Of a stretch of DNA of 36,663 nt, positions 1 through 36,663 are shown piece after piece. The stretch is from NCBI GenBank assembly GCA_016866815.1, contig VGKZ01000001.1, positions 1 through 36,663 on the forward strand, written 5' to 3'. This DNA comes from Candidatus Peregrinibacteria bacterium (lineage in GTDB: Bacteria; Patescibacteriota; Gracilibacteria; Peribacterales; Peribacteraceae). The notes beneath the pieces were generated by a model. It saw only the letters and a list, made by a program, of their open reading frames with translations. It was not told the origin of the DNA and did no database searches. Positions within the stretch are counted from its first letter, which is position 1. Every line of letters starts with the position of its first letter. Both the position numbers and the translations under genes were made by a program.

Positions 1-204
1 ACTCCAGAGCAGCGTAATATCGACTTCCTTTTCCGGATCTTCGACGACGGTGCCGCTTCCCGTTCCTCCTCCCATGATCTCCTCCATGACTTTGTACTCT
101 TCACTCATTTTCTGCTGCTCGAAACGTGTGCCAAGATGCATGCCCAACGCGAGGGTCAGGGCCGGGAGCGCTATGAGAGTCAGGCTGCGGAGGAACTTGG
201 ACAT
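1..204 (-). CDS. partial CDS: N-terminal 68 codons of a signal-anchored exported protein, possibly an S41 C-terminal-processing peptidase; continues beyond the window start
   Basis: My own minus-strand translation from ATG at 204-202: MSKFLRSLTLIALPALTLALGMHLGTRFEQQKMSEEYKVMEEIMGGGTGSGTVVEDPEKEVDITLLWS. It stays open to position 1. It has a hydrophobic signal/anchor followed by a Gly-rich linker. It is absent from the ORF track because it is truncated. The family guess is weak. Confidence 0.4.
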   Translation of the reverse strand, partial: MSKFLRSLTLIALPALTLALGMHLGTRFEQQKMSEEYKVMEEIMGGGTGSGTVVEDPEKEVDITLLWS

Positions 205-262
205 GGACGGCATTCTACAGAAATTCCTCTGTTCCTGTGAGGCATATTCCCGCTTTCTTTTT

Positions 263-292
263 TTGTTTTTCCATTGTTCAGTCTTTTAAGAT
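263..292 (+). promoter_or_regulatory. putative sigma70-like promoter: -35 TTGTTT (263-268), 18-nt spacer, -10 TAAGAT (287-292), 6 nt before ATG 299
   Basis: Hexamers read directly from the sequence. The T-rich divergent intergenic region is 205-298. There is no Shine-Dalgarno between the -10 and the ATG. Confidence 0.3.
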
Positions 293-298
293 ACCACC

Positions 299-847
299 AT
301 GGATTCCTCCGTTGCTATTCCGCCGATTACCGGCGACATGACGATTCGTGATGTTGTGGCGATTTTCCCTGAAGCAGCGGATATCATGATGGAGTACGGT
401 CTGCACTGCTTTTCCTGTGCGGTCGGAGGTGTGGAAACCCTCATGGAAGGTTGCCGCATTCACGGTTTTGACGATGACACTGCGGCTGCCCTGATAGCCG
501 ATATCAACGAAGCGCGCGGAAAGGCCCCGCGTCGTCCACTGACGATCACCATTACCGAGCCCGCTGCACGCGGTATCCTCGAAATCATGCAGAGAGAGAA
601 GAAAGAGCATCACATACTGCTCGTCACATTGGATGAAACGGGAGGGTTTTGCATGGAGTTTCGTGAAACTGCCGGAGACGGTGATGGCACATTCGGCCAC
701 ACTGCCGTTCCGGATGTCCGCGTGTGCGCGTCTGCCATGACATTGTCGCGTATTGGCGGCGCTACCATCGATTTTCGCGATGGTCGGTTCAAGCTGGATC
801 TTAAAGAAGAATGCTGTAAAGGTAGTGGAGGATGTGCATGTCATTGA
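299..847 (+). CDS. DUF1858 (hybrid-cluster-protein-associated redox disulfide domain) fused to a HesB/IscA-like Fe-S cluster domain
   Basis: 182-aa ORF. The N-terminus MTIRDVVAIFPEAADIMMEYGLHCFSCAVGGVETLMEGC is typical of DUF1858. The central part (LTITITEPAARGILEIM...LLVTLDETGGFCMEF...IDFRDGRFKLD) is HesB/IscA-like. The tail is Cys-rich (CCKGSGGCACH). Confidence 0.8.
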   Translation: MDSSVAIPPITGDMTIRDVVAIFPEAADIMMEYGLHCFSCAVGGVETLMEGCRIHGFDDDTAAALIADINEARGKAPRRPLTITITEPAARGILEIMQREKKEHHILLVTLDETGGFCMEFRETAGDGDGTFGHTAVPDVRVCASAMTLSRIGGATIDFRDGRFKLDLKEECCKGSGGCACH

Positions 848-860
848 TAGGTCGCAGAAA

Positions 861-920
861 ATTATCATTGATCAATTATCAATTTTCAGAACATGAACAA
901 TGATCAATGCTCTATGTTCA
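861..920. repeat. AT-rich heptamer tandem arrays: ATTATCA TTGATCA ATTATCA ATTTTCA (861-888), a 4-nt gap, then ATGAACA ATGATCA ATGCTCT ATGTTCA (893-920)
   Basis: Period-7 register read directly. It includes the 10-bp palindrome ATTGATCAAT. It lies in the intergenic region upstream of the RNase H gene. Confidence 0.8.
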
Positions 921-997
921 TTGCATATTCTGTGAAAATTGATGCAATTGAACATTAGCAATGTGCGTACTGTTGCTTTCGCGATATACTGCTTTGC

Positions 998-1570
998 GTG
1001 CTGCGACTCCCTGCTTCTCTCACGCGGAAACTTGAACAGCTCTTTCCGAAATCCGCGGAGAGAAACCGCTTCGTCGTGGATGTACTGACGACTGCACTGG
1101 AGCAGTACAATCAGCAGGGGGCAGAGGAGGAAGTGATGGTCGGTGGCACTCTGCATTTGTTCACGGACGGTGGATCACGAGGGAACCCCGGTCAGGCTGC
1201 CATCGGGATTGTGCTGGTAGATCCAACGCAGGGCAGGGTCATTCGTGAGCACTATGAACGGATCGGTATTGAGACGAACAATGTTGCGGAATACCGTGCA
1301 TTAATAGAAGGACTCAAAATCGCCAAGCACTACCATCCGAATCGGCTCCTGTGCCATCTCGACAGTGAGCTTATCGTGAAGCAGCTCAATGGCGAATATC
1401 AGGTGAAAATGCCTACGTTGCAGGCATTTGTGGAGGAGATCCGCGAACTCAGCGCTGATTTTCCGGAGGTGGCGTTCAAGCACATTCCCAGAGGTGACAA
1501 TTTCCGTGCCGACAGTCTCGTCAATCGTGCGCTCGATGCCCATCCCTCACCGAAGTATGAGAGAGCGTGA
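998..1570 (+). CDS. ribonuclease HI family protein with an N-terminal extension of about 45 aa
   Basis: Motifs seen: LFTDGGSRGNPGQAAIGIVL, NNVAEYRALIEGLKIA, DSELIVKQLNGEYQVK, HIPRGDNFRADSLVNRAL (the RNase H DEDD-type core). The start is GTG at 998, with TATACT 7 nt upstream. An alternative start is ATG at 1135. Confidence 0.85.
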   Translation: MLRLPASLTRKLEQLFPKSAERNRFVVDVLTTALEQYNQQGAEEEVMVGGTLHLFTDGGSRGNPGQAAIGIVLVDPTQGRVIREHYERIGIETNNVAEYRALIEGLKIAKHYHPNRLLCHLDSELIVKQLNGEYQVKMPTLQAFVEEIRELSADFPEVAFKHIPRGDNFRADSLVNRALDAHPSPKYERA

Positions 1571-2882
1571 CGCAGGAACCCGCGAATACCAGAGAATCCG
1601 GGGATGTCTTTTCTTCGGTTTCTTCGGTGTGTTTGGTTGTTTCGGCATCTTCTTGTTTCCCCAATCCGTTGCCGCTGCCTATCCCACGCTGACGTACCGC
1701 TATCACCATCATCTTTTTGTCATCAATCCCAATGGCGAACCTGCGTGGCGTGCGCATGAGGAAGTGTGGTTCTTTCGCGGTACGCAAATCCGTCCGCCGC
1801 AGCGTTTTCTGGTCGATGGTGATGTGATTCCTCCGCTTCCGGATGGAGTGGAACGGTCCACGCGGGTTGCGTGGAACACGGATGCGATCGCCGCGACGAT
1901 CAGCAGGAAAATCGGCGCCGCTCTCGATAGGGAAGCGGGAACAGTGACGATCGGGAAAGATCAGGCGGGGAAGATTGTCTTCGAAGGTTTGGGATTGACC
2001 GGACTACAGGTCGATACAAGGCGTGCCGCCGCTCTCACGGTTGCCGCAATCGAAGCTGGTGTGCCGGATGTCATTCTGCCTGTCACTGAAATTCAACCGA
2101 CACTGACCGTACATGATCCTGAGCTTGCTGCTCTGGGTATCCGGGAAGTCGTCGCCATCGGCGATTCCAACTTCGCGCGCTCTCCCGCTGCCCGCCGTCA
2201 CAATATTGCCGTAGGAGCTGCACGCTTCAACGGGCACCTCATACCACAAGGTGCTACTTTTTCTTTCAATGAAGTTCTGGGACCTGTGAACGCGGCAATG
2301 GGGTACAAGAAGGAGCTCGTGATCTTGGGTGAACGAACGCTTCCAGATTACGGAGGAGGGCTCTGTCAGGTCAGTACCACCGCATATCGCGGCATTTGGG
2401 AATACGGCTTTCCCATTGAGTCGCGTAAAAATCACAGCTTTGCCGTACAGTACTATGCTCCGCAGGGAACGGATGCCACCATCTATCCGCCGAATATCGA
2501 CATGAAGTTTGTGAATGACAGCCCGGGGGCACTCCTGATGCAGACTCATGTGGAAGGAGACAACGCGTACTTTATTTACTACGGCACGCGCGATACACGC
2601 GAGAGTGAGATCGTCGGGCCGTACACGTGGAACAAGAGGGCGCCTCCTCCCGATAAATTCGAGTATACGAGTGATATCGAACCTGGTACCACGCGGGTGG
2701 TCGGCAAAGCCGTTCCCGGACTGCAGGCTGCATGGTTTCGCATTGTTCGACCCGTGAATGGTCAGGAGAAGACGGAGCCTGTATTTTCCGCGTACGAAGC
2801 GCGCCCGAACTTCACGCAGATCGGCGTTGCTGCTCTGCAGCTCCCCTCATTGGACGTACCCGAAACTGATGCCGGCAACTAA
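1557..2882 (+). CDS. VanW family protein (membrane-anchored)
   Basis: The VanW core is GGGLCQVSTTAYRGIWEYGFPIESRKNHSFAVQYYAPQGTDATIYPPNIDMKFVNDSPG. I chose ATG 1557 (MRERDAG...), which precedes the TM helix. The track ORF start at 1428 would overlap the RNase H gene. Confidence 0.85.
   Translation: MRERDAGTREYQRIRGCLFFGFFGVFGCFGIFLFPQSVAAAYPTLTYRYHHHLFVINPNGEPAWRAHEEVWFFRGTQIRPPQRFLVDGDVIPPLPDGVERSTRVAWNTDAIAATISRKIGAALDREAGTVTIGKDQAGKIVFEGLGLTGLQVDTRRAAALTVAAIEAGVPDVILPVTEIQPTLTVHDPELAALGIREVVAIGDSNFARSPAARRHNIAVGAARFNGHLIPQGATFSFNEVLGPVNAAMGYKKELVILGERTLPDYGGGLCQVSTTAYRGIWEYGFPIESRKNHSFAVQYYAPQGTDATIYPPNIDMKFVNDSPGALLMQTHVEGDNAYFIYYGTRDTRESEIVGPYTWNKRAPPPDKFEYTSDIEPGTTRVVGKAVPGLQAAWFRIVRPVNGQEKTEPVFSAYEARPNFTQIGVAALQLPSLDVPETDAGN
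1611..1646 (+). repeat. in-frame 9-nt tandem array: TTCTTCGGT x2, then GTGTTTGGT and TGTTTCGGC
   Basis: The array is codon-aligned in the VanW N-terminal TM segment and encodes FFG FFG VFG CFG. Confidence 0.75.
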
Positions 2883-3514
2883 CGCATCGCCTGTGCAATG
2901 ACGCCGGCGCGCGGAGCTCTGCTCAGCGCTTCGGACAGGAGTTCCGCGCATACAGGTGAGAAGAATTCCTTTTCCTTTTGCAGGAGTGCGGGGAGCGATT
3001 CCCAATTGCCCTCCATGCTTTTTTGAATGTAGATCATCTGATTCGGTGAACAACGGGAGAATCGGATATTTCCCGTGTCGGGAAGCAGACCGAGCAGATG
3101 CAGCATCCGAAGCGTGTACGGCAGTACCGTATGATCAGCGCCGCGAAAGCAGCGCTCCAGAAATCCCGCCGTTGCATCGAACAGTTCGGGGAGCGGTTCT
3201 TCGTCGTGCAGGGAGAGCAGCAGGAGTTCGATGCCTTGCTGGGCGTGCAGGAAGGCACGTACATCGTTGCCCAGAATCTCTCCGGCGATTGAGGCGTCGG
3301 TGACGATGTATCCCGTCGAGCTTGCCTTCACGTGCATGGTGATGCGCCGGAGCGGCAACAGTGTCCCACCCAGACGGCTGCCGGGTTTGCGGACACCGCG
3401 CGCGCGGATTGCCATTTTCCCTCTCTCTTTCGTAAAGACGATGCAGAAACGATCCGCTTCTCCCACATCATGCACTTTCAGCACGATTGTATCGAGTGTC
3501 AGGGTGCGGGGCAT
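2879..3514 (-). CDS. recO: DNA repair protein RecO
   Basis: 211 aa. The N-terminal OB-fold signature is TLDTIVLKVHDVGEADRFCIVFTKERGKMAIRARGVRKPGSRLGG. The length and layout are typical of RecO. Confidence 0.85.
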   Translation of the reverse strand: MPRTLTLDTIVLKVHDVGEADRFCIVFTKERGKMAIRARGVRKPGSRLGGTLLPLRRITMHVKASSTGYIVTDASIAGEILGNDVRAFLHAQQGIELLLLSLHDEEPLPELFDATAGFLERCFRGADHTVLPYTLRMLHLLGLLPDTGNIRFSRCSPNQMIYIQKSMEGNWESLPALLQKEKEFFSPVCAELLSEALSRAPRAGVIAQAMR

Positions 3515-3520
3515 ACGTTG

Positions 3521-3526
3521 AGTATA
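3521..3526 (-). promoter_or_regulatory. -10-like TATACT (minus sense), 6 nt upstream of the recO ATG
   Basis: The + strand reads agtata at 3521-3526. The recO ATG is at 3514-3512. Confidence 0.3.
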
Positions 3527-3533
3527 GGTCTGT

Positions 3534-3560
3534 GACGTCTACGACGTCTACGATGTAGAT
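3534..3560. repeat. 9-nt tandem repeat: GACGTCTAC x2 plus degenerate GATGTAGAT; contains the inverted repeat TCTAC-GAT-GTAGA
   Basis: Read directly in the recO-ftsX intergenic region. Confidence 0.8.
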
Positions 3561-3587
3561 ATATACCTTACACACTCCGTACACCTC

Positions 3588-4589
3588 TTACACCGCATAC
3601 GCGATACGCGGTGATACCACTTGCGGCCGTATGCCGAGCCAGGCTCCGGTGCCCGCTATGAGAGGCGATACGAGGATCTCAACGGCGATGATTATTGGCA
3701 GCAGTGAGTGCAGCAGCGGCGTCACTTCGGCACGAAGATCTGTGAGTACACCGCCGGATGAAAGTCCGGGGACCAGCAGCGGAATGGCGAGCAGGAGCAC
3801 GCTCAATACCGCTGCACTGAGGACGACACTGATAGCGCAGAGCACAGTGGCCTCCGTCGCGAAGGGCAACAGAATCGACATAGGCGTTGCACCGACCAAT
3901 CGTTCGACCAGCACCTCGTCACTGCGCGCCAGTGCCCGTCTTCGTGTGAGTTCTGTCACAATGAAGACCAGCGCAGTACCGGTTACAACGAGAATAACGC
4001 CCATGAGCGCTCGTCCGGTTTGTGTCACCCGAAGCAGCGCATACATCTGTTTTTCCTGATCAGTCACGTCGGTCAGGAATGTAGGGTTCACGGTCATTCG
4101 CCATTCTTCCTTTCCGACGAATGCAGAGAATAAGCGGTAATCCTCCAGATTCTTCAGGGTGACTCCGATGGTGTCTGCGAAGGGGTTTTCGAGCTTGAAC
4201 TGCTCCAGAAAAGCGATGAGTTCCGGATCCTGCGTGCGCATGTGCTCATACGCCTTTTCTTTCGTAATCAGCGTCAGCTGATCCACAAAAGGCTCCGCCG
4301 ACAGAGCTCCGTAGAATTTCTGGATATCGGCATCGGAGGCTTCCGCGTGCAATTCCAGACGCAAGTCGGTTTTGTGTCGCAGCATGGACTGTATTCCCTG
4401 CAGGCCGAGCATCATGACTCCGAGAAGCTGTACAAGGAGCAGCACACCGAAGAGCGCGCCGAGCGCCGTCATCCATTCCCCTTCGCGCCGGAGAGTGAGA
4501 AGTCCCCTGAGAATGCCACGCCGGACGATAGTTACCATCGAGGATGTGACCACAAAACCACTATATGCCATCTCCCGAGCTACGCCCAA
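3588..4589 (-). CDS. ftsX: cell-division ABC transporter permease FtsX-like
   Basis: It has an N-terminal TM helix. The periplasmic domain reads LTLITKEKAYEHMRTQDPELIAFLEQFKLENPFADTIGVTLKNLEDY. Three C-terminal TM helices follow. No ftsE is adjacent. Confidence 0.8.
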   Translation of the reverse strand: MGVAREMAYSGFVVTSSMVTIVRRGILRGLLTLRREGEWMTALGALFGVLLLVQLLGVMMLGLQGIQSMLRHKTDLRLELHAEASDADIQKFYGALSAEPFVDQLTLITKEKAYEHMRTQDPELIAFLEQFKLENPFADTIGVTLKNLEDYRLFSAFVGKEEWRMTVNPTFLTDVTDQEKQMYALLRVTQTGRALMGVILVVTGTALVFIVTELTRRRALARSDEVLVERLVGATPMSILLPFATEATVLCAISVVLSAAVLSVLLLAIPLLVPGLSSGGVLTDLRAEVTPLLHSLLPIIIAVEILVSPLIAGTGAWLGIRPQVVSPRIAYAV

Positions 4590-4595
4590 TGGTCG

Positions 4596-5195
4596 CTATG
4601 CTGCGTGCTGACGGTTGTGTGCGTTTCCGATCACCTTCATGCACTCCAGCGCCTTCGGGTTCTCCGGATCCAGTTCGATTGCGCGCTCGAACAGAGCTTT
4701 TGCCTTCACGATGTTGCCTGTTTGCAGATACGCGACGCCGAGATCGCAGAGTGTCAGCGGGTTTTCGGTATCGAGGTTCAGTGAACGTTCGAGTGTCACG
4801 ATACCTTGCGCACGTTCCCCCTTGCTGAAGAGCGCCCAACCCAGACAGCGCAGGATTTCTGCATTGTTCGGACGCATGGCGTTTGCTTTACGGAGGAGCT
4901 CCACCGCATCGTTCCAGTCGCGGTCAATGGATTTCAGGAATCCGAGGATGTAATGCCCCGTGTAACTCTCAACATCGATCTCCACCGCCTGTTGCGCGGC
5001 GGCACGTGCTCGCTCATAGCGTTCCAAACTCAATTCATTATCCGCTACTTCCTCCAATGCGGGAACATTCTGCGGATCCTCCATCAACAGTGTCTCCAGA
5101 ATCACCAGAGCCTCTGCATAGCGACCCGAAAGCTTGAGTTGCTCCGCCTCTTCGAGGCGTTCAAGCGTGTCGGAGGAGGTCGTGTCGTCGCTCAT
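4596..5195 (-). CDS. tetratricopeptide (TPR) repeat protein
   Basis: Repeated TPR-like helices are present (YAEALVILETLL, YERARAAAQQAVEID, WNDAVELLRKANAMRPNNAEI, RAQGIVTLERSLNLD, NIVKAKALFERAIELDPENP). I chose ATG 5195 because GGAGG lies 6 nt upstream. The track start is 5246. Confidence 0.8.
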   Translation of the reverse strand: MSDDTTSSDTLERLEEAEQLKLSGRYAEALVILETLLMEDPQNVPALEEVADNELSLERYERARAAAQQAVEIDVESYTGHYILGFLKSIDRDWNDAVELLRKANAMRPNNAEILRCLGWALFSKGERAQGIVTLERSLNLDTENPLTLCDLGVAYLQTGNIVKAKALFERAIELDPENPKALECMKVIGNAHNRQHAA

Positions 5196-5289
5196 GCGTA
5201 CCTCCGATGATACGTGATGCTCCTTTTGCGTACAGCAACAATCCACACTTTTTCCGCGGGGACTTTCTTACGTTTTCCGGAGGGCTGTA

Positions 5290-5646
5290 TCAGCCGTAAA
5301 GGTAGAACAGCACCGTATTCAGAATCGCGAGTGCAGAGAGCGCCACAACGATACCGATGAGTGCCGCAATCATGATGTTCTTGCCGCTGTTTTTGTACTC
5401 TTCATTGATGTAACCGGTGATGTATCGCATCGCGCCGAAGAGAAATGCAGCCGCCGATATGTAGAAAACGGAACCCGTCATGGTACCGACGATGTTGCTT
5501 AGGATTTCCGCCCATGTGATATCACCTTGATAGAAACCGCTGACGGGGAATGTTATGGGAGTGTACTGGGCTATTGCCACAGGTATACCCGCGATGCAGG
5601 CACCGATGGTTGCAGCAGCCCGGCCAATGAATCGTATTCCGTACAT
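5290..5646 (-). CDS. small membrane protein, possibly a TrbC/VirB2-like (T4SS-type) pilin of the kind common in CPR genomes
   Basis: About 118 aa, with an N-terminal hydrophobic segment and two further TM helices around GAMRYITGYINEEYKNSGKNIMIAALIGIVVALSALAI. The ATG at 5646 is preferred over the GTG at 5670 because TGCTATAAT lies between them. Confidence 0.5.
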   Translation of the reverse strand: MYGIRFIGRAAATIGACIAGIPVAIAQYTPITFPVSGFYQGDITWAEILSNIVGTMTGSVFYISAAAFLFGAMRYITGYINEEYKNSGKNIMIAALIGIVVALSALAILNTVLFYLYG

Positions 5647-5652
5647 CAGGGT

Positions 5653-5661
5653 ATTATAGCA
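5653..5661 (-). promoter_or_regulatory. extended -10 promoter TGcTATAAT (minus sense), 6 nt upstream of ATG 5646
   Basis: The + strand reads attatagca at 5653-5661. Confidence 0.4.
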
Positions 5662-5707
5662 TATTTCCACCTCTCACGGCAGGCGGTTTTCCGGTTGAGA
5701 CTTTGCT

Positions 5708-5735
5708 TTGTCCACAGGGCTCCGGCCTGTAGACT
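5708..5735 (+). promoter_or_regulatory. putative promoter: -35 TTGTCC, 16-nt spacer, -10 TAGACT, 9 nt before the PBP ATG
   Basis: Hexamers read directly from the sequence. Confidence 0.3.
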
Positions 5736-5744
5736 TCTAACTCC

Positions 5745-8700
5745 ATGACGGCCTTTGCTTCGCGTCCCCTTGCGGGAAACTCTTCCGGCCCCCGGATTCG
5801 CCGCTTTCTGCCGCAGTCCTTCAAAAGTCGAGCATCTTCTGTGTTGGGCAGAAGCTCACTGCGCTATCTCTGGAATTCCCGAACACTGGTCAATCGTCGG
5901 CGTTTCATCGGTGGCTCAATTCTGTTTGTCGTCCTCTATGCTGCGTTTCTCTGGCTGACGCTTCCGGACATCACGGATCCGGTGAAATTTCTCGCGTCCC
6001 AGAGCACGGTGATCACCGACAGAAACGGAACGGAATTGTACAGGTTGTTCCAGGAGGAAGACCGTACTTTTGTTCCAGGGGATGCCATTCCGAAACACAT
6101 GAAGCAGGCGACGATTGCCATAGAAGACGAACGGTACTACGAGCGCGGGTGCTTGGATATGCGTGCAATTGCCCGTGTTGTCATTTACCTCGGACAAGCA
6201 GGAGGAGGTTCCACCATTACCCGTCAGCTTGCGCGCAACGCGCTGGATCTGCAGCAGGACAACCGGGTTCACCGCAAAATAAAGGAGTTGATCCTCGGTT
6301 GTCAGCTGGAGAGTCAATACGATAAGGAAAAGCTGCTTGAATTATATTTGAACTGGATTCCCTTTGGCAGGAATGCCTACGGTATTGAACAGGCAAGCAG
6401 AGCATATTTTCAGATCTCTGCGGACAAGCTGTCCCTTGCACAGTCAGCGGTTCTTGCTGCACTGCCGCAGCGACCGTCGTACTTCAGCCCATACGGGAAT
6501 CATGTCCGTACGTCGGTGGACGATGCAGTAGAACAAGACATCATTGCCGGACGTATTGAATCGGCTTCAGAAATCTCCGATGAAGATGTATCCGTAGGCC
6601 TGCTCGGTGCCTATGCAGGCACAGGGTCGCACGTGGTGTACATCGGAGGTCGCGCCGATCAGGTACTCCGCAATATGCAGAATCTCGGATTCATCAAGGA
6701 GGCCGAACGCCTCGCGGCGCTGGAGGAGCTGGAGACCATGGTGTTCCAGCCAGCGCGGGAAAATATTCGTGCTCCGCATTTCGTGCTCCATATTCGTGAC
6801 GAAGTGCAATCCTTGTTTCAAGGCAAGACAGAGGAGGGTCTCTTCGAGCAGGGGGGATTGCACATTCGTACGACGCTCGATTGGGAACTGCAGCAAATCG
6901 CCGAAAAGGTTGTTGCCGATCATCGCCAGGACGTGAAGGACCGTTTTGGAGCGGACAATATTGCTCTCGTTGCCGTTGATCCCGTGACCAATGAGGTTCT
7001 CGCCTACGTCGGTAACATGGACTACGAAGACACCGAGTACGGCGGAAAAATCGATATGGTGACGGTTCCGCGCCAACCGGGCTCCTCCTTCAAGCCCTTC
7101 ATCTATGCAGCAGCGTTCAAAAATGGTCACGGACCTGCAACAGTCCTCTGGGATGTTCCCACCAAAATCGGCGATGATGAGCCACAGAACTTCGACGGTC
7201 GTTTCTGGGGTCCGGTGACGATCCGCAAGGCGCTCGGAGGCTCGCGGAATCTTCCCGCCGTCAAGGCGTACTTCCTCGCCGGTGAAGAGGACCAGATCCT
7301 CGCGCTCGTCAGCGCCATGGGCGCCCCGACACCGCTTGAGCGTAAGCGTACATTGCAAACAGAGAGATCCGAGGGATTCGATTACGGTTGGCCGCTTGCT
7401 CTCGGAGCGGGGGAGACTCCCCTCATCGAGATGGTTTCCGCGTATGGAACTTTTGCCAGGGGAGGCAAAGCCCTTCCGGTCACCGATCTTCTCCTTGTCA
7501 CGGACAACAAAGGTAATCTTCTCTACGAAAAGCCCGAAGAAGAACCCAAAGAAGCACTCGATGAGCGTATTGCGTATCAGATCACGTCGGTTCTCAGTGA
7601 TGAGTCGGCACGACCGCATGAATACTGGAGGACGCAACTCAGTATTCCGGGGTACCAGACAGCTGCGAAGACCGGCACGAGTAACAAGTGTCTGGAGTGG
7701 AGTTCCGAAGTGAAAACGGACCGCTTCTGCAAGCTCCGTAAACCGGACAATGCCTGGGTGGTCGGCTACACGCCGAACCTTGTTGCCGGCGTCTGGGCCG
7801 GCAATGCAGATTCTTCGGCGATGTTCGACAAAGGTGACGGACTCAATACATCCAGTCCTCTCTGGAAGGACTTCATGGTCGCCGCTCACCGGAAACTGCA
7901 GAATCCCAAAATGGAATTTACCATTCCCGCAGGCATCATCCGTCCCCAGATTTCCACGTTGTCGGGTCAGCTGCCGACGGCGTGTACGCCCGTTGCATAC
8001 CGCAAGGCAGACGTATTCTTTGCCGATGCCCCGCCCACGCAGTCGGATCCCGCATGCGCACAGCTCACCGTAGACCGCGTAACCGGACTTTTGGCATCAG
8101 ACGCCTGTCCTCGCGATGCTCTTTCATCCGGAAGCTTCCTTGTGCCGATTGTAGAGCTCTCTGACCGTTTCCCGGAGTGGAAGACGGCTGTAGACGGATG
8201 GATGGAGAAGCAGATGGTGCTCTGGAATGCCGCGCCAGACCACAGTGGATCGCTTCTCCCGCTGCCGCTTGCACCAACGAAAGCATGCGATCCGTCACTG
8301 ACCCCAGGTCGTATGGAAAAGCCTACGGTGGAAATTCTTTCTCCGGATGACGGGGGCACGGCCACCTATCCCGCATTCCATCCTTCCATCCGTTTCTCCG
8401 CCGGATCCTCCGTTCAGGAAGTGCGATACAGCGTCGACGGATATTCGCTTGCGACGGTCACAACAGAGCCGTTCACGCAACCGATCCGCGTACCGAGAAG
8501 CATTGCCGAAACAGGAGGGCATGAGTTCTCTGTCACACTCATTGATCAATACTTTAACTCCGCGACCGACAGTGTGCGTTTCACTTTTCAGGATGATGAA
8601 CGTCCTCCACAGGTTCGGTTCATTCTTCCGACGGGAGACGTCACGCGTCAGCGCGGTTCGGAGCTCCGGATGCGCGCGGAGGCAGTCGACAGGGAAAGCG

Positions 8701-8876
8701 GCATCAAATACGTCCAGTTCTATCTGGATGACACGCTGCTTTCGACGAAGCCCGTGGAGCCGTTTGAGCTGACGTACACACTGAAAGAATCCGCCGGCAT
8801 GCATACGCTGGAAGTGCGTGCTGTGGATGTATCGGGCAATACCGCAAGCGAAAGCGTGGTGCTGACGATTGAGTAG
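5745..8876 (+). CDS. class A penicillin-binding protein (GT51 transglycosylase plus transpeptidase) with C-terminal Ig-like domains
   Basis: The GT51 motifs are EDERYYERG and GGSTITRQLARN. The transpeptidase motifs are SSFKPFIYAAA (SxxK), GGSRN (SxN) and KTGTS. A beta-rich C-terminal region of about 200 aa follows (TATYPAFHPSIRFSAG...VRAVDVSGNTASESV). Confidence 0.92.
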   Translation: MTAFASRPLAGNSSGPRIRRFLPQSFKSRASSVLGRSSLRYLWNSRTLVNRRRFIGGSILFVVLYAAFLWLTLPDITDPVKFLASQSTVITDRNGTELYRLFQEEDRTFVPGDAIPKHMKQATIAIEDERYYERGCLDMRAIARVVIYLGQAGGGSTITRQLARNALDLQQDNRVHRKIKELILGCQLESQYDKEKLLELYLNWIPFGRNAYGIEQASRAYFQISADKLSLAQSAVLAALPQRPSYFSPYGNHVRTSVDDAVEQDIIAGRIESASEISDEDVSVGLLGAYAGTGSHVVYIGGRADQVLRNMQNLGFIKEAERLAALEELETMVFQPARENIRAPHFVLHIRDEVQSLFQGKTEEGLFEQGGLHIRTTLDWELQQIAEKVVADHRQDVKDRFGADNIALVAVDPVTNEVLAYVGNMDYEDTEYGGKIDMVTVPRQPGSSFKPFIYAAAFKNGHGPATVLWDVPTKIGDDEPQNFDGRFWGPVTIRKALGGSRNLPAVKAYFLAGEEDQILALVSAMGAPTPLERKRTLQTERSEGFDYGWPLALGAGETPLIEMVSAYGTFARGGKALPVTDLLLVTDNKGNLLYEKPEEEPKEALDERIAYQITSVLSDESARPHEYWRTQLSIPGYQTAAKTGTSNKCLEWSSEVKTDRFCKLRKPDNAWVVGYTPNLVAGVWAGNADSSAMFDKGDGLNTSSPLWKDFMVAAHRKLQNPKMEFTIPAGIIRPQISTLSGQLPTACTPVAYRKADVFFADAPPTQSDPACAQLTVDRVTGLLASDACPRDALSSGSFLVPIVELSDRFPEWKTAVDGWMEKQMVLWNAAPDHSGSLLPLPLAPTKACDPSLTPGRMEKPTVEILSPDDGGTATYPAFHPSIRFSAGSSVQEVRYSVDGYSLATVTTEPFTQPIRVPRSIAETGGHEFSVTLIDQYFNSATDSVRFTFQDDERPPQVRFILPTGDVTRQRGSELRMRAEAVDRESGIKYVQFYLDDTLLSTKPVEPFELTYTLKESAGMHTLEVRAVDVSGNTASESVVLTIE

Positions 8877-8890
8877 GTTTGGATCTGCCC

Positions 8891-9012
8891 TGACAACCTC
8901 TTATCTCGTGATACGGACAGAGCGCTTCGATGTTCCATGTCGTTAGCCCCCTGACAACCTCTTATCTCGTGATACGGACAGAGTGCTTCGATGTTCCATG
9001 TCGTTAGCCCCC
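8891..9012. repeat. 2 x 61-bp direct tandem duplication, 60/61 identical
   Basis: The unit is TGACAACCTCTTATCTCGTGATACGGACAGAG[C/T]GCTTCGATGTTCCATGTCGTTAGCCCCC, at 8891-8951 and 8952-9012. The end of the second unit runs into the 30-bp palindrome. Confidence 0.9.
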
Positions 9013-9032
9013 GAATTAATTCGGGGGCTAAC
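9003..9032. terminator. 30-bp perfect palindrome GTTAGCCCCCGAATTAATTCGGGGGCTAAC between the converging PBP and yebC genes; possible bidirectional terminator hairpin
   Basis: I verified it is a perfect reverse complement of itself. The stem is 13 bp with a TTAA loop. There is no U-tract, so terminator function is uncertain. Confidence 0.4.
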
Positions 9033-9063
9033 ATATGCGATATTTCGAGCATTGATTTGCTCA

Positions 9064-9843
9064 TTATCCCAGCTTTCCCGCCACCACCTCATCGATATCC
9101 GCATTGGTATGCACCTCGGAGACGTCATCCTCTTCCTCCAGCAGCTCGATGATGTGCAGCAGTTTGCGTGCAGTTTCGGTGTCATTGATCCTGGCCTTCT
9201 GCGTGGGCACGTACTGCAATCCTGCGCTGAGGATTTCATAGCCTTTACCTTTCAAAAAATCACGGACGCGTGTCCACTCGGTCATATCCGTGGTAACGGT
9301 CAGAATATCGCCGTCTTCGGCGATGTCCTCTGCACCGAAATCGATCAGCTCAAGTTCCATGTCGTTAGCCCCCGAATTAATTCGGGGGCTAACTTCTTTT
9401 TTGCCGCTACCCTTGGCTGTGACGACGCCTTTCCGCGCGAACATCCACATTACCGATGCGGATTCTGCAAGGTTCCCCCCGTTCTTACTCAGGATGATCT
9501 TTATATTCGTGAGCGTCCTATTTCTATTGTCCGTCAGGCACTCGATGATGATCGCAGAATTGCCGGGACCGTATCCTGCATAGAGTTCCTCCGTCATCAT
9601 ATCGCCCTTCAGTTCCCCCGTACCCTTCTTGATGGCACGTTCGATGTTGGCATTCGGCACACTATCCATTTTGGCATTCTCAATCGCCGTCGCGAGTCTC
9701 GCATTCGTATCCGGGTCGCCGCTGCCGCCCACGCGTGCCGCAATTTCGATGAGCTTGCTGTGACGCGTGAAAATTTTGCCGCGCTTCGCATCCTGCGCGC
9801 CTTTCCGAATGCGGATATTGGCCCATTTGCTGTGTCCTGACAT
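9064..9843 (-). CDS. yebC: YebC/PmpR family DNA-binding transcriptional regulator
   Basis: It starts MSGHSKWANIRIRKGAQDAKRGKIFTRHSKLIEIAAR. Later motifs are YAGYGPGNSAIIIECLTDNRNRT and LEEEDDVSEVHTN. Confidence 0.92.
   Translation of the reverse strand: MSGHSKWANIRIRKGAQDAKRGKIFTRHSKLIEIAARVGGSGDPDTNARLATAIENAKMDSVPNANIERAIKKGTGELKGDMMTEELYAGYGPGNSAIIIECLTDNRNRTLTNIKIILSKNGGNLAESASVMWMFARKGVVTAKGSGKKEVSPRINSGANDMELELIDFGAEDIAEDGDILTVTTDMTEWTRVRDFLKGKGYEILSAGLQYVPTQKARINDTETARKLLHIIELLEEEDDVSEVHTNADIDEVVAGKLG
9364..9393. repeat. second copy of the 30-bp perfect palindrome, inside yebC and in frame (10 codons, VSPRINSGAN)
   Basis: The 40-nt block GTTCCATGTCGTTAGCCCCCGAATTAATTCGGGGGCTAAC is identical at 8993-9032 and 9354-9393. 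Confidence 0.9.
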
Positions 9844-9888
9844 TGTTGAGGCGAACGATGATCAGAGTATACCGAAAAATTGTTTGCG

Positions 9889-9927
9889 GGTTTTTGGTTT
9901 ATGGTTTTTTGTCATCCAAAAACCATA
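9889..9927. repeat. GGTTTTT GGTTTAT GGTTTTT heptamers (9889-9909) overlapping a 10-bp inverted repeat TATGGTTTTT-N8-AAAAACCATA (9900-9927)
   Basis: Read directly in the rpsR-yebC intergenic region. Confidence 0.75.
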
Positions 9928-9945
9928 CATGAAACACCATTCACA

Positions 9946-10185
9946 TTATTTCCTGTACGCCATCATCCCCATGAATCGTGCTCGTTCCACGGCGGTGCGA
10001 AGCATTTTCTGGTGCTTGAGGCACACGCCGCTGTAGTAGCGCTTGAAGATGTTACCGAAGTAATCGATGTACGGCTTCATCGTCGGGTAGTCCTTATAGT
10101 CAATGTAAGCGACTTCCTTTTCGCAGAAAGCGCATTTCTTTTTTCGGGGGTCACCGCGCCGTTCGTTTTTCTGATTGGGCTTCAT
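9946..10185 (-). CDS. rpsR: 30S ribosomal protein S18
   Basis: 79 aa. The motifs are KKKCAFCEKEVAYIDYKDY and RTAVERARFMGMMAY. Confidence 0.95.
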   Translation of the reverse strand: MKPNQKNERRGDPRKKKCAFCEKEVAYIDYKDYPTMKPYIDYFGNIFKRYYSGVCLKHQKMLRTAVERARFMGMMAYRK

Positions 10186-10195
10186 AGGAATAGGG

Positions 10196-10759
10196 TTACA
10201 GGTTCAGCGTATCCTCGGAAATAAGCTTCTCCAATTCCTCGGAGAGTTTCTTCTTGTCTGTCGGCTGTGCAGCCGGCTTCTCTTCTTGCTTCTTCACTTC
10301 CGTGCGCTTCACCGTGCGTTTTGCGCGGTCGGCTACTTTCTTTGCCAGTGCCTCCTCTTTCTCGCGTACCTTGCGTTCCTCCTGCTTCTCTCGTTCCTTC
10401 AACCACATTTCGAACTTCTCCGAGTACTTCACCACTTCGTATCCCTTCGGTGGCTTCACGATCATGTGGCGCAACACCTTCGGCGTGATGCTGAGGGCTG
10501 TCTCCACGGAACGAACCTTGGAGGGGTCCACTTCGTAGTGGTACACGATGAAGTTGCCCTCGGTGTGTCCGCCGATGGTGTAGGCGAGACCCCGCTTTCC
10601 CCATGAGTCTTTGGCGACCTGCTTTCCGCCGACTTCCTCGATGATACTCTCAATTTCCTTAATCAAATCGCTCTCCTCCTTCTGGGTGAGGTCGCTGGGG
10701 TAGAGGATGCAGAATTCGTAGATGCGTCCTTCTTCGGTGACTGGCGTGAGCGTAGGCAT
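10196..10759 (-). CDS. rpsF: 30S ribosomal protein S6 with a long Lys/Glu-rich C-terminal tail
   Basis: The S6 core is YEFCILYPSDL...VAKDSWGKRGLAYTIGGHTEGNFIVYHYEVDPSKV...VLRHMIV. A charged tail of about 80 aa follows. Confidence 0.9.
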   Translation of the reverse strand: MPTLTPVTEEGRIYEFCILYPSDLTQKEESDLIKEIESIIEEVGGKQVAKDSWGKRGLAYTIGGHTEGNFIVYHYEVDPSKVRSVETALSITPKVLRHMIVKPPKGYEVVKYSEKFEMWLKEREKQEERKVREKEEALAKKVADRAKRTVKRTEVKKQEEKPAAQPTDKKKLSEELEKLISEDTLNL

Positions 10760-10816
10760 TGCTGTTCGTGGGTAAAACCCGACCCGCCTTGGCGGATGGG
10801 GGAAATCAGCTACGGG

Positions 10817-10846
10817 ACTCTAGGGGAGGCGGGGAGGGGGGGTCAA
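10817..10846 (-). promoter_or_regulatory. possible rpsF promoter: -35 TTGACC, 18-nt spacer, -10 TAGAGT (minus sense)
   Basis: The + strand reads ggtcaa at 10841-10846 and actcta at 10817-10822. The spacer is the G-rich tract. Confidence 0.25.
10821..10841. repeat. G-rich heptamers TAGGGGA GGCGGGG AGGGGGG (+ strand)
   Basis: Read directly. The composition matches the GTAGGGG family found in the island. Confidence 0.6.
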
Positions 10847-10879
10847 GGAATTATGTCGCATTTATACTCACCAGCTCTC

Positions 10880-11027
10880 GTATGGAGGGCCCACCTTCGC
10901 ACTGGATGGCTTGCCAACCGTAGCAATGCGGTTTCGTGCACGCAAAAATCACACTGACCTTCAGTGCTACGGTGGGCAGACTACGCGTTGCGTTCAAGTC
11001 GCCCACCTACGCGCGAGATGGCTTGCC
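10880..11027. repeat. two copies of a 36-nt imperfect direct repeat (10880-10915 and 10992-11027, about 31/36 identical) flanking stem-rich sequence
   Basis: The repeat reads CCCACCT[T/A]CGC[ACTG/GCGA]GATGGCTTGCCAACCG[T/A]AGCA. The intervening stems are CCGTAGCA/TGCTACGG, CACTGA-CCT-TCAGTG and GGTGGGCaGACT-N14-AGTCGCCCACC. Confidence 0.7.
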
Positions 11028-11109
11028 AACCGAAGCAGCAGGGCTATGGTGAACCGCCAGCCTGCGCTCGCCTCCGGGCGAGCTTCGGCCGGCAACCTGC
11101 TGCGCAGGT

Positions 11110-11250
11110 TGGAGCCGTCGATGGGGACCTGCCTGCCGGCAGGCAGGTTGAACCCATGACCCCGTCCTTACCATGGACGTGCCGCTGCGCGGCAGAGTTT
11201 TTTTATGTGTGCGTCTCACGTTGTTCGACGCACCACTGAGCTACAACGGC
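11110..11250 (-). pseudogene. tRNA-Thr(GGU)-like gene interrupted by two insertions (probable pseudogene)
   Basis: It aligns end to end with the intact copy at 11324-11398, with three exceptions. The 20-nt palindrome CCTGCCTGCCGGCAGGCAGG (11128-11147) sits in the T-loop. A 49-nt block (11183-11231) replaces 3 nt of the D-arm. There is one acceptor-stem change, C to T, giving a G-U pair. Confidence 0.7.
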
Positions 11251-11323
11251 AAATGGAGCCCTGAAAGGACTGCGTCTCAAGCCACTCACGCTTCGCTCAC
11301 GCTCGCGTTCGAGAGCTTTCGAC

Positions 11324-11398
11324 TGGAGCCGTCGATGGGGATTGAACCCATGACCCCGTCCTTACCATGGACGTGCTCTACCACTGAGCTACGACGGC
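11324..11398 (-). tRNA. tRNA-Thr (anticodon GGU), CCA encoded
   Basis: Manual cloverleaf: GCCGTCG TA GCTC AGTGGTA GAGC A CGTCC AUGGUAA GGACG GGGTC ATGGG TTCAATC CCCAT CGACGGC T CCA. Confidence 0.9.
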
Positions 11399-11419
11399 GT
11401 ATGCGCACGCGAGTCTACA

Positions 11420-11839
11420 TTATTGGTCTGCAAGTTCCACGGTGTCGATCCAGGATTGCGGGGTTTTTCCGGCATGTTTTCGCAATGCGTTCTTGAGTGT
11501 GTGCAGCCCCAGGAGCGCGCACTTGAAGCGCCGCGGACCGACGGGTACGCCGAGTAGTGCATACATGTCGTTCTTTGTCATCCGTTCGATGTCGTTCGAA
11601 GTCTTGCCAACCAACTCTTCAGCGAGGATCGACATTCCCGCTTGTGAGATTGCACAGCCGCTCCCTTCCCATGTGACATCGGTCATAACGCCATTTGTTA
11701 TTGTGAATGCGATTGTGAGTTCGTCCCCGCAACTCGGATTCTGCTCTGCGTGAGTGACATGCCAGTCCGTAGGTACGATCGTTCCCTTTCCTCTGGGGTT
11801 CCGGTAATGCTCGAGAATGTTCTCTGCGTAGAGGTCCAT
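11420..11839 (-). CDS. sufU: SufU/IscU-type Fe-S cluster assembly scaffold / sulfur acceptor
   Basis: Motifs seen: LYAENILEHYRNPRGKG, NPSCGDELTI, WEGSGCAISQAGMSILAEELVGK, PRRFKCALLGLHTLKNAL. ATG 11839 (MDLYAE...) is preferred over the track start at 11923. Confidence 0.85.
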   Translation of the reverse strand: MDLYAENILEHYRNPRGKGTIVPTDWHVTHAEQNPSCGDELTIAFTITNGVMTDVTWEGSGCAISQAGMSILAEELVGKTSNDIERMTKNDMYALLGVPVGPRRFKCALLGLHTLKNALRKHAGKTPQSWIDTVELADQ

Positions 11840-11852
11840 ATCTGCTAAAAGT

Positions 11853-12188
11853 ATGTGCCCTATGGAGGAAATTCCACAACAGAAAGCGGCTGAGAATACC
11901 GGCGAAGCGGACTCGACGGTCACAAAACTGATGGAGATGGTTTCGGTGTTACGCGCAAGTATTGAGGAGCAGAGGAAAAAAATCGGTGTTCCAACAGTCG
12001 ATCATATTTCCGCTGCGCAAGTGTTAGTGGAATCTTTTGACAGACAGTATTCCAGGGGCATTCCTGAATTTCAGATGCGACGTTCGGAAATTGTGCAAGT
12101 GGTGCGGGAACTTCTGCATATCTGCCTCAGACAGGAGATCCGTCTAAGCGAGGGTTTTCAGCGCTTCATCGATGGCCCTCACCAGTAG
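11853..12188 (+). CDS. hypothetical small protein, antisense-oriented between sufS and sufU (coding status uncertain)
   Basis: This 111-aa ORF fills the roughly 300-bp sufS-sufU gap, where no minus-strand ORF exists. The sequence looks helical (MEMVSVLRASIEEQRKKIG...IVQVVRELLHICLRQEIRL). I recognise no family. Confidence 0.3.
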   Translation: MCPMEEIPQQKAAENTGEADSTVTKLMEMVSVLRASIEEQRKKIGVPTVDHISAAQVLVESFDRQYSRGIPEFQMRRSEIVQVVRELLHICLRQEIRLSEGFQRFIDGPHQ

Positions 12189-13391
12189 TGTGACTTCGTC
12201 CTCTGTATTGTAGATACCCACAGAGACTCGCGTACTTGCGGGGATGTTCAGGTGATCATGTAGGGGCTGGCAGCAGTGGTGACCGGCGCGCAGACAGATG
12301 CCGCGATTGCCGAGGACATCCGTCAGGTCATGCGGATGCGAGCCACGGATAATGAAACTGATGCAGCCTGAGAGCAATGCGCCTGCCTGCGGTACCTTGT
12401 CGCGAGCGAAGTTCGGCAGAAATTTGAGATCGGGGATATCGGCAAGTGCTGTGACAGCAGCACGGATCAATTTCGTCTCGTGCGCTTCGATGTCCTTCCA
12501 TGGATACTGCGATATCCAATCTATCGTGGCGGCGAGCCCGACAGCTTGTGCAAGGGGTGGCGTACCTGCCTCGAATTTCTGCGGGATATCCGCAGCCGTG
12601 AATCCGGTTTTCGTCACATTCCCGATCATTCCTCCGCCACCGAGAAACGGTGGCATCGCTTCCAGGAGTTTGCGTTTCCCGTACAGAACGCCGATCCCGG
12701 TCGGTCCATAGAGTTTGTGTCCGGAGAATACCAGAAAGTCACAGTCGAGATCCGCAACATCTACCGGATGATGGGCGATGAGTTGTGTAGCATCAACCGT
12801 CACGAGCGCACCCGATGCGTGCGCTGTTTTGATTATGTCTTTGAGCGGGGGCCGGACCCCAAGAACGTTGCTCTGTCCGGTGATGCACACCATCTTGGTT
12901 TTTCCTGCTTTCAAAAGTTCTTCAAGCTCTTCCATGCGCGGCATTCCGGTCTCGTCGATGCCAACCCATGCGATCTCTATCCCGATGTCCTCTTTATGTT
13001 GCAGCCACGGCACAATCGCACTGTGATGTTCGAGCAGTGTGAGTGCGACAACGTCTCCTTTTTTGACATTCTGCTTTCCCCAGCTCTTCGCGACGATGTT
13101 CAGGGACTCCGTTGCGTTACGCGTGAAGATAATTTCATGTGTTGCCGCTCCGATGAATTCTGCGACAGTCTTCCGCGCACTTTCGAACTTTTCCGTCGCG
13201 CGTTCGGCCAGAACATGCATACCCCTATGCGGATTTCCGCGGTCATGCCTCTCACATTCGCTCATCGCTTCGAGCACGGCCATCGGCACCTGTGCGGTTG
13301 CGGCGGAATCCAGATACACGAGCGGGTGCCCGTTGATCTGCTGCTGTAGAGCGGGGAATTGCCGGCGAATTGCTGAAGTGTCGAGAGACAT
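12144..13391 (-). CDS. sufS: cysteine desulfurase, SufS subfamily
   Basis: Motifs seen: IRRQFPAL...PLVYLDSAATAQ, FLVFSGHKLYGPTGIGVLYG (the PLP-binding Lys), RAGHHCCQPL (the catalytic Cys loop). ATG 13391 (MSLDTS...) was chosen. Confidence 0.92.
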   Translation of the reverse strand: MSLDTSAIRRQFPALQQQINGHPLVYLDSAATAQVPMAVLEAMSECERHDRGNPHRGMHVLAERATEKFESARKTVAEFIGAATHEIIFTRNATESLNIVAKSWGKQNVKKGDVVALTLLEHHSAIVPWLQHKEDIGIEIAWVGIDETGMPRMEELEELLKAGKTKMVCITGQSNVLGVRPPLKDIIKTAHASGALVTVDATQLIAHHPVDVADLDCDFLVFSGHKLYGPTGIGVLYGKRKLLEAMPPFLGGGGMIGNVTKTGFTAADIPQKFEAGTPPLAQAVGLAATIDWISQYPWKDIEAHETKLIRAAVTALADIPDLKFLPNFARDKVPQAGALLSGCISFIIRGSHPHDLTDVLGNRGICLRAGHHCCQPLHDHLNIPASTRVSVGIYNTEDEVTLLVRAIDEALKTLA

Positions 13392-13423
13392 GGAGATTGT
13401 GATGGTACACCAAAGCAGTTGCA

Positions 13424-13449
13424 CTTTCTTTTCAGCAGTGAAAAGAAAG
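13424..13449. promoter_or_regulatory. 26-bp perfect inverted repeat CTTTCTTTTCA-GCAG-TGAAAGAAAG-type site (arms CTTTCTTTTCA / TGAAAAGAAAG) in the sufS / GT-C divergent region; candidate operator or 5'-UTR hairpin
   Basis: The 11-bp arms were verified as exact reverse complements. Confidence 0.4.
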
Positions 13450-13551
13450 GGCATTCCATCAATGAGAAGCGAGCGCTGTATTCAAGAGCAGCGTTATTCT
13501 TCTATGGAAACTTCATTCACAGTAAACCGCGTATCCTGTACCCTTTCTCCG

Positions 13552-16335
13552 ATGGAACGAAAAATGATTCAGATCCTCTCAGCGTCGCTGTTTATTGTGA
13601 TGCTCCTCTGGGGTGGCTATACGCTTCTCTACTACCTCGGCGTGCCGGTTCACGGGGCGGTACTCCTGCCGGATGACGTGCATAAGTCCCTTGAAGGCAT
13701 CTGTGCCGGCGACGATGTCGTGTGCAGAGGTGCATTCGCACTCTTTGGTGTCCTGTGGCACTCACTTACACGTGTGCCGTTTGTGATCTGGTATGCGGTG
13801 ACGTGTATTGTGCTGTATGCGCTTGTTCTTGCATGGCGATACGTTCGAACGCTGCGTTGGAATGCGGAGATTGTCCTGAAGCCTTGGCATGTGCTTGCGT
13901 TGTGCTTCGCATCGATGTGGTTGCTTTTCACCTGCCTGAGTCTCTCGAACAACGGTGACCTGCCCTTCAATCATTTGATAGAACCGCTGCCGGATGTCTA
14001 TAAGAACGCCGGACCGCAGGCGATCGTTGCCCTCCGGGAAAATTACGATGCGCTCAAGGAGCGGGGATGTCTGAAGCCGATCGGCACCTTCGGTGCAGCG
14101 GAAGCGAGTGAAATCACATTCTTTTGTTTCCAGACATCGTTCTTCACGCGCGTTGTTCCTCCGCTCATCTTCACCCTGCTTTTTCTGTGTGAACTTTTGG
14201 TGCTGGGCCGATTCCTCTTACGGAAGGCACTGCGCATCAGTACAGATAGCTTGCTGGAAGAAGCGGTTCTTTCGTTGGGTGTCGGTGCCTGTACGATGGT
14301 AGCGGCGTTATGGGTTCTTGCAGTTGCGCATGTCTTTATCATGCCTGTCGGTTGGGCGTTGGCGCTCTTGCTCCCGTTGGTGTTGTTTTGGGATGCACGG
14401 TATTGGTTGGATCGATTTCTGCATGCGGAGTGGAGAGTACATGTGCCGTGGTGGAGTCCGGTGCTGCTGCTTTCATGGTTTCTGCTCAGCTATCTTGCGT
14501 TCAATTTCATCAATATTGTTCGCCCCTTCCCGATCGGATGGGATGACCTTGGAAGTTACCTGAACAGGCCGCGACAACTCGTCAGCTACGGGCATTTCAT
14601 TTTCTCGATGTCCGCGTTCCAGTGGGAGTACCTGACGGCTCTCGGATTCCTGCTCTTCGGGTTCGAAAGCACTTTCGGCGCCACAGCATCGCTTGCCATC
14701 AACTGGACGCAGGGCCTTCTGGCGGTGCTGATCATCATGATGTTCGTCCGGACATATCTCGGTAAAGGCAGGGGACTTCTCTCGGCAACTCTCTACTACA
14801 CACTCCCGCTCGTCGGACATTTTTCGTTCGCCGATATGAAGATCGACAATGCGGTCTTCAGTATGGGTGCACTCGCGACGTTCATGCTCCTGAGAGGAAC
14901 TATCCGTGACGATGAGCAGTCATCGTCTACGGAAGCATGGCGTCACATTCTGCTTGCAGGCGTTTTCGTAGGCTTTGCATTCGCCATGAAGGTGACGGCG
15001 ATCATGGTGCTGATGGCTCTTGGAGCAGCTCTTGCCGGTATCGTTCTTCACCCTCTCGGCTTCGTTGCCGGTGTCATCGGAGCGTGTGCTGTCCTCATCG
15101 AGCAGGGTGCGTTGAACCTGGCGGGACTTCTGGAGCGCGTCGGCTACGATCCACATTTGATTGCCCCACAAACGGTTGCAATGGTATTCATCCTGATTGG
15201 CCTGGTGCCGCTTGCGGCAGCAGCGTATATGGGCAGGGCACGGTTGAGGAATTTCGTCATTCTCACCGCCATCTTCATTGGCGGGTTTGTTGCAGCGGTT
15301 CTGCCGTGGATGCAGTACAACAATATTGTGAGCGGTAGCATTGTGCCGAAGATCGCATTGGGCGCCCCGAACACTATCGGACCCATTCTGGATATGTTTG
15401 GTAACATAGATGATGCGACGTATTCACTGTCTCCGGAACTCAAGGTCGACCAGAAAGATCCAACATGTAAACCTTCTGGGGCAAGGGAAGAACTGGGGCG
15501 GTACTGGGGAACACGCACTGGCTGGGGACACTACATCACCCTGCCGTTCCGCAGTGTGATGAATCTCGACAGTGCGGGGTACTACGTCACCACGATTCCG
15601 GCGCTCCTTCTGTTTCCGCTCCTGCTTCTCCTGCCGTACTTTTGGCGTCGTGAAGGAAGGTGGCTCCGTTGGGTTTGGCTGACGACAGCGTTTCTCATTG
15701 TAGAGTGGATGTTCCTTGCGAACGGCATTCTCTGGTACGGCATCGGGATGTTCCTGGGTCTGGTGATCTGTCTGGAGGCGCTGCTTGCACGTGCGCCGGA
15801 TACGCTGAATCGCTCTGTGGCCGGTTTGCTGATTACCTGTTCACTTCTGTTTTCTCTCGGACAACGTTTGTGGCAGTACGAGTCACAGAGGAATTTATTT
15901 GAGTACCCGCTCGGCAAGGTCTCAGCGAAGGCTATCCGTGAACGGACGATTCCGTTCTACGATGACATCACAGAAGTCGTTCTTGACCGCGCACGGAAGA
16001 TTCCCGACAGACCCCTTCTCTTCCGCGTGGGAACGTTCATGCCGTACTTCGTACCAAGGAATCTCGAAGTCATCGGCATTAGTGATCACCAGCTTGATTT
16101 CTTCAATTGTCTCTACCAGGGCCGCGATCCAGAGGTGATGGTTGCCCGTCTCAAAGCACTCGGTTTCAACAGCATCGTCTTCGATACGAATGCGGCGACC
16201 ATCGAGCGTGACCAGAACGGTTCCCTTCACCAGAAAGTGCAGATGTTCGCTGATTTTATCAATAACCCGAAAGCAGGTCTGCAGGTGGTTATCAACGATC
16301 CGACTGCGGGAGTAGCGTTCATTCTGATTCCGTAA
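13552..16335 (+). CDS. large polytopic membrane protein, putative GT-C-fold glycosyltransferase with a C-terminal soluble domain
   Basis: About 927 aa with more than 15 hydrophobic segments. An early extracytoplasmic loop carries an acidic motif (FPIGWDDLGSY). The C-terminal tail of about 190 aa is non-membrane. The track ORF start at 13039 is antisense to sufS, so I chose ATG 13552 (or 13564). Confidence 0.7.
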   Translation: MERKMIQILSASLFIVMLLWGGYTLLYYLGVPVHGAVLLPDDVHKSLEGICAGDDVVCRGAFALFGVLWHSLTRVPFVIWYAVTCIVLYALVLAWRYVRTLRWNAEIVLKPWHVLALCFASMWLLFTCLSLSNNGDLPFNHLIEPLPDVYKNAGPQAIVALRENYDALKERGCLKPIGTFGAAEASEITFFCFQTSFFTRVVPPLIFTLLFLCELLVLGRFLLRKALRISTDSLLEEAVLSLGVGACTMVAALWVLAVAHVFIMPVGWALALLLPLVLFWDARYWLDRFLHAEWRVHVPWWSPVLLLSWFLLSYLAFNFINIVRPFPIGWDDLGSYLNRPRQLVSYGHFIFSMSAFQWEYLTALGFLLFGFESTFGATASLAINWTQGLLAVLIIMMFVRTYLGKGRGLLSATLYYTLPLVGHFSFADMKIDNAVFSMGALATFMLLRGTIRDDEQSSSTEAWRHILLAGVFVGFAFAMKVTAIMVLMALGAALAGIVLHPLGFVAGVIGACAVLIEQGALNLAGLLERVGYDPHLIAPQTVAMVFILIGLVPLAAAAYMGRARLRNFVILTAIFIGGFVAAVLPWMQYNNIVSGSIVPKIALGAPNTIGPILDMFGNIDDATYSLSPELKVDQKDPTCKPSGAREELGRYWGTRTGWGHYITLPFRSVMNLDSAGYYVTTIPALLLFPLLLLLPYFWRREGRWLRWVWLTTAFLIVEWMFLANGILWYGIGMFLGLVICLEALLARAPDTLNRSVAGLLITCSLLFSLGQRLWQYESQRNLFEYPLGKVSAKAIRERTIPFYDDITEVVLDRARKIPDRPLLFRVGTFMPYFVPRNLEVIGISDHQLDFFNCLYQGRDPEVMVARLKALGFNSIVFDTNAATIERDQNGSLHQKVQMFADFINNPKAGLQVVINDPTAGVAFILIP

Positions 16336-16340
16336 GACCG

Positions 16341-17009
16341 ATGCGCACCATCGCAGTCATTCCGGCCTACAACGAAGCATCGCGTGTTGCGCGCGTGGTC
16401 GCAGACGCAGCGAAGTTTGTCGATAGGGTGATCGTGGTGGATGACGGATCTTCCGATGCAACCGGTGACATCGCGGAGAAAGCCGGTGCACTGGTACTCC
16501 GTCATGTGGAGAACTGCGGTGCGGGAGCGGCAACGATGACAGGAATTGCCGGTGCACGTCTCCTTGGAGCAGATACCGTTGTGACGCTGGATGCCGACGA
16601 ACAGCACAGTCCCGATGATATTCCCGCACTATTGGAGCGCATTACCAGAGAAGGATTCGATGTGGCATTTGCGAATCGCTTCGGTCGGAGGAACAGGATT
16701 CCCGGCATCCGGAGGTTCTTCAATGCCGTGGGCAATATCATCACGTTCATTGCCACCGGGAAATGGGTGAGTGACAGCCAGTGCGGGTTCAAGGCGTTCG
16801 GGCCGCGAGCGGTCGCCGAAATCGATCTCAAAATGAGCGGCTATGAGTTCTGTACCGAGATCGTCCGCGAATGCGCACAGCACGGATGGAAGACGGCGGA
16901 TGTTCCCGCTAAGGTCCTCTATTCCGAATATACCCTCGCGAAAGGGCAATCCTTCGCGAATGGAGTGCGCACAGCTCTCCGGATTCTGCTTCGTTCCTTT
17001 ATGCGCTAA
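16341..17009 (+). CDS. GT2 glycosyltransferase, polyprenyl-phosphate sugar synthase-like (GtrB/Dpm1-like)
   Basis: Motifs seen: IAVIPAYNEASRV, VIVVDDGSSDATGDIA, TLDADEQHSPDDIPALL. It is short (222 aa) and has no TM tail. Confidence 0.88.
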   Translation: MRTIAVIPAYNEASRVARVVADAAKFVDRVIVVDDGSSDATGDIAEKAGALVLRHVENCGAGAATMTGIAGARLLGADTVVTLDADEQHSPDDIPALLERITREGFDVAFANRFGRRNRIPGIRRFFNAVGNIITFIATGKWVSDSQCGFKAFGPRAVAEIDLKMSGYEFCTEIVRECAQHGWKTADVPAKVLYSEYTLAKGQSFANGVRTALRILLRSFMR

Positions 17010-17023
17010 CATACCGTCCTGTC

Positions 17024-17383
17024 ATGACATTCACTGCGTACCAAATCATCACGCCGCTCATCGCCTTCCTCGCGATTACGTATGCGTGGAATCTTGTCTT
17101 CCGTCACAAGAAGACCGTATGGGAAGGGGCGCTCTGGACGGTGTTCTGGGGTGCCGTCGGTGCTATTGCCATTTTCCCCGCTGCGATTGATTACCTGAAA
17201 GTAGTCACCGGTATCCAGAAACGGGAGAACGCAGTGATGGTCACTTTCCTCGGTGTCCTCTCCTTCATTGTCTTCTATCTCATCATGCGCGTGGAGGAGT
17301 TGGAGCAGCGCCAGACCCGCCTGGTGCGGAAAATTGCACTCAGGGATGCCGAAGGAACGGATGGAAAGAAAGGCAGGGAATAG
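17024..17383 (+). CDS. DUF2304-like small membrane protein
   Basis: 119 aa, with 3-4 TM segments and a charged C-terminal helix (RVEELEQRQTRLVRKIALRD). Its position directly after a GT2 gene is the usual DUF2304 context. Confidence 0.7.
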   Translation: MTFTAYQIITPLIAFLAITYAWNLVFRHKKTVWEGALWTVFWGAVGAIAIFPAAIDYLKVVTGIQKRENAVMVTFLGVLSFIVFYLIMRVEELEQRQTRLVRKIALRDAEGTDGKKGRE

Positions 17384-17431
17384 GGCTGAATGGGTGTAAA
17401 AGCCATCATTCTTCCTTCATACTACTTGCTG

Positions 17432-18529
17432 ATGAAGAGCATTGTATTGCTATCACCGTATTGGAAAGAAAAACATCGTTGGATGGCCAGCTCTCCCAAA
17501 CTCGCCGAACTCTGGCAGAGGCTGGGGTACCGCGTGATTGCGGTGTGCATGGGTTCGGAGAGCAAAGTCGATCGTGTCAGTGACACACTGACCATTCACT
17601 ACCGCAAAGACTTGTTTCTGAAAGATCCGTGGAACTACGGCATTGCATTTGGATTTGCCGGATATGTGCGCCGTCTCATCCGGAAGGAAAAACCCGATGT
17701 TATCGTGGCCAATAAACTTCTGTTCTGGAGTTCGCTTTGCGTCATCCCGCTCACATTCACTGGTCATAGAGTCCTCGTCCTCACAGATGCACTGGTTGGT
17801 ATGACCTGGTGGCCGCGCGGAAAGATTCCGCAGCTGTGTGCAGCCATCTACGCATGGACGTTCGGGTGGCTGATTCTCCTCTGCGCAGACCGTGTCGTCA
17901 CATTCCATCCGCAGCCGGAGGGGTTGCTGCGAAGGCTCGGTATAGCTAAAAAAACACAGGTAATTCCGACAGGAATTGATGCGGGAGCGTGGGGTGTAGG
18001 GGGTAGGGGGTTGGGCAATACAGTGAATGTGACGTATGTCGGTCGTTTGGAATCCATAAAAGGTGTCGATGATTTTCTGGCGGCCGTGGTGCCGATGAAA
18101 AAATATTGCCCTTCACTCTCGGTGCAGGTCATCGGTTGGTTTGAACCCGGACATCCTCTGGTCACTGAATACGCTCCGGAGGTGAACTTCACCGGTCTGC
18201 GCGATGACATTCCGAAGATTCTTGCGGAGTGTGACATCTTCGTTCTGCCTAGTCACAGCGAAGGGCTCAGCAATGCACTGATGGAGGCTATGGCGAGCGG
18301 GTGCGCATGCATTGCAACGGATGTCGGAGGCAACCGTTTCCTCATTCAGAACGGTGTTTCAGGGTTTCTCTATCCGGCGGGCGATCGTGCTGCACTCGCT
18401 GCGCATGTCCGTCGTCTCATCGAAGATCCGGTGAAGAGAAAAGCAATGGGGGAAGCTGCGCGCAAAAGGATAGAAGAGCAGTTTGATTGGGGTGTTGTAG
18501 GTAAGAAGTACGAAAAACTTTTCGCATGA
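17432..18529 (+). CDS. GT4 family glycosyltransferase
   Basis: The EX7E motif reads LPSHSEGLSNALMEAMASGCACIATDVGG. ATG 17432 (MKSIVLLSPYW) was chosen. Confidence 0.85.
   Translation: MKSIVLLSPYWKEKHRWMASSPKLAELWQRLGYRVIAVCMGSESKVDRVSDTLTIHYRKDLFLKDPWNYGIAFGFAGYVRRLIRKEKPDVIVANKLLFWSSLCVIPLTFTGHRVLVLTDALVGMTWWPRGKIPQLCAAIYAWTFGWLILLCADRVVTFHPQPEGLLRRLGIAKKTQVIPTGIDAGAWGVGGRGLGNTVNVTYVGRLESIKGVDDFLAAVVPMKKYCPSLSVQVIGWFEPGHPLVTEYAPEVNFTGLRDDIPKILAECDIFVLPSHSEGLSNALMEAMASGCACIATDVGGNRFLIQNGVSGFLYPAGDRAALAAHVRRLIEDPVKRKAMGEAARKRIEEQFDWGVVGKKYEKLFA
17989..18016. repeat. G-rich heptamer array GTGGGGT GTAGGGG GTAGGGG GTTGGGC
   Basis: It is read in frame as AWGVGGRGLG in the GT4 interdomain linker. 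It contains four G-runs. Confidence 0.85.
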
Positions 18530-19599
18530 AGAAAAAAGTTGTCATTCTTTCGGCGTTTCTCACACCGTTTCGTAGCGGTGCGGAGGCATGCGCGGAGGAA
18601 GTGCCGCTCATTCTCTCAGAGGAGTATGATTTTGTGATCATCACCTCCCGCATGCGCAGAAGTTTGCCGAAGCGGGACATGTTGCAGGGAAAAATTCCCG
18701 TCATCAGAGTGGGAATCGGCATCGCACGTGTCGATAAATGGTTGTATCCGTTTTTAGCTTCTCTGGAAGCCAGAAAACACAAGCCGGATATTGTTCATGC
18801 GATCCTGGAAACCTTTGCGGGTCTCGGATTATTGCTGTGTAAATTCACTGTGCCCTCAGCAAAAAGGATTCTTACATGCCAGACAACGAACAGAAGTTTC
18901 TTCAAAGGCACCATCGTCCGGTCGGCGGAAACAGTTACTGCGATCAGTAACCATCTTGCTGACATCGTCAGGAAACTTGGAAGAGGCGATGTCGTGATCA
19001 TTCCGAACGGTATTCACGTGAAGCAATTTGCAGAGGCGACGCGAACGTATACGAAGGTTCCGGGGAGAATCCTCTCTGTCGGGCGTTTGGAGAAGATGAA
19101 AGGCGTCGACCTCTTACTCAAGGCATTTGCGAAGCTCAATGACTCTTCCGCGACACTACGCATTGTCGGTAACGGCACGCAGCGTGCAGTGCTGACGGCA
19201 CTGGCGAAGGAACTTGGCATTCACGATCGCACGACGTTTGTCGGCCACGTTCCGCCTGCAGATCTCTACAGAGAATATGCCGAGGCAGATGTCTTTTGCG
19301 GCTTTTCTCGTAGTGAAGCACTGGGGAATGTATTCATTGAAGCCATGGCAGCAGAGTGTGTTGTGTTAGCTTCGGATATTGGAGGAATCAAAGAGATTGT
19401 TCCTCAAGAGAGCAGAATCACATTGGATTCATCGCCGGAGATTGTTGCCAGCAGACTCCAGGAATGTTTTATGAAGGACGAATCCGCTCGGTCAACAATC
19501 CGTCAATCCATGATGCACAATTTCAATTGGTCAGTGATAGCACCGCAGTACGCAGCGCTTTATGACCGTCTCCTCTCCCGCACCAGCGCCGCCGCCTGA
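18526..19599 (+). CDS. GT4 family glycosyltransferase
   Basis: There is an ATGA overlap with the upstream gene. Motifs seen: LSVGRLEKMKGVD and SRSEALGNVFIEAMAAECVVLASDIGG. Confidence 0.85.
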   Translation: MKKKVVILSAFLTPFRSGAEACAEEVPLILSEEYDFVIITSRMRRSLPKRDMLQGKIPVIRVGIGIARVDKWLYPFLASLEARKHKPDIVHAILETFAGLGLLLCKFTVPSAKRILTCQTTNRSFFKGTIVRSAETVTAISNHLADIVRKLGRGDVVIIPNGIHVKQFAEATRTYTKVPGRILSVGRLEKMKGVDLLLKAFAKLNDSSATLRIVGNGTQRAVLTALAKELGIHDRTTFVGHVPPADLYREYAEADVFCGFSRSEALGNVFIEAMAAECVVLASDIGGIKEIVPQESRITLDSSPEIVASRLQECFMKDESARSTIRQSMMHNFNWSVIAPQYAALYDRLLSRTSAAA

Positions 19600-20270
19600 A
19601 ACAAACTCTCAAACGTTCCCGCATCGATCCATTCGTCTTTGAGAATCGTCGCCGTCAGTTCCCCTTTTTCCATGTACCAGTGCGAGACGTCGGTGATTTC
19701 ATACTCCCCGCGCGAGGAAGGCATCAGGTTCCGGATCACATCGAAGCAGCGATGGTCGTACACATAGCAACCCGTCACCGCGAGATCACCTTTTGGCTTC
19801 GTCGGTTTTTCTTCGATCGATGTAATCGTATTGCCCTGCACGACCGCGACGCCAAAGCGTTCAGGGTCGGTGACGTGTTTCAGAAACACATGCGCTCCGC
19901 CTTTGAATCCGGAAATTTCCTTCGAAAGATCATCGAAGTAGACATTGTCCCCGAGAATTGCGCAGACATCGTCGCCATCGACAAATTCCTCCGCGAGACC
20001 GAGTGCCTGTGCTATCCCTCCTGCCTTCTCCTGTACTTTGAAGGAAAAGGTACATCCGAAGCGCTCACCGGAACCGAGAAACTGCGCCACCTGATCGATG
20101 TGTTCCGTTCCGGAGATCACGGCGATATCCGTAATGCCCGCATCAAGCAGGGTTTGAAGAGGGTAGAGGAGCAGTGGTTTGTCGTAGACCGGAAGAAGCG
20201 ATTTGTTCGTAATTTCCGTCAGGGGCCGTAGCCTGCTTCCCGTGCCGCCGCAGATGAGGATGCCTTTCAT
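19560..20270 (-). CDS. rmlA: sugar-1-phosphate nucleotidylyltransferase, short-form glucose-1-phosphate thymidylyltransferase-like
   Basis: Motifs seen: MKGILICGGTGSRLRPLTEITNKSLLPVYDKPLL and ILGDNVY. It is divergently paired with rmlB. Confidence 0.8.
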   Translation of the reverse strand: MKGILICGGTGSRLRPLTEITNKSLLPVYDKPLLLYPLQTLLDAGITDIAVISGTEHIDQVAQFLGSGERFGCTFSFKVQEKAGGIAQALGLAEEFVDGDDVCAILGDNVYFDDLSKEISGFKGGAHVFLKHVTDPERFGVAVVQGNTITSIEEKPTKPKGDLAVTGCYVYDHRCFDVIRNLMPSSRGEYEITDVSHWYMEKGELTATILKDEWIDAGTFESLFQAAALVRERRRS

Positions 20271-20298
20271 GAGCTTCTAGCTTATAGCTTCCCGCTTT
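20271..20298. repeat. heptamer array GAGCTTC TAGCTTA TAGCTTC CCGCTTT (NNAAGCT family, in rmlA sense orientation)
   Basis: Read directly. The minus-sense TAAGCT (20279-20284) lies 8 nt upstream of the rmlA ATG. Confidence 0.8.
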
Positions 20299-20328
20299 TG
20301 GACGAAACCGAATGCTCATGGAATTACT

Positions 20329-20356
20329 ACAAGCTGAAAGCTGAAAGCGATAAGCT
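20329..20356. repeat. heptamer array ACAAGCT GAAAGCT GAAAGCG ATAAGCT
   Basis: Read directly. TAAGCT (20351-20356) lies 8 nt upstream of the rmlB ATG. Confidence 0.8.
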
Positions 20357-20364
20357 GGGCAGGC

Positions 20365-21357
20365 ATGAATCTTCTCATCACTGGTGGGGCAGGCTTTATC
20401 GGGTCGCACTTCACACTGCGGCACTGCAAGGCGAATCCGCGAGATACCGTCGTCGTCCTCGACAAGCTCACGTACGCAGCGGACAAGACTCTCCTCGACC
20501 CTGTCGCTGGAATGATGACCTTCGTAGAGGGGGATATCGCTGATCAGGCTCTGGTCGGCAGGATCGTCGAGGATTTCAAGATCGATACGATCATTAACTT
20601 TGCTGCGGAGTCGCACGTCGATAACTCCATTAACGATGCCACACCCTTTCTACACACAAATGTCATCGGCACGCAGGCACTTCTCGAAGTGGTGAAGACG
20701 CACCCGAAGGTCAGGCTTCTCCATATCTCTACAGATGAAGTGTTCGGAGATATCGATGATGCAATGGCACCATGCAAATCCGGTGATGCGCTCTTCCCGA
20801 GCTCTCCGTACGCAGCGAGCAAAGCTGCCGCGGAAATGCTCGTGATGGCCGCTATGCGTACGTTCCGGATCCACGCCTGCATTACCCGCTGTACCAATAA
20901 CTACGGGCCGCATCAGGCTGCGGAGAAGTTCATTCCTACGGTTATCCGTCACGCGCTGAAAGACGAGAAGATACCCGTGTACGGCGATGGCAGGAACAAA
21001 CGCGACTGGCTCTACGTGACGGATCACTGTGACGCACTGGAGACGATCATCGCGACGCCGTGGGCGTTCTGGGATCCGAAGGTTCCTTCCACCAATCCGC
21101 GTCATGAGCCGGGATCCGGTCACATCTTCCATGTCTCGGCGAACGAGGAGCAGGAGAACATCGCCGTTGCGAAAATGATTCTGGATATTCTGGGCAAGCC
21201 GCACAGCCTCCTTTCCTATGTCGAAGACCGGTTGGGCCATGACTGGCGGTATGCGCTGGATTCGGAGAACACGCGCAAGCTTGGCTGGAAGCCAAAAGTT
21301 TCTTTTGAAGAGGGATTGAAGCAGACGGTGGAGTGGTATCGTGCCAAGCGCGTATGA
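20365..21357 (+). CDS. rfbB: dTDP-glucose 4,6-dehydratase
   Basis: Motifs seen: LLITGGAGFIGSHF, YAASKAAAEMLV (YxxxK), TNNYGPHQAAEKFIPTVI, VYGDGRNKRDWLYVTDHC. Confidence 0.92.
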   Translation: MNLLITGGAGFIGSHFTLRHCKANPRDTVVVLDKLTYAADKTLLDPVAGMMTFVEGDIADQALVGRIVEDFKIDTIINFAAESHVDNSINDATPFLHTNVIGTQALLEVVKTHPKVRLLHISTDEVFGDIDDAMAPCKSGDALFPSSPYAASKAAAEMLVMAAMRTFRIHACITRCTNNYGPHQAAEKFIPTVIRHALKDEKIPVYGDGRNKRDWLYVTDHCDALETIIATPWAFWDPKVPSTNPRHEPGSGHIFHVSANEEQENIAVAKMILDILGKPHSLLSYVEDRLGHDWRYALDSENTRKLGWKPKVSFEEGLKQTVEWYRAKRV

Positions 21358-22460
21358 AGATTGTTCTCGCTACCGGCATCTACCCTCCCGCCATCGGCGG
21401 TCCAGCAACGTATGTCGAAAACCTTGCGCGCGAATTGCATGCAGCCGGGCATGAGGTGACAGTGGTGACGTATGGCAATAGGGGGTTGGGGGTTGGGGGT
21501 AGGGAGCGGAATGTTGTCTCTGTGCCGTTGGGTTTTCCCATTCTTCGTTGGTTTGCTTACGCAAGGGTACTACGCAGAGAAGCCTGCAACGCGGACATCG
21601 TCTATGCATTTTCTTCGGTGAGCTGCGGGATTCCGCTCTGGCTCTCCGGCGTGAGGAAGCCGAAGAGAGTACTACGTCTCGGAGGAGATTTTCTGTGGGA
21701 GAGGTACACGGAAAGAGGAGGGCAGAAGAGTTTGAGGGAGTGGTATGGAGCGAGAGGTTGGTTGTTAGTTATTAGTTATTGGTTATTGCGGCAATACGAT
21801 CACATCGTGTTTTCCACGGAGTTTCAGAAACAAATTTACGAAGAGCATTACAGAATATTGCCAAAACATTCGGTCATCGAGAATGCAATGGAGCCGATAA
21901 GCCAGCAGCAATACACCAGAAACCAAAAACCATATACGCCGTTTCGCTTGCTCTTCATGGGTCGTTTTGTGGGCTTCAAAAACCTCTTCGCGCTCATCGG
22001 AGCGATGACGGAATTGCAGGATTGCGTGCTGACGCTCGTTGGCGAGGGCCCTCTCGATGACGCATTGCGCGATCATGCCGAAGAACTGAATTTACATCAC
22101 AAAGTTCGGTTCGTCGGGCCCGTGCACGGCGAGGAGAAGCGGCAGATTTTCGCCAGGCATGATCTCCTGGTATTGCCGTCGCTCACGGAAATCAGCCCGA
22201 ATACAGCGCTGGAAGCCGCGGCATCGGGATTACCCGTTCTGCTGACGGAGGAACACGGGTTGAGCGAGCAGTTATTGAGCGCAATCGATGTCGCACCTCT
22301 GCAGACTCCGTCGCAGATTGCGGTTGCCGTTCGTGATGTGCGTGAAGCATGTGCCGGCATGCATCATCCGGGATATGCAGAAAGACCATGGAATACCGTC
22401 ATGAAAGAGCATTTGAATTTATTCGCTACGCTGGGTGATTTTTCCCCAAAGCATGCGTAG
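21354..22460 (+). CDS. GT4 family glycosyltransferase
   Basis: There is an ATGA overlap with rfbB. Motifs seen: MKIVLATGIYPPAIGGPATY and LPSLTEISPNTALEAAASGLPVL. Confidence 0.85.
   Translation: MKIVLATGIYPPAIGGPATYVENLARELHAAGHEVTVVTYGNRGLGVGGRERNVVSVPLGFPILRWFAYARVLRREACNADIVYAFSSVSCGIPLWLSGVRKPKRVLRLGGDFLWERYTERGGQKSLREWYGARGWLLVISYWLLRQYDHIVFSTEFQKQIYEEHYRILPKHSVIENAMEPISQQQYTRNQKPYTPFRLLFMGRFVGFKNLFALIGAMTELQDCVLTLVGEGPLDDALRDHAEELNLHHKVRFVGPVHGEEKRQIFARHDLLVLPSLTEISPNTALEAAASGLPVLLTEEHGLSEQLLSAIDVAPLQTPSQIAVAVRDVREACAGMHHPGYAERPWNTVMKEHLNLFATLGDFSPKHA
21477..21504. repeat. G-rich heptamer array AATAGGG GGTTGGG GGTTGGG GGTAGGG
   Basis: It is read in frame as NRGLGVGGRE and contains four G-runs. 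Confidence 0.85.
21758..21785. repeat. heptamer array TTGGTTG TTAGTTA TTAGTTA TTGGTTA
   Basis: It lies in the same GT4 gene and is read as GWLLVISYWLL. Confidence 0.85.
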
Positions 22461-22474
22461 AATGGGCGGGACAT

Positions 22475-23614
22475 ATGAAACTTTTGATGATTTCAGGGGA
22501 CAGATCGATTTTCCAGGGCCGCATGGGCGCTTTCTGGTACACACTGCAGGAGCTTCGCAAGCACTGGGATCGCATTGATGTCATCTGTCCTCACGTATCT
22601 GAATCATCAGTCACAATGTCGGAGTCCGGTCATCGATTCAATGCTCCCGGGGAAAAAGTGGGTGGTGAAGTGTTCTTCCATCCGTCTCCGTATTCACTGT
22701 ACTTCCAGTCTTCCTGGATTTACGAACGTGGCAGGGCACTGATCGCACAGGAAAAGCATGATGTGATGACCGTTCACGAGTATCCGCCCTTCTACAACGG
22801 CAGAGGCGCGAAGCGTCTCAGCAGGAAAACCGGCGTGCCCTATGCCATCGAAGTCCATCACATTGTTGGGCTGCCTCATGCCTCCGGTGTGACCGAAGTA
22901 TTCGGAAGATTATTGAGCTGGCTTGTTCTTCCAGGAGAAGCCCGTGGTGCGGGAGGCGTTCGCGTGGTGAATCATGCAGTGGAGGCAAAGTTGGCATCCT
23001 GGGGGATTCCAAAAAATAAGATTGCCGTTCTGTCTTCGTTCTATCTCGATCGAGAACTTCTGACATTGCAGTGTAAACCGCCTGTTGCCTATGACGTGGC
23101 GTTCTGTGGGCGACTGGTCAGCAACAAGGGGCTTTCGGAAGTTCTGGATGCGCTGGCGCTTGTGAAGAATGCACGCATGATCGTCATCGGCGACGGACCG
23201 CTGCGTGGAGCGATGGAGGCGAAAGTCAAACAGCTCCAACTCGGGAACCGCGTGACGTTCGTCGGTTGGCTGCCTTCGCAGGAGGCGGTCAGCGGTGCCA
23301 TGCAGTCGGCGCGCATGTTCGTCATGTGCAGCAAGAGTGAAGGGGGCCCCCGTGTTGCACTGGAGGCCATGGCCTGCGGTCTGCCGGTCATCGTCACCCG
23401 TGTGGGTGTTATGCCTGAAGTCATCAGAGACGGTGTGAATGGCATCTTCACAACCGGAAAACCCAAGGATCTCGCCGCGAAAATCAGCGGTCTCATGGGC
23501 AACGAGGCGAAGCGCGTCGCTATGGGGAATGAGGCATCCAGAATACTCAATCAATTTGAGCGCCAAACGCTGATCAAATCCTACGCGGATTTCCTTAAGA
23601 AACTCGCCCGATGA
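22475..23614 (+). CDS. GT4 family glycosyltransferase
   Basis: Motifs seen: MKLLMISGD, FCGRLVSNKGL, CSKSEGGPRVALEAMACGLPVIVTRVG. Confidence 0.85.
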   Translation: MKLLMISGDRSIFQGRMGAFWYTLQELRKHWDRIDVICPHVSESSVTMSESGHRFNAPGEKVGGEVFFHPSPYSLYFQSSWIYERGRALIAQEKHDVMTVHEYPPFYNGRGAKRLSRKTGVPYAIEVHHIVGLPHASGVTEVFGRLLSWLVLPGEARGAGGVRVVNHAVEAKLASWGIPKNKIAVLSSFYLDRELLTLQCKPPVAYDVAFCGRLVSNKGLSEVLDALALVKNARMIVIGDGPLRGAMEAKVKQLQLGNRVTFVGWLPSQEAVSGAMQSARMFVMCSKSEGGPRVALEAMACGLPVIVTRVGVMPEVIRDGVNGIFTTGKPKDLAAKISGLMGNEAKRVAMGNEASRILNQFERQTLIKSYADFLKKLAR

Positions 23615-24618
23615 AACTCCTCATCGTCACGCAGAAGGTGGACAACCAGGATCCCATTCTTGGATTTTTCTGCGGATGGATCGCAGAATTTGCGCAATCA
23701 GTGCCTGTGACTGTCATAGCGCAGTCAGTCGGTCAGCACACTCTTCCGCCGTCGGTGAATGTCTTGAGTCTCGGCAAGGAATCCGGCGCGACAAAACTGC
23801 AACAGATAGCACGCTTCTGGAGTCGTATCTGGGCGGAACGGTTGCAGTATGATCGCGTGTTCGTACACATGACTCCGATTTGGGTGATCCTCGGTGCGCC
23901 GGTATGGGTGTTGCTCCGCAAGCGCGTACATCTGTGGTATGAGATCAAGCGGGGGAGTGTGAAGTTTGCCATTGCGAAGAGGTTCGCTTGCACAGTGTTC
24001 GCTGCAACGTCTCATGGGGTGCCCGGCCACGTCAGTAACCTTCGCGTTGTCGGTCATGGTATCGATACCGTTGTCTTTCATCCCGATGCTGCAAAACGTG
24101 ATCCGAATCTGATTGTAGCTGTCGGCCGCATCACGCAGGTGAAGCGTTACGATGTGATTCTCGATGCATTTGCCGGACTTCCTTCATCGTGCCGCCTAAA
24201 GATCGCCGGTGACACCATTACGCACGCGGATCATGACGAATATGCGCGGTTGCTGAAGCGCATTGCTGCGCGATGGTTGACCGGACGCGTCGAAACCGGA
24301 TGGGTCTCTCCTGATCGCATGCCGGAACTTCTGCAGCGCGCCACACTGATGCTTCACGCCTCGGAGGGGGGACTCGATAAAGTTGTATTGCAGTCCATGG
24401 CATGCGGTTGCCCGGTTGTGTCCGTGAGTGAAGCCGCTCAATCCGTCCTGCCAGAGTCATGCCGCGCGACGGCTGACACTCTTGCTATGCAGGCTGCGAA
24501 GATTCTCGCGCTATCGGAGGCAGAGAGGCAGAAGTTGGAAAAAGAGCTTTGCTCCGTGGTCCTCCGCGATCATGATCTCAGACGTTGTATCGCAAGTATG
24601 ATCGCGTACATGCAATGA
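23611..24618 (+). CDS. GT1/GT4-like glycosyltransferase
   Basis: There is an ATGA overlap. Motifs seen: MKLLIVTQKVDNQDPILGFF, AVGRITQVKRYD, LHASEGGLDKVVLQSMACGCPVV. Confidence 0.75.
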   Translation: MKLLIVTQKVDNQDPILGFFCGWIAEFAQSVPVTVIAQSVGQHTLPPSVNVLSLGKESGATKLQQIARFWSRIWAERLQYDRVFVHMTPIWVILGAPVWVLLRKRVHLWYEIKRGSVKFAIAKRFACTVFAATSHGVPGHVSNLRVVGHGIDTVVFHPDAAKRDPNLIVAVGRITQVKRYDVILDAFAGLPSSCRLKIAGDTITHADHDEYARLLKRIAARWLTGRVETGWVSPDRMPELLQRATLMLHASEGGLDKVVLQSMACGCPVVSVSEAAQSVLPESCRATADTLAMQAAKILALSEAERQKLEKELCSVVLRDHDLRRCIASMIAYMQ

Positions 24619-25325
24619 ATTCACCGAGACTCTCCATCGTTGTGCCCGTGTACAATGAAGAGCGAACGCTCCGGGAGATCATTGCACGTGTACTGAAGGC
24701 ATGCGGGGAATTTTCTGAGGTGATCTTTGTTGATGATGGTTCGAGTGATGCTTCCCTCGGCATCTTGAAAGAGCTCGCACGGCCGCAGGATACAGTCCTT
24801 ACGAAGCAGAACGGCGGTAAAGGTTCCGCGGTGCGCAAAGGATATGAAGTGACCAAAGGAAAGTACGTGATCGTGCAGGATGCTGATTTGGAGTACAGCC
24901 CCGAGGAGATCCCTGCGCTTCTTGCCTATGCCGAGCAGAACGGTGTGCAGGCGCTCTTCGGATCGCGGAGACTCAAGCGTCAGAAGCAGTTTGTACATAT
25001 CGGGCACTTCATCGGCGGTACACTGCTGACGCACATCTGCAATTTGCTCTACGGCAGCCGTCTCACGGACCAGCCGACCTGCTACAAGATGGTGCGGGGT
25101 GACCTTCTGAAGACATTGCCGCTCCGGGAGAGCGATTTCCGGTTTGATCCGGAGCTGACAGTCATGCTTTTACGGCGCAGGGTGCACATTCACGAACAGC
25201 CGATCAGCTATCATCCCCGTTCCATGGAAGAAGGGAAGAAGATCAACTGGCGCGACTGGTTCAAATGGGTGTGGGTGTTTGTGACGCTGCGTTTTCAGCC
25301 TGTGTCCGCGTTCTTTAAGCGCTAA
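24615..25325 (+). CDS. GT2 glycosyltransferase, polyprenyl-phosphate sugar synthase-like
   Basis: There is an ATGA overlap. Motifs seen: LSIVVPVYNEERTL, VIFVDDGSSDAS, VQDADLEYSPEEIPALL. Confidence 0.88.
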   Translation: MNSPRLSIVVPVYNEERTLREIIARVLKACGEFSEVIFVDDGSSDASLGILKELARPQDTVLTKQNGGKGSAVRKGYEVTKGKYVIVQDADLEYSPEEIPALLAYAEQNGVQALFGSRRLKRQKQFVHIGHFIGGTLLTHICNLLYGSRLTDQPTCYKMVRGDLLKTLPLRESDFRFDPELTVMLLRRRVHIHEQPISYHPRSMEEGKKINWRDWFKWVWVFVTLRFQPVSAFFKR

Positions 25326-25378
25326 TCACAAGGTTCTCTGTACAGGTCGTTCTCGTGTTAAGATGACATAGACGATCT

Positions 25379-26785
25379 ATGACGTTTTTGTCCTTCATTC
25401 AGACTCGGCGCGGCGCATGGTATTTCTTCATTGCGGTGTTTCTTGTTCTTGTGCTCCTTTGGCTCCCGGGAGTGAAATATCCGGTTCTGAGTGATACCGC
25501 GATCTACGCATTTCTCGGTGACAGTCTCTGGAAAGATTTACGTTATGAGCTTCTCGATGTGTCGTATTCCAAGCACTTGCCATTCCACGCATTTACTTCA
25601 CATCCGCTCGTAGAGATCTTCGGATACACCATGGGCATGAAGCTTGCGACGCTCTTCGCGGGATTCGGCGTCCTCACTCTCACCTATATCGTATTGAGAA
25701 AGACCATGCCGAGAGGAGTCGCGGAGGGCGCAGTGCTTTTACTGCTCTTTCAACATGCATTTGTTCTCATGATCCAGCTGGGTTCTGCAGATTTGCTCTT
25801 CACGGCGCTCTTCCTTCTTGCGGTGTACGGATACGTTCGCGCAGATGAAGATGAACGATGGTATGCGGTTGCATTCATTGCAGCGGGATGCGCAACACTG
25901 ACCCGTTATAACGGTGCGCCGCTCTTTATTCTCTTCCTCGGTCACACGTTCTTCCGTCGCCGGTCCGATTTCACTCTTCCGATCTACTGGGCAAGTGCGA
26001 TTGCCGGTGGATTGATTTTTGGTTTGTGGTTGATACGGAATGCATATGTTTTCGGCAATCCACTCCATACCGATTACACGGGGGAATACGCCGATCACAC
26101 ACCGAATGTACTACAGCAGATTGTTTCCAACACACTCTATTACCTCCATCCGCTGCATAATTTCCTTCCGCTGTTTCTGACCACAGCTCTGTACGGTCTC
26201 TGGAAACATGCACGCGAACAGTGGTTCCTCATCGCGGCTATGCTTGCCGCATGGGTGATGACATCCTTCTGGTGGATGCAGGCGATGCGCTTTGCGTTTC
26301 CCGGCTTCCCCATTCTTGCCGGATTTGCCGTGTGGGGCTTCTTGGATCTCTGGAAGCGCATCGTCGCTTTCACAGCTCCAGGCTTCCGGCATTGGCTGCT
26401 CCCCACACTAATGACTGTGATCATCGCCATGCATGGCGGTGCTCTCTGTCTGTATGCCTACGGTGAATGCAATGCGGCATTCGACCGGTATGTCGGGGTG
26501 ATTCCGAAGGATCTGGGGCTCACGCCGGAAGGGTTCTACGCATGGCATGAAGCCCGTCAGTACATGAGGAGCAATCTTCCTGACCGGGCAACGGTCTACG
26601 CGACAGATACATTTTCGGAAATCATCTGGCGCAAAGATCATGCGTTGCGTCCGGACATCCGGATTGTCAGCGACTACGTTTGCGGCAGTTACCGCTTCAC
26701 GCAGCGGCCGGATGCGGGCGAAACCGTCCTCTTTACATCGATTGCCGAACCGAAAACATCGGTGGCGGTTGCAACGTGCGAATGA
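25379..26785 (+). CDS. polytopic membrane protein, ArnT/PMT-like GT-C glycosyltransferase
   Basis: 468 aa with about 11 TM segments. The first loop reads YPVLSDTAIYAFLGDSLW. It lies directly downstream of a GT2 gene. Confidence 0.72.
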   Translation: MTFLSFIQTRRGAWYFFIAVFLVLVLLWLPGVKYPVLSDTAIYAFLGDSLWKDLRYELLDVSYSKHLPFHAFTSHPLVEIFGYTMGMKLATLFAGFGVLTLTYIVLRKTMPRGVAEGAVLLLLFQHAFVLMIQLGSADLLFTALFLLAVYGYVRADEDERWYAVAFIAAGCATLTRYNGAPLFILFLGHTFFRRRSDFTLPIYWASAIAGGLIFGLWLIRNAYVFGNPLHTDYTGEYADHTPNVLQQIVSNTLYYLHPLHNFLPLFLTTALYGLWKHAREQWFLIAAMLAAWVMTSFWWMQAMRFAFPGFPILAGFAVWGFLDLWKRIVAFTAPGFRHWLLPTLMTVIIAMHGGALCLYAYGECNAAFDRYVGVIPKDLGLTPEGFYAWHEARQYMRSNLPDRATVYATDTFSEIIWRKDHALRPDIRIVSDYVCGSYRFTQRPDAGETVLFTSIAEPKTSVAVATCE

Positions 26786-26827
26786 TGACACATCGGACTT
26801 GAGAGTTCAGATGTGAGTGCGCATATC

Positions 26828-28033
26828 TCACAACGCCCTTTTCAGTTTCTCGCTCACTTCATCCACTTTCGAAAACGTGTTTCCGGTTCTCAGAAGCCGT
26901 TCTTTCATTGCACGGATTCTCAGTAACTCTTCGTGCGAAAGCATGGAGCGGAGTACGTATGGCGCGCCAGCGATTTTTTCATGCATTTCGAGAATATCAC
27001 TCAATGCAAGGAGGCCTGCGAGGATCGTGAAGAGCGTCGTGCCCTGCCATGCCTTGTCAGGCGGTGACAGAAGGTAATCGCGGAGTTGTTCCGGTGTTGT
27101 GAAGTACCAGAGCAGCATCACAGCACTACTCATGCCGGAATATCCGATGACAGAGTTTTCCCTCTCGTCTGCCGGAACAATGGCGCAGCGATATCCTTTC
27201 TTCAGGAGGGTTTCGTTTGCCTTGTCGAAGGTATCGAAGCGTGTCAGTGGCTTTCCGATGAGCGATACGTGCGTATTCCCGTCACCCGGACGCAATGAGA
27301 GATGTTCTTTTTCCACAACGATTTTCCGATTGATGGCGAGGCAATAACTCGCACTCGGTTCATACTGTTTGCCGTCAATTTCAAAATGCCACCAGGAACG
27401 GGGGCGGAACGACAACGTTGCAGTATTGGGCTTTCCGAGTTCCTGCTTCACTCGGTCGATTGCAGACGGGCTGATGAGAAACATGTCATCGTCGCAGATC
27501 CAGCCAATGTCGCGGTGTGTTGCGATTGTGCGCAGGAATTCATCCGATTTCGTTGCGGCGTAGAGGTTCAGGAATTTCTGGACGCGTGCACCGGGAAAAT
27601 CTTCCTTCTTCAGTTTTCCCGAGCAATCAAAGATGACAATATCCGCCGCATTCCCAAGGTTTTTCCGAGCAAGGTGATGCCATACCGTCATCATGGGCGG
27701 CATGATGTTCATGGTGAAGAGTGCGGGTTTGTCGGAGGGCGGCAACGGATTCCTTTTCAGATAGTGCAGCGCTGTTTCCAGTCCTGTTCGCGGAGCTGTC
27801 AGCAACGAAAACCGCCTGAAGACGTAGGGGATGAGTCCGTAGTAGGTCACCGGGGAATGATACGTTCGGGGTGCCTGTGGCACCAGCAAACGCGCATCGA
27901 AAACCGAATACTTCGTTATTTCCCATCTCTCGGCATCCAGTACACTGTCGGCATGTCCTATCGTTTTACCCTCGCTGTTGTTCTGTGGTGCGTTATCCTT
28001 GCCATTCTCATGGAAATGCCGCACCTCCTGCAT
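26828..28033 (-). CDS. hypothetical protein with a GT-A-like DxD region (putative glycosyltransferase); start uncertain
   Basis: Motifs seen: IVIFDCSGKLKKEDFPG...IGWICDDDMFLISPSAIDRV. The track start at 28159 overlaps the better-supported + strand gene that begins at 27953. Alternative starts are ATG 28033 and TTG 27889. Confidence 0.55.
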   Translation of the reverse strand: MQEVRHFHENGKDNAPQNNSEGKTIGHADSVLDAERWEITKYSVFDARLLVPQAPRTYHSPVTYYGLIPYVFRRFSLLTAPRTGLETALHYLKRNPLPPSDKPALFTMNIMPPMMTVWHHLARKNLGNAADIVIFDCSGKLKKEDFPGARVQKFLNLYAATKSDEFLRTIATHRDIGWICDDDMFLISPSAIDRVKQELGKPNTATLSFRPRSWWHFEIDGKQYEPSASYCLAINRKIVVEKEHLSLRPGDGNTHVSLIGKPLTRFDTFDKANETLLKKGYRCAIVPADERENSVIGYSGMSSAVMLLWYFTTPEQLRDYLLSPPDKAWQGTTLFTILAGLLALSDILEMHEKIAGAPYVLRSMLSHEELLRIRAMKERLLRTGNTFSKVDEVSEKLKRAL

Positions 28034-29680
28034 GTATGGGACCCACGGTACCAAGGTGTCGTCATGCCCCACAATTCCGACGAGGCTGTGTACCTGGCGC
28101 GCGTGGAGGAGGCGTTGAACGGTCGGCCGGAACAATCCGCCGAAGCATTTGTAGGTCATCCGGGCCTCGTCGGTACGCAGTTTGCCCTGATCGAAATGGC
28201 TGAGGGCACGTTGTTTCGATGGACAGGCTTACGCGCCGCGGAGGTCTTTGTCATTTTGGATAGTGTCATACCGGTATTGGTATTTCTCAGTTTGCTCTTC
28301 TTTCTGCGGCTTGCAGGGTTCAGACGTTGGCATGCGTTTGCCGGTGCAGTTGTATTCTGCGTCATCGAACTCTACAGCCTGAACAGACCGGTGCATATGC
28401 GGGAGAGCTTCCTCCTCATGATGCTCGCGCTCATCGCAGTGACATGGGCGATGCGTTTGTTTGAGAGGAGAAGTCCGCACGTCTGGTGGAGCGTTGCAGC
28501 CGGCGCAGGACTTCTTGGTCTTCTCGTCGGCGTGTACTTCTGGAGTTTCTCGTTCGCATGGCTGTGGTGGGGCATATTCCTTCTCTTTGAATTCAGTGAG
28601 TGGGCATACGGGAACTATCACACACACAGACATCGTCCGTCCCGAATCATTCGCTGTTTGTGTGCAGCAGGTTCTGTGTTCTGGCATTTCCGTCCGAGAA
28701 AACCAAGCATGCAATTTGAACGTTGGCACATTCTCGCATTCATCGGTGTAGCAGGCGTACTGGCGGCACTTCCGTTTATCGCACAGCATCTGCAGATGTC
28801 GTTTCATCCCCTGTACGATCAAGGTGTATTTCGCAGCGGCATGCGCCCTTCGCGGCTGCCGGAGTCCTGGCCGTACAGCATTCTTTTCTGCGTGATGGCA
28901 GTGACGGCACTCGCGGCTTCACTGCGTGATCCGGAGGCAATGCGACCCTACCGGCCGGCGGTTGTCACGGTGATGACGGCGTTTCTCTTCATGAATCAAC
29001 AGGTGGTGCACGGCGTCGTCTTCAATTTCGTCTCCCATTCGATTTTTTCCCTTTCTCTGGCAGCAGTCTGCAGCGTTCTGCTCGCTGTGACACTCCGAAA
29101 GAAATTGCTCATGGCCGGAGCAGTTGCCGCGTGCATCTATCTTGCAGCGATCGGGTATGACGGCCGATATGTGCTCGGTCAGTGGCAAGTCCGTGATTCC
29201 GATTTTGCTGACCAGCACCTGGCGGGATTGCTTCCTTTCCTCGATGCAATGCCGCGGTCCAGGATTTTGTCCGATCAGGATACTTCCTCATTCATCGCAG
29301 CGTTTTCCAAGCATGACATTGTCTTTTCCACGTATCTGAAAAACGTTCTGGTCACGCATGAAGAACTGACGAACAGGTTCTGCTTGCTCATGCTGCCCAT
29401 TGCTCCGGACAAGCGCGCCATTCATGAGCGCCAACACCTGATTTTCCCCGATGCCAGTGCTGCGTTCGGTCCTGAAGTGCGTAAGGAAGAGGAACGTATC
29501 GTGGAGGAGCGTTGTCGTGCAGCCGACCTGGATGCCGCACGTATGCTGAAGACGTACGAAGTCGGGTTTGTCCTCTGGAATACTGCCGCCGAACCTACAT
29601 GGGATTTGCGACGGTTGCAGGTTCCTCTGACGGAACTCGCCAGAGGGGATGGCTGGATTCTTTTCCGCATCATCGAATAA
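27953..29680 (+). CDS. polytopic membrane protein (third GT-C-like or polymerase-like protein)
   Basis: It starts MSYRFTLAVVLWCVILAILMEMPHLL...NSDEAVYLARVEEALNGR and then has more than 10 TM segments. The part of the track ORF upstream of 27953 is antisense to the 26828 gene. Confidence 0.7.
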   Translation: MSYRFTLAVVLWCVILAILMEMPHLLHVWDPRYQGVVMPHNSDEAVYLARVEEALNGRPEQSAEAFVGHPGLVGTQFALIEMAEGTLFRWTGLRAAEVFVILDSVIPVLVFLSLLFFLRLAGFRRWHAFAGAVVFCVIELYSLNRPVHMRESFLLMMLALIAVTWAMRLFERRSPHVWWSVAAGAGLLGLLVGVYFWSFSFAWLWWGIFLLFEFSEWAYGNYHTHRHRPSRIIRCLCAAGSVFWHFRPRKPSMQFERWHILAFIGVAGVLAALPFIAQHLQMSFHPLYDQGVFRSGMRPSRLPESWPYSILFCVMAVTALAASLRDPEAMRPYRPAVVTVMTAFLFMNQQVVHGVVFNFVSHSIFSLSLAAVCSVLLAVTLRKKLLMAGAVAACIYLAAIGYDGRYVLGQWQVRDSDFADQHLAGLLPFLDAMPRSRILSDQDTSSFIAAFSKHDIVFSTYLKNVLVTHEELTNRFCLLMLPIAPDKRAIHERQHLIFPDASAAFGPEVRKEEERIVEERCRAADLDAARMLKTYEVGFVLWNTAAEPTWDLRRLQVPLTELARGDGWILFRIIE

Positions 29681-29682
29681 TC

Positions 29683-30720
29683 ATGTTGCGTGTTTTCACC
29701 ACTGTGCTGCCCGATGTGCCCTATATCCCGTTGCTGTACCCGAATCTAGGCATACAACAGCGCGATTCCATCCTTTTTCTGAATAATGCGTTCGCCGGCA
29801 TGAAGGATAAGATGGTGGAGATCGTGGACCGGGTGGAGGATGCCGATTGCGTTCTCCTCGCACACAACTGGCCTTCACTGAAAGGGCATCGTGGCTTTGT
29901 CCATGCCCAGGCGAAGCTCGCTGCGGATCATCGGAAGCACCTGATCGTGTTCTGGCACGGTGACAGCGATGCCCCCGTCGATATTCCCGGTGCCATCGTC
30001 TTTCGCACATCCCTCTATCGGTACTGTACGCGCGCCAATGAAATCGCCATGCCCGCCTATGGTGAAGATCTTCTCGGTTCAGATACGCTGACACTCCGGG
30101 AGAAGCATGCCGGTCCTCCCGTTGTTGGTTTTTGCGGATGGGCGAAGTACAAAAATACGAAAAACATGTTTGGGACATTGGCACTGAACAGTCTCGTCCG
30201 TTTCGGGTCTGTCATGGGTCCCGAAGGGATGCTTGCGCATCGAAAGGGTTTGAGTTTTCGCAGGGAAGCGATTGCGGTTCTCGGTACTAGTGATGCGGTG
30301 AAGTGTGCTTTCCTCCTCCGATCGAGTTATTCCGGTCACAGCAAGACCATTGGCATGGATCCGGAGAACGCGCGCAGGGAGTACAGAGAAAATCTCCTTG
30401 GCAGCGATCTTGCGCTATGCGTCAAAGGCGACGGAAATTACAGTTATCGCTTCTATGAGGCTCTCAGTCTCGGCCGCATTCCATTACTCATCGATACACA
30501 GTGTGTTCTGCCGCTCGAAGAGACGATCGATTACCGCTCGTTCGTGCTCCGTGTGGATTACCGCGAGCTCGAGAGGCTTCCGGATATCATTGAGCGATGG
30601 TGGAACGAGATCAGACCGGATGAATTCACTGCTATGCAGAAGAAAGCGCGCGAAGCGTACGAGAAGTATCTGCGTGTCGACGCATTTTTGAGGTTTGTCG
30701 TACACCAGCTCGGCAGTTAA
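29683..30720 (+). CDS. exostosin (GT47)-like glycosyltransferase
   Basis: The exostosin-type C-terminal motif is LALCVKGDGNYSYRFYEALSLGRIPLLIDTQCVLPLEETIDYRSFVLRV. ATG 29683 lies 3 nt after the upstream stop. Confidence 0.78.
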   Translation: MLRVFTTVLPDVPYIPLLYPNLGIQQRDSILFLNNAFAGMKDKMVEIVDRVEDADCVLLAHNWPSLKGHRGFVHAQAKLAADHRKHLIVFWHGDSDAPVDIPGAIVFRTSLYRYCTRANEIAMPAYGEDLLGSDTLTLREKHAGPPVVGFCGWAKYKNTKNMFGTLALNSLVRFGSVMGPEGMLAHRKGLSFRREAIAVLGTSDAVKCAFLLRSSYSGHSKTIGMDPENARREYRENLLGSDLALCVKGDGNYSYRFYEALSLGRIPLLIDTQCVLPLEETIDYRSFVLRVDYRELERLPDIIERWWNEIRPDEFTAMQKKAREAYEKYLRVDAFLRFVVHQLGS

Positions 30721-31709
30721 CGCGCTTTCACCTCTACAATTTTTCTGGCGAGATCACTCCCATCTCCCTCTCTACACAGAAACACTTCTCTTCCATCCGT
30801 ACATCGCTCAGTGATGGCGTCATTCTTCGCGGTGATGACGGGAATACCGCAAGCGACGGCGTCGAATACTTTATGCGCGATGACGCGTCGCGCTTTACCC
30901 GAGGTGCCGAAGGTGCCGAGCGCGATATCCGCCGATCGGAGGTATTTCGGGAGCTCAGTGAGTGGCTGGAAGGGGAGTAATGTGACATTTCCCAGCTTCT
31001 TTTGTTCAATGAGTGTCTCGATCATCGGTTTCGTCTGGCCGCCGCCGATGAGCGTGAAGTGAATATCGGGATGTGTTTTTTCAAGCACTTCAGCTGCATG
31101 GACTATATGTTCCACTCCCTGCAGCGGGATGAAACTGCCGATGAAGAGTACATTGAATTTCCCTTTCTGTAAGAGGCTTTCCCGTGGCCCTGGCGTGAAG
31201 AGGTCCTCGCGGGTTCCGACGTACAACACGCGGATGCGTTTCGGGTTCAGGAAGAATCTTCGGACGAAAAATTGCTTGTGTGCTTCCGTATCAATCAGGA
31301 TTTCATCCGCCATATGACAGAGAACGATGTCGGCAAGGTACAGCAGCCATGACACAGGATTGATCCAGGAGAATTTCCTGCGATCGCTGACGAGCGTGTC
31401 ACTCATGGAGACGAATGCATCAAAGATCAGCTTTCTGCGGGGAAATCGGGTCAGAGCCCATGCCAGCGGCATGATGATGAAGCCGGGGAAGGTGACGAGG
31501 ACAACGGGGTGTAGGGGGTAGGGCGTAGGGGGTAGGGTGCGTATTTTTTGAATGAGCTCACGGTATTTGGCGAAAAGACCCTTTGCGATTGTATGACAAT
31601 CAACGATGGTAAAACCTTCGTTTGCGTATGTCTTGCACACGTTCACGTACCGCGGGGATTCATGGCTATGGAAGCCTATGGTGATCAGAGTGCTCTGCAC
31701 GTAGCGCAT
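30717..31709 (-). CDS. GT1/GT4-like glycosyltransferase
   Basis: Motifs seen: FNVLFIGSFIPLQGVEHIV, RVIAHKVFDAVACGIPVITAKND. Confidence 0.78.
   Translation of the reverse strand: MRYVQSTLITIGFHSHESPRYVNVCKTYANEGFTIVDCHTIAKGLFAKYRELIQKIRTLPPTPYPLHPVVLVTFPGFIIMPLAWALTRFPRRKLIFDAFVSMSDTLVSDRRKFSWINPVSWLLYLADIVLCHMADEILIDTEAHKQFFVRRFFLNPKRIRVLYVGTREDLFTPGPRESLLQKGKFNVLFIGSFIPLQGVEHIVHAAEVLEKTHPDIHFTLIGGGQTKPMIETLIEQKKLGNVTLLPFQPLTELPKYLRSADIALGTFGTSGKARRVIAHKVFDAVACGIPVITAKNDAITERCTDGREVFLCREGDGSDLARKIVEVKAR
31504..31538. repeat. G-rich heptamer array ACGGGGT GTAGGGG GTAGGGC GTAGGGG GTAGGGT (+ strand; antisense to the gene)
   Basis: It is translated on the minus strand as TLPPTPYPLHPV. Confidence 0.85.
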
Positions 31710-31733
31710 TGTACGGGAAATACGGAATGCTCT

Positions 31734-31817
31734 GTAAGCTAAAAGCTATAAGCTGTAAGCTAAAAGCTATAAGCTATAAGCTGTAAGCTAAACGCTATAA
31801 GCTGCAAGCTCAAAGCT
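31734..31817. repeat. 12 x NNAAGCT heptamer array with a 21-bp higher-order unit (GTAAGCT AAAAGCT ATAAGCT, two perfect copies then variants)
   Basis: Read directly. It occupies most of the divergent intergenic region 31710-31823. Confidence 0.9.
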
Positions 31818-31823
31818 TTTCCC

Positions 31824-32990
31824 ATGCGCATCGCTTACGTTACCCATACGCGGTTCCCGACGGAGAAGGCCCATGGCCATCAGGTGGCGCAGGTGTGCAG
31901 TGCCCTCGCCGCACTGGGTCACACGGTGACACTTGTCGTGCCGGATGTTCAAACAGGCGTCCGTCAGGATGCTTTTGCCTACTACGGGCTGCCGAAGAAT
32001 TTTTCCATCGAGAAAATCCATGCGTTCGACGCGCTTCATCATCCGTTGGTACCTGGTGCTCTCGCATTTCTCCTCAGTATGCGGTCGTACCGGAAATCAC
32101 TTCGCAATATTCTTTCCAAAAGGCGTTTTGATCTTCTGTACGCGCGGTCTCCGGTCATTCTGCCCACACTCGTTGAATCCGGAATGCCGGTGATCATAGA
32201 GCTGCATACGTTGCCCCGCAGGGGAAAGAGCGGTTTTGTGAAGTGGTGCAACCGCTGCAAGCGCGTGGTGTGCCTGACGACGCCGATGCGCGATGCGCTG
32301 GTCGGTTGGGGAGTCGCGAAGAAGAAAACGATGATCGAAGGTGATGCGGTTGATCTTGCACGCTTTGCAAAGCCTCTTGCGAAGTCTGCAGCAAAGAAAC
32401 ATCATCGGCTTCCTGCCGACAGTGTCGTGGTCGGATACGTCGGTTCACTCGTGACATTCGATCGTTTGCAGAAAGGAGTCGATCTCCTTGTCCGCGCTCT
32501 TGCTCGTATGAAGAAACAACATGTTCCCGTATTCGGTTTCATCGTCGGCGGTCCCGTGAAGTGGAGCGAACGGTACAGGAAGCTGGGGTACAGTCTCGGC
32601 CTCACACATCACGAAGTTCAATTTCATGTGGCGCTTCCCTCCAAACAGGTTCCTTCCGCACTCGCGGCGTGTGACATTCTGGTCTATCCGGCTCCCGCAT
32701 CCAAACATCCGTATTTCCGCCGCGACACATCACCGCTGAAACTCTTTGAGTACATGGCTGCGGGCGTACCCGTTGTTTGCGCCGATATTCCTCCCGTTCG
32801 CGATGTCGTCGATGCCACGATGGTGCGTTTTGCCGAGCCGGGAAGTCTTGCGTCCATAGCGGGGGGTATCAAGCACATACTGGAGAAGCCGAAAGAAGCC
32901 GCTGCGCGCGCGAAGAAGGCAAAAGAGGCGATGAAGGAGTACACCTGGGAGAAGCGGATGAAGCGTATCCTCGCGGGGTTATCGTCCTAG
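31824..32990 (+). CDS. GT4 family glycosyltransferase
   Basis: Motifs seen: MRIAYVTHTRFPTEKAHGHQV, VGYVGSL, SPLKLFEYMAAGVPVVCADIPP. Confidence 0.85.
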   Translation: MRIAYVTHTRFPTEKAHGHQVAQVCSALAALGHTVTLVVPDVQTGVRQDAFAYYGLPKNFSIEKIHAFDALHHPLVPGALAFLLSMRSYRKSLRNILSKRRFDLLYARSPVILPTLVESGMPVIIELHTLPRRGKSGFVKWCNRCKRVVCLTTPMRDALVGWGVAKKKTMIEGDAVDLARFAKPLAKSAAKKHHRLPADSVVVGYVGSLVTFDRLQKGVDLLVRALARMKKQHVPVFGFIVGGPVKWSERYRKLGYSLGLTHHEVQFHVALPSKQVPSALAACDILVYPAPASKHPYFRRDTSPLKLFEYMAAGVPVVCADIPPVRDVVDATMVRFAEPGSLASIAGGIKHILEKPKEAAARAKKAKEAMKEYTWEKRMKRILAGLSS

Positions 32991-33647
32991 CATTTTTTTC
33001 GCTCGCCACAATCCGTAGGCAGCATTGCGGAGGAGCATCATTCCCATGTTGCGCACGGGGGTTGCCTTTCCTCTGACGGCGTACGTGATGCCGTGCACAA
33101 AACCGATGCTGTGAAATGCGTTCCCGCGATAGAGATGATCTTCGATCACTTTCCACGGTCCCGGCATCGTGGAATCATGGAATGCTACCACGCCTCCTTC
33201 GATGAGATGCTGCTGCCACACGCGCAGATCTTCGAGAACGAATTCATACTCATGCGCTCCGTCTATCCAGAGAAGCTCCACAGGTTTCTGCCATGTCTTC
33301 CCGATGTCTTGTGAACGCGCGCGAACAGGCTCCACCATATCGGCAACGCCGTTGCGTTCGATGTTCTTCAGAAATTCCGCATACGTATCCACCTTGCCAT
33401 GCTCGGAAGAGCCTGTGTGCGGATCGATCGCGGTGATATGCGTTCCTGCGCCTTTGCGTGAACCCAGAGCGAGGCATGTGGTGGATTTCCCCTTCCACGA
33501 ACCGATCTCCACGATGGCACCCTTACCCGTGCATTCACTGGAGAGCCTGAAGAGCAGATCGGCTTCACGATCGGAAAGCCACCCATCCATGCCGCGGAGA
33601 ATCGCGTGGTCAAATGCAGGCCTGTGCCAGGGCAGATACTCTTTCAT
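32979..33647 (-). CDS. class I SAM-dependent methyltransferase (Methyltransf_24-like)
   Basis: Motifs seen: GWLSDREADLLFRLS, GAIVEIGSWKGKSTTCLALG, LLWIDGAHEYEFVLEDL, GGVVAFHD. Confidence 0.85.
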   Translation of the reverse strand: MKEYLPWHRPAFDHAILRGMDGWLSDREADLLFRLSSECTGKGAIVEIGSWKGKSTTCLALGSRKGAGTHITAIDPHTGSSEHGKVDTYAEFLKNIERNGVADMVEPVRARSQDIGKTWQKPVELLWIDGAHEYEFVLEDLRVWQQHLIEGGVVAFHDSTMPGPWKVIEDHLYRGNAFHSIGFVHGITYAVRGKATPVRNMGMMLLRNAAYGLWRAKKMLGR

Positions 33648-33663
33648 CGCGTCGGAGTATAGC

Positions 33664-34740
33664 TCACGGTTTGTTCAAGAAAGGAGCGATATACTCCGCG
33701 GATTTTCGGATACTCTCCGGACTTGGATGCACGGTGTCCCAGGGGAGTGTTTCCACAGTGTTTCCGAACAGATCATACAGATCGATCACGGTGAAACCAT
33801 TCGCTTCTGCTGCCTCCCTCAGGCTCGGCCTGGTTGCGGTATGCATATTGTTGTCCGGCCATATGACGAAGAAACGTCGCTCCGGGAGTATGCGGGAGAA
33901 TGAGCGCAGTATTCTGCCGTACTCTTCCAGGTGTTTCGCATTCACCGTTTCCTGTTCCGCAACGACGGGTGTGCGATCGACCTTCTGTTTCGTTTTGCTC
34001 TGACGGAGATTGATGATTTTCTTCATTGCCTTATACAGTGCACTGTGAGAATTCAACCAGCACTGACGGGGGATGATGCTGAGTATCCCCTCTGTTATCG
34101 GCATGCAGTCGTCCTGTCCCGGTTGCCAGTCATGGGAGCGGAGAATTCCCATCTCATCCAGTTTGCCAGGCAGAAAACCGTCGAGGTCGTTCCAGAAGAA
34201 CACGATTACGACGGCATCCGGATTCATCTCTGCGATTTTGGTTTCATATGCGGCGACTTCCATCGTTAAGGAATAACCAGGGACAGCAGCGTTGATGACG
34301 CTGTGGTCCGGTTGAAGTTGCTCAAGCTGTGCGGCGAGGGTTTCATCGTTATCGACGCCGTAGCCGAAGGTCACTGAGTCACCGAGGAGGACGATGACGG
34401 GCTGTTGGTTGTTGGTTCTTGATTGTTGAGCAGCGTTCAAGCGGAATCCGTGTGCATCGGTACTCACGTGGGCTTTGTAGGCCGGTTCACGATCAAGGTT
34501 TGGTTTGAGCTCGTAGCTGATGCGCGGGTCTTCACTGGTTTGATAGATCTGCGGAGGATTGGGCTGCACAGTCTGGAGTCCGGTGATGCGGAGAGTGCAT
34601 TCCACGCCTGCAATGAACAGAACGACAGAACCGACTACGAGTATGCCGTTGATAAAAAAGGGCCGAATTGTCAAATGACTGGATAGTGAAGTGGTTCGCA
34701 AACGAGTAGCACGATACTGCAAAACCATCCAATCATCCAA
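33664..34740 (-). CDS. SGNH/GDSL hydrolase-family protein (membrane-anchored; candidate glycan O-acetyl esterase or transferase)
   Basis: It has an N-terminal TM helix. Block I is VIVLLGDSVTFGYG, a later block is VVIVFFWNDL, and the C-terminal block is DTVHPS. Confidence 0.8.
   Translation of the reverse strand: MDDWMVLQYRATRLRTTSLSSHLTIRPFFINGILVVGSVVLFIAGVECTLRITGLQTVQPNPPQIYQTSEDPRISYELKPNLDREPAYKAHVSTDAHGFRLNAAQQSRTNNQQPVIVLLGDSVTFGYGVDNDETLAAQLEQLQPDHSVINAAVPGYSLTMEVAAYETKIAEMNPDAVVIVFFWNDLDGFLPGKLDEMGILRSHDWQPGQDDCMPITEGILSIIPRQCWLNSHSALYKAMKKIINLRQSKTKQKVDRTPVVAEQETVNAKHLEEYGRILRSFSRILPERRFFVIWPDNNMHTATRPSLREAAEANGFTVIDLYDLFGNTVETLPWDTVHPSPESIRKSAEYIAPFLNKP
34403..34430. repeat. heptamer array TGTTGGT TGTTGGT TCTTGAT TGTTGAG
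   Basis: It lies inside the SGNH gene and is translated on the minus strand as QQSRTNNQQP, just before the GDS block. Confidence 0.85.
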
Positions 34741-34759
34741 CCATCTGACTACTGTATTG

Positions 34760-36622
34760 CTAATCCAATTCGAATTTTTCCAGGTATTCTTTGCTCTTCA
34801 GGATGCGGTTTTCAGGCATTTTCGTCTTCTCCAATAGGAAACTTCCCATGATGAGGTAATCCATGTGCGTATTCAGGAAACAGTTGAGCGCATCGCGCGG
34901 TGACTCCACGATCGGTTCCCCGCGGACATTGAACGAAGTGTTGATGATAACGGGACAGCCGGTCTGCTCTTCGAATGCTTTGATCAGGTCGTAGTAGAGT
35001 GGATTTTGATCGCGGTTGATGGTCTGGATACGCGCAGACCCGTCGACGTGCGTCACGGCGGGGATCTTGTCGCGTTTGTCCGGGTGAACGTCGGCGACCA
35101 GGAGCATGTACGGACTTTCGCGATCGAGCGCGAACCACTCTGCAGTTTTTTCCTCCAGTACCGTCGGTGCGAACGGGCGGAAGCTCTCGCGGAATTTGAT
35201 TTTCAGATTCACTTTCTGCCAGTTGTCTTTGTTGCGTGCATCGGCAATGATCGAGCGGTTCCCCAGCGAGCGGGGACCGTACTCCATGCGCCCCTGGAAC
35301 CATCCTATGACGTTGGTGCCGGTGAGGAGTTTTGAGCTTTGAGCGATGAGCTGTGAGCGATGAGAGAATTTCGTATAGAGAAGATTTTGTTGTTTGAGGA
35401 ATGTTTCGATTGCATCGTCGGAATAGTCATTACCGAGATAGACGTTTTCCATGCGCGATGTCCCTGAGCCTCCGTATTTTTTGTACCAAATCGACAGTGC
35501 CACGCCGAGCGCGCCTCCTGCATCGCCGGATGCCGGCTGAATCCAGATGTCTCTGAAGAGCCCGGATCGCAGAATCTTGCCGTTAGCGACGCAATTGAGC
35601 GCTACGCCACCCGCAAGGCACAGGTATTCGCTCTTCGTGACGTCCTTCGCATGACGGACGATGCCCATCATCACCTCTTCGGTGATTTCCTGCAGCGAGC
35701 GCGCGACGTCCTTGTGGAATTGTTCCAGCGAAGACTCCTGTTTCCTGCGTGGTTGTCCGAAAAGCCCTTCCATTGCGCCTCCGGTCATCGTCAAGCCGTG
35801 CTCGTAGGAGAAATACTTCATGTTCAGACGGTACGAACCATCCGGTTTGAGTTCGATCAGCTCATGCATTTCCTTCATATACTTCGGTTCTCCGTACGGC
35901 GCGAGACCCATCACTTTGTACTCCGCACTGTTCACTTTGAACCCGAGGTAGTACGTGATGGCGGAGTACAGAAGCCCGAGCGAGTGCGGGTAGTGAATCT
36001 CCTTGAGCAGCGTGACGTCGTTGCCAGTGCCTTTGCCGATGGTCGTTGTGGCCCACTCGCCTACGCCGTCCACCGTCACGACGGCGGCATCGGGAAAACC
36101 GCTGCAGTAAAAGGCGGATGCAGCGTGCGATTCATGGTGCGGAACGTAGAGAATGTCTCCTGCATACTGCAGCTCCTTTCGGATACGATCTGCTATCCAA
36201 AGTTTCTTCGTCATCCATTCCTTCATTGCCGGGAGAAACTGCGTGAGGCCGCGCGGCCACATCTTGATCGCGGTCGGCAGTATCCGGTCGAGGAATTTCA
36301 GGAGAGGTTTTTCGTAGAAGCCGACGCATGCGACATCCCTCATCGTGATTCCGGCGTGCCTTAGAGCCTGTTCAATAGCGTGTACGGGCAGTGATTCATC
36401 CTGCTTTTTCCGCGTGTAGCGTTCCTCCTGCGCTGCGAACAGGATCTCACCATCGCGTAGCAGCACGGCTGCAGCATCGTGGTAGTCGCAGGAGATGCCG
36501 AGAATGTAGACGGGATTGGACGTAGGACGTAGGGCGTAGGGGATAGGGCGTAGGGCTGAGAGGGGCTCTCTCAAAATTGTCGTTCCATGGATTGCGTTGT
36601 CTGCGGCTCGGAGGGAATCCAA
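34760..36622 (-). CDS. carbamoyltransferase (NodU/CmcH family)
   Basis: Motifs seen: ILGISCDYHDAAAVLLRDGEILFAAQEERYTRKK, HHESHAASAF, GWFQGRMEYGPRSLGNRSIIADAR, FRPFAP, INTSFNVRGEPIV. An N-terminal extension of about 40 aa contains a heptamer array. Confidence 0.9.
   Translation of the reverse strand: MDSLRAADNAIHGTTILREPLSALRPIPYALRPTSNPVYILGISCDYHDAAAVLLRDGEILFAAQEERYTRKKQDESLPVHAIEQALRHAGITMRDVACVGFYEKPLLKFLDRILPTAIKMWPRGLTQFLPAMKEWMTKKLWIADRIRKELQYAGDILYVPHHESHAASAFYCSGFPDAAVVTVDGVGEWATTTIGKGTGNDVTLLKEIHYPHSLGLLYSAITYYLGFKVNSAEYKVMGLAPYGEPKYMKEMHELIELKPDGSYRLNMKYFSYEHGLTMTGGAMEGLFGQPRRKQESSLEQFHKDVARSLQEITEEVMMGIVRHAKDVTKSEYLCLAGGVALNCVANGKILRSGLFRDIWIQPASGDAGGALGVALSIWYKKYGGSGTSRMENVYLGNDYSDDAIETFLKQQNLLYTKFSHRSQLIAQSSKLLTGTNVIGWFQGRMEYGPRSLGNRSIIADARNKDNWQKVNLKIKFRESFRPFAPTVLEEKTAEWFALDRESPYMLLVADVHPDKRDKIPAVTHVDGSARIQTINRDQNPLYYDLIKAFEEQTGCPVIINTSFNVRGEPIVESPRDALNCFLNTHMDYLIMGSFLLEKTKMPENRILKSKEYLEKFELD
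35331..35365. repeat. heptamer array TTTGAGC TTTGAGC GATGAGC TGTGAGC GATGAGA
   Basis: It lies inside the carbamoyltransferase gene and is translated on the minus strand as SHRSQLIAQSSKL. Confidence 0.85.
36515..36563. repeat. G-rich heptamer array ATTGGAC GTAGGAC GTAGGGC GTAGGGG ATAGGGC GTAGGGC TGAGAGG
   Basis: Seven units on the + strand, translated on the minus strand as PLSALRPIPYALRPTSN. It lies immediately upstream of the conserved YILGIS core. Confidence 0.85.
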
Positions 36623-36663
36623 TACGTTTCCGAATGCACGCGGTTCCGGAACAGTCCTGCACA

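What the first reader, a model, noticed from the sequence alone, without database searches (positions are those of the whole stretch)
9354..9393. 30-bp perfect palindrome inserted in frame (10 codons) in the yebC coding sequence
GTTAGCCCCCGAATTAATTCGGGGGCTAAC (9364-9393) is exactly self-complementary. It adds VSPRINSGAN to the protein between ...TAKGSGKKE and DMELELIDFGAED.

By comparison with characterised YebC/TACO1-family proteins, this position is the short linker between domains.

Because the insert is a perfect palindrome, both strands encode the same peptide. The ORF track shows SPRINSGAN on both the + and - strand ORFs.

An identical 40-nt block lies 361 bp away in the intergenic region (8993-9032).

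The behaviour resembles Rickettsia palindromic elements, which colonise ORFs in frame. This element is far smaller and sits in a different lineage.

The same hairpin is my best terminator candidate downstream of yebC. The intragenic copy could therefore also attenuate yebC transcription or translation.
Basis: partly seen in the sequence, partly recalled or inferred. Interest (0 to 1): 0.68.

Follow-up and report, generated by a model that had tools for sequence, protein, structure and literature searches.

The report
Transposase hairpin inserted in-frame in yebC
The 30-base perfect palindrome inside yebC is real and is best read as a REP-like hairpin, the DNA substrate of an IS200/RAYT-type tyrosine transposase. 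It landed in frame in a variable surface loop; REPs inside genes have been reported before, but here the transposase itself sits in frame inside the leucyl-tRNA synthetase gene.

Summary
GTTAGCCCCCGAATTAATTCGGGGGCTAAC lies at 9364-9393 inside yebC and again at 9003-9032, with 10 further identical bases on one side.

The two closest YebC orthologues (75% identity, same gene order) lack exactly these 30 bases, with no target-site duplication. An AlphaFold model puts the ten residues in a low-confidence coil.

The same 30-mer occurs in other Peribacteria MAGs, mostly 15-97 nt downstream of ORFs. In a contig from the same lake sample, probably the same MAG, it lies 39 nt upstream of a Y1 HUH transposase domain (Pfam Y1_Tnp; class-2 "Y---NP" motif). 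That domain is itself embedded in frame in leuS.

Stand-alone relatives of this transposase are flanked by inverted GTTAGC-headed hairpins. In Turneriella and other metagenomic contigs, hairpins with the same 22-nt core also flank Y1 transposase genes.

I read the element as a REP-like hairpin mobilised by a RAYT-class transposase. Selection kept the yebC copy because it is 3n long, stop-free in that frame, and sits in a tolerant loop. REPs inside genes are already described, so the yebC copy is a new member or variant of a known kind.

The terminator/attenuator idea is not supported. The leuS-embedded transposase is the more novel by-product.

The parts
9364..9393 (.). Intragenic copy of the 30-nt perfect palindrome GTTAGCCCCCGAATTAATTCGGGGGCTAAC. 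In yebC (minus strand) it is read as VSPRINSGAN, residues 151-160.
   Evidence: Absent from orthologues L141 and L142. RNA hairpin -25 kcal/mol, z = -7.
9003..9032 (.). Intergenic copy of the same palindrome, 31 nt downstream of the yebC stop, between the convergent yebC and PBP1A genes.
   Evidence: No T-tract on either side. The position is typical of REPs (PMC3733652).
9354..9363 (-). Ten bases of native yebC coding sequence (GACATGGAAC on the minus strand, codons D-M-E-L) lying 3' of the hairpin. They are copied together with the hairpin to 8993-9002.
   Evidence: 40-nt block. 8/10 identical to the orthologous GAAATCGAAC / GAGATCGAAC, so they are native to yebC.
8993..9002 (-). Copy of the 10-nt yebC flank next to the intergenic palindrome. 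It implies that the intergenic copy derives from the yebC copy.
8888..9009 (.). 61-nt tandem duplication (2 units, 1 mismatch). Each unit ends in the half palindrome plus the 10-nt flank (GTTCCATGTCGTTAGCC...).
   Evidence: Comparable hairpin-adjacent tandem repeats occur in L078 (24 nt x3), L039 (30 nt x4) and L004 (111 nt x2).
8942..8951 (.). Solo half-site GTTAGCCCCC, created by the tandem duplication.
9064..9843 (-). Host gene yebC (YebC/PmpR/TACO1 family, 259 aa), otherwise intact.
   Evidence: (family-invariant residues kept).

Best explanation
The palindrome is a REP-like hairpin element: the single-strand DNA stem-loop recognised by a Y1 HUH tyrosine transposase of the IS200/IS605-RAYT superfamily.

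In this Peribacteria lineage the transposase is not a free gene. It is a domain embedded in frame in leuS, with copies of the hairpin immediately 5' of it.

Inferred mechanism: the hairpin extrudes in single-stranded DNA, for example on the lagging-strand template. The transposase cuts at or near its foot, and the piece is pasted into another single-stranded site without target-site duplication.

Most surviving copies sit just downstream of genes. The yebC copy survived inside a gene for three reasons: it is 30 nt (10 codons), it has no stop codon in the frame used, and it fell in a length-variable surface loop.

The yebC copy later gave rise to the intergenic copy 361 bp away, carrying 10 nt of yebC flank with it. 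A 61-nt slippage duplication followed.

Shown: the insertion, the family, its association with Y1 transposases, and the absence of a target-site duplication. Inferred: that the leuS-embedded enzyme is active and performed the moves, and the cleavage positions.
For: (1) Clean 30-nt insertion with no duplication, versus the syntenic orthologues.

(2) The same 30-mer occurs at non-orthologous sites in other Peribacteria MAGs and metagenomes: L002, L004 x2, L011, L012, L053, L078, L084. Variants stay palindromic: L004 4945-4974 has centre GATGTACATC, L039 has GTTCAC...GTGAAC, and L078 8003-8032 has a flipped stem.

(3) In L078 the identical 30-mer lies 39 nt upstream of the Met of a Y1_Tnp domain. 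Scores: Pfam 70.7 bits (cut-off 23); NCBIfam IS200 model 62.1 (cut-off 55); HUH motif = DHVH; Tyr motif = YIQKNP. Y---NP is the class-2 (TnpA_REP) signature (PMC6006769).

(4) The L078 LeuRS is MBM3231396.1 and the window's YebC is MBM3230703.1. Both are labelled 'Candidatus Peregrinibacteria bacterium', come from the same lake sample, and their accessions are 693 apart.

(5) L039 and L004 have the same leuS-embedded domain with the hairpin next to it.

(6) Stand-alone relatives at 50-56% identity (L143, L145) are flanked by inverted hairpins with the same GTTAGC head, a REPtron-like layout; on the 914-nt contig L144 only an upstream hairpin with head GTTACC is seen.

(7) Hairpins with the same 22-nt core flank Y1 genes in Turneriella L006 and L120, and in L074. 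Six of the 138 loci found only through the 18-mer have a Y1 gene within about 100 nt of it.

(8) In hairpin variants, 9 of 13 stem pairs show double compensatory changes and 96% of cells are paired. At orthologous sites the core is 22/22 identical while the coding flanks are 66-82% identical.

(9) Six of 13 Peribacteria-type copies lie 15-97 nt 3' of an ORF, as is usual for REPs (PMC3733652).

(10) The co-copied flank is 10 nt. That equals the distance from the right-end hairpin to its cleavage site in IS608 (PMC3597680).
Against: - No transposase gene lies in the window. The link to L078 rests on shared sample, label and accession proximity, not on one assembled molecule.
- Copy number is low: 2 full copies plus a half in 36.7 kb, and 2-3 exact-core copies per representative genome. 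Classical REPs number in the hundreds.
- The hairpin is a perfect palindrome with symmetric GTTAGC feet. It lacks the canonical GT[AG]G guide. For E. coli RAYT, strengthening the palindrome abolished cleavage (PMC3733652).
- The Y1 domain scores below NCBI's REP_Tyr_transpos cut-off (51.2 against 80).
- In leuS the hairpins are only on the 5' side of the domain.
- A Y1 domain buried in a roughly 1000-aa monomeric synthetase may be inactive.
- No target motif could be derived from the flanks.
- The hairpin variants used for covariation were picked by eye because they are palindromes.
Confidence: 0.72

Rival explanations
1. It is a selfish or neutral palindromic repeat that spreads without a dedicated transposase. 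Possible routes are hairpin-induced replication slippage, template switching, or gene conversion between copies. On this reading the adjacency to Y1 genes is a side effect, for instance because hairpins are preferred landing sites for Y1 elements.
For: Tandem duplications that begin in the right half of the palindrome recur next to it: in the window (61 nt), L078, L039 and L004. The intergenic copy lies only 361 bp from the yebC copy and carries its flank, which a local copying error could also produce. Copy number is low.
Against: Local slippage cannot place the identical 30-mer at unrelated loci in different MAGs. Stand-alone Y1 genes are bracketed on both sides by inverted hairpins of the same design. 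That is the layout of a cognate substrate, not of a random target.
Confidence: 0.13
2. It is a host-selected regulatory hairpin: a terminator or mRNA 3' stabiliser downstream of yebC, and an attenuator inside it.
For: The hairpin is very stable (-25 to -26 kcal/mol, z about -7). The intergenic copy lies 31 nt after the stop between convergent genes. REPs are reported to stabilise mRNA and to terminate transcription (PMC6006769, PMC3733652).
Against: No T-run follows either copy on the yebC sense strand. The orthologues use unrelated hairpins downstream of yebC. A regulatory role does not explain why identical copies sit in leuS next to a transposase domain or in other genomes. This role could be secondary rather than a rival.
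Confidence: 0.08
3. It is a native, lineage-specific YebC loop, or an assembly, adapter or chimera artefact.
For: The loop varies in length among orthologues. The centre GAATTAATTC looks like a filled-in EcoRI site (my own recollection, untested).
Against: The nearest orthologues lack exactly the 30 nt. The sequence is identical in independent assemblies from two samples and in other studies' MAGs, including an isolate genome. The reading frame is continuous across it.
Confidence: 0.03

Closest known systems
REP sequences with their RAYT/TnpA_REP transposase (REPtrons), including the 'REPs inside genes' of Di Nocera et al. 2013 (PMC3733652)
   Same: A short GC-rich palindromic stem-loop, dispersed mostly just 3' of genes. 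Cognate hairpins flank a Y1 HUH transposase with the class-2 Y---NP motif. There is no target-site duplication. Occasional in-frame copies occur inside genes, and tRNA synthetase genes are among the published hosts.
   Different: The palindrome is perfect, with symmetric GTTAGC/GCTAAC feet in place of a one-sided GT[AG]G tag. Copy number is very low. The lineage is a candidate phyla radiation (CPR) one (Peregrinibacteria). The transposase is itself fused in frame into leuS and scores below NCBI's RAYT cut-off.
Rickettsia palindromic elements (RPE)
   Same: Palindromic repeats found in frame inside genes for apparently functional proteins, adding a surface peptide.
   Different: Classical RPE-1 is around 100-150 bp, restricted to Rickettsia, and has no assigned transposase (sizes from my own knowledge). 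This element is 30 nt and has a candidate transposase. No sequence similarity was tested.
IS200/IS605 insertion sequences (IS608 model)
   Same: A Y1 HUH transposase that binds subterminal hairpins on single-stranded DNA. Insertion without duplication. The cleavage site lies 10 nt 3' of the right-end hairpin (PMC3597680), matching the 10-nt flank co-copied here. The Turneriella and L074 enzymes carry the class-1 Y---Q motif.
   Different: The window element carries no gene and has a single hairpin, not distinct left and right ends. The hairpins around the stand-alone relatives are in inverted, not direct, orientation.
Inteins (functional analogy for the leuS-embedded transposase only)
   Same: A selfish-element protein domain translated in frame within an essential housekeeping protein at a conserved site.
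   Different: There are no splicing motifs and no evidence of excision at the protein level. The domain apparently stays in the mature synthetase.

Membership tests
REP / REPtron (RAYT-associated repeats) | Short (about 20-40 nt) GC-rich palindromic stem-loop | tested here: met
   30 nt, 13-bp stem, -25 kcal/mol.
REP / REPtron (RAYT-associated repeats) | Conserved GT[AG]G guide tetranucleotide at the 5' foot (PMC6006769) | tested here: not met
   The foot is GTTAGC, mirrored as GCTAAC on the other side. This head is conserved in Peribacteria copies and in hairpins flanking the stand-alone relatives L143 and L145 (L144 has GTTACC), but it is not GT[AG]G.
REP / REPtron (RAYT-associated repeats) | Cognate hairpins flank a Y1 transposase gene, in inverted orientation | tested here: met
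   Not in the window. In related loci: L145 and L143 (both sides, inverted), L006, L120 and L074 (both sides), L078, L039 and L004 (5' side only).
REP / REPtron (RAYT-associated repeats) | Transposase has HUH plus the class-2 'Y---NP' catalytic motif | tested here: met
   L078 has PDHVHVLV and IQYIQKNP. L039 and P0121-P0123 are alike. Motif definition from PMC6006769.
REP / REPtron (RAYT-associated repeats) | Protein passes NCBIfam NF047646 REP_Tyr_transpos cut-off | tested here: not met
   51.2 bits against a cut-off of 80. NF033573 (IS200/IS605 family) passes with 62.1 against 55.
REP / REPtron (RAYT-associated repeats) | Many dispersed copies per genome | tested here: inconclusive
   Two full copies plus one half in 36.7 kb. 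Two to three exact-core copies per representative MAG. The whole genome of the window's organism was not available.
REP / REPtron (RAYT-associated repeats) | Mostly extragenic, close to the 3' ends of genes | tested here: met
   Six of 13 Peribacteria-type copies lie 15-97 nt after a mechanical ORF's stop, and one lies in the last 15 codons of POR. The yebC copy is the exception.
Rickettsia palindromic elements | In-frame insertion in an ORF that keeps its conserved residues | tested here: met
Rickettsia palindromic elements | Element of about 100-150 bp belonging to the Rickettsia RPE sequence families | tested here: not met
   30 nt, in Peregrinibacteria. Sequence comparison with RPEs was not done.
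IS200/IS605 insertion sequence | Carries tnpA between distinct left-end and right-end hairpins | tested here: not met
   The window element is a bare hairpin. tblastn finds no Y1 in the window.
IS200/IS605 insertion sequence | Insertion without target-site duplication | tested here: met
   Empty-site comparison with L141 and L142.
IS200/IS605 insertion sequence | Cleavage about 10 nt 3' of the hairpin foot (IS608) | tested here: inconclusive
   A 10-nt flank was co-duplicated. The distance matches PMC3597680, but this is a single event.
Intrinsic terminator | GC-rich hairpin followed by a U-run on the transcribed strand | tested here: not met
   The intergenic copy has no T-run on either side. 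The intragenic copy has one only on the antisense strand.
MITE (TIR element with target-site duplication) | Terminal inverted repeats flanked by a direct duplication (e.g. TA) | tested here: not met
   The insertion is exactly the 30-nt palindrome and nothing is duplicated.

The most novel reading that the evidence does not exclude
In a clade of Peribacteria, a RAYT-class Y1 transposase has taken up permanent residence as a translated, stop-free, in-frame insertion in the essential leuS gene, just before the CP1 editing domain. This is an intein-like niche without splicing. From there it still mobilises its 30-nt hairpin, and that hairpin is itself built to be translatable: 3n long and open in two of three frames on both strands. 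Copies can therefore persist inside other essential genes such as yebC.
Probability: 0.3. Interest if true: 0.8.

Novelty: new variant of a known kind. Interest (0 to 1): 0.55.

Why it matters
For the window itself the result is modest. It explains an odd 10-residue loop in a conserved translation-associated protein as a mobile-DNA footprint, and it extends REP-type elements and 'REP-decorated proteins' to a reduced-genome CPR lineage.

The wider point is the system behind it. A transposase domain is carried in frame inside leuS in several diverged Peribacteria, together with its translated hairpins. If that domain is active, it would be a compact case of a selfish element protected from loss by residing in an essential gene. 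It would also give a simple substrate (a 30-40 nt oligonucleotide) for testing how single-hairpin REPs are cut and moved, which is still unsettled for RAYTs.

Tried and rejected
- TA-duplicating MITE (TTA[core]TAA), or insertion into a blunt palindromic restriction-like site (GTT|AAC, ATTT|AAAT). Rejected because the empty site in the orthologues shows a 30-nt gain with nothing duplicated, and because the variable 'outer stems' in Turneriella turned out to be part of a longer family consensus.
- Adapter, linker or filled-in EcoRI artefact. Rejected on reproducibility across samples, studies and an isolate genome.
- The 18-mer CCCCGAATTAATTCGGGG as a family marker. Many metagenome and viral hits are ordinary A/T-flanked terminators in AT-rich DNA, so the 18-mer alone is not diagnostic.
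- Full-text search for the sequence itself: no paper holds it.
- Searches for leuS plus IS200 and for Peregrinibacteria plus transposase plus palindromic: nothing relevant.
- The word-indexed protein search with the Y1 domain returned only 3 proteins. The exhaustive profile search was needed to see the leuS fusions.
- Rfam over the window: only a tRNA.

Full report
**1. The observation.**
The window holds GTTAGCCCCCGAATTAATTCGGGGGCTAAC twice, at 9003-9032 and 9364-9393. Shuffled sequence gives none. Each copy is a 15+15 perfect palindrome.

The string TTCCATGTCGTTAGCCCCC occurs a third time at 8933-8951. This is because a 61-nt unit ending in the half palindrome is tandemly duplicated at 8888-9009, with one mismatch.

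yebC is the minus-strand ORF 9064..9843 (259 aa). The palindrome is read as VSPRINSGAN.

**2. It is an insertion.**
The window protein is identical to a GenBank YebC from 'Candidatus Peregrinibacteria bacterium' (P0001).

The two closest orthologues (75% identity, 250 aa) lack exactly these ten residues. Their contigs share the S6-S18-yebC-convergent-PBP1A order. At the DNA level they read AAA AAA GAG|GAA ATC GAA CTG and AAA AAG GAA|GAG ATC GAA CTG. The window reads AAA AAA GAA[30 nt]GAC ATG GAA CTT.

The gain is therefore the palindrome itself. It lies between two codons and nothing is duplicated. More distant orthologues differ in length at this point by up to 7 residues.

An AlphaFold2 model (mean pLDDT 80) puts residues 145-157 in coil between strand 135-144 and helix 158-168. 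pLDDT is below 50 for residues 150-156. E. coli YebC (1KON) is shorter at this point. So the site is a tolerant loop. I could not confirm that it is an inter-domain linker.

Two JGI assemblies from two samples reproduce yebC and the whole intergenic arrangement at 100% identity.

**3. It belongs to a dispersed family.**
An exact scan of one genome per species with the 22-nt core found 17 loci.
- Four Peribacteria MAGs carry the core, always with the GTTA/TAAC extension, i.e. the full 30-mer.
- Several Turneriella (Leptospirales) MAGs carry it with a different and longer outer stem.
- One Spirosoma isolate also carries it.

Many of those hits are ordinary A/T-flanked terminators, so the 18-mer alone is not diagnostic. 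The scan did add three more full 30-mers (L053, L078, L084) and a variant (L039).

Census of Peribacteria-type copies:
- Six lie 15-97 nt downstream of an ORF, including the window's intergenic copy.
- One lies in the last 15 codons of a pyruvate:ferredoxin oxidoreductase gene (L012).
- Five lie inside leuS (see section 4).
- One, the yebC copy, is mid-gene.

In Turneriella, copies sit in frame at orthologous positions in a methyltransferase in three species, in a DUF985 cupin in two species, and at the C-terminus of COX15.

At the orthologous sites the coding flanks are only 66-82% identical, yet the 22-nt core is unchanged. The outer-stem differences are compensatory, for example catt/aatg against cgtt/aacg.

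**4. The link to a transposase.**
L078 comes from the same lake sample as a contig identical to the window over the yebC region compared. It carries a 1008/1020-aa LeuRS ORF. Between the catalytic core and the TTRPDT start of the CP1 editing domain, this ORF contains, all in frame:
- three 24-nt repeats;
- the identical 30-mer (VSPRINSGAN);
- a stem-flipped variant, GTTAGCTGGGGAATTAATTCCCCGGCTAAC (VSWGINSPAN);
- a domain of about 130 aa.

That domain scores as Pfam Y1_Tnp (70.7 bits) and as NCBIfam IS200/IS605 family (62.1 bits, above the cut-off). It also matches the RAYT model, but below its cut-off (51.2 against 80).

It keeps the HUH motif (DHVH) and the tyrosine motif YIQKNP. According to Quentin et al. 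2018, Y---NP marks class 2 (TnpA_REP) and Y---Q marks class 1 (IS200) (PMC6006769).

This LeuRS is MBM3231396.1 and the window's YebC is MBM3230703.1. Both carry the same organism label and their accessions are 693 apart. I take this as probable, not proven, membership of one MAG.

Further cases of the leuS-embedded domain:
- L039 has it at 54% identity. Next to it lie GTTCACCCCCGAATTAATTCGGGGGTGAAC and four 30-nt repeats, each ending in the right half-palindrome.
- L004 keeps a truncated domain with two 30-mers in a 111-nt duplication.
- An exhaustive profile search found further LeuRS-Y1 fusions (P0125, P0132, P0135).

**5. Free-standing relatives show the classical layout.**
The nearest stand-alone proteins (P0121-P0123, 50-56% identity) were examined on their contigs.
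- In L145 the gene is bracketed by GTTAGCCCGGCAATTTATTGCCGGGTTAG upstream and its inverted copy ...GGGCTAAC downstream. A second, inner hairpin pair is also inverted.
- L143 is similar on both sides. On the 914-nt contig L144 only an upstream hairpin (head GTTACC) is seen.

The head GTTAGC and the AAT-NN-ATT centre are shared with the window palindrome.

In Turneriella L006 and L120, a Y1 gene (Pfam 72.8 bits; YIQHQ, class-1 motif) is flanked by two palindromes of 32-42 nt. One carries the exact 22-nt core.

L074 has a third, divergent Y1 gene flanked by TCAGCCACGGAATTAATTCCGTGGCTGA and ATCAGCCCCCGAATTAATTCGGGGGCTG. A further hairpin lies in frame inside the gene.

Six of the 138 loci retrieved only through the 18-mer have a Y1 gene within about 100 nt of it. 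This is far more than chance for a gene present at most about once per genome (my estimate).

On 14 hairpin variants, 96% of stem cells pair and 9 of 13 pairs show double changes. The caveat is that I picked these variants because they looked palindromic.

**6. Mechanism.**
IS200/IS605 and RAYT enzymes bind hairpins on single-stranded DNA. They cleave at positions set by a guide sequence at the hairpin foot, and they insert without duplication, mainly on the lagging-strand template (PMC6006769).

The clean, duplication-free 30-nt gain in yebC fits this. The 10 nt shared by the two window copies are native yebC codons: 8/10 identical to the orthologues, encoding D-M-E-L where relatives have E-I-E-L. 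The intergenic copy was therefore copied from the yebC copy together with 10 nt on the 3' side.

In IS608 the right-end cleavage site lies 10 nt 3' of the hairpin (PMC3597680). The match is suggestive, but it rests on one event.

The recurrent tandem repeats that start in the right half-palindrome (window, L078, L039, L004) may come from hairpin-stalled replication slippage or from aberrant strand transfer. I cannot tell which.

Why in frame? The element is 3n long. It has a stop codon in only one of three frames, and the same holds on both strands by symmetry. It landed in a tolerant loop. Selection would remove other intragenic insertions.

**7. What is not supported.**
On the yebC sense strand neither copy is followed by a T-run. 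The only terminator-like call is the intragenic copy read on the antisense strand, where the KKE codons supply TTCTTTTTTG. The orthologues have unrelated hairpins downstream of yebC.

A role of the intergenic copy in protecting the mRNA 3' end is possible, since this is a known REP effect. It was not tested.

**8. Comparison with what is known, and novelty.**
REPs inside genes, 'REP-decorated' proteins (tRNA synthetases among them) and the kinship of short RPEs with REPs were described by Di Nocera et al. 2013 (PMC3733652). REP insertions inside tnpA_REP genes are noted by Quentin et al. 2018. The yebC insertion is therefore a new member or variant of a known kind.

The unusual features are:
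- a perfect palindrome with symmetric GTTAGC feet;
- very low copy number;
- a CPR host;
- a transposase that is itself an in-frame passenger of leuS in several diverged lineages.

I found no description of the last point in the searchable library. That is absence of evidence only.

**9. Limits.**
- The transposase is not in the window.
- Activity is inferred.
- Whole genomes could not be scanned.
- The exact-match scans bias what was seen.
- ORF-based gene calls in the loci are mechanical.

Noticed in passing
L078 7115-10177 (+); also L039 (about 13000-13950 on the reverse strand), L004 1-700, and proteins P0125, P0132, P0135: LeuRS genes of several Peribacteria carry a complete Y1 (IS200/RAYT-type) transposase domain in frame, just before the TTRPDT start of the CP1 editing domain, with translated hairpins and tandem repeats on its 5' side. 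A near-identical assembly (P0274) has 1 rather than 3 copies of the 8-aa repeat.
   Followed up: partly
Proteins P0161, P0185, P0249 (Eco57I/MmeI-type methyltransferases), P0266 (Type ISP), P0181: More distant Y1_Tnp domains are also embedded in the middle of restriction-modification proteins. In-frame Y1 insertions may be a wider phenomenon.
   Followed up: no
Protein P0135 (998 aa): A LeuRS that carries both the Y1 domain and an alpha/beta-hydrolase domain inserted further downstream.
   Followed up: no
L001, L014, L009 (methyltransferase); L008, L013, L085 (DUF985 cupin); L005 (COX15 C-terminus): In Turneriella the same 22-nt core sits in frame at orthologous positions in different species. 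The core is 22/22 conserved while the coding flanks are 66-82% identical, and the outer-stem changes are compensatory.
   Followed up: partly
L074 (positions 11080-11700, read on the reverse strand): A class-1-like Y1 transposase gene carries a hairpin (GGCCACGGAATTAATTCCGTGGCC) in frame inside its own coding sequence, besides flanking hairpins.
   Followed up: no
L146 1-41 and 713-753: This 761-nt public contig has Illumina adapter sequence at both ends and coverage of about 1. It is essentially an untrimmed read pair.
   Followed up: no
window 31735-31817: A heptamer array (TAAGCTA, about 10 copies), with further G-rich 7/14-nt repeats at 31507-31537 and 36512-36556. Not examined.
   Followed up: no
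window 11127-11148: A 22-nt perfect palindrome, ACCTGCCTGCCGGCAGGCAGGT, in a stretch without long ORFs near a tRNA gene (11327-11398, minus strand). Unrelated in sequence to the yebC element.
   Followed up: no
window 9364-9403 (+ strand): Read antisense to yebC, the intragenic hairpin plus the KKE codons forms a canonical terminator-like site (13-bp stem followed by TTCTTTTTTG). It could stop read-through from the convergent PBP1A gene.
   Followed up: no

What the first reader, a model, noticed from the sequence alone, without database searches (positions are those of the whole stretch)
10821..36563. G-rich GTAGGGG-family arrays are locked to one DNA strand whatever the gene orientation, and match the G-quadruplex consensus
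Five arrays are all G-rich on the + strand: 10821-10841, 17989-18016, 21477-21504, 31504-31538 and 36515-36563.

Two lie in + strand genes, where they read as GVGGRGLG and RGLGVGGRE. Two lie in - strand genes, where they read as PPTPYPLHP and RPIPYALRPTS. One is in the rpsF promoter spacer.

The T/G-rich arrays at 9889-9909, 21758-21785, 34403-34430 and 35331-35365 are also G+T-rich on the + strand.

Orientation follows the DNA strand and not the coding strand. This argues for a DNA-level origin or function (replication-strand-specific slippage, or secondary structure) rather than selection on the peptide.

Each G-rich array has four or more runs of GGG or longer, separated by 2-4 nt. That is the canonical G3+N1-7 quadruplex pattern.
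Basis: partly seen in the sequence, partly recalled or inferred. Interest (0 to 1): 0.62.

Follow-up and report, generated by a model that had tools for sequence, protein, structure and literature searches.

The report
Co-oriented G-rich seven-base repeat arrays
Short tandem repeats of seven bases, some G-rich enough to fold into four-stranded DNA, are scattered through a surface-sugar gene cluster of an uncultured Peribacteria bacterium and all face the same way here, but this is a known kind of bacterial repeat and the "one strand only" rule rests on six or seven cases in one 56-kb stretch.

Summary
The sequence facts hold. The arrays sit where stated, the peptides read as stated, and the 10821 tract is the spacer of a promoter-like site upstream of rpsF. 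All six canonical G4 motifs in the window are on the + strand and none on the - strand. This becomes 7:0 once about 20 kb of flanking contig is added.

The window comes from an uncultured Candidatus Peribacteria (CPR) population in lake metagenomes. The arrays belong to a known class: heptanucleotide tandem repeats (STRR-like), including the G-quadruplex-forming G-rich heptamers described in Xanthomonas and Nostoc. That study found no leading/lagging preference.

Third-codon-position skew marks the + strand as the probable leading strand. G runs of 4 or more outside the arrays are already 63% on the + strand.

"Locked" is not shown:
- Peribacteria relatives carry G4 motifs on both strands (13:8 in favour of the G-skewed strand).
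- The T/G-rich family appears in both orientations just outside the window.
- The AAGCTAW arrays follow gene orientation.
- Sense-strand arrays carry GTT where GTA would create an in-frame TAG, so coding constraint does shape them.

Verdict: a real, ordinary repeat class in a new lineage, with a suggestive but unproven local strand bias.

The parts
10814..10842 (+). G-rich tract with an 8-nt unit (GGGGAGGC, about 2.5 copies, ending in a G7 run). It is a canonical G4 motif on the + strand. It forms the 18-nt spacer of a - strand promoter-like site (10846-10817) 55-83 nt upstream of the rpsF start, so it is antisense to rpsF.
17983..18016 (+). GGGGGTA/GGGGGTT heptamer array (about 3.4 copies, 5 G tracts) on the sense strand of a GT4 glycosyltransferase (17390-18529 +). 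It encodes AWGVGGRGLG in the linker between the two Rossmann-like domains.
21477..21504 (+). GGGGGTT heptamer array (about 3.4 copies, 4 G tracts) on the sense strand of a GT4 glycosyltransferase (21333/21354-22460 +). It encodes NRGLGVGGRE.
31504..31538 (+). GGGGGTA/GGGCGTA heptamer array (about 4.4 copies, 5 G tracts) antisense to a glycosyltransferase (30717-31709 -). It encodes TLPPTPYPLHPV. This is a 4-5 aa longer loop than in most orthologues. The L136 relative has a CTCTCAG array at the same site.
36512..36565 (+). GGACGTA to GGGCGTA/GGGGATA heptamer array (about 5 copies) antisense to the carbamoyltransferase (34760-36574 -). It is translated as an N-terminal extension, because the ancestral ATG (M-x-K-P in 586-aa orthologues) now reads ACG and the only start codons are TTG at 36574 and 36622.
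15478..15509 (+). Non-repetitive canonical G4 motif on the sense strand of the large membrane glycosyltransferase-like gene (13462-16335 +).
9889..9909 (+). GGTTTWT heptamer array, intergenic between rpsR and yebC (both on the - strand). The same family occurs as inverted hairpin-forming pairs just outside the window.
21758..21788 (+). TTGGTTA/TTAGTTA heptamer array on the sense strand of the GT4 gene (aa 142-151, GWLLVISYWLL).
34403..34430 (+). TGTTGGT heptamer array antisense to the GDSL-family gene (33664-34728 -). It encodes AQQSRTNNQQ just before the catalytic GDS block, in a loop 2-5 aa longer than in orthologues.
35327..35365 (+). Degenerate TGAGCKW heptamer periodicity antisense to the carbamoyltransferase (aa 420-431). 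It lies over a conserved helix (family consensus SQLI..SSLLEG) and is only 1 aa longer than in orthologues. The close relatives P0003, P0012 (which carries the same linker peptide as the L136 gene), P0016 and P0112 show the same SQL repeat.
20272..20290 (-). AAGCTAW-family array read on the - strand (AAGCTATAAGCTAGAAGCT). It ends 1 nt upstream of the ATG of the - strand nucleotidyltransferase gene (19560-20270).
20331..20357 (+). AAGCTGA-family array ending 8 nt upstream of the ATG of the + strand dehydratase gene (20365-21357).
31735..31817 (+). TAAGCTA array, about 12 copies, ending 6 nt upstream of the ATG of the + strand GT4 gene (31824-32990). Together with the two arrays above, this shows the family follows gene orientation, not DNA strand.
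860..888 (+). AATTATC heptamer array, 13 nt downstream of the DUF1858 gene stop.

Best explanation
**What it is.** These are heptanucleotide simple-sequence-repeat arrays of the STRR / "G-rich heptamer" kind, in a Candidatus Peribacteria (CPR) genome.

**How they arise (inferred).** They arise in situ by replication slippage that starts from native 7-mers.

**Where they persist.**
- They persist only where they do no harm: in intergenic leaders and in flexible loops or linkers of fast-evolving polysaccharide-cluster genes.
- G-rich units read as Gly-rich peptides in sense and as Pro-rich peptides in antisense.
- They must preserve the frame and avoid stop codons.

**G4 potential.** The G-rich subfamily has 4-6 G tracts spaced 2-4 nt apart, so it can in principle fold into G-quadruplexes on the G-rich strand.

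**Why they are co-oriented here (inferred).**
- The common orientation in this 56-kb stretch reflects the general compositional asymmetry of the probable leading strand (G>C, T>A, and G runs about 63:37).
- That asymmetry biases which 7-mers seed arrays and how the arrays drift.
- Small numbers add to the effect.
- It is not a strict strand lock.

**Shown versus inferred.**
- Shown: the anatomy, the coding constraint, the stability of the arrays, the strand asymmetry, and the presence of both orientations in relatives.
- Inferred: the slippage origin, actual G4 folding, and the identity of the leading strand.
For: **Period and repeat class**
- Period 7 is specifically enriched.
- Four or more unit families occur in the window: GGGGGTA, TTGGTTA/GGTTTWT, TGAGCKW and AAGCTAW.
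- Heptamer arrays with lineage-specific units occur in other Peribacteria MAGs.
- The GTAGGG and CTCTCAG units occur in many phyla.

**Published precedent**
- G-rich heptamers in Xanthomonas and Nostoc form G4 in vitro, prefer four units, and show no leading/lagging preference (PMC4692102).

**Leading-strand inference**
- Third-position GC skew in + strand letters is +0.027 in + genes and +0.074 in - genes. T exceeds A in both.

**Background asymmetry**
- G runs of 4 or more outside arrays: 54 G to 25 C in + genes and 32 G to 23 C in - genes.
- In relatives, the G4+/C4+ run counts usually follow the sign of the skew.

**Both orientations in relatives**
- L140, L145, L138 and L398 carry motifs on both strands.
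- Overall count: 13 on the G-skewed strand and 8 on the C-skewed strand.

**In-situ origin and coding constraint**
- Unit gradient and lost ATG at 36512.
- The linker array lies over a conserved helix.
- GTT replaces GTA where TAG would be in frame.

**Stability**
- The arrays are identical in the 11 other assemblies (ENA, JGI and Logan contigs, L120-L134) that overlap them. Contigs from four runs lie on the window with no indels.
Against: - 7 of 7 G4 motifs on one strand is still more extreme than the 63% background predicts (p about 0.04).
- In L399, the one relative locus with GTAGGG-type arrays, all 3 motifs also sit on the G-skewed strand.
- In strongly skewed loci of other phyla, array orientation agreed with the skew 13:3 in the genome set. 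The metagenome set did not show this.
- No genome-wide data exist for this organism, so a strong bias cannot be excluded.
- The slippage origin is inferred. No copy-number variant was observed.
Confidence: 0.55

Rival explanations
1. **True replication-coupled polarity.** In this lineage, G4-capable arrays are generated or tolerated only when the G-rich strand is the leading strand (that is, the lagging-strand template). One possible reason is that a G4 on the other template stalls the fork in a small CPR genome with few helicases. Orientation would therefore follow the replichore and ignore transcription.
For: - 7:0 motifs over about 56 kb, with genes in both orientations.
- The one array found after the hypothesis was made (window-equivalent 44865-44907) is again on the + strand.
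- The + strand is the G- and T-rich strand at third codon positions.
- In L399, 3 of 3 motifs, and in L142 and L146 all motifs, are on the G-skewed strand.
Against: - The sample is small and comes from a single replichore segment.
- L140 has G-rich heptamer arrays on both strands, including its longest (93 nt) on the strand with local skew -0.158.
- Relatives overall are 13:8.
- No such bias was found in Xanthomonas or Nostoc, nor among neighbouring arrays in cyanobacteria (44 same, 47 opposite).
Confidence: 0.22
2. **Gene-relative regulatory G4 elements.** The arrays are placed relative to genes, mainly on the antisense or template strand near 5' ends, as reported for the Xanthomonas and Nostoc repeats. 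There they would modulate transcription or translation. Co-orientation on the + strand would be a by-product of the local gene layout.
For: - Four of six arrays are antisense to their gene. Two of them lie at or just upstream of the conserved 5' end: the rpsF promoter spacer and the carbamoyltransferase start.
- In L140 the unpaired arrays are antisense to the adjacent gene.
- Rehm et al. report a preference for 50 bp or less upstream on the antisense strand.
Against: - Two arrays plus one non-repeat motif are on the sense strand inside ORFs, so no gene-relative rule covers all cases.
- Most arrays are inside coding sequence, not in regulatory regions.
- There are no expression data.
Confidence: 0.1
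3. **Phase-variable contingency loci.** Gain or loss of one 7-nt unit shifts the reading frame and would switch individual glycosyltransferases of the surface-polysaccharide cluster on and off.
For: - All seven in-ORF heptamer arrays of the window lie in polysaccharide-cluster genes (GT4, GT, GDSL, carbamoyltransferase). None lies in the housekeeping genes of the left 13 kb or of the left extension.
- The 7-nt unit is not a multiple of 3.
Against: - Copy numbers are identical in every assembly, and contigs of four runs show no indels.
- The arrays are short (3-5 copies) and imperfect, which makes them poor slippage substrates.
- All ORFs are intact.
- The concentration in the cluster is equally explained by relaxed constraint on accessory genes.
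Confidence: 0.08

Closest known systems
Quadruplex-forming G-rich heptameric repeats of Xanthomonas (GGGAATC) and Nostoc (GGGGA(C/T)T), Rehm et al. 2015, PLoS One (PMC4692102)
   Same: - A 7-nt unit made of one G3-5 tract plus a 2-4 nt spacer.
- About four or more units, so the G3+N1-7 consensus is met.
- Dispersed arrays.
- Some sit just upstream of an ORF on the antisense strand, as at rpsF and the carbamoyltransferase start.
- Inverted pairs occur.
   Different: - The unit sequence differs (GGGGGTA, GGGGGTT, GGGCGTA).
- The host is a CPR bacterium.
- Four of six arrays are inside ORFs, whereas the published repeats are 68-93% intergenic.
- Here they are locally 7:0 on one strand, whereas the published genomes show no leading/lagging preference.
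- G4 folding was not tested here.
STRR, the short tandemly repeated repetitive heptanucleotide sequences of cyanobacteria (Mazel et al. 1990; from my own knowledge)
   Same: - Several different heptamer unit families are tandemly repeated at many loci of one genome.
- The pattern scan shows the same GTAGGG unit is abundant in Nostoc, Okeania, Moorena, Trichodesmium and others.
   Different: - The host is not a cyanobacterium.
- The arrays here are short (3-12 copies).
- Many are translated.
TAACTGA direct repeats upstream of start codons in Beggiatoaceae, cyanobacteria and Bacteroidetes (MacGregor 2015, PMC4679880)
   Same: The AAGCTAW arrays of the window (20272-20290 read in reverse, 20331-20357, 31735-31817) lie in sense orientation 1-8 nt upstream of start codons. 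This is the placement described for TAACTGA.
   Different: - The unit differs.
- This concerns the A-rich arrays, not the G-rich arrays of the finding.
Phase-variable simple-sequence contingency loci in glycosyltransferase genes of host-adapted pathogens
   Same: Repeats whose unit is not a multiple of 3 lie inside surface-glycan genes.
   Different: - No copy-number polymorphism was seen.
- The arrays are short and imperfect.
Tandem repeats of Borg elements that create disordered regions in proteins (PMC9879509)
   Same: In-frame nucleotide tandem repeats inside ORFs yield low-complexity Gly- or Pro-rich loops.
   Different: - Borg units are multiples of 3 inside genes and the repeats are perfect and recent.
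- Here the unit is 7 nt, the arrays are imperfect, and the frame is kept only by net length.

Membership tests
G-quadruplex-forming heptameric SSRs (Rehm et al. 2015) | Tandem 7-nt unit containing one G3+ tract | tested here: met
   Met for 17983, 21477, 31504 and 36512 (TRF period 7). 10814 and the extra array at window-equivalent 44865 have 8-nt units.
G-quadruplex-forming heptameric SSRs (Rehm et al. 2015) | Four or more consecutive G tracts (canonical G3+N1-7 motif) | tested here: met
   The regex scan gives 6 motifs in the window with 4-5 tracts each. G4Hunter peaks are 1.72-2.76.
G-quadruplex-forming heptameric SSRs (Rehm et al. 2015) | G4 formation shown biophysically (CD spectroscopy) | not testable with these tools
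   Prediction only. ViennaRNA with gquad places a G4 in the minimum-energy fold of all five arrays, at -13.9 to -18.5 kcal/mol against -0.7 to -12.8 without G4.
G-quadruplex-forming heptameric SSRs (Rehm et al. 2015) | Mostly intergenic, close to ORF ends | tested here: not met
   Four of the five arrays of the finding are translated. Only 10814 is intergenic.
G-quadruplex-forming heptameric SSRs (Rehm et al. 2015) | No leading/lagging strand preference | tested here: inconclusive
   7:0 over about 56 kb of this organism. 13:8 in Peribacteria relatives. No whole genome was available.
STRR (cyanobacterial heptanucleotide repeats) | Several heptamer unit families tandemly repeated at many dispersed loci | tested here: met
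   13 period-7 arrays of four or more unit families in 36.7 kb.
STRR (cyanobacterial heptanucleotide repeats) | Cyanobacterial host | tested here: not met
   The closest relatives of the window proteins are Candidatus Peribacteria MAGs.
Phase-variable contingency SSR | Copy number varies within or between populations | tested here: not met
   The arrays are identical in all ENA, JGI and Logan assemblies. No indels were seen in contigs of four runs. Only the consensus level was tested, at about 8x depth.
Phase-variable contingency SSR | Unit length and position such that one-unit slippage switches the gene | tested here: met
   The 7-nt units lie inside ORFs.
5'-leader heptamer direct repeats (TAACTGA type, MacGregor 2015); applies to the AAGCTAW arrays only | [quoted passage not shown] | tested here: met
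   The arrays end 1, 8 and 6 nt before the ATGs at 20270 (- strand), 20365 and 31824.

The most novel reading that the evidence does not exclude
In this Peribacteria lineage, G-quadruplex-capable repeat arrays are confined genome-wide to the leading strand, whatever the direction of transcription. This would be a replication-coupled polarity absent from Xanthomonas and Nostoc. It might reflect how a minimal CPR replisome, or a limited helicase set, copes with G4 DNA.
Probability: 0.2. Interest if true: 0.6.

Novelty: new member of a known kind. Interest (0 to 1): 0.3.

Why it matters
If the local 7:0 bias held genome-wide, it would be a natural experiment on which template strand tolerates G4 DNA in a bacterium with a very small replication and repair toolkit.

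As things stand, the result does three things:
- It extends heptanucleotide (STRR-like, G4-capable) repeats to the Candidate Phyla Radiation.
- It shows such repeats can be carried inside ORFs as Gly- or Pro-rich loops.
- It shows coding constraint acting on them, through avoidance of an in-frame TAG and a start codon overwritten and replaced by an upstream TTG.

It also cautions against reading strand "locks" from a handful of repeats on a single replichore segment.

Tried and rejected
1. **Genome-wide test in the source organism: not possible.** The species is not among the genome contigs representatives. Its best carbamoyltransferase match there is 73% identical.
   - GGGNGTAGGGNGTAGGGNGTAGGG returned mostly cyanobacteria.
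   - The 18-mer GGGGTGTAGGGGGTAGGG in metagenome contigs returned 117+ unrelated contigs and no listed contig from the source lake datasets.
   - CTCAGYTCTCAGYTCTCAG, aimed at the 697-kb contig of the nearest relative, returned mostly Acidobacteriota.
3. **A PheT-based locus search** gave only three small Peribacteria contigs.
4. **Walking along the 71-kb ENA contig**
   - The route through a homologue search returned only a 9.6-kb JGI contig.
   - A look-up with the window's own carbamoyltransferase did add 9.9 kb.
5. **Raw reads are not held for the lake runs.** Only contigs are kept, so minor copy-number variants could not be examined.
6. **Rejected readings**
   - tRNA or other RNA families: only tRNA-Thr was found.
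   - Cyanobacterial origin: only 2 HIP1 sites.
   - My first impression that L136 shares all three array sites. The GDSL arrays lie at different positions, about aa 136 against aa 104. Only the carbamoyltransferase linker and the GT loop coincide.

Full report
**1. Is the observation in the sequence?**

Yes.

Tandem Repeats Finder reports 37 rows, 15 of them with period 7. In my own period scan at a fixed score, periods 4-6, 8 and 10-12 gave no arrays, period 9 gave two and period 7 gave six. Seven-base periodicity is therefore a specific property of this DNA.

The pattern GGGNGTWGGGNGTWGGG, with up to one mismatch, has ten matches, all on the + strand. Shuffles give 0.01 expected.

A scan for the canonical quadruplex motif (G3+N1-7, four tracts) finds six on the + strand and none on the - strand. 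The six are at 10814, 15478, 17983, 21481, 31506 and 36532. G4Hunter at 2.0 or above gives four regions on + and none on -. At 1.5 or above it gives six regions against one.

ViennaRNA with quadruplex energies places a G4 in the minimum-energy fold of all five arrays. This is a prediction, not a measurement.

**2. Gene context**

Pfam scans show the following layout:
- A housekeeping block. It contains VanW, RecO, an FtsX-like protein, a PBP, YebC, rpsR-rpsF, tRNA-Thr and a class-V aminotransferase.
- From about 13 kb onward, a polysaccharide cluster. It contains many GT4 and GT2 glycosyltransferases, a dehydratase, a nucleotidyltransferase, a GDSL-family enzyme, a methyltransferase and a carbamoyltransferase.

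- AWGVGGRGLG lies in the interdomain linker of the GT4 gene at 17390-18529 (+).
- NRGLGVGGRE lies in the GT4 gene at 21333-22460 (+).
- TLPPTPYPLHPV lies in the glycosyltransferase at 30717-31709 (-).
- PLSALRPIPYALRPTSN lies at the head of the carbamoyltransferase (-).

The 10821-10841 tract is exactly the 18-nt spacer of a promoter-like site on the - strand, TTGACC-18-TAGAGT at 10846-10817. It lies 55-83 nt upstream of rpsF.

Two corrections are needed. That tract has an 8-nt unit, not the GTAGGGG unit. Within its stated limits it has only three G3+ runs.

**3. Whose DNA is this?**

- Exact-protein look-ups place the window on metagenome contigs from lake-water samples: ENA ERZ27247963, JGI Ga01941xx and several Logan assemblies.
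- The nearest relatives of the carbamoyltransferase, PheT and RF2 are Candidatus Peribacteria/Peregrinibacteria MAGs. Identity is 64-81% for the carbamoyltransferase.
- The organism is therefore an uncultured CPR bacterium. Its species is not among the reference genomes I could scan.
- Closed Peribacteria genomes are about 1.25 Mb and have a classical GC-skew plot (PMC4736985).

**4. What the arrays are**

They are heptanucleotide simple-sequence repeats.

Several unit families coexist in the window:
- GGGGGTA, GGGGGTT and GGGCGTA
- GGTTTWT, TTGGTTA and TGTTGGT
- TGAGCKW
- AAGCTAW
- AATTATC

Other Peribacteria loci carry heptamer arrays with their own units, such as CTCTCAG, AAGTGCC, GTCGAAG, GGGCTAG and AAAATTG. 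These often occur as convergent inverted pairs in intergenic regions.

The GTAGGG unit is abundant in cyanobacteria and also present in Anaerolineae, Planctomycetota, Nitrospirota and others. The CTCTCAG unit is widespread in Acidobacteriota.

This is the phenomenon known as STRR in cyanobacteria (my own knowledge). For G-rich units it matches the quadruplex-forming heptameric repeats of Xanthomonas and Nostoc. Rehm et al. showed G4 formation in vitro, a preference for four units, placement near ORF ends, and explicitly no preference for the leading or lagging strand (PMC4692102).

**5. Evidence on origin and constraint**

(a) *The 36512 array and the lost start codon.*
- The array grades from GGACGTA next to the gene into GGGCGTA and GGGGATA further away.
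- Almost all orthologues are 586 aa and begin M-x-K-P-x-Y-I-L-G. The window reads ACG TCC AAT CCC GTC TAC ATT CTC at that place.
- It has no ATG, GTG or TTG between TTG 36574 and the conserved block.
- The array has therefore absorbed the ancestral start and is translated as an N-terminal extension.

(b) *The 35327-35365 "array".*
- It lies over a conserved helix (family consensus SQLI..SSLLEG) and adds only one residue.
- Several close relatives show the same SQL periodicity.

(c) *Arrays shared with the relative L136.*
- L136 (72% identical carbamoyltransferase) has arrays at the same two sites, the carbamoyltransferase linker and the glycosyltransferase loop. In the second site it uses a different unit.
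- Its GDSL array lies elsewhere in the gene.

(d) *Stop-codon avoidance.*
- A perfect (GGGGGTA)n contains TAG in every frame, because a 7-nt unit cycles through all three phases in 21 nt.
- The two sense-strand arrays carry GTT exactly where TAG would be in frame, reading TTG (Leu).
- The antisense arrays keep GTA, whose reverse complement TACCCCC has no stop in any frame.

(e) *Stability.*
- The arrays are identical in all assemblies of this population.
- Contigs from four runs lie on the window with no indels.

Taken together, the arrays are DNA-level products, most simply of slippage seeded from native 7-mers. They are then filtered by coding constraint. This is why they sit in linkers and loops as Gly-rich (sense) or Pro-rich (antisense) segments of accessory glycan genes.

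**6. The strand claim**

Third-codon-position skew, read in + strand letters, is G>C in + genes (+0.027) and in - genes (+0.074). T exceeds A in both. The + strand is therefore most likely the leading strand.

Outside the arrays, G runs of four or more outnumber C runs on the + strand in + genes (54:25) and in - genes (32:23). Overall the + strand holds 63%.

I extended the region by 9.7 kb to the left and 9.9 kb to the right using contigs of the same population. The only new G4 motif is an 8-nt-unit array, GGGTTGTT x 5.9, at window-equivalent 44865-44907. It is again G-rich on the + strand and lies inside a - strand gene.

The tally over about 56 kb is 7:0 for motifs and 6:0 for arrays:

| Comparison | p value |
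|---|---|
| 6 arrays against 50:50 (two-sided) | 0.03 |
| 7 motifs against 50:50 (two-sided) | 0.016 |
| Against the 63% background | about 0.04-0.06 |

The bias is suggestive, in the direction the skew predicts, and independent of gene orientation. It rests on one segment of one replichore.

**7. Evidence against a lock**

- *The T/G-rich set.* It was chosen after the fact. The GGTTTWT family occurs C/A-rich on the + strand at window-equivalent 38196-38217 and -3569 to -3552. Each is half of an inverted pair that folds as a hairpin (z = -2.3 and -3.0).
- *The AAGCTAW arrays.* All three lie in sense orientation 1-8 nt upstream of start codons of divergent genes. They follow the gene, not the strand.
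- *The relative L140.* GGGCTAG-type arrays lie on both strands. One is a 93-nt array on the strand whose local skew is -0.158.
- *All Peribacteria-relative loci with significant skew.* G4 motifs split 13 on the G-skewed strand and 8 on the other. This is the background ratio.
- *Other phyla.* Array orientation agrees with locally masked skew in 41 loci and disagrees in 39. In the metagenome set the split is 19 against 28. Neighbouring arrays are about as often opposed as aligned (83:68 and 72:59). Only the most skewed genome loci show an excess (13:3).
- *The published Xanthomonas and Nostoc maps.* They show no replication-strand preference.

**8. Verdict**

The finding describes a real feature, and most of its description is correct. 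Its class is already known. The new points are the host lineage (CPR) and the degree to which the arrays are carried inside ORFs.

The "strand lock" remains a hypothesis with modest support. My estimates are:
- about 0.55 that the co-orientation is the general leading-strand asymmetry plus small numbers;
- about 0.2 that a strong replication-coupled polarity exists in this lineage;
- the remainder for gene-relative regulation or phase variation.

The decisive test is an orientation map of G-rich arrays against cumulative GC skew on a closed genome of this population. It could not be run with the data I could reach.

Noticed in passing
window 20272-20290 (- strand), 20331-20357, 31735-31817: AAGCTAW heptamer arrays lie in sense orientation and end 1, 8 and 6 nt before three start codons. 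No obvious Shine-Dalgarno sequence lies between array and ATG. This resembles the TAACTGA leader repeats of Beggiatoaceae. In lake metagenome contigs this stretch draws a depth of 320-4450x against about 8x for the rest, so the same repeat is carried by other abundant DNA.
   Followed up: partly
window 36505-36622: The carbamoyltransferase has lost the ancestral ATG (M-x-K-P in 586-aa orthologues now reads T-S-N-P). It must start at TTG 36574 or 36622 and be translated through the repeat array as a 17-33 aa extension.
   Followed up: yes
L129 16343-16394 (window-equivalent 38166-38217); L123 6113-6150 (window-equivalent -3589 to -3552): Convergent inverted pairs of GGTTTWT/CCAAAWA heptamer arrays fold as hairpins (z = -2.3 and -3.0). 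One sits directly after a stop codon, like a terminator. Similar inverted array pairs are common in intergenic regions of other Peribacteria MAGs (L138, L139, L140, L146, L390).
   Followed up: partly
L136 11165-11195 and 14035-14067, compared with window 35327-35365 and 31504-31538: A relative with 72% identical carbamoyltransferase has heptamer arrays at the same two protein positions as the window. In the glycosyltransferase loop its unit is unrelated (CTCTCAG against GGGGGTA). Either an old array turned over its unit, or the same loop was hit twice. This is unexplained.
   Followed up: partly
window 8888-9012: A 61-nt unit is duplicated in tandem (2.0 copies, 98% identical) between the convergent PBP and yebC genes.
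   Followed up: no
Peribacteria loci L136-L149, L389-L399: Runs of four or more G against C are asymmetric by about 1.5- to 2-fold and usually follow the sign of the locus GC skew. This is far more than the 2-8% mononucleotide skew.
   Followed up: partly
Metagenome-contig scan, L152-L268: The exact 18-mer GGGGTGTAGGGGGTAGGG, shared by the arrays at 17989 and 31504, occurs in more than 117 unrelated metagenome contigs. The same variant first unit (GGGGTGT) therefore recurs widely.
   Followed up: no
L123 2217-2241 (window-equivalent about -7485): A 9-nt repeat, GTAGGTATG x 2.9, G-rich on the + strand, lies inside the pheT gene.
   Followed up: no

What the first reader, a model, noticed from the sequence alone, without database searches (positions are those of the whole stretch)
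11110..11250. Duplicate tRNA-Thr(GGU) split by a 20-bp perfect palindrome in the T-loop and a 49-nt insert in the D-arm
Outside the two insertions, this copy matches the intact tRNA at 11324-11398. The one exception is a compensable acceptor-stem change.

Insert 1 is CCTGCCTGCCGGCAGGCAGG (11128-11147), a perfect palindrome. It falls between T-loop positions 58 and 59.

Insert 2 (11183-11231) replaces 3 nt of the D-arm. On the + strand it contains GCCGC-TGC-GCGGC followed by T7, which looks like a terminator.

Simple excision of insert 2 does not restore the D-stem (AGA is missing). A decaying pseudogene is therefore the most likely reading.

Two independent hairpin insertions in one 75-nt gene, plus the palindrome in yebC, suggest this genome hosts small GC-rich palindromic insertion sequences. 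The alternative, processed non-canonical tRNA introns, is known in Archaea at positions such as 58/59 but not in Bacteria. It would be remarkable.
Basis: partly seen in the sequence, partly recalled or inferred. Interest (0 to 1): 0.62.

Follow-up and report, generated by a model that had tools for sequence, protein, structure and literature searches.

The report
Palindrome-tagged dead tRNA copy
The split tRNA-Thr is a dead duplicate, not an intron-bearing gene, and its 20-base palindrome is the invariant tag of a small nuclease-gene cassette, not found in the papers I searched, that sits in tRNA genes of many bacterial phyla and some viral contigs.

Summary
Window 11110-11250 (-) is a second tRNA-Thr(GGU). 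It matches the intact gene at 11324-11398 except for C6>T, a clean 20-bp perfect palindrome ("PAL", CCTGCCTGCCGGCAGGCAGG) between T-loop positions 58 and 59, and 49 nt replacing A21-G22-A23. Independent assemblies carry the same sequence. ARAGORN and Rfam do not recognise the copy, and related Peribacteria (CPR) have a single tRNA-Thr here. It is a pseudogene; the intron reading has no support.

PAL is not a local oddity. The exact 20-mer occurs in more than 120 unrelated genomes and 35 viral-contig stretches. I fetched 80 loci using only a ~80-aa minimal GIY-YIG (UPF0213/Slx1-like) protein as query. About 40 of them hold the exact PAL and most of the rest hold decayed variants. The usual layout is displaced tRNA fragment split by PAL, then the ORF, then an intact tRNA. 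I measured 34 clean insertions without target duplication.

The window has PAL and the duplicate but no ORF. It is most likely an ORF-less relic or derivative of such a cassette. How PAL works is unknown.

The parts
11324..11398 (-). Intact tRNA-Thr(GGU), CCA encoded. This is the functional gene.
   Evidence: ARAGORN. Rfam RF00005 at 67.3 bits. Orthologous single tRNA-Thr after sufU in Peribacteria loci L164, L166, L168.
11419..11448 (-). Promoter-like site (TCGACA-18-AATAAT) about 20 nt upstream of the intact tRNA.
   Evidence: Consensus scan, 10 of 12 matches. This is a pattern match only.
11251..11323 (-). 73-nt spacer between the intact tRNA and the displaced copy. It holds no ORF. GGCTCCA, the last 7 nt of the tRNA, sits 3 nt before the copy's 5' end.
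   Evidence: Sequence. No similarity elsewhere in the window or loci. No GIY-YIG remnant.
11232..11250 (-). Displaced copy, tRNA positions 1-20: acceptor 5' strand, D-stem 5' strand and D-loop. Carries C6>T.
   Evidence: Alignment.
11183..11231 (-). 49-nt insert replacing A21-G22-A23 at the D-loop/D-stem boundary. It forms two small hairpins. Read on the + strand it contains a terminator-like hairpin plus T7. The end next to the tRNA junction, CTGCGCGGCAG, is the PAL core plus one base.
   Evidence: Unique: no other copy in the window, in about 270 loci, or in the metagenome scan. That scan returned no stretch at all, so it does not seem to hold the source contig and is a weak negative.
11148..11182 (-). 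Displaced copy, tRNA positions 24-58: end of D-stem, anticodon arm with GGU, variable loop, T-stem 5' strand and first 5 nt of the T-loop. 35/35 identical to the intact gene.
11128..11147 (.). PAL: the perfect palindrome CCTGCCTGCCGGCAGGCAGG, inserted cleanly between T-loop positions 58 and 59. It is the invariant junction element of the GIY-YIG/tRNA cassettes.
11110..11127 (-). Displaced copy, tRNA positions 59-76: end of T-loop, T-stem 3' strand, acceptor 3' strand and CCA. 18/18 identical.
10951..10967 (-). Terminator-like hairpin plus T-run downstream of the copy. If real, the intact tRNA and the copy are co-transcribed.
   Evidence: Consensus scan. This is a pattern match only.

Best explanation
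The segment 11110-11250 is a non-functional, displaced duplicate of the neighbouring tRNA-Thr(GGU) gene. It is of the kind left behind by a small selfish cassette that inserts into tRNA genes.

Shown here from other genomes. The full cassette is a ~75-85-aa minimal GIY-YIG nuclease ORF of the UPF0213 / bacterial Slx1-like type, flanked by direct repeats of part of the target tRNA. One repeat belongs to an intact tRNA, so the host keeps the gene. The other repeat is a displaced fragment split, without target duplication, by the invariant 20-bp palindrome PAL. PAL lies in or at the edge of a loop-coding segment. There are two polarities:
- fragment+PAL, then ORF, then intact tRNA;
- intact tRNA, then (ORF), then fragment or whole copy with PAL.

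The window has the second polarity, with PAL in the T-loop as in L259, L029 and L039, but it has no ORF.

Inferred.
- The simplest description of the window is one 214-bp insertion at position 58|59 of the original tRNA-Thr: tRNA 59-76, the 73-nt spacer, tRNA 1-58, then PAL at its end. It is either a cassette that lost its ORF or a non-autonomous derivative.
- The 49-nt insert lies at the D-loop/D-stem boundary, the commonest PAL site in other cassettes. It may be the decayed remnant of a second event.
- The nuclease probably makes the break in the tRNA gene, and the cassette is copied in by repair that uses the tRNA-derived repeats as homology. PAL ends up exactly at the former break in the displaced copy.
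- PAL's strict conservation implies that it is itself recognised, as a hairpin or cruciform or as a symmetric binding site. This step is not shown.
For: Pseudogene status.
- No tRNA call by ARAGORN or Rfam.
- Intact paralog 73 nt away.
- Single tRNA-Thr at the orthologous site in Peribacteria.

The DNA is real: identical in independent assemblies and runs.

PAL is cosmopolitan.
- 35 viral-contig stretches.

PAL is linked to the cassette.
- 80 loci were fetched by GIY-YIG protein similarity alone. 56 have an intact tRNA within 250 nt after the ORF.
- 51 of those have a duplicated tRNA segment before the ORF.
- 40 of the 80 hold the exact PAL, 39 of them within 300 nt before or 400 nt after the ORF.
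- Most of the other 40 hold PAL variants with 1-5 changes at the same place.
- 34 PAL insertions are clean when measured against the adjacent intact tRNA.

Window-type layouts exist elsewhere, with PAL in the T-loop of a copy downstream of the intact tRNA and no ORF between: L259 (twice) and L029. L039 has a T-loop PAL with an ORF remnant. L258 and L225 have near-full copies with PAL downstream.

ORF clades follow the tRNA type (Leu, Arg-TCG, Arg-ACG and so on), while PAL is identical in 35 cassettes whose proteins share a median of 55% identity and a minimum of 39%.

The protein matches Pfam GIY-YIG and PDB 1ywl and 1zg2 (UPF0213), then SLX1.

In the set of loci found by PAL alone, 15 of 163 copies lie in tRNA-derived DNA, against 4 of 1550 control positions.
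Against: - No GIY-YIG ORF or remnant is detectable in the 36.6-kb window or in about 150 kb of related Peribacteria loci. The link between this locus and a cassette rests on analogy.
- About 90% of PAL copies found by PAL alone are solo, with no ORF or tRNA-derived DNA nearby. PAL may therefore move or persist on its own.
- The 73-nt spacer and the 49-nt insert resemble nothing else.
- The reconstituted tRNA keeps an intact target, so a simple homing-with-immunity model does not fit. Tandem pile-ups (L215, L259, L029) fit repeated insertion but do not prove it.
- A ~80-aa GIY-YIG domain has no obvious DNA-binding module to explain tRNA specificity.
- No nuclease activity, mobility or transcript has been observed.
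Confidence: 0.55

Rival explanations
1. Two unrelated processes. An ordinary local tandem duplication of the tRNA-Thr gene made a spare copy. That copy then passively collected insertions, one of them PAL acting as a free-standing ultra-small mobile palindrome. PAL would be comparable to the very small dispersed repeats of cyanobacteria, mitochondrial GC clusters or REPs, and it survives wherever DNA is neutral. No cassette was ever at this locus.
For: - Most PAL copies are solo in intergenic DNA with unrelated flanks.
- PAL also sits inside short tandem repeats: 25 of 160 flanks against 4% of controls.
- PAL appears nested in older PAL copies (L018, L042).
- The window has no ORF.
- The same genome carries another palindrome inserted in frame in yebC and again downstream of it.
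Against: - PAL is 35-fold enriched in tRNA-derived DNA.
- In those cases it sits in the displaced member of a duplicated pair. Duplication and PAL co-occur far more often than independent events would allow.
- Copy number per genome looks low. The capped list shows mostly one stretch per assembly, unlike a proliferating REP-like element.
- No transposase-like partner is enriched near PAL. The only enriched protein family is the GIY-YIG ORF.
Confidence: 0.3
2. The interrupted copy is a working tRNA gene. Its two inserts are removed from the transcript as non-canonical, archaeal-style introns at positions 20-23 and 58/59.
For: - Both inserts are self-contained hairpins placed in loops.
- The RNA fold keeps the acceptor, anticodon and T stems: MFE -63.5 kcal/mol, z = -3.7.
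- CCA and the anticodon are intact.
- The C6>T change still pairs, as G.U.
Against: - Excising insert 2 leaves the D-stem short by AGA.
- There is no bulge-helix-bulge at either junction in the fold.
- An intact identical-anticodon gene is adjacent, so nothing requires the copy to work.
- In 34 other loci the PAL-bearing piece is the redundant, usually truncated copy.
- Decayed, non-compensated PAL variants are common, as expected for DNA under no RNA-level constraint.
- No RNA data exist for this organism.
Confidence: 0.02
3. The expanded cloverleaf, or the + strand antisense transcript bounded by the promoter-like site at 11023-11050 and the terminator at 11180-11204, is a functional non-coding RNA. 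It could be, for example, a tRNA-like decoy or regulator of the downstream rpsF operon.
For: - The fold is more stable than shuffles.
- Promoter-like and terminator-like sites on the + strand bracket the antisense of the copy.
- The sequence is identical in several samples.
Against: - No Rfam family matches.
- There is no conservation in related Peribacteria, which lack the whole structure.
- The identity across samples reflects one population, not selection.
- Consensus promoter and terminator hits are weak evidence.
Confidence: 0.05
4. Assembly or sequencing artefact: a chimeric join or adaptor-like palindrome.
For: Perfect palindromes can arise from library artefacts. Most hits are in metagenome-assembled genomes.
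Against: - The sequence is identical in JGI, ENA and Logan assemblies of different runs, at normal depth.
- The flanks are contiguous tRNA sequence.
- PAL also occurs in isolate genomes: Winogradskyella, Flagellimonas, Longitalea, Flavivirga, Namhaeicola, Lutimonas.
Confidence: 0.01

Closest known systems
Free-standing GIY-YIG homing endonuclease genes of phages, especially T-even SegB, which is associated with tRNA genes and drives their segmental amplification (PMC13096335)
   Same: - A GIY-YIG nuclease gene lies beside or inside tRNA genes.
- Duplicated tRNA segments flank it, with tandem pile-ups.
- It spreads horizontally across hosts.
- The host tRNA stays intact.
   Different: - The cassette protein is only about 75-85 aa. 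It is a bare UPF0213/Slx1-like catalytic domain with no DNA-binding domain. Seg proteins are larger and modular (my own knowledge).
- The cassettes are mostly chromosomal and occur in Bacteroidota, CPR, Planctomycetota, Nitrospirota and other phyla.
- An invariant 20-bp palindrome marks the displaced copy. I know of nothing like this for Seg genes, and the papers searched describe nothing like it.
- No cleavage or homing has been shown here.
Integrase-borne genomic islands and prophages in tRNA genes, which leave one complete and one partial tRNA copy (PMC9897764; Williams 2002, as cited there)
   Same: - One intact tRNA plus a displaced partial copy as a direct repeat.
- Arrays of displaced 3' fragments, as in L029.
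   Different: - There is no integrase.
- The DNA between the copies is 73-330 bp, not kilobases.
- Displaced copies can be 5' fragments, 3' fragments or whole genes.
- The junction carries PAL rather than a shared core site.
REP/REPIN elements with RAYT transposases, and palindrome-associated derivatives of IS200/IS605 (PMC3116915)
   Same: Short GC-rich hairpin-forming repeats inserted without target-site duplication, mostly intergenic.
   Different: - REPs are imperfect palindromes with a conserved GTAG-type head. They are species-specific and present in tens to hundreds of copies (my own knowledge).
- PAL is a perfect 20-mer, identical across phyla, apparently low in copy number, and linked to a GIY-YIG gene rather than a HUH gene.
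Very small mobile repeats: the small dispersed repeats of cyanobacteria (Elhai et al. 2008, from memory; cited in PMC3116915), GC clusters and palindromic elements of fungal mitochondria (e.g. PMC7218506), and Rickettsia palindromic elements in genes
   Same: - Elements of about 20-50 bp that are palindromic.
- They are found inside other repeats, heptamer tandem repeats and genes.
- Their mechanism is unknown.
- The yebC 30-mer behaves like an RPE-type in-frame insertion.
   Different: Those families are lineage-restricted and have no associated protein gene. PAL is cross-phylum and is a fixed part of a protein-coding cassette.
Archaeal non-canonical tRNA introns (bulge-helix-bulge, including position 58/59) and bacterial group I introns in tRNA anticodon loops (PMC3984707)
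   Same: Extra sequence in loop positions of a tRNA gene.
   Different: - No BHB motif and no ribozyme-sized intron.
- The interrupted copy is redundant and unrecognisable as a tRNA.
- The D-stem cannot be restored by excision.

Membership tests
Functional canonical bacterial tRNA gene (for the copy at 11110-11250) | Recognised by tRNA covariance and heuristic models | tested here: not met
   ARAGORN finds only 11324-11398. Rfam tRNA gives no hit on the copy even at E<=10.
Functional canonical bacterial tRNA gene (for the copy at 11110-11250) | Intact 4-bp D-stem and 7-nt T-loop | tested here: not met
   A21-G22-A23 is replaced by 49 nt. The T-loop is split by 20 nt between positions 58 and 59.
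Archaeal-type spliced tRNA intron | Bulge-helix-bulge motif at both exon-intron junctions | tested here: not met
   The MFE and centroid folds show PAL as a plain 9-bp hairpin rising from the T-loop, and insert 2 as two plain hairpins. There is no 3-nt bulge / 4-bp helix / 3-nt bulge.
Archaeal-type spliced tRNA intron | Excision restores a complete tRNA | tested here: not met
   Removing insert 2 leaves AGA missing. Across about 165 PAL copies, in-silico excision gives a predicted tRNA in 2 cases, and only one (viral L149) is an otherwise whole gene.
Archaeal-type spliced tRNA intron | Spliced mature RNA exists and a splicing endonuclease is encoded | not testable with these tools
   Only DNA metagenome runs hold this sequence. 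The rest of the genome is not available.
Group I intron in a tRNA gene | Ribozyme-sized insert (over 200 nt, P1-P9 core) in the anticodon loop | tested here: not met
   The inserts are 20 and 49 nt and lie in the T-loop and D-arm. There are no Rfam intron hits.
PAL / minimal GIY-YIG tRNA cassette (family defined in this report) | Exact or near-exact PAL (CCTGCCTGCCGGCAGGCAGG) | tested here: met
   Exact at 11128-11147.
PAL / minimal GIY-YIG tRNA cassette (family defined in this report) | PAL splits a displaced tRNA copy cleanly (no duplication, no loss) in or beside a loop-coding segment | tested here: met
   Position 58|59 of the T-loop, clean against the paralog. The same class of site occurs in L259, L029 and L039.
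PAL / minimal GIY-YIG tRNA cassette (family defined in this report) | Intact copy of the same tRNA adjacent on the same strand | tested here: met
   11324-11398, 73 nt upstream of the copy in tRNA orientation.
PAL / minimal GIY-YIG tRNA cassette (family defined in this report) | A ~75-85-aa GIY-YIG ORF between the repeats | tested here: not met
   hmmsearch with profiles of 5 and about 70 cassette proteins against six-frame translations of the whole window gave nothing better than E=2.4. The window can only be an ORF-less relic or derivative, not a full member.
REP/REPIN (RAYT-mobilised) | Imperfect palindrome with a conserved tetranucleotide head, species-specific sequence, many copies per genome | tested here: not met
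   PAL is a perfect palindrome, identical across phyla, present once in 36.6 kb, and mostly one stretch per assembly in the capped list.
REP/REPIN (RAYT-mobilised) | RAYT (Y1 HUH) gene in the genome | not testable with these tools
   The genome outside the window is not available. No HUH-like family is enriched near PAL in 155 loci.
MITE / classical IS derivative | Terminal inverted repeats plus target-site duplication | tested here: not met
   PAL is nothing but two abutting 10-nt arms. 34 of 34 measurable insertions have no target-site duplication.
Integrase-mediated island att site | Integrase gene and kilobase-scale element between the full and partial tRNA copies | tested here: not met
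   Only 73 nt separate the copies. The neighbours are sufU, sufS, rpsF, rpsR and yebC.

The most novel reading that the evidence does not exclude
PAL and the ~80-aa Slx1-like GIY-YIG ORF together form a previously unrecognised class of minimal selfish element. It colonises genes for stable RNAs (tRNA, and at least once 5S rRNA) in at least seven bacterial phyla and in viral contigs.

The nuclease has no DNA-binding domain. It would act on structure: loop regions of tRNA-gene DNA, and the PAL hairpin or cruciform. PAL would be the element's cis-acting end.

PAL might even move on its own as a 20-nt blunt hairpin that is cut out at its base and ligated into a nick. That would explain three things: the perfect symmetry, the exact 20-nt unit with no target duplication, and the many solo copies.
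Probability: 0.3. Interest if true: 0.85.

Novelty: new variant of a known kind. Interest (0 to 1): 0.72.

Why it matters
For this window, the result removes a tempting but wrong reading, namely bacterial tRNA introns. It also explains why a tRNA gene is duplicated and broken.

More broadly, a 20-bp sequence that stays identical while the protein beside it diverges to about 40-55% identity is very unusual. It does so across Bacteroidota, CPR/Patescibacteria, Planctomycetota, Nitrospirota, Ignavibacteriota, Acidobacteriota and viral contigs. This points to a sequence-specific step that nobody has described.

The UPF0213/YhbQ/YazA family of bare GIY-YIG domains has solved structures. I know of no established function for it, and the papers I searched give none. 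These cassettes offer a concrete and testable one.

The cassettes also matter for annotation. They create tRNA fragments and pseudo-tRNAs, and occasionally tRNA calls with a false long variable arm, as in L149.

Finally, the clean, duplication-free insertion of a perfect hairpin, and its habit of sitting in loop-coding DNA of highly transcribed RNA genes, could expose a new route of DNA insertion.

Tried and rejected
- Literature: full-text searches for PAL and three other palindromes as strings found nothing. Searches combining GIY-YIG with tRNA, palindrome, Bacteroidetes, UPF0213/YhbQ and tRNA fragments found no description of these cassettes.
- Rfam: no family matches the copy, PAL or the 10760-11110 region.
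- GIY-YIG remnants in the window or in Peribacteria loci: none.
- Other copies of the 49-nt insert or the 73-nt spacer: none in the window or loci. The metagenome scan with a 30-mer returned nothing at all. The source contig is apparently not in that collection, so this is a weak negative.
- Counting PAL copies in the source population by laying Logan contigs on a 48-nt stretch: the aligner returns only the locus itself.
- RNA evidence: no RNA runs exist for the window. For a Dokdonia cassette, metatranscriptome hits share only a few words, probably just the tRNA, and were not pursued.
- A mobilising enzyme in cis: all-against-all clustering of ORFs within 2.5 kb of PAL in 155 loci found only the GIY-YIG family to be enriched. 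ParB and a four-helix-bundle (23S IVS-type) family recur in 4-5 loci, which I judged incidental.
- Chimerism test: does the copy's T6 come from a donor with T6-A67, as in L168? This was inconclusive, because the rest of the copy matches the host gene.
- Plasmid collection: only housekeeping UPF0213 homologues (yazA-like) at 51% identity or less, with no cassettes.
Full report
**1. The observation**

ARAGORN and Rfam call one tRNA in the window, tRNA-Thr(GGU) at 11324-11398 on the minus strand. The stretch 11110-11250 aligns to it in three exact blocks:
- tRNA 1-20 = 11232-11250, with the single change C6>T;
- tRNA 24-58 = 11148-11182;
- tRNA 59-76 = 11110-11127.

Between the blocks lie two inserts. 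The first is the perfect 20-bp palindrome CCTGCCTGCCGGCAGGCAGG, here called PAL, at 11128-11147. It sits exactly between A58 and T59, with nothing duplicated or lost. The second is 49 nt at 11183-11231, in place of A21-G22-A23.

PAL occurs once in the window and never in shuffles. The whole intergenic stretch is letter-identical in a JGI contig and an ENA contig. The PAL junction is covered without differences by Logan contigs of several lake-water metagenome runs, at the depth of the flanks.

**2. Setting**

The neighbours are PBP1, yebC, rpsR, rpsF, then the tRNA region, then sufU and sufS. A second palindrome in the window is found as an exact 30-mer only in Candidatus Peribacteria MAGs. 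The best SufU relatives are Peribacteria at 65% identity or less. The source is therefore an uncultured CPR bacterium from lake water.

In three related Peribacteria a single tRNA-Thr(GGU) follows sufU, with no second copy. The duplication is specific to this lineage.

**3. Is the copy a gene?**

It is not recognised as a tRNA even at E<=10. As RNA it would fold into an expanded cloverleaf that keeps the acceptor, anticodon and T stems, with PAL as a 9-bp hairpin rising from the T-loop and insert 2 as two hairpins. However:
- the D-stem cannot be rebuilt by excision;
- a 20-nt hairpin between positions 58 and 59 would break the T-loop;
- there is no bulge-helix-bulge motif;
- an intact gene with the same anticodon lies 73 nt away.

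No RNA data exist for this organism. A pseudogene is the only reading with support.

**4. PAL is not local**

They come from Patescibacteria, Bacteroidota (including isolates), Omnitrophota, Planctomycetota, Nitrospirota, proteobacterial MAGs and others. The flanks are unrelated. About one hit is expected by chance for a 20-mer in 596 Gb. It is also in 35 viral-contig stretches.

Several copies lie inside tRNA-derived sequence next to an intact tRNA of the same kind. In some of these a small ORF lies between the two. That ORF is a bare GIY-YIG domain (Pfam PF01541). Its closest solved relatives are the UPF0213 proteins 1ywl and 1zg2, followed by SLX1. This is the bacterial Slx1-like family described as the minimal GIY-YIG form (PMC1564403).

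**5. The reciprocal test**

I fetched 80 loci using only an alignment of four such proteins as query. The results were as follows.
- 56 have an intact tRNA within 250 nt after the ORF stop, on the same strand and mostly 5-20 nt away. The types are Arg, Leu, Gly, Lys, Asn, Phe and Ala.
- 51 of these carry a duplicated segment of that tRNA just upstream of the ORF.
- 40 of the 80 loci contain the exact PAL, 39 of them within 300 nt before or 400 nt after the ORF.
- Most of the other 40 have PAL variants with 1-5 uncompensated changes at the same relative position.

The common layout is tRNA(1..p), PAL, a few more tRNA bases usually ending in the anticodon loop, a short AT-rich leader, the ORF, a few nt, then the intact tRNA.

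A second layout has the opposite polarity: intact tRNA with its terminator, ORF, then a partial or nearly whole tRNA copy carrying PAL, followed by the duplicated terminator (L225, L241, L246, L251, L256).

Measured against the adjacent intact paralog, 34 PAL insertions are clean, with no target duplication and no loss. The sites lie in or beside loop-coding parts:
- the D-loop and the D-loop/D-stem boundary;
- the anticodon stem-loop boundaries;
- the start of the variable region;
- the T-loop.

Protein clades follow the tRNA type, while PAL is the same in all clades. Thirty-five exact-PAL cassettes share a median of 55% and a minimum of 39% protein identity.

In the set found by PAL alone, 15 of 163 copies sit in tRNA-derived DNA against 4 of 1550 controls. 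The GIY-YIG ORF is the only protein family enriched nearby.

**6. Reading the window in this light**

The window has the second polarity: intact tRNA first, PAL-bearing copy after. PAL is in the T-loop. The same arrangement without an intervening ORF occurs at a tRNA-Leu in L259, where two tandem units each have PAL in the T-loop, and at a tRNA-Thr(CGU) in L029. L039 has a T-loop PAL with an ORF remnant. L258 and L225 have near-full copies downstream.

The most economical description is one 214-bp insertion at 58|59 of the original gene. It consists of tRNA 59-76, the 73-nt spacer, tRNA 1-58 and PAL. It regenerates an intact tRNA on one side and leaves the PAL-tagged copy on the other.

No GIY-YIG ORF or remnant is present in the window. 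The locus is therefore either a cassette that lost its ORF or a non-autonomous derivative. This is inference by analogy.

The 49-nt insert lies at the D-loop/D-stem boundary, which is the commonest PAL site elsewhere. Its junction-proximal end, CTGCGCGGCAG, is the PAL core plus one base. Three other such matches exist in 36.6 kb, so this is only suggestive. No other copy of the insert was found.

**7. Mechanism: what is shown and what is inferred**

Shown:
- the architecture;
- the clean insertions;
- the invariance of PAL;
- the link between protein clade and tRNA type;
- tandem pile-ups (L215, L224, L235, L259, L029).

Inferred:
- The nuclease breaks the tRNA gene at the site later occupied by PAL.
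- The cassette is copied in by repair that uses the tRNA-derived repeats.
- Because the rebuilt tRNA keeps its target, repeated insertion makes arrays.

Phage SegB is a precedent. It is a GIY-YIG homing endonuclease associated with tRNA genes and causes their segmental amplification (PMC13096335).

Not explained:
- how an ~80-aa domain finds tRNA genes;
- why PAL must be this exact sequence.

The options for PAL are a cis site recognised as a hairpin or cruciform by a structure-specific Slx1-like enzyme, a symmetric binding site, an RNA hairpin stabilising the ORF message, or a device that splits the repeat so the cassette cannot recombine out. The last two would not need an invariant sequence.

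The many solo copies leave room for independent movement of PAL. Some lie in heptamer tandem repeats, some appear nested in older PAL copies, and some lie in a displaced 5S rRNA fragment or another local duplication.

**8. Comparison with known systems and novelty**

The known relatives in kind are:
- free-standing GIY-YIG homing genes such as SegB;
- integrase-made tRNA fragments (PMC9897764);
- REP/REPIN elements (PMC3116915);
- very small palindromic repeats of cyanobacteria, mitochondria and Rickettsia.

None of these combines a bare Slx1-like nuclease, tRNA-segment duplication and a cross-phylum invariant palindrome. Eight literature searches found no description. The library lacks most subscription journals, so prior description cannot be excluded.

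I rate the family as a new variant of a known kind, namely homing-endonuclease-type selfish cassettes. The window's locus is an ORF-less relic of it.

**9. Verdict**

- Observation: confirmed.
- Pseudogene reading: supported.
- Intron reading: not supported.
- The idea of small palindromic insertion sequences is right in outline, but the element is far wider and more structured than supposed.
- Confidence that the copy is non-functional: about 0.9.
- Confidence that PAL is a regular component of GIY-YIG/tRNA cassettes: about 0.85.
- Confidence that this particular locus derives from such an event rather than from an unrelated duplication plus a solo PAL insertion: about 0.55.

Noticed in passing
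window 9364-9393 and 9003-9032: A second perfect palindrome, the 30-mer GTTAGCCCCCGAATTAATTCGGGGGCTAAC, occurs twice.
- One copy is inside the yebC coding sequence (9064-9843, minus strand). It is in frame and adds VSPRINSGAN where E. coli and Aquifex YebC have a gap.
- The other copy is about 30 nt downstream of the yebC stop.
- Both copies are preceded on the + strand by the same GTTCCATGTC.
- The exact 30-mer is found in the genome collection only in Candidatus Peribacteria MAGs, in unrelated flanks.
   Followed up: partly
loci L002-L154 (flanks of PAL), e.g. L045:773, L101:1815, L082:346, L125:11254: Solo PAL copies often sit inside short tandem repeats, mostly heptamers. 25 of 160 PAL flanks show this against 4% of control positions. 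Some apparent 7-nt target duplications are simply the repeat unit. This recalls the small dispersed repeats inside heptamer repeats in cyanobacteria (from memory).
   Followed up: partly
L093:780-1140; L109:1100-1560: PAL also tags the displaced member of local duplications that are not tRNA. L093 is a fragment of what looks like a 5S rRNA gene next to the intact gene. L109 is a roughly 95-nt unknown segment repeated 224 nt away. The process may therefore target stable-RNA genes in general.
   Followed up: no
L149:2239-2330 and L126:8560-8650 (viral contigs): A viral tRNA-Met carries PAL in the variable region. ARAGORN calls it a 92-nt tRNA with a long extra arm. The related contig L126 has the same gene with part of the T-arm deleted. 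No intact second copy was seen nearby. This is the one case where a PAL-bearing tRNA might be tolerated or functional.
   Followed up: partly
L011:3333, L015:2858, L016:161, L032:967, L040:2963 and 4469, L108:1248, L110:435; L052, L062, L070; L112:1891-2300: Other GC-rich perfect palindromes recur across unrelated genomes in the same loci.
- CCGCCAGCTGGCGG appears in 8 places, once inside an ORF.
- CCGATAGCTATCGG appears in 3 places.
- GACAGGTCGCGACCTGTC in L112 forms a 44-bp tandem array.
PAL may be one of several cosmopolitan palindromes.
   Followed up: no
window 10889-11112: Two tandem units of about 112 nt lie between the tRNA copy and rpsF. Each starts with GCCCACCT.CGC....GATGGCTTGCCAACCG.AGCA (86% alike) and ends with a partly complementary arm. 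The second unit overlaps the first 3 nt of the tRNA copy. There is no Rfam match and no similarity in other loci. A terminator-like site (10951-10967, minus strand) and an rpsF promoter-like site (10817-10846, minus strand) lie in or just below this region.
   Followed up: partly
L156:815-960: In this viral contig the 'intact' tRNA-Lys copy downstream of the GIY-YIG ORF is itself interrupted at the anticodon loop by unrelated sequence. ARAGORN finds no tRNA. This may be a further insertion or an intron.
   Followed up: no
L029:4650-5150: An intact tRNA-Thr(CGU) is followed by a row of at least four displaced 3' tRNA fragments, each ending in GGCTCCA or similar, at spacings of about 100 nt. The last one carries PAL in its T-loop. 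This looks like repeated small insertions at one tRNA gene.
   Followed up: no

Follow-up and report, generated by a model that had tools for sequence, protein, structure and literature searches.

The DNA analysed here is a 36,663-nucleotide stretch (the window) from Candidatus Peregrinibacteria bacterium (GTDB lineage Bacteria; Patescibacteriota; Gracilibacteria; Peribacterales; Peribacteraceae), comprising positions 1 to 36,663 of the forward strand of contig VGKZ01000001.1 (GenBank assembly GCA_016866815.1). Within its glycan gene island, two divergently transcribed glycosyltransferase genes, both GT4-type by Pfam, are separated by a gap of 114 bp (between ORFs 30717–31709 on the minus strand and 31824–32990 on the plus strand), of which 84 bp consist of twelve NNAAGCT units lying head to tail (Table 1). 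An earlier note on this DNA had described such an array as filling the space between divergent promoters in a glycan island, and direct reading agreed with it unit by unit, as well as in the share of the gap that the array takes up and in its end 6 nt before ATG 31824. The units run as [GTAAGCT AAAAGCT ATAAGCT] twice, an extra ATAAGCT, [GTAAGCT AAACGCT ATAAGCT], and finally GCAAGCT CAAAGCT, after which only TTTCCC stands between the array and the ATG. All 12 units are oriented toward the plus-strand gene, which has no Shine–Dalgarno sequence.

Table 1 Features of the array locus and of the rmlA/rmlB promoter region
Feature	Position	Strand	Basis or remark
12-unit NNAAGCT array	31734–31817	+	Sequence, Tandem Repeats Finder, shuffles; identical in six metagenome assemblies
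Terminal hexamer AAAGCT, candidate −10	31812–31817	+	6 nt before ATG 31824
TAAGCT nearest the gene (unit 10), alternative −10	31798–31803	+	Leader of ~14 nt; hexamer used before rmlA, rmlB and GT orthologues
GT4 glycosyltransferase gene, 388 aa, downstream of array	31824–32990	+	Pfam Glycos_transf_1, Glyco_transf_4
Divergent GT4-type glycosyltransferase gene, called 330 aa	30717–31709	−	Pfam; GTG 31700 probable start
TACAAT, putative −10 of divergent gene	31708–31713	−	7 nt before GTG 31700–31698; outside array
4-unit array AAGCTGA AAGCTGA AAGCGAT AAGCT	20331–20356	+	Ends TAAGCT-N8-ATG of rmlB-like gene
4-unit array AAGCGGG AAGCTAT AAGCTAG AAGCT	20272–20297	−	Ends TAAGCT-N8-ATG of rmlA-like gene
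RmlA-like nucleotidyltransferase gene	19560–20270	−	Pfam NTP_transferase, E 1.7e-49
RmlB-like NDP-sugar 4,6-dehydratase gene, first of plus-strand GT operon	20365–21357	+	Pfam GDP_Man_Dehyd, Epimerase

The array lies far outside chance expectation. A three-unit pattern with up to two mismatches matched 15 times in the window versus 0.05 times expected in shuffles, and the array was the sole place in the window with a self-match of at least 24/28 at lags of 5–12. Tandem Repeats Finder reported it at periods of 7 (9.9 copies, score 96), 21 (4.0 copies, score 103) and 28 (2.9 copies, score 122). Units 1–3 are repeated exactly, as a 21-bp duplication, in units 4–6, and the extra ATAAGCT that follows unit 6 then shifts the phase, so that the 21-bp super-period described in the earlier note is real but non-uniform: it is exact through unit 6, and across the whole array the 28-bp period scores at least as high. 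The accompanying idea that recurring hexamers share one face of the helix is arithmetically sound but applies only to every third unit. With 7-nt units arranged head to tail over a length beyond chance—the two properties that define a heptanucleotide LSSR—the 12-unit tract is a heptanucleotide SSR at a gene start. AAGCT as a generally over-represented word was ruled out by the window count, because outside the arrays AAGCT occurs at or below expectation. A structured RNA or DNA element was likewise rejected, as the array folds no better than shuffled sequence (z = −0.67 as RNA, −0.16 as DNA), and an Rfam search of the window left the array unmatched, its only match being a tRNA elsewhere. A scan for E. 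coli-type −35/−10 promoters and for terminators across 31400–32100 returned nothing, and the array units match a −35 element poorly.

Both flanking genes have starts that can be placed against their orthologues. The N terminus of the GT4 protein encoded from 31824, MRIAYVTHTRFPTEKAHGHQ, aligns with the orthologue starts, and an N-terminal extension through the array was rejected because the GT frame meets a TAA stop inside it. The divergent GT4 gene probably starts at GTG 31700 rather than at ATG 31709: its upstream sequence reads TACAAT-GCGCTAC-GTG, the GTG opens a frame of 327 aa, and its orthologues are 323–328 aa long with TAnnnT 6–8 nt before their starts. This TACAAT-N7-GTG arrangement, together with the lengths and TAnnnT spacing of the orthologues, puts the putative −10 of the divergent gene outside the array; only the −35 region of that gene touches the first unit. 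Service of both divergent promoters by the array, as the earlier note had envisaged in one of its options, finds no support, since every unit faces the plus-strand gene and the minus-strand gene has a −10 candidate of its own.

Further AAGCT clusters in the window occur only in the 94-bp divergent gap between the rmlA-like and rmlB-like genes (20271–20364), which holds two inverted 4-unit arrays, each aimed at its own gene. We extended the genome sequence to 53.7 kb with contigs of the same strain and found arrays of three or more units at only three promoters—those of rmlA, rmlB and the GT4 gene—all in the glycan island. Heptamer-periodic tracts of other composition (GGGGGTA-like, TTGGTTA, TGTTGGT and GAGCT-type) were seen within ORFs of the island at 17992–18015, 21481–21504, 21758–21788, 31507–31537, 34403–34428, 35327–35364 and 36512–36556, where the encoded peptides are short and unusual (for example, WGVGGRGLG, TLPPTPYPLHP and ALRPIPYALRP). 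Elsewhere in the window, a 61-bp unit stands in two tandem copies of 98% identity at 8888–9012, between a PBP1 gene ending at 8876 and a convergent YebC-like gene (9064–9843, minus strand); for the latter interval, gene calls favour the minus-strand YebC/TACO1-family ORF over an overlapping plus-strand ORF (8983–9840). Past the window end and downstream of the island, contig L288 carries a PCRF plus RF-1 ORF of 271 aa with a GTG start (4208–5023), perhaps the body of a prfB that carries a frameshift, and an RF-1-domain ORF of 136 aa with an ArfB-like look (7948–8358).

The position of the array relative to the GT4 start coincides with a lineage-wide signal. In pooled Peribacteria sequence totalling about 400 kb (loci L127–L161 together with the window), with 744 long ORFs taken from their first ATG or GTG, TAnnnT ended 6, 7 or 8 nt before the start in 62, 23 and 21 ORFs, respectively, against a background of mostly 3–10 ORFs at other offsets, making 6 nt the modal distance. 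The commonest hexamers at these positions were TACACT, TATACT, TATCCT, TAAGCT, TATCAT and TACAAT, giving a TAnnCT-like consensus to which TAAGCT conforms, and the pooled sequences had a weak TTG signal 17 nt upstream of the hexamer. About 15 of the 47 genes in the 53.7 kb of this genome show the TAnnnT pattern, and most lack a Shine–Dalgarno sequence. TAnnnT fixed 6–8 nt before starts is the signature of leaderless mRNAs, and on these sequence grounds Peribacteria appear to use such mRNAs widely. TAAGCT itself stands 6–8 nt before the starts of rmlA, rmlB and orthologous GT genes, a placement that supports its behaving as a −10-type hexamer. At the GT4 gene, the terminal hexamer AAAGCT keeps A at −11 and T at −7 and has A in place of T at −12; a perfect TAAGCT occurs no closer to the ATG than 20 nt.

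Orthologous promoters provide a length series for the array. The GT4 protein matches proteins of Candidatus Peribacter, Peribacteria and Peregrinibacteria MAGs at 45–59% identity, which marks the organism as a member of the CPR, and six relatives have arrays of 2–4 units: in L128, L129, L141 and L327, four NNAAGCT units precede the orthologous GT gene and end in TAAGCT-N6/8-ATG, and L133 and L135 retain a decayed form of the same arrangement. Four others (L127, L130, L131 and L156) have no array, only a 16-nt gap with two back-to-back −10 boxes. Across 356 kb of other Peribacteria loci, arrays of at least three units were found only before the orthologous GT gene, and the multi-unit structure persists between orthologues that share just 51–59% protein identity. 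In seven orthologous or paralogous promoters, the distance from array end to start is 6–8 nt. Array length between lineages is therefore 0, 2–4 or 12 units and, because relatives carry either 2–4 units or array-free 16-nt promoters, we read the 12-unit array from these comparisons as a lineage-specific expansion of a short repeat-bearing promoter.

Within the population, array length appeared constant. Contigs 99.99–100% identical to this genome were recovered from several lake-water metagenomes, and across six assemblies made independently from different samples, a 131-bp region with all 12 units showed no difference. No repeat-number polymorphism was found among these six assemblies, and Logan contigs had the 12-unit form with no indel or joint, comparisons that cover assembled contigs and could miss rare variants. 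Some assemblies break within the array (L006; runs X3 and X4). In runs X1–X4, the array (31738–31789) drew in a very large excess of other short contigs with similar arrays, at word depths of thousands to tens of thousands compared with about 8x for the genome itself, so similar arrays must be highly abundant among other members of the lake community. Contigs of 1.7–7 kb at a depth similar to that of the genome carry a 52-nt near-copy, which may represent another locus of the genome or of a sister strain.

AAGCT arrays are not confined to Peribacteria. AAGCTNN repeated four times occurs at more than 120 loci in GTDB genomes of many phyla, and the exact mixed 20-mer TAAGCTAAAAGCTATAAGCT at 84 GTDB loci, where base counts predict about one; of the 80 loci listed for it, at least 52 carry a CPR label, and it was also present in at least 118 metagenome contigs. 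Among 182 distinct listed loci with the exact 20-mer, a CPR-dominated set, 48 arrays are aimed at a start codon, of which 25 end 5–9 nt before it and 11 exactly 6 nt before it, the modal distance; the 19 starts on the opposite side of arrays show a flat spread of distances. Arrays in other CPR precede genes for FtsZ, EF-Tu, S3, L10, RuvC, MutM, UvrD and DnaJ, and in another genome (L350) an array precedes an RmlA gene. GAAAGCT-N6-ATG, which resembles the terminal unit studied here, occurs at two further CPR loci (L200 and L305). Arrays also precede tRNA genes, ending 7–12 nt before the mature 5′ ends (L180, L302, L272/L371 and L257), so the corresponding precursors would be nearly without a 5′ leader; this proximity to tRNAs favours a transcriptional over a translational role. 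The general leaderless signal was only weak in non-Peribacteria CPR. As a control, a 20-mer with a scrambled core (TAGACT...) matched 21 GTDB loci, three of them labelled CPR, versus about one expected, indicating that mixed heptamer arrays are a general SSR class that is not unique to AAGCT; arrays of the AAGCT type outnumber this control about fourfold and are centred on CPR.

Many copies lie inside genes. At 60 of the 182 listed loci, the array is in frame within a long ORF, and all 60 are in the sense orientation, none antisense, encoding (S)YKLKAIS(Y)(KL). Pfam identified intact LepA, KsgA, Fmt, TsaD, enolase, Pth, Mur ligases, class I aminoacyl-tRNA synthetase and UvrC around in-frame arrays (loci including L216, L262, L241, L185, L188, L313, L266, L283, L360, L357 and L169, among L167–L374), and the copies sit in loop regions, with flanking DNA that is highly diverged between loci. 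AAAAGCT is the variant that abolishes the in-frame TAA, which may explain the mixed-unit pattern; units 1–7 of the window array likewise keep the YKLKAIS frame open (KLKAISCKLKAISYKL). The sense-only bias might arise because promoters in the antisense direction are selected against, or because the hydrophilic sense peptide is tolerated better than the hydrophobic antisense LIAFSL. A Saccharibacteria 23S rRNA gene (L294, 3160–3240) contains an inverted pair of AAGCT heptamer arrays which, with other heptamer-like inverted repeats nearby, forms an apparent expansion hairpin in domain I. A search of RNA runs found none containing the window or a Hainich CPR locus, and RNA runs matched through a Saccharibacteria 23S fragment had only conserved rRNA words in common with it.

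We lean, by a modest degree, towards a leaderless GT4 promoter whose −10 element is the 3′ end of the array, with the remaining units as an expansion by slippage in 21-bp and 7-bp steps. According to this model, many first genes of Peribacteria operons would carry a TAnnCT-type −10 box ending 6–8 nt before the start, with TAAGCT as one accepted version, and their mRNAs would begin at or next to the ATG, so that no Shine–Dalgarno sequence would be needed. The ancestral promoter of the GT4 gene at 31824 may have been short, with the roughly four NNAAGCT units that relatives still carry, and would have grown from four units to twelve by replication slippage or unequal recombination; the exact 21-bp duplication and the single additional 7-bp unit fit growth by slippage. 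Initiation would most likely be directed by the last unit, which occupies the −10 position and ends 6 nt upstream of the ATG, and the upstream units would be extra −10-like, A+T-rich copies that either attract RNA polymerase or are tolerated as filler. The expansion would also have moved the divergent TACAAT-N7-GTG promoter about 70 bp further off. The repeat itself, its orientation and spacing, its conservation at this gene and the lineage-wide −10-to-start signal are seen directly in the sequences; the GT4 transcription start site, the use of AAAGCT as its −10 and any effect of the extra units are what we infer from them. Of the three options raised in the earlier note, a battery of −10 elements fares best, given TAAGCT at 6–8 nt before rmlA, rmlB and the GT orthologues, although the terminal unit here is AAAGCT. 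Several observations count against the −10 reading: the unit at the −10 position lacks T at −12, the E. coli-type scan was empty and the −35 match is poor; the leaderless signal is weak in CPR outside Peribacteria, and arrays occur inside ORFs and a 23S rRNA, places with no obvious need for a promoter; and the restriction to three glycan promoters in this genome would also fit a specific operator. A broader version is tentative, and we regard it as possible rather than probable: across the CPR, NNAAGCT arrays may form a promoter module capable of self-expansion, in which each unit is a −10 box for the main sigma factor, growing in 7-bp and 21-bp steps and recruited as promoters for leaderless mRNAs and near-leaderless tRNAs. 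The same process would write copies into ORFs and rRNA, where AAAAGCT keeps one frame open (YKLKAISYKL) and only the sense orientation survives, and in this genome it would link the three glycan operons into one expression class.

The array could instead be an operator, a row of transcription-factor sites co-regulating rmlA, the rmlB–GT operon and the 388-aa GT4 gene in the manner of the ToxR/ToxT TTTTGAT heptads. We consider this unlikely. The confinement of arrays of at least three units to three glycan promoters in 53.7 kb and to the orthologous GT gene in the 356 kb of other Peribacteria loci, the array before RmlA in L350 and the retention of several units at 51–59% protein identity would all suit such an operator; the same arrays, however, precede unrelated housekeeping genes and tRNAs in other CPR and lie within ORFs, no candidate regulator was found near arrays, and a 7-bp spacing would rotate successive sites by 240 degrees, which would be unusual for dimeric regulators. 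Retention of the element at the same gene across deep divergence is difficult to reconcile with neutrality, under which the array would merely reflect a tendency of the genome to form 7-bp repeats, incidentally close to a start codon and without a role in expression. In prokaryotes, long SSRs most often have heptamer units (Mrazek 2007, as relayed in PMC4679880), other heptamer tracts exist in the window, several of them within ORFs, and even the scrambled-core 20-mer had 21 GTDB matches versus about one expected; against these stand the fixed 6–8-nt distance in seven promoters, the 6-nt peak across CPR and the orientation biased toward the gene, and we judge neutrality quite unlikely.

An RNA element in a 5′ UTR that stands in for a Shine–Dalgarno sequence by recruiting either the ribosome or an RNA-binding protein, as modelled for TAACTGA in Beggiatoaceae, would account for a forward array directly before a start that has no Shine–Dalgarno sequence and for the 60-to-0 sense bias of CPR coding copies, and the layout agrees with that described in PMC4679880. 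We nonetheless find it very unlikely, as tRNA genes, which are untranslated, have arrays just as close upstream, the same position is taken lineage-wide by unrelated TAnnnT hexamers, and the array neither folds better than shuffles (by either z score) nor matches Rfam. We give least credence, regarding it as highly improbable, to a contingency locus in which slipped-strand gain or loss of units would switch or grade surface-glycan expression, as at hmw1A/hmw2A. A cell-surface glycan gene with an SSR in its promoter invites that comparison, a perfect 42-bp (2 × 21) repeat could misalign, assemblies break inside the array (L006; X3 and X4) and unit number differs between lineages (0, 2–4 or 12); but the same 12 units recur in six assemblies with no indel or joint seen in the assembled contigs, the units are heterogeneous, and unit number would leave the −10-to-start distance and the promoter of the neighbour intact. 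The spacer-length switch of the earlier note founders on the same points: the edges of a periodic array are unchanged by inner gain or loss, so the −35, −10 and start spacing would stay constant, and the six assemblies carry identical 12-unit tracts.

To our knowledge, almost nothing has been established experimentally about how transcription and translation start in CPR/Patescibacteria, nearly all of which are uncultured. The patterns described here offer a concrete promoter model for Peribacteria, in which a putative TAnnCT −10 box 6–8 nt before the start gives rise to leaderless mRNAs, and a natural series of 0, 4 and 12 reiterated candidate −10 units before one orthologous gene. A third element is an AAGCT repeat family found in many CPR classes, both upstream of genes and tRNAs and, oddly, within essential genes in frame. 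Were the arrays active promoters, they would aid the annotation of gene starts and operons in CPR and would exemplify the creation of regulatory DNA by SSRs; if they are only slippage products, they would be an ordinary SSR. In the literature, we found no description of AAGCT arrays or CPR heptamer repeats, of in-frame YKLKAIS copies, or of leaderless promoters in Peribacteria.

Heptamer repeats as such are familiar. Among long prokaryotic SSRs, heptamer units are reported to be the most frequent (Mrazek, Guo & Shah 2007, as cited in PMC4679880 and PMC4692102), and the AAGCT array resembles the prokaryotic heptanucleotide LSSR, including cyanobacterial STRR heptamers, as these two sources describe them: 7-nt units lying head to tail, mostly intergenic, beyond chance and in scattered taxa. 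Unlike them, it has mixed units (GT, AA or AT plus AAGCT), a fixed orientation and a fixed distance of 6–8 nt from the start, is concentrated in CPR and has a core that matches the −10 box of its lineage. The GGGNATC repeats of Xanthomonas and Nostoc (Rehm 2015, PMC4692102) are similarly abundant genome-wide heptamer SSRs near gene ends, but they form G-quadruplexes and avoid divergent intergenic regions, whereas the AAGCT array is free of G-tracts and of any special fold. Heptamers also occur in surface and virulence promoters, as in the 7-bp repeats of H. influenzae hmw1A/hmw2A (PMC8262952) and the TTTTGAT heptads within the V. cholerae ctxAB promoter (bioRxiv 10.1101/2021.05.14.444153), with copy numbers that vary from strain to strain. 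In those systems, polymorphic copy number alters expression or the repeats are defined ToxR, ToxT and H-NS sites; here we found neither polymorphism nor a binding protein.

The closest described case is that of the TAACTGA direct repeats before starts in marine Beggiatoaceae, cyanobacteria and Bacteroidetes (MacGregor 2015, PMC4679880), for which a post-transcriptional or translational role was proposed. Both systems place forward heptamers a few nucleotides before starts where Shine–Dalgarno sequences are rare, with occasional copies in ORFs. The unit here is NNAAGCT and the taxa are others; copies close to tRNAs, together with the lineage-wide −10 signal, speak for a promoter role. The Peribacteria signal, TAnnnT 6–8 nt before ATG or GTG without a Shine–Dalgarno sequence, is akin to leaderless promoters with a −10 box immediately upstream of the start, such as those of Mycobacterium tuberculosis (Cortes 2013, as cited in PMC12641261); the terminal hexamer of the 12-unit array is the variant AAAGCT. 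What sets the Peribacteria arrays apart is that the putative −10 unit forms a tandem repeat of as many as 12 copies.
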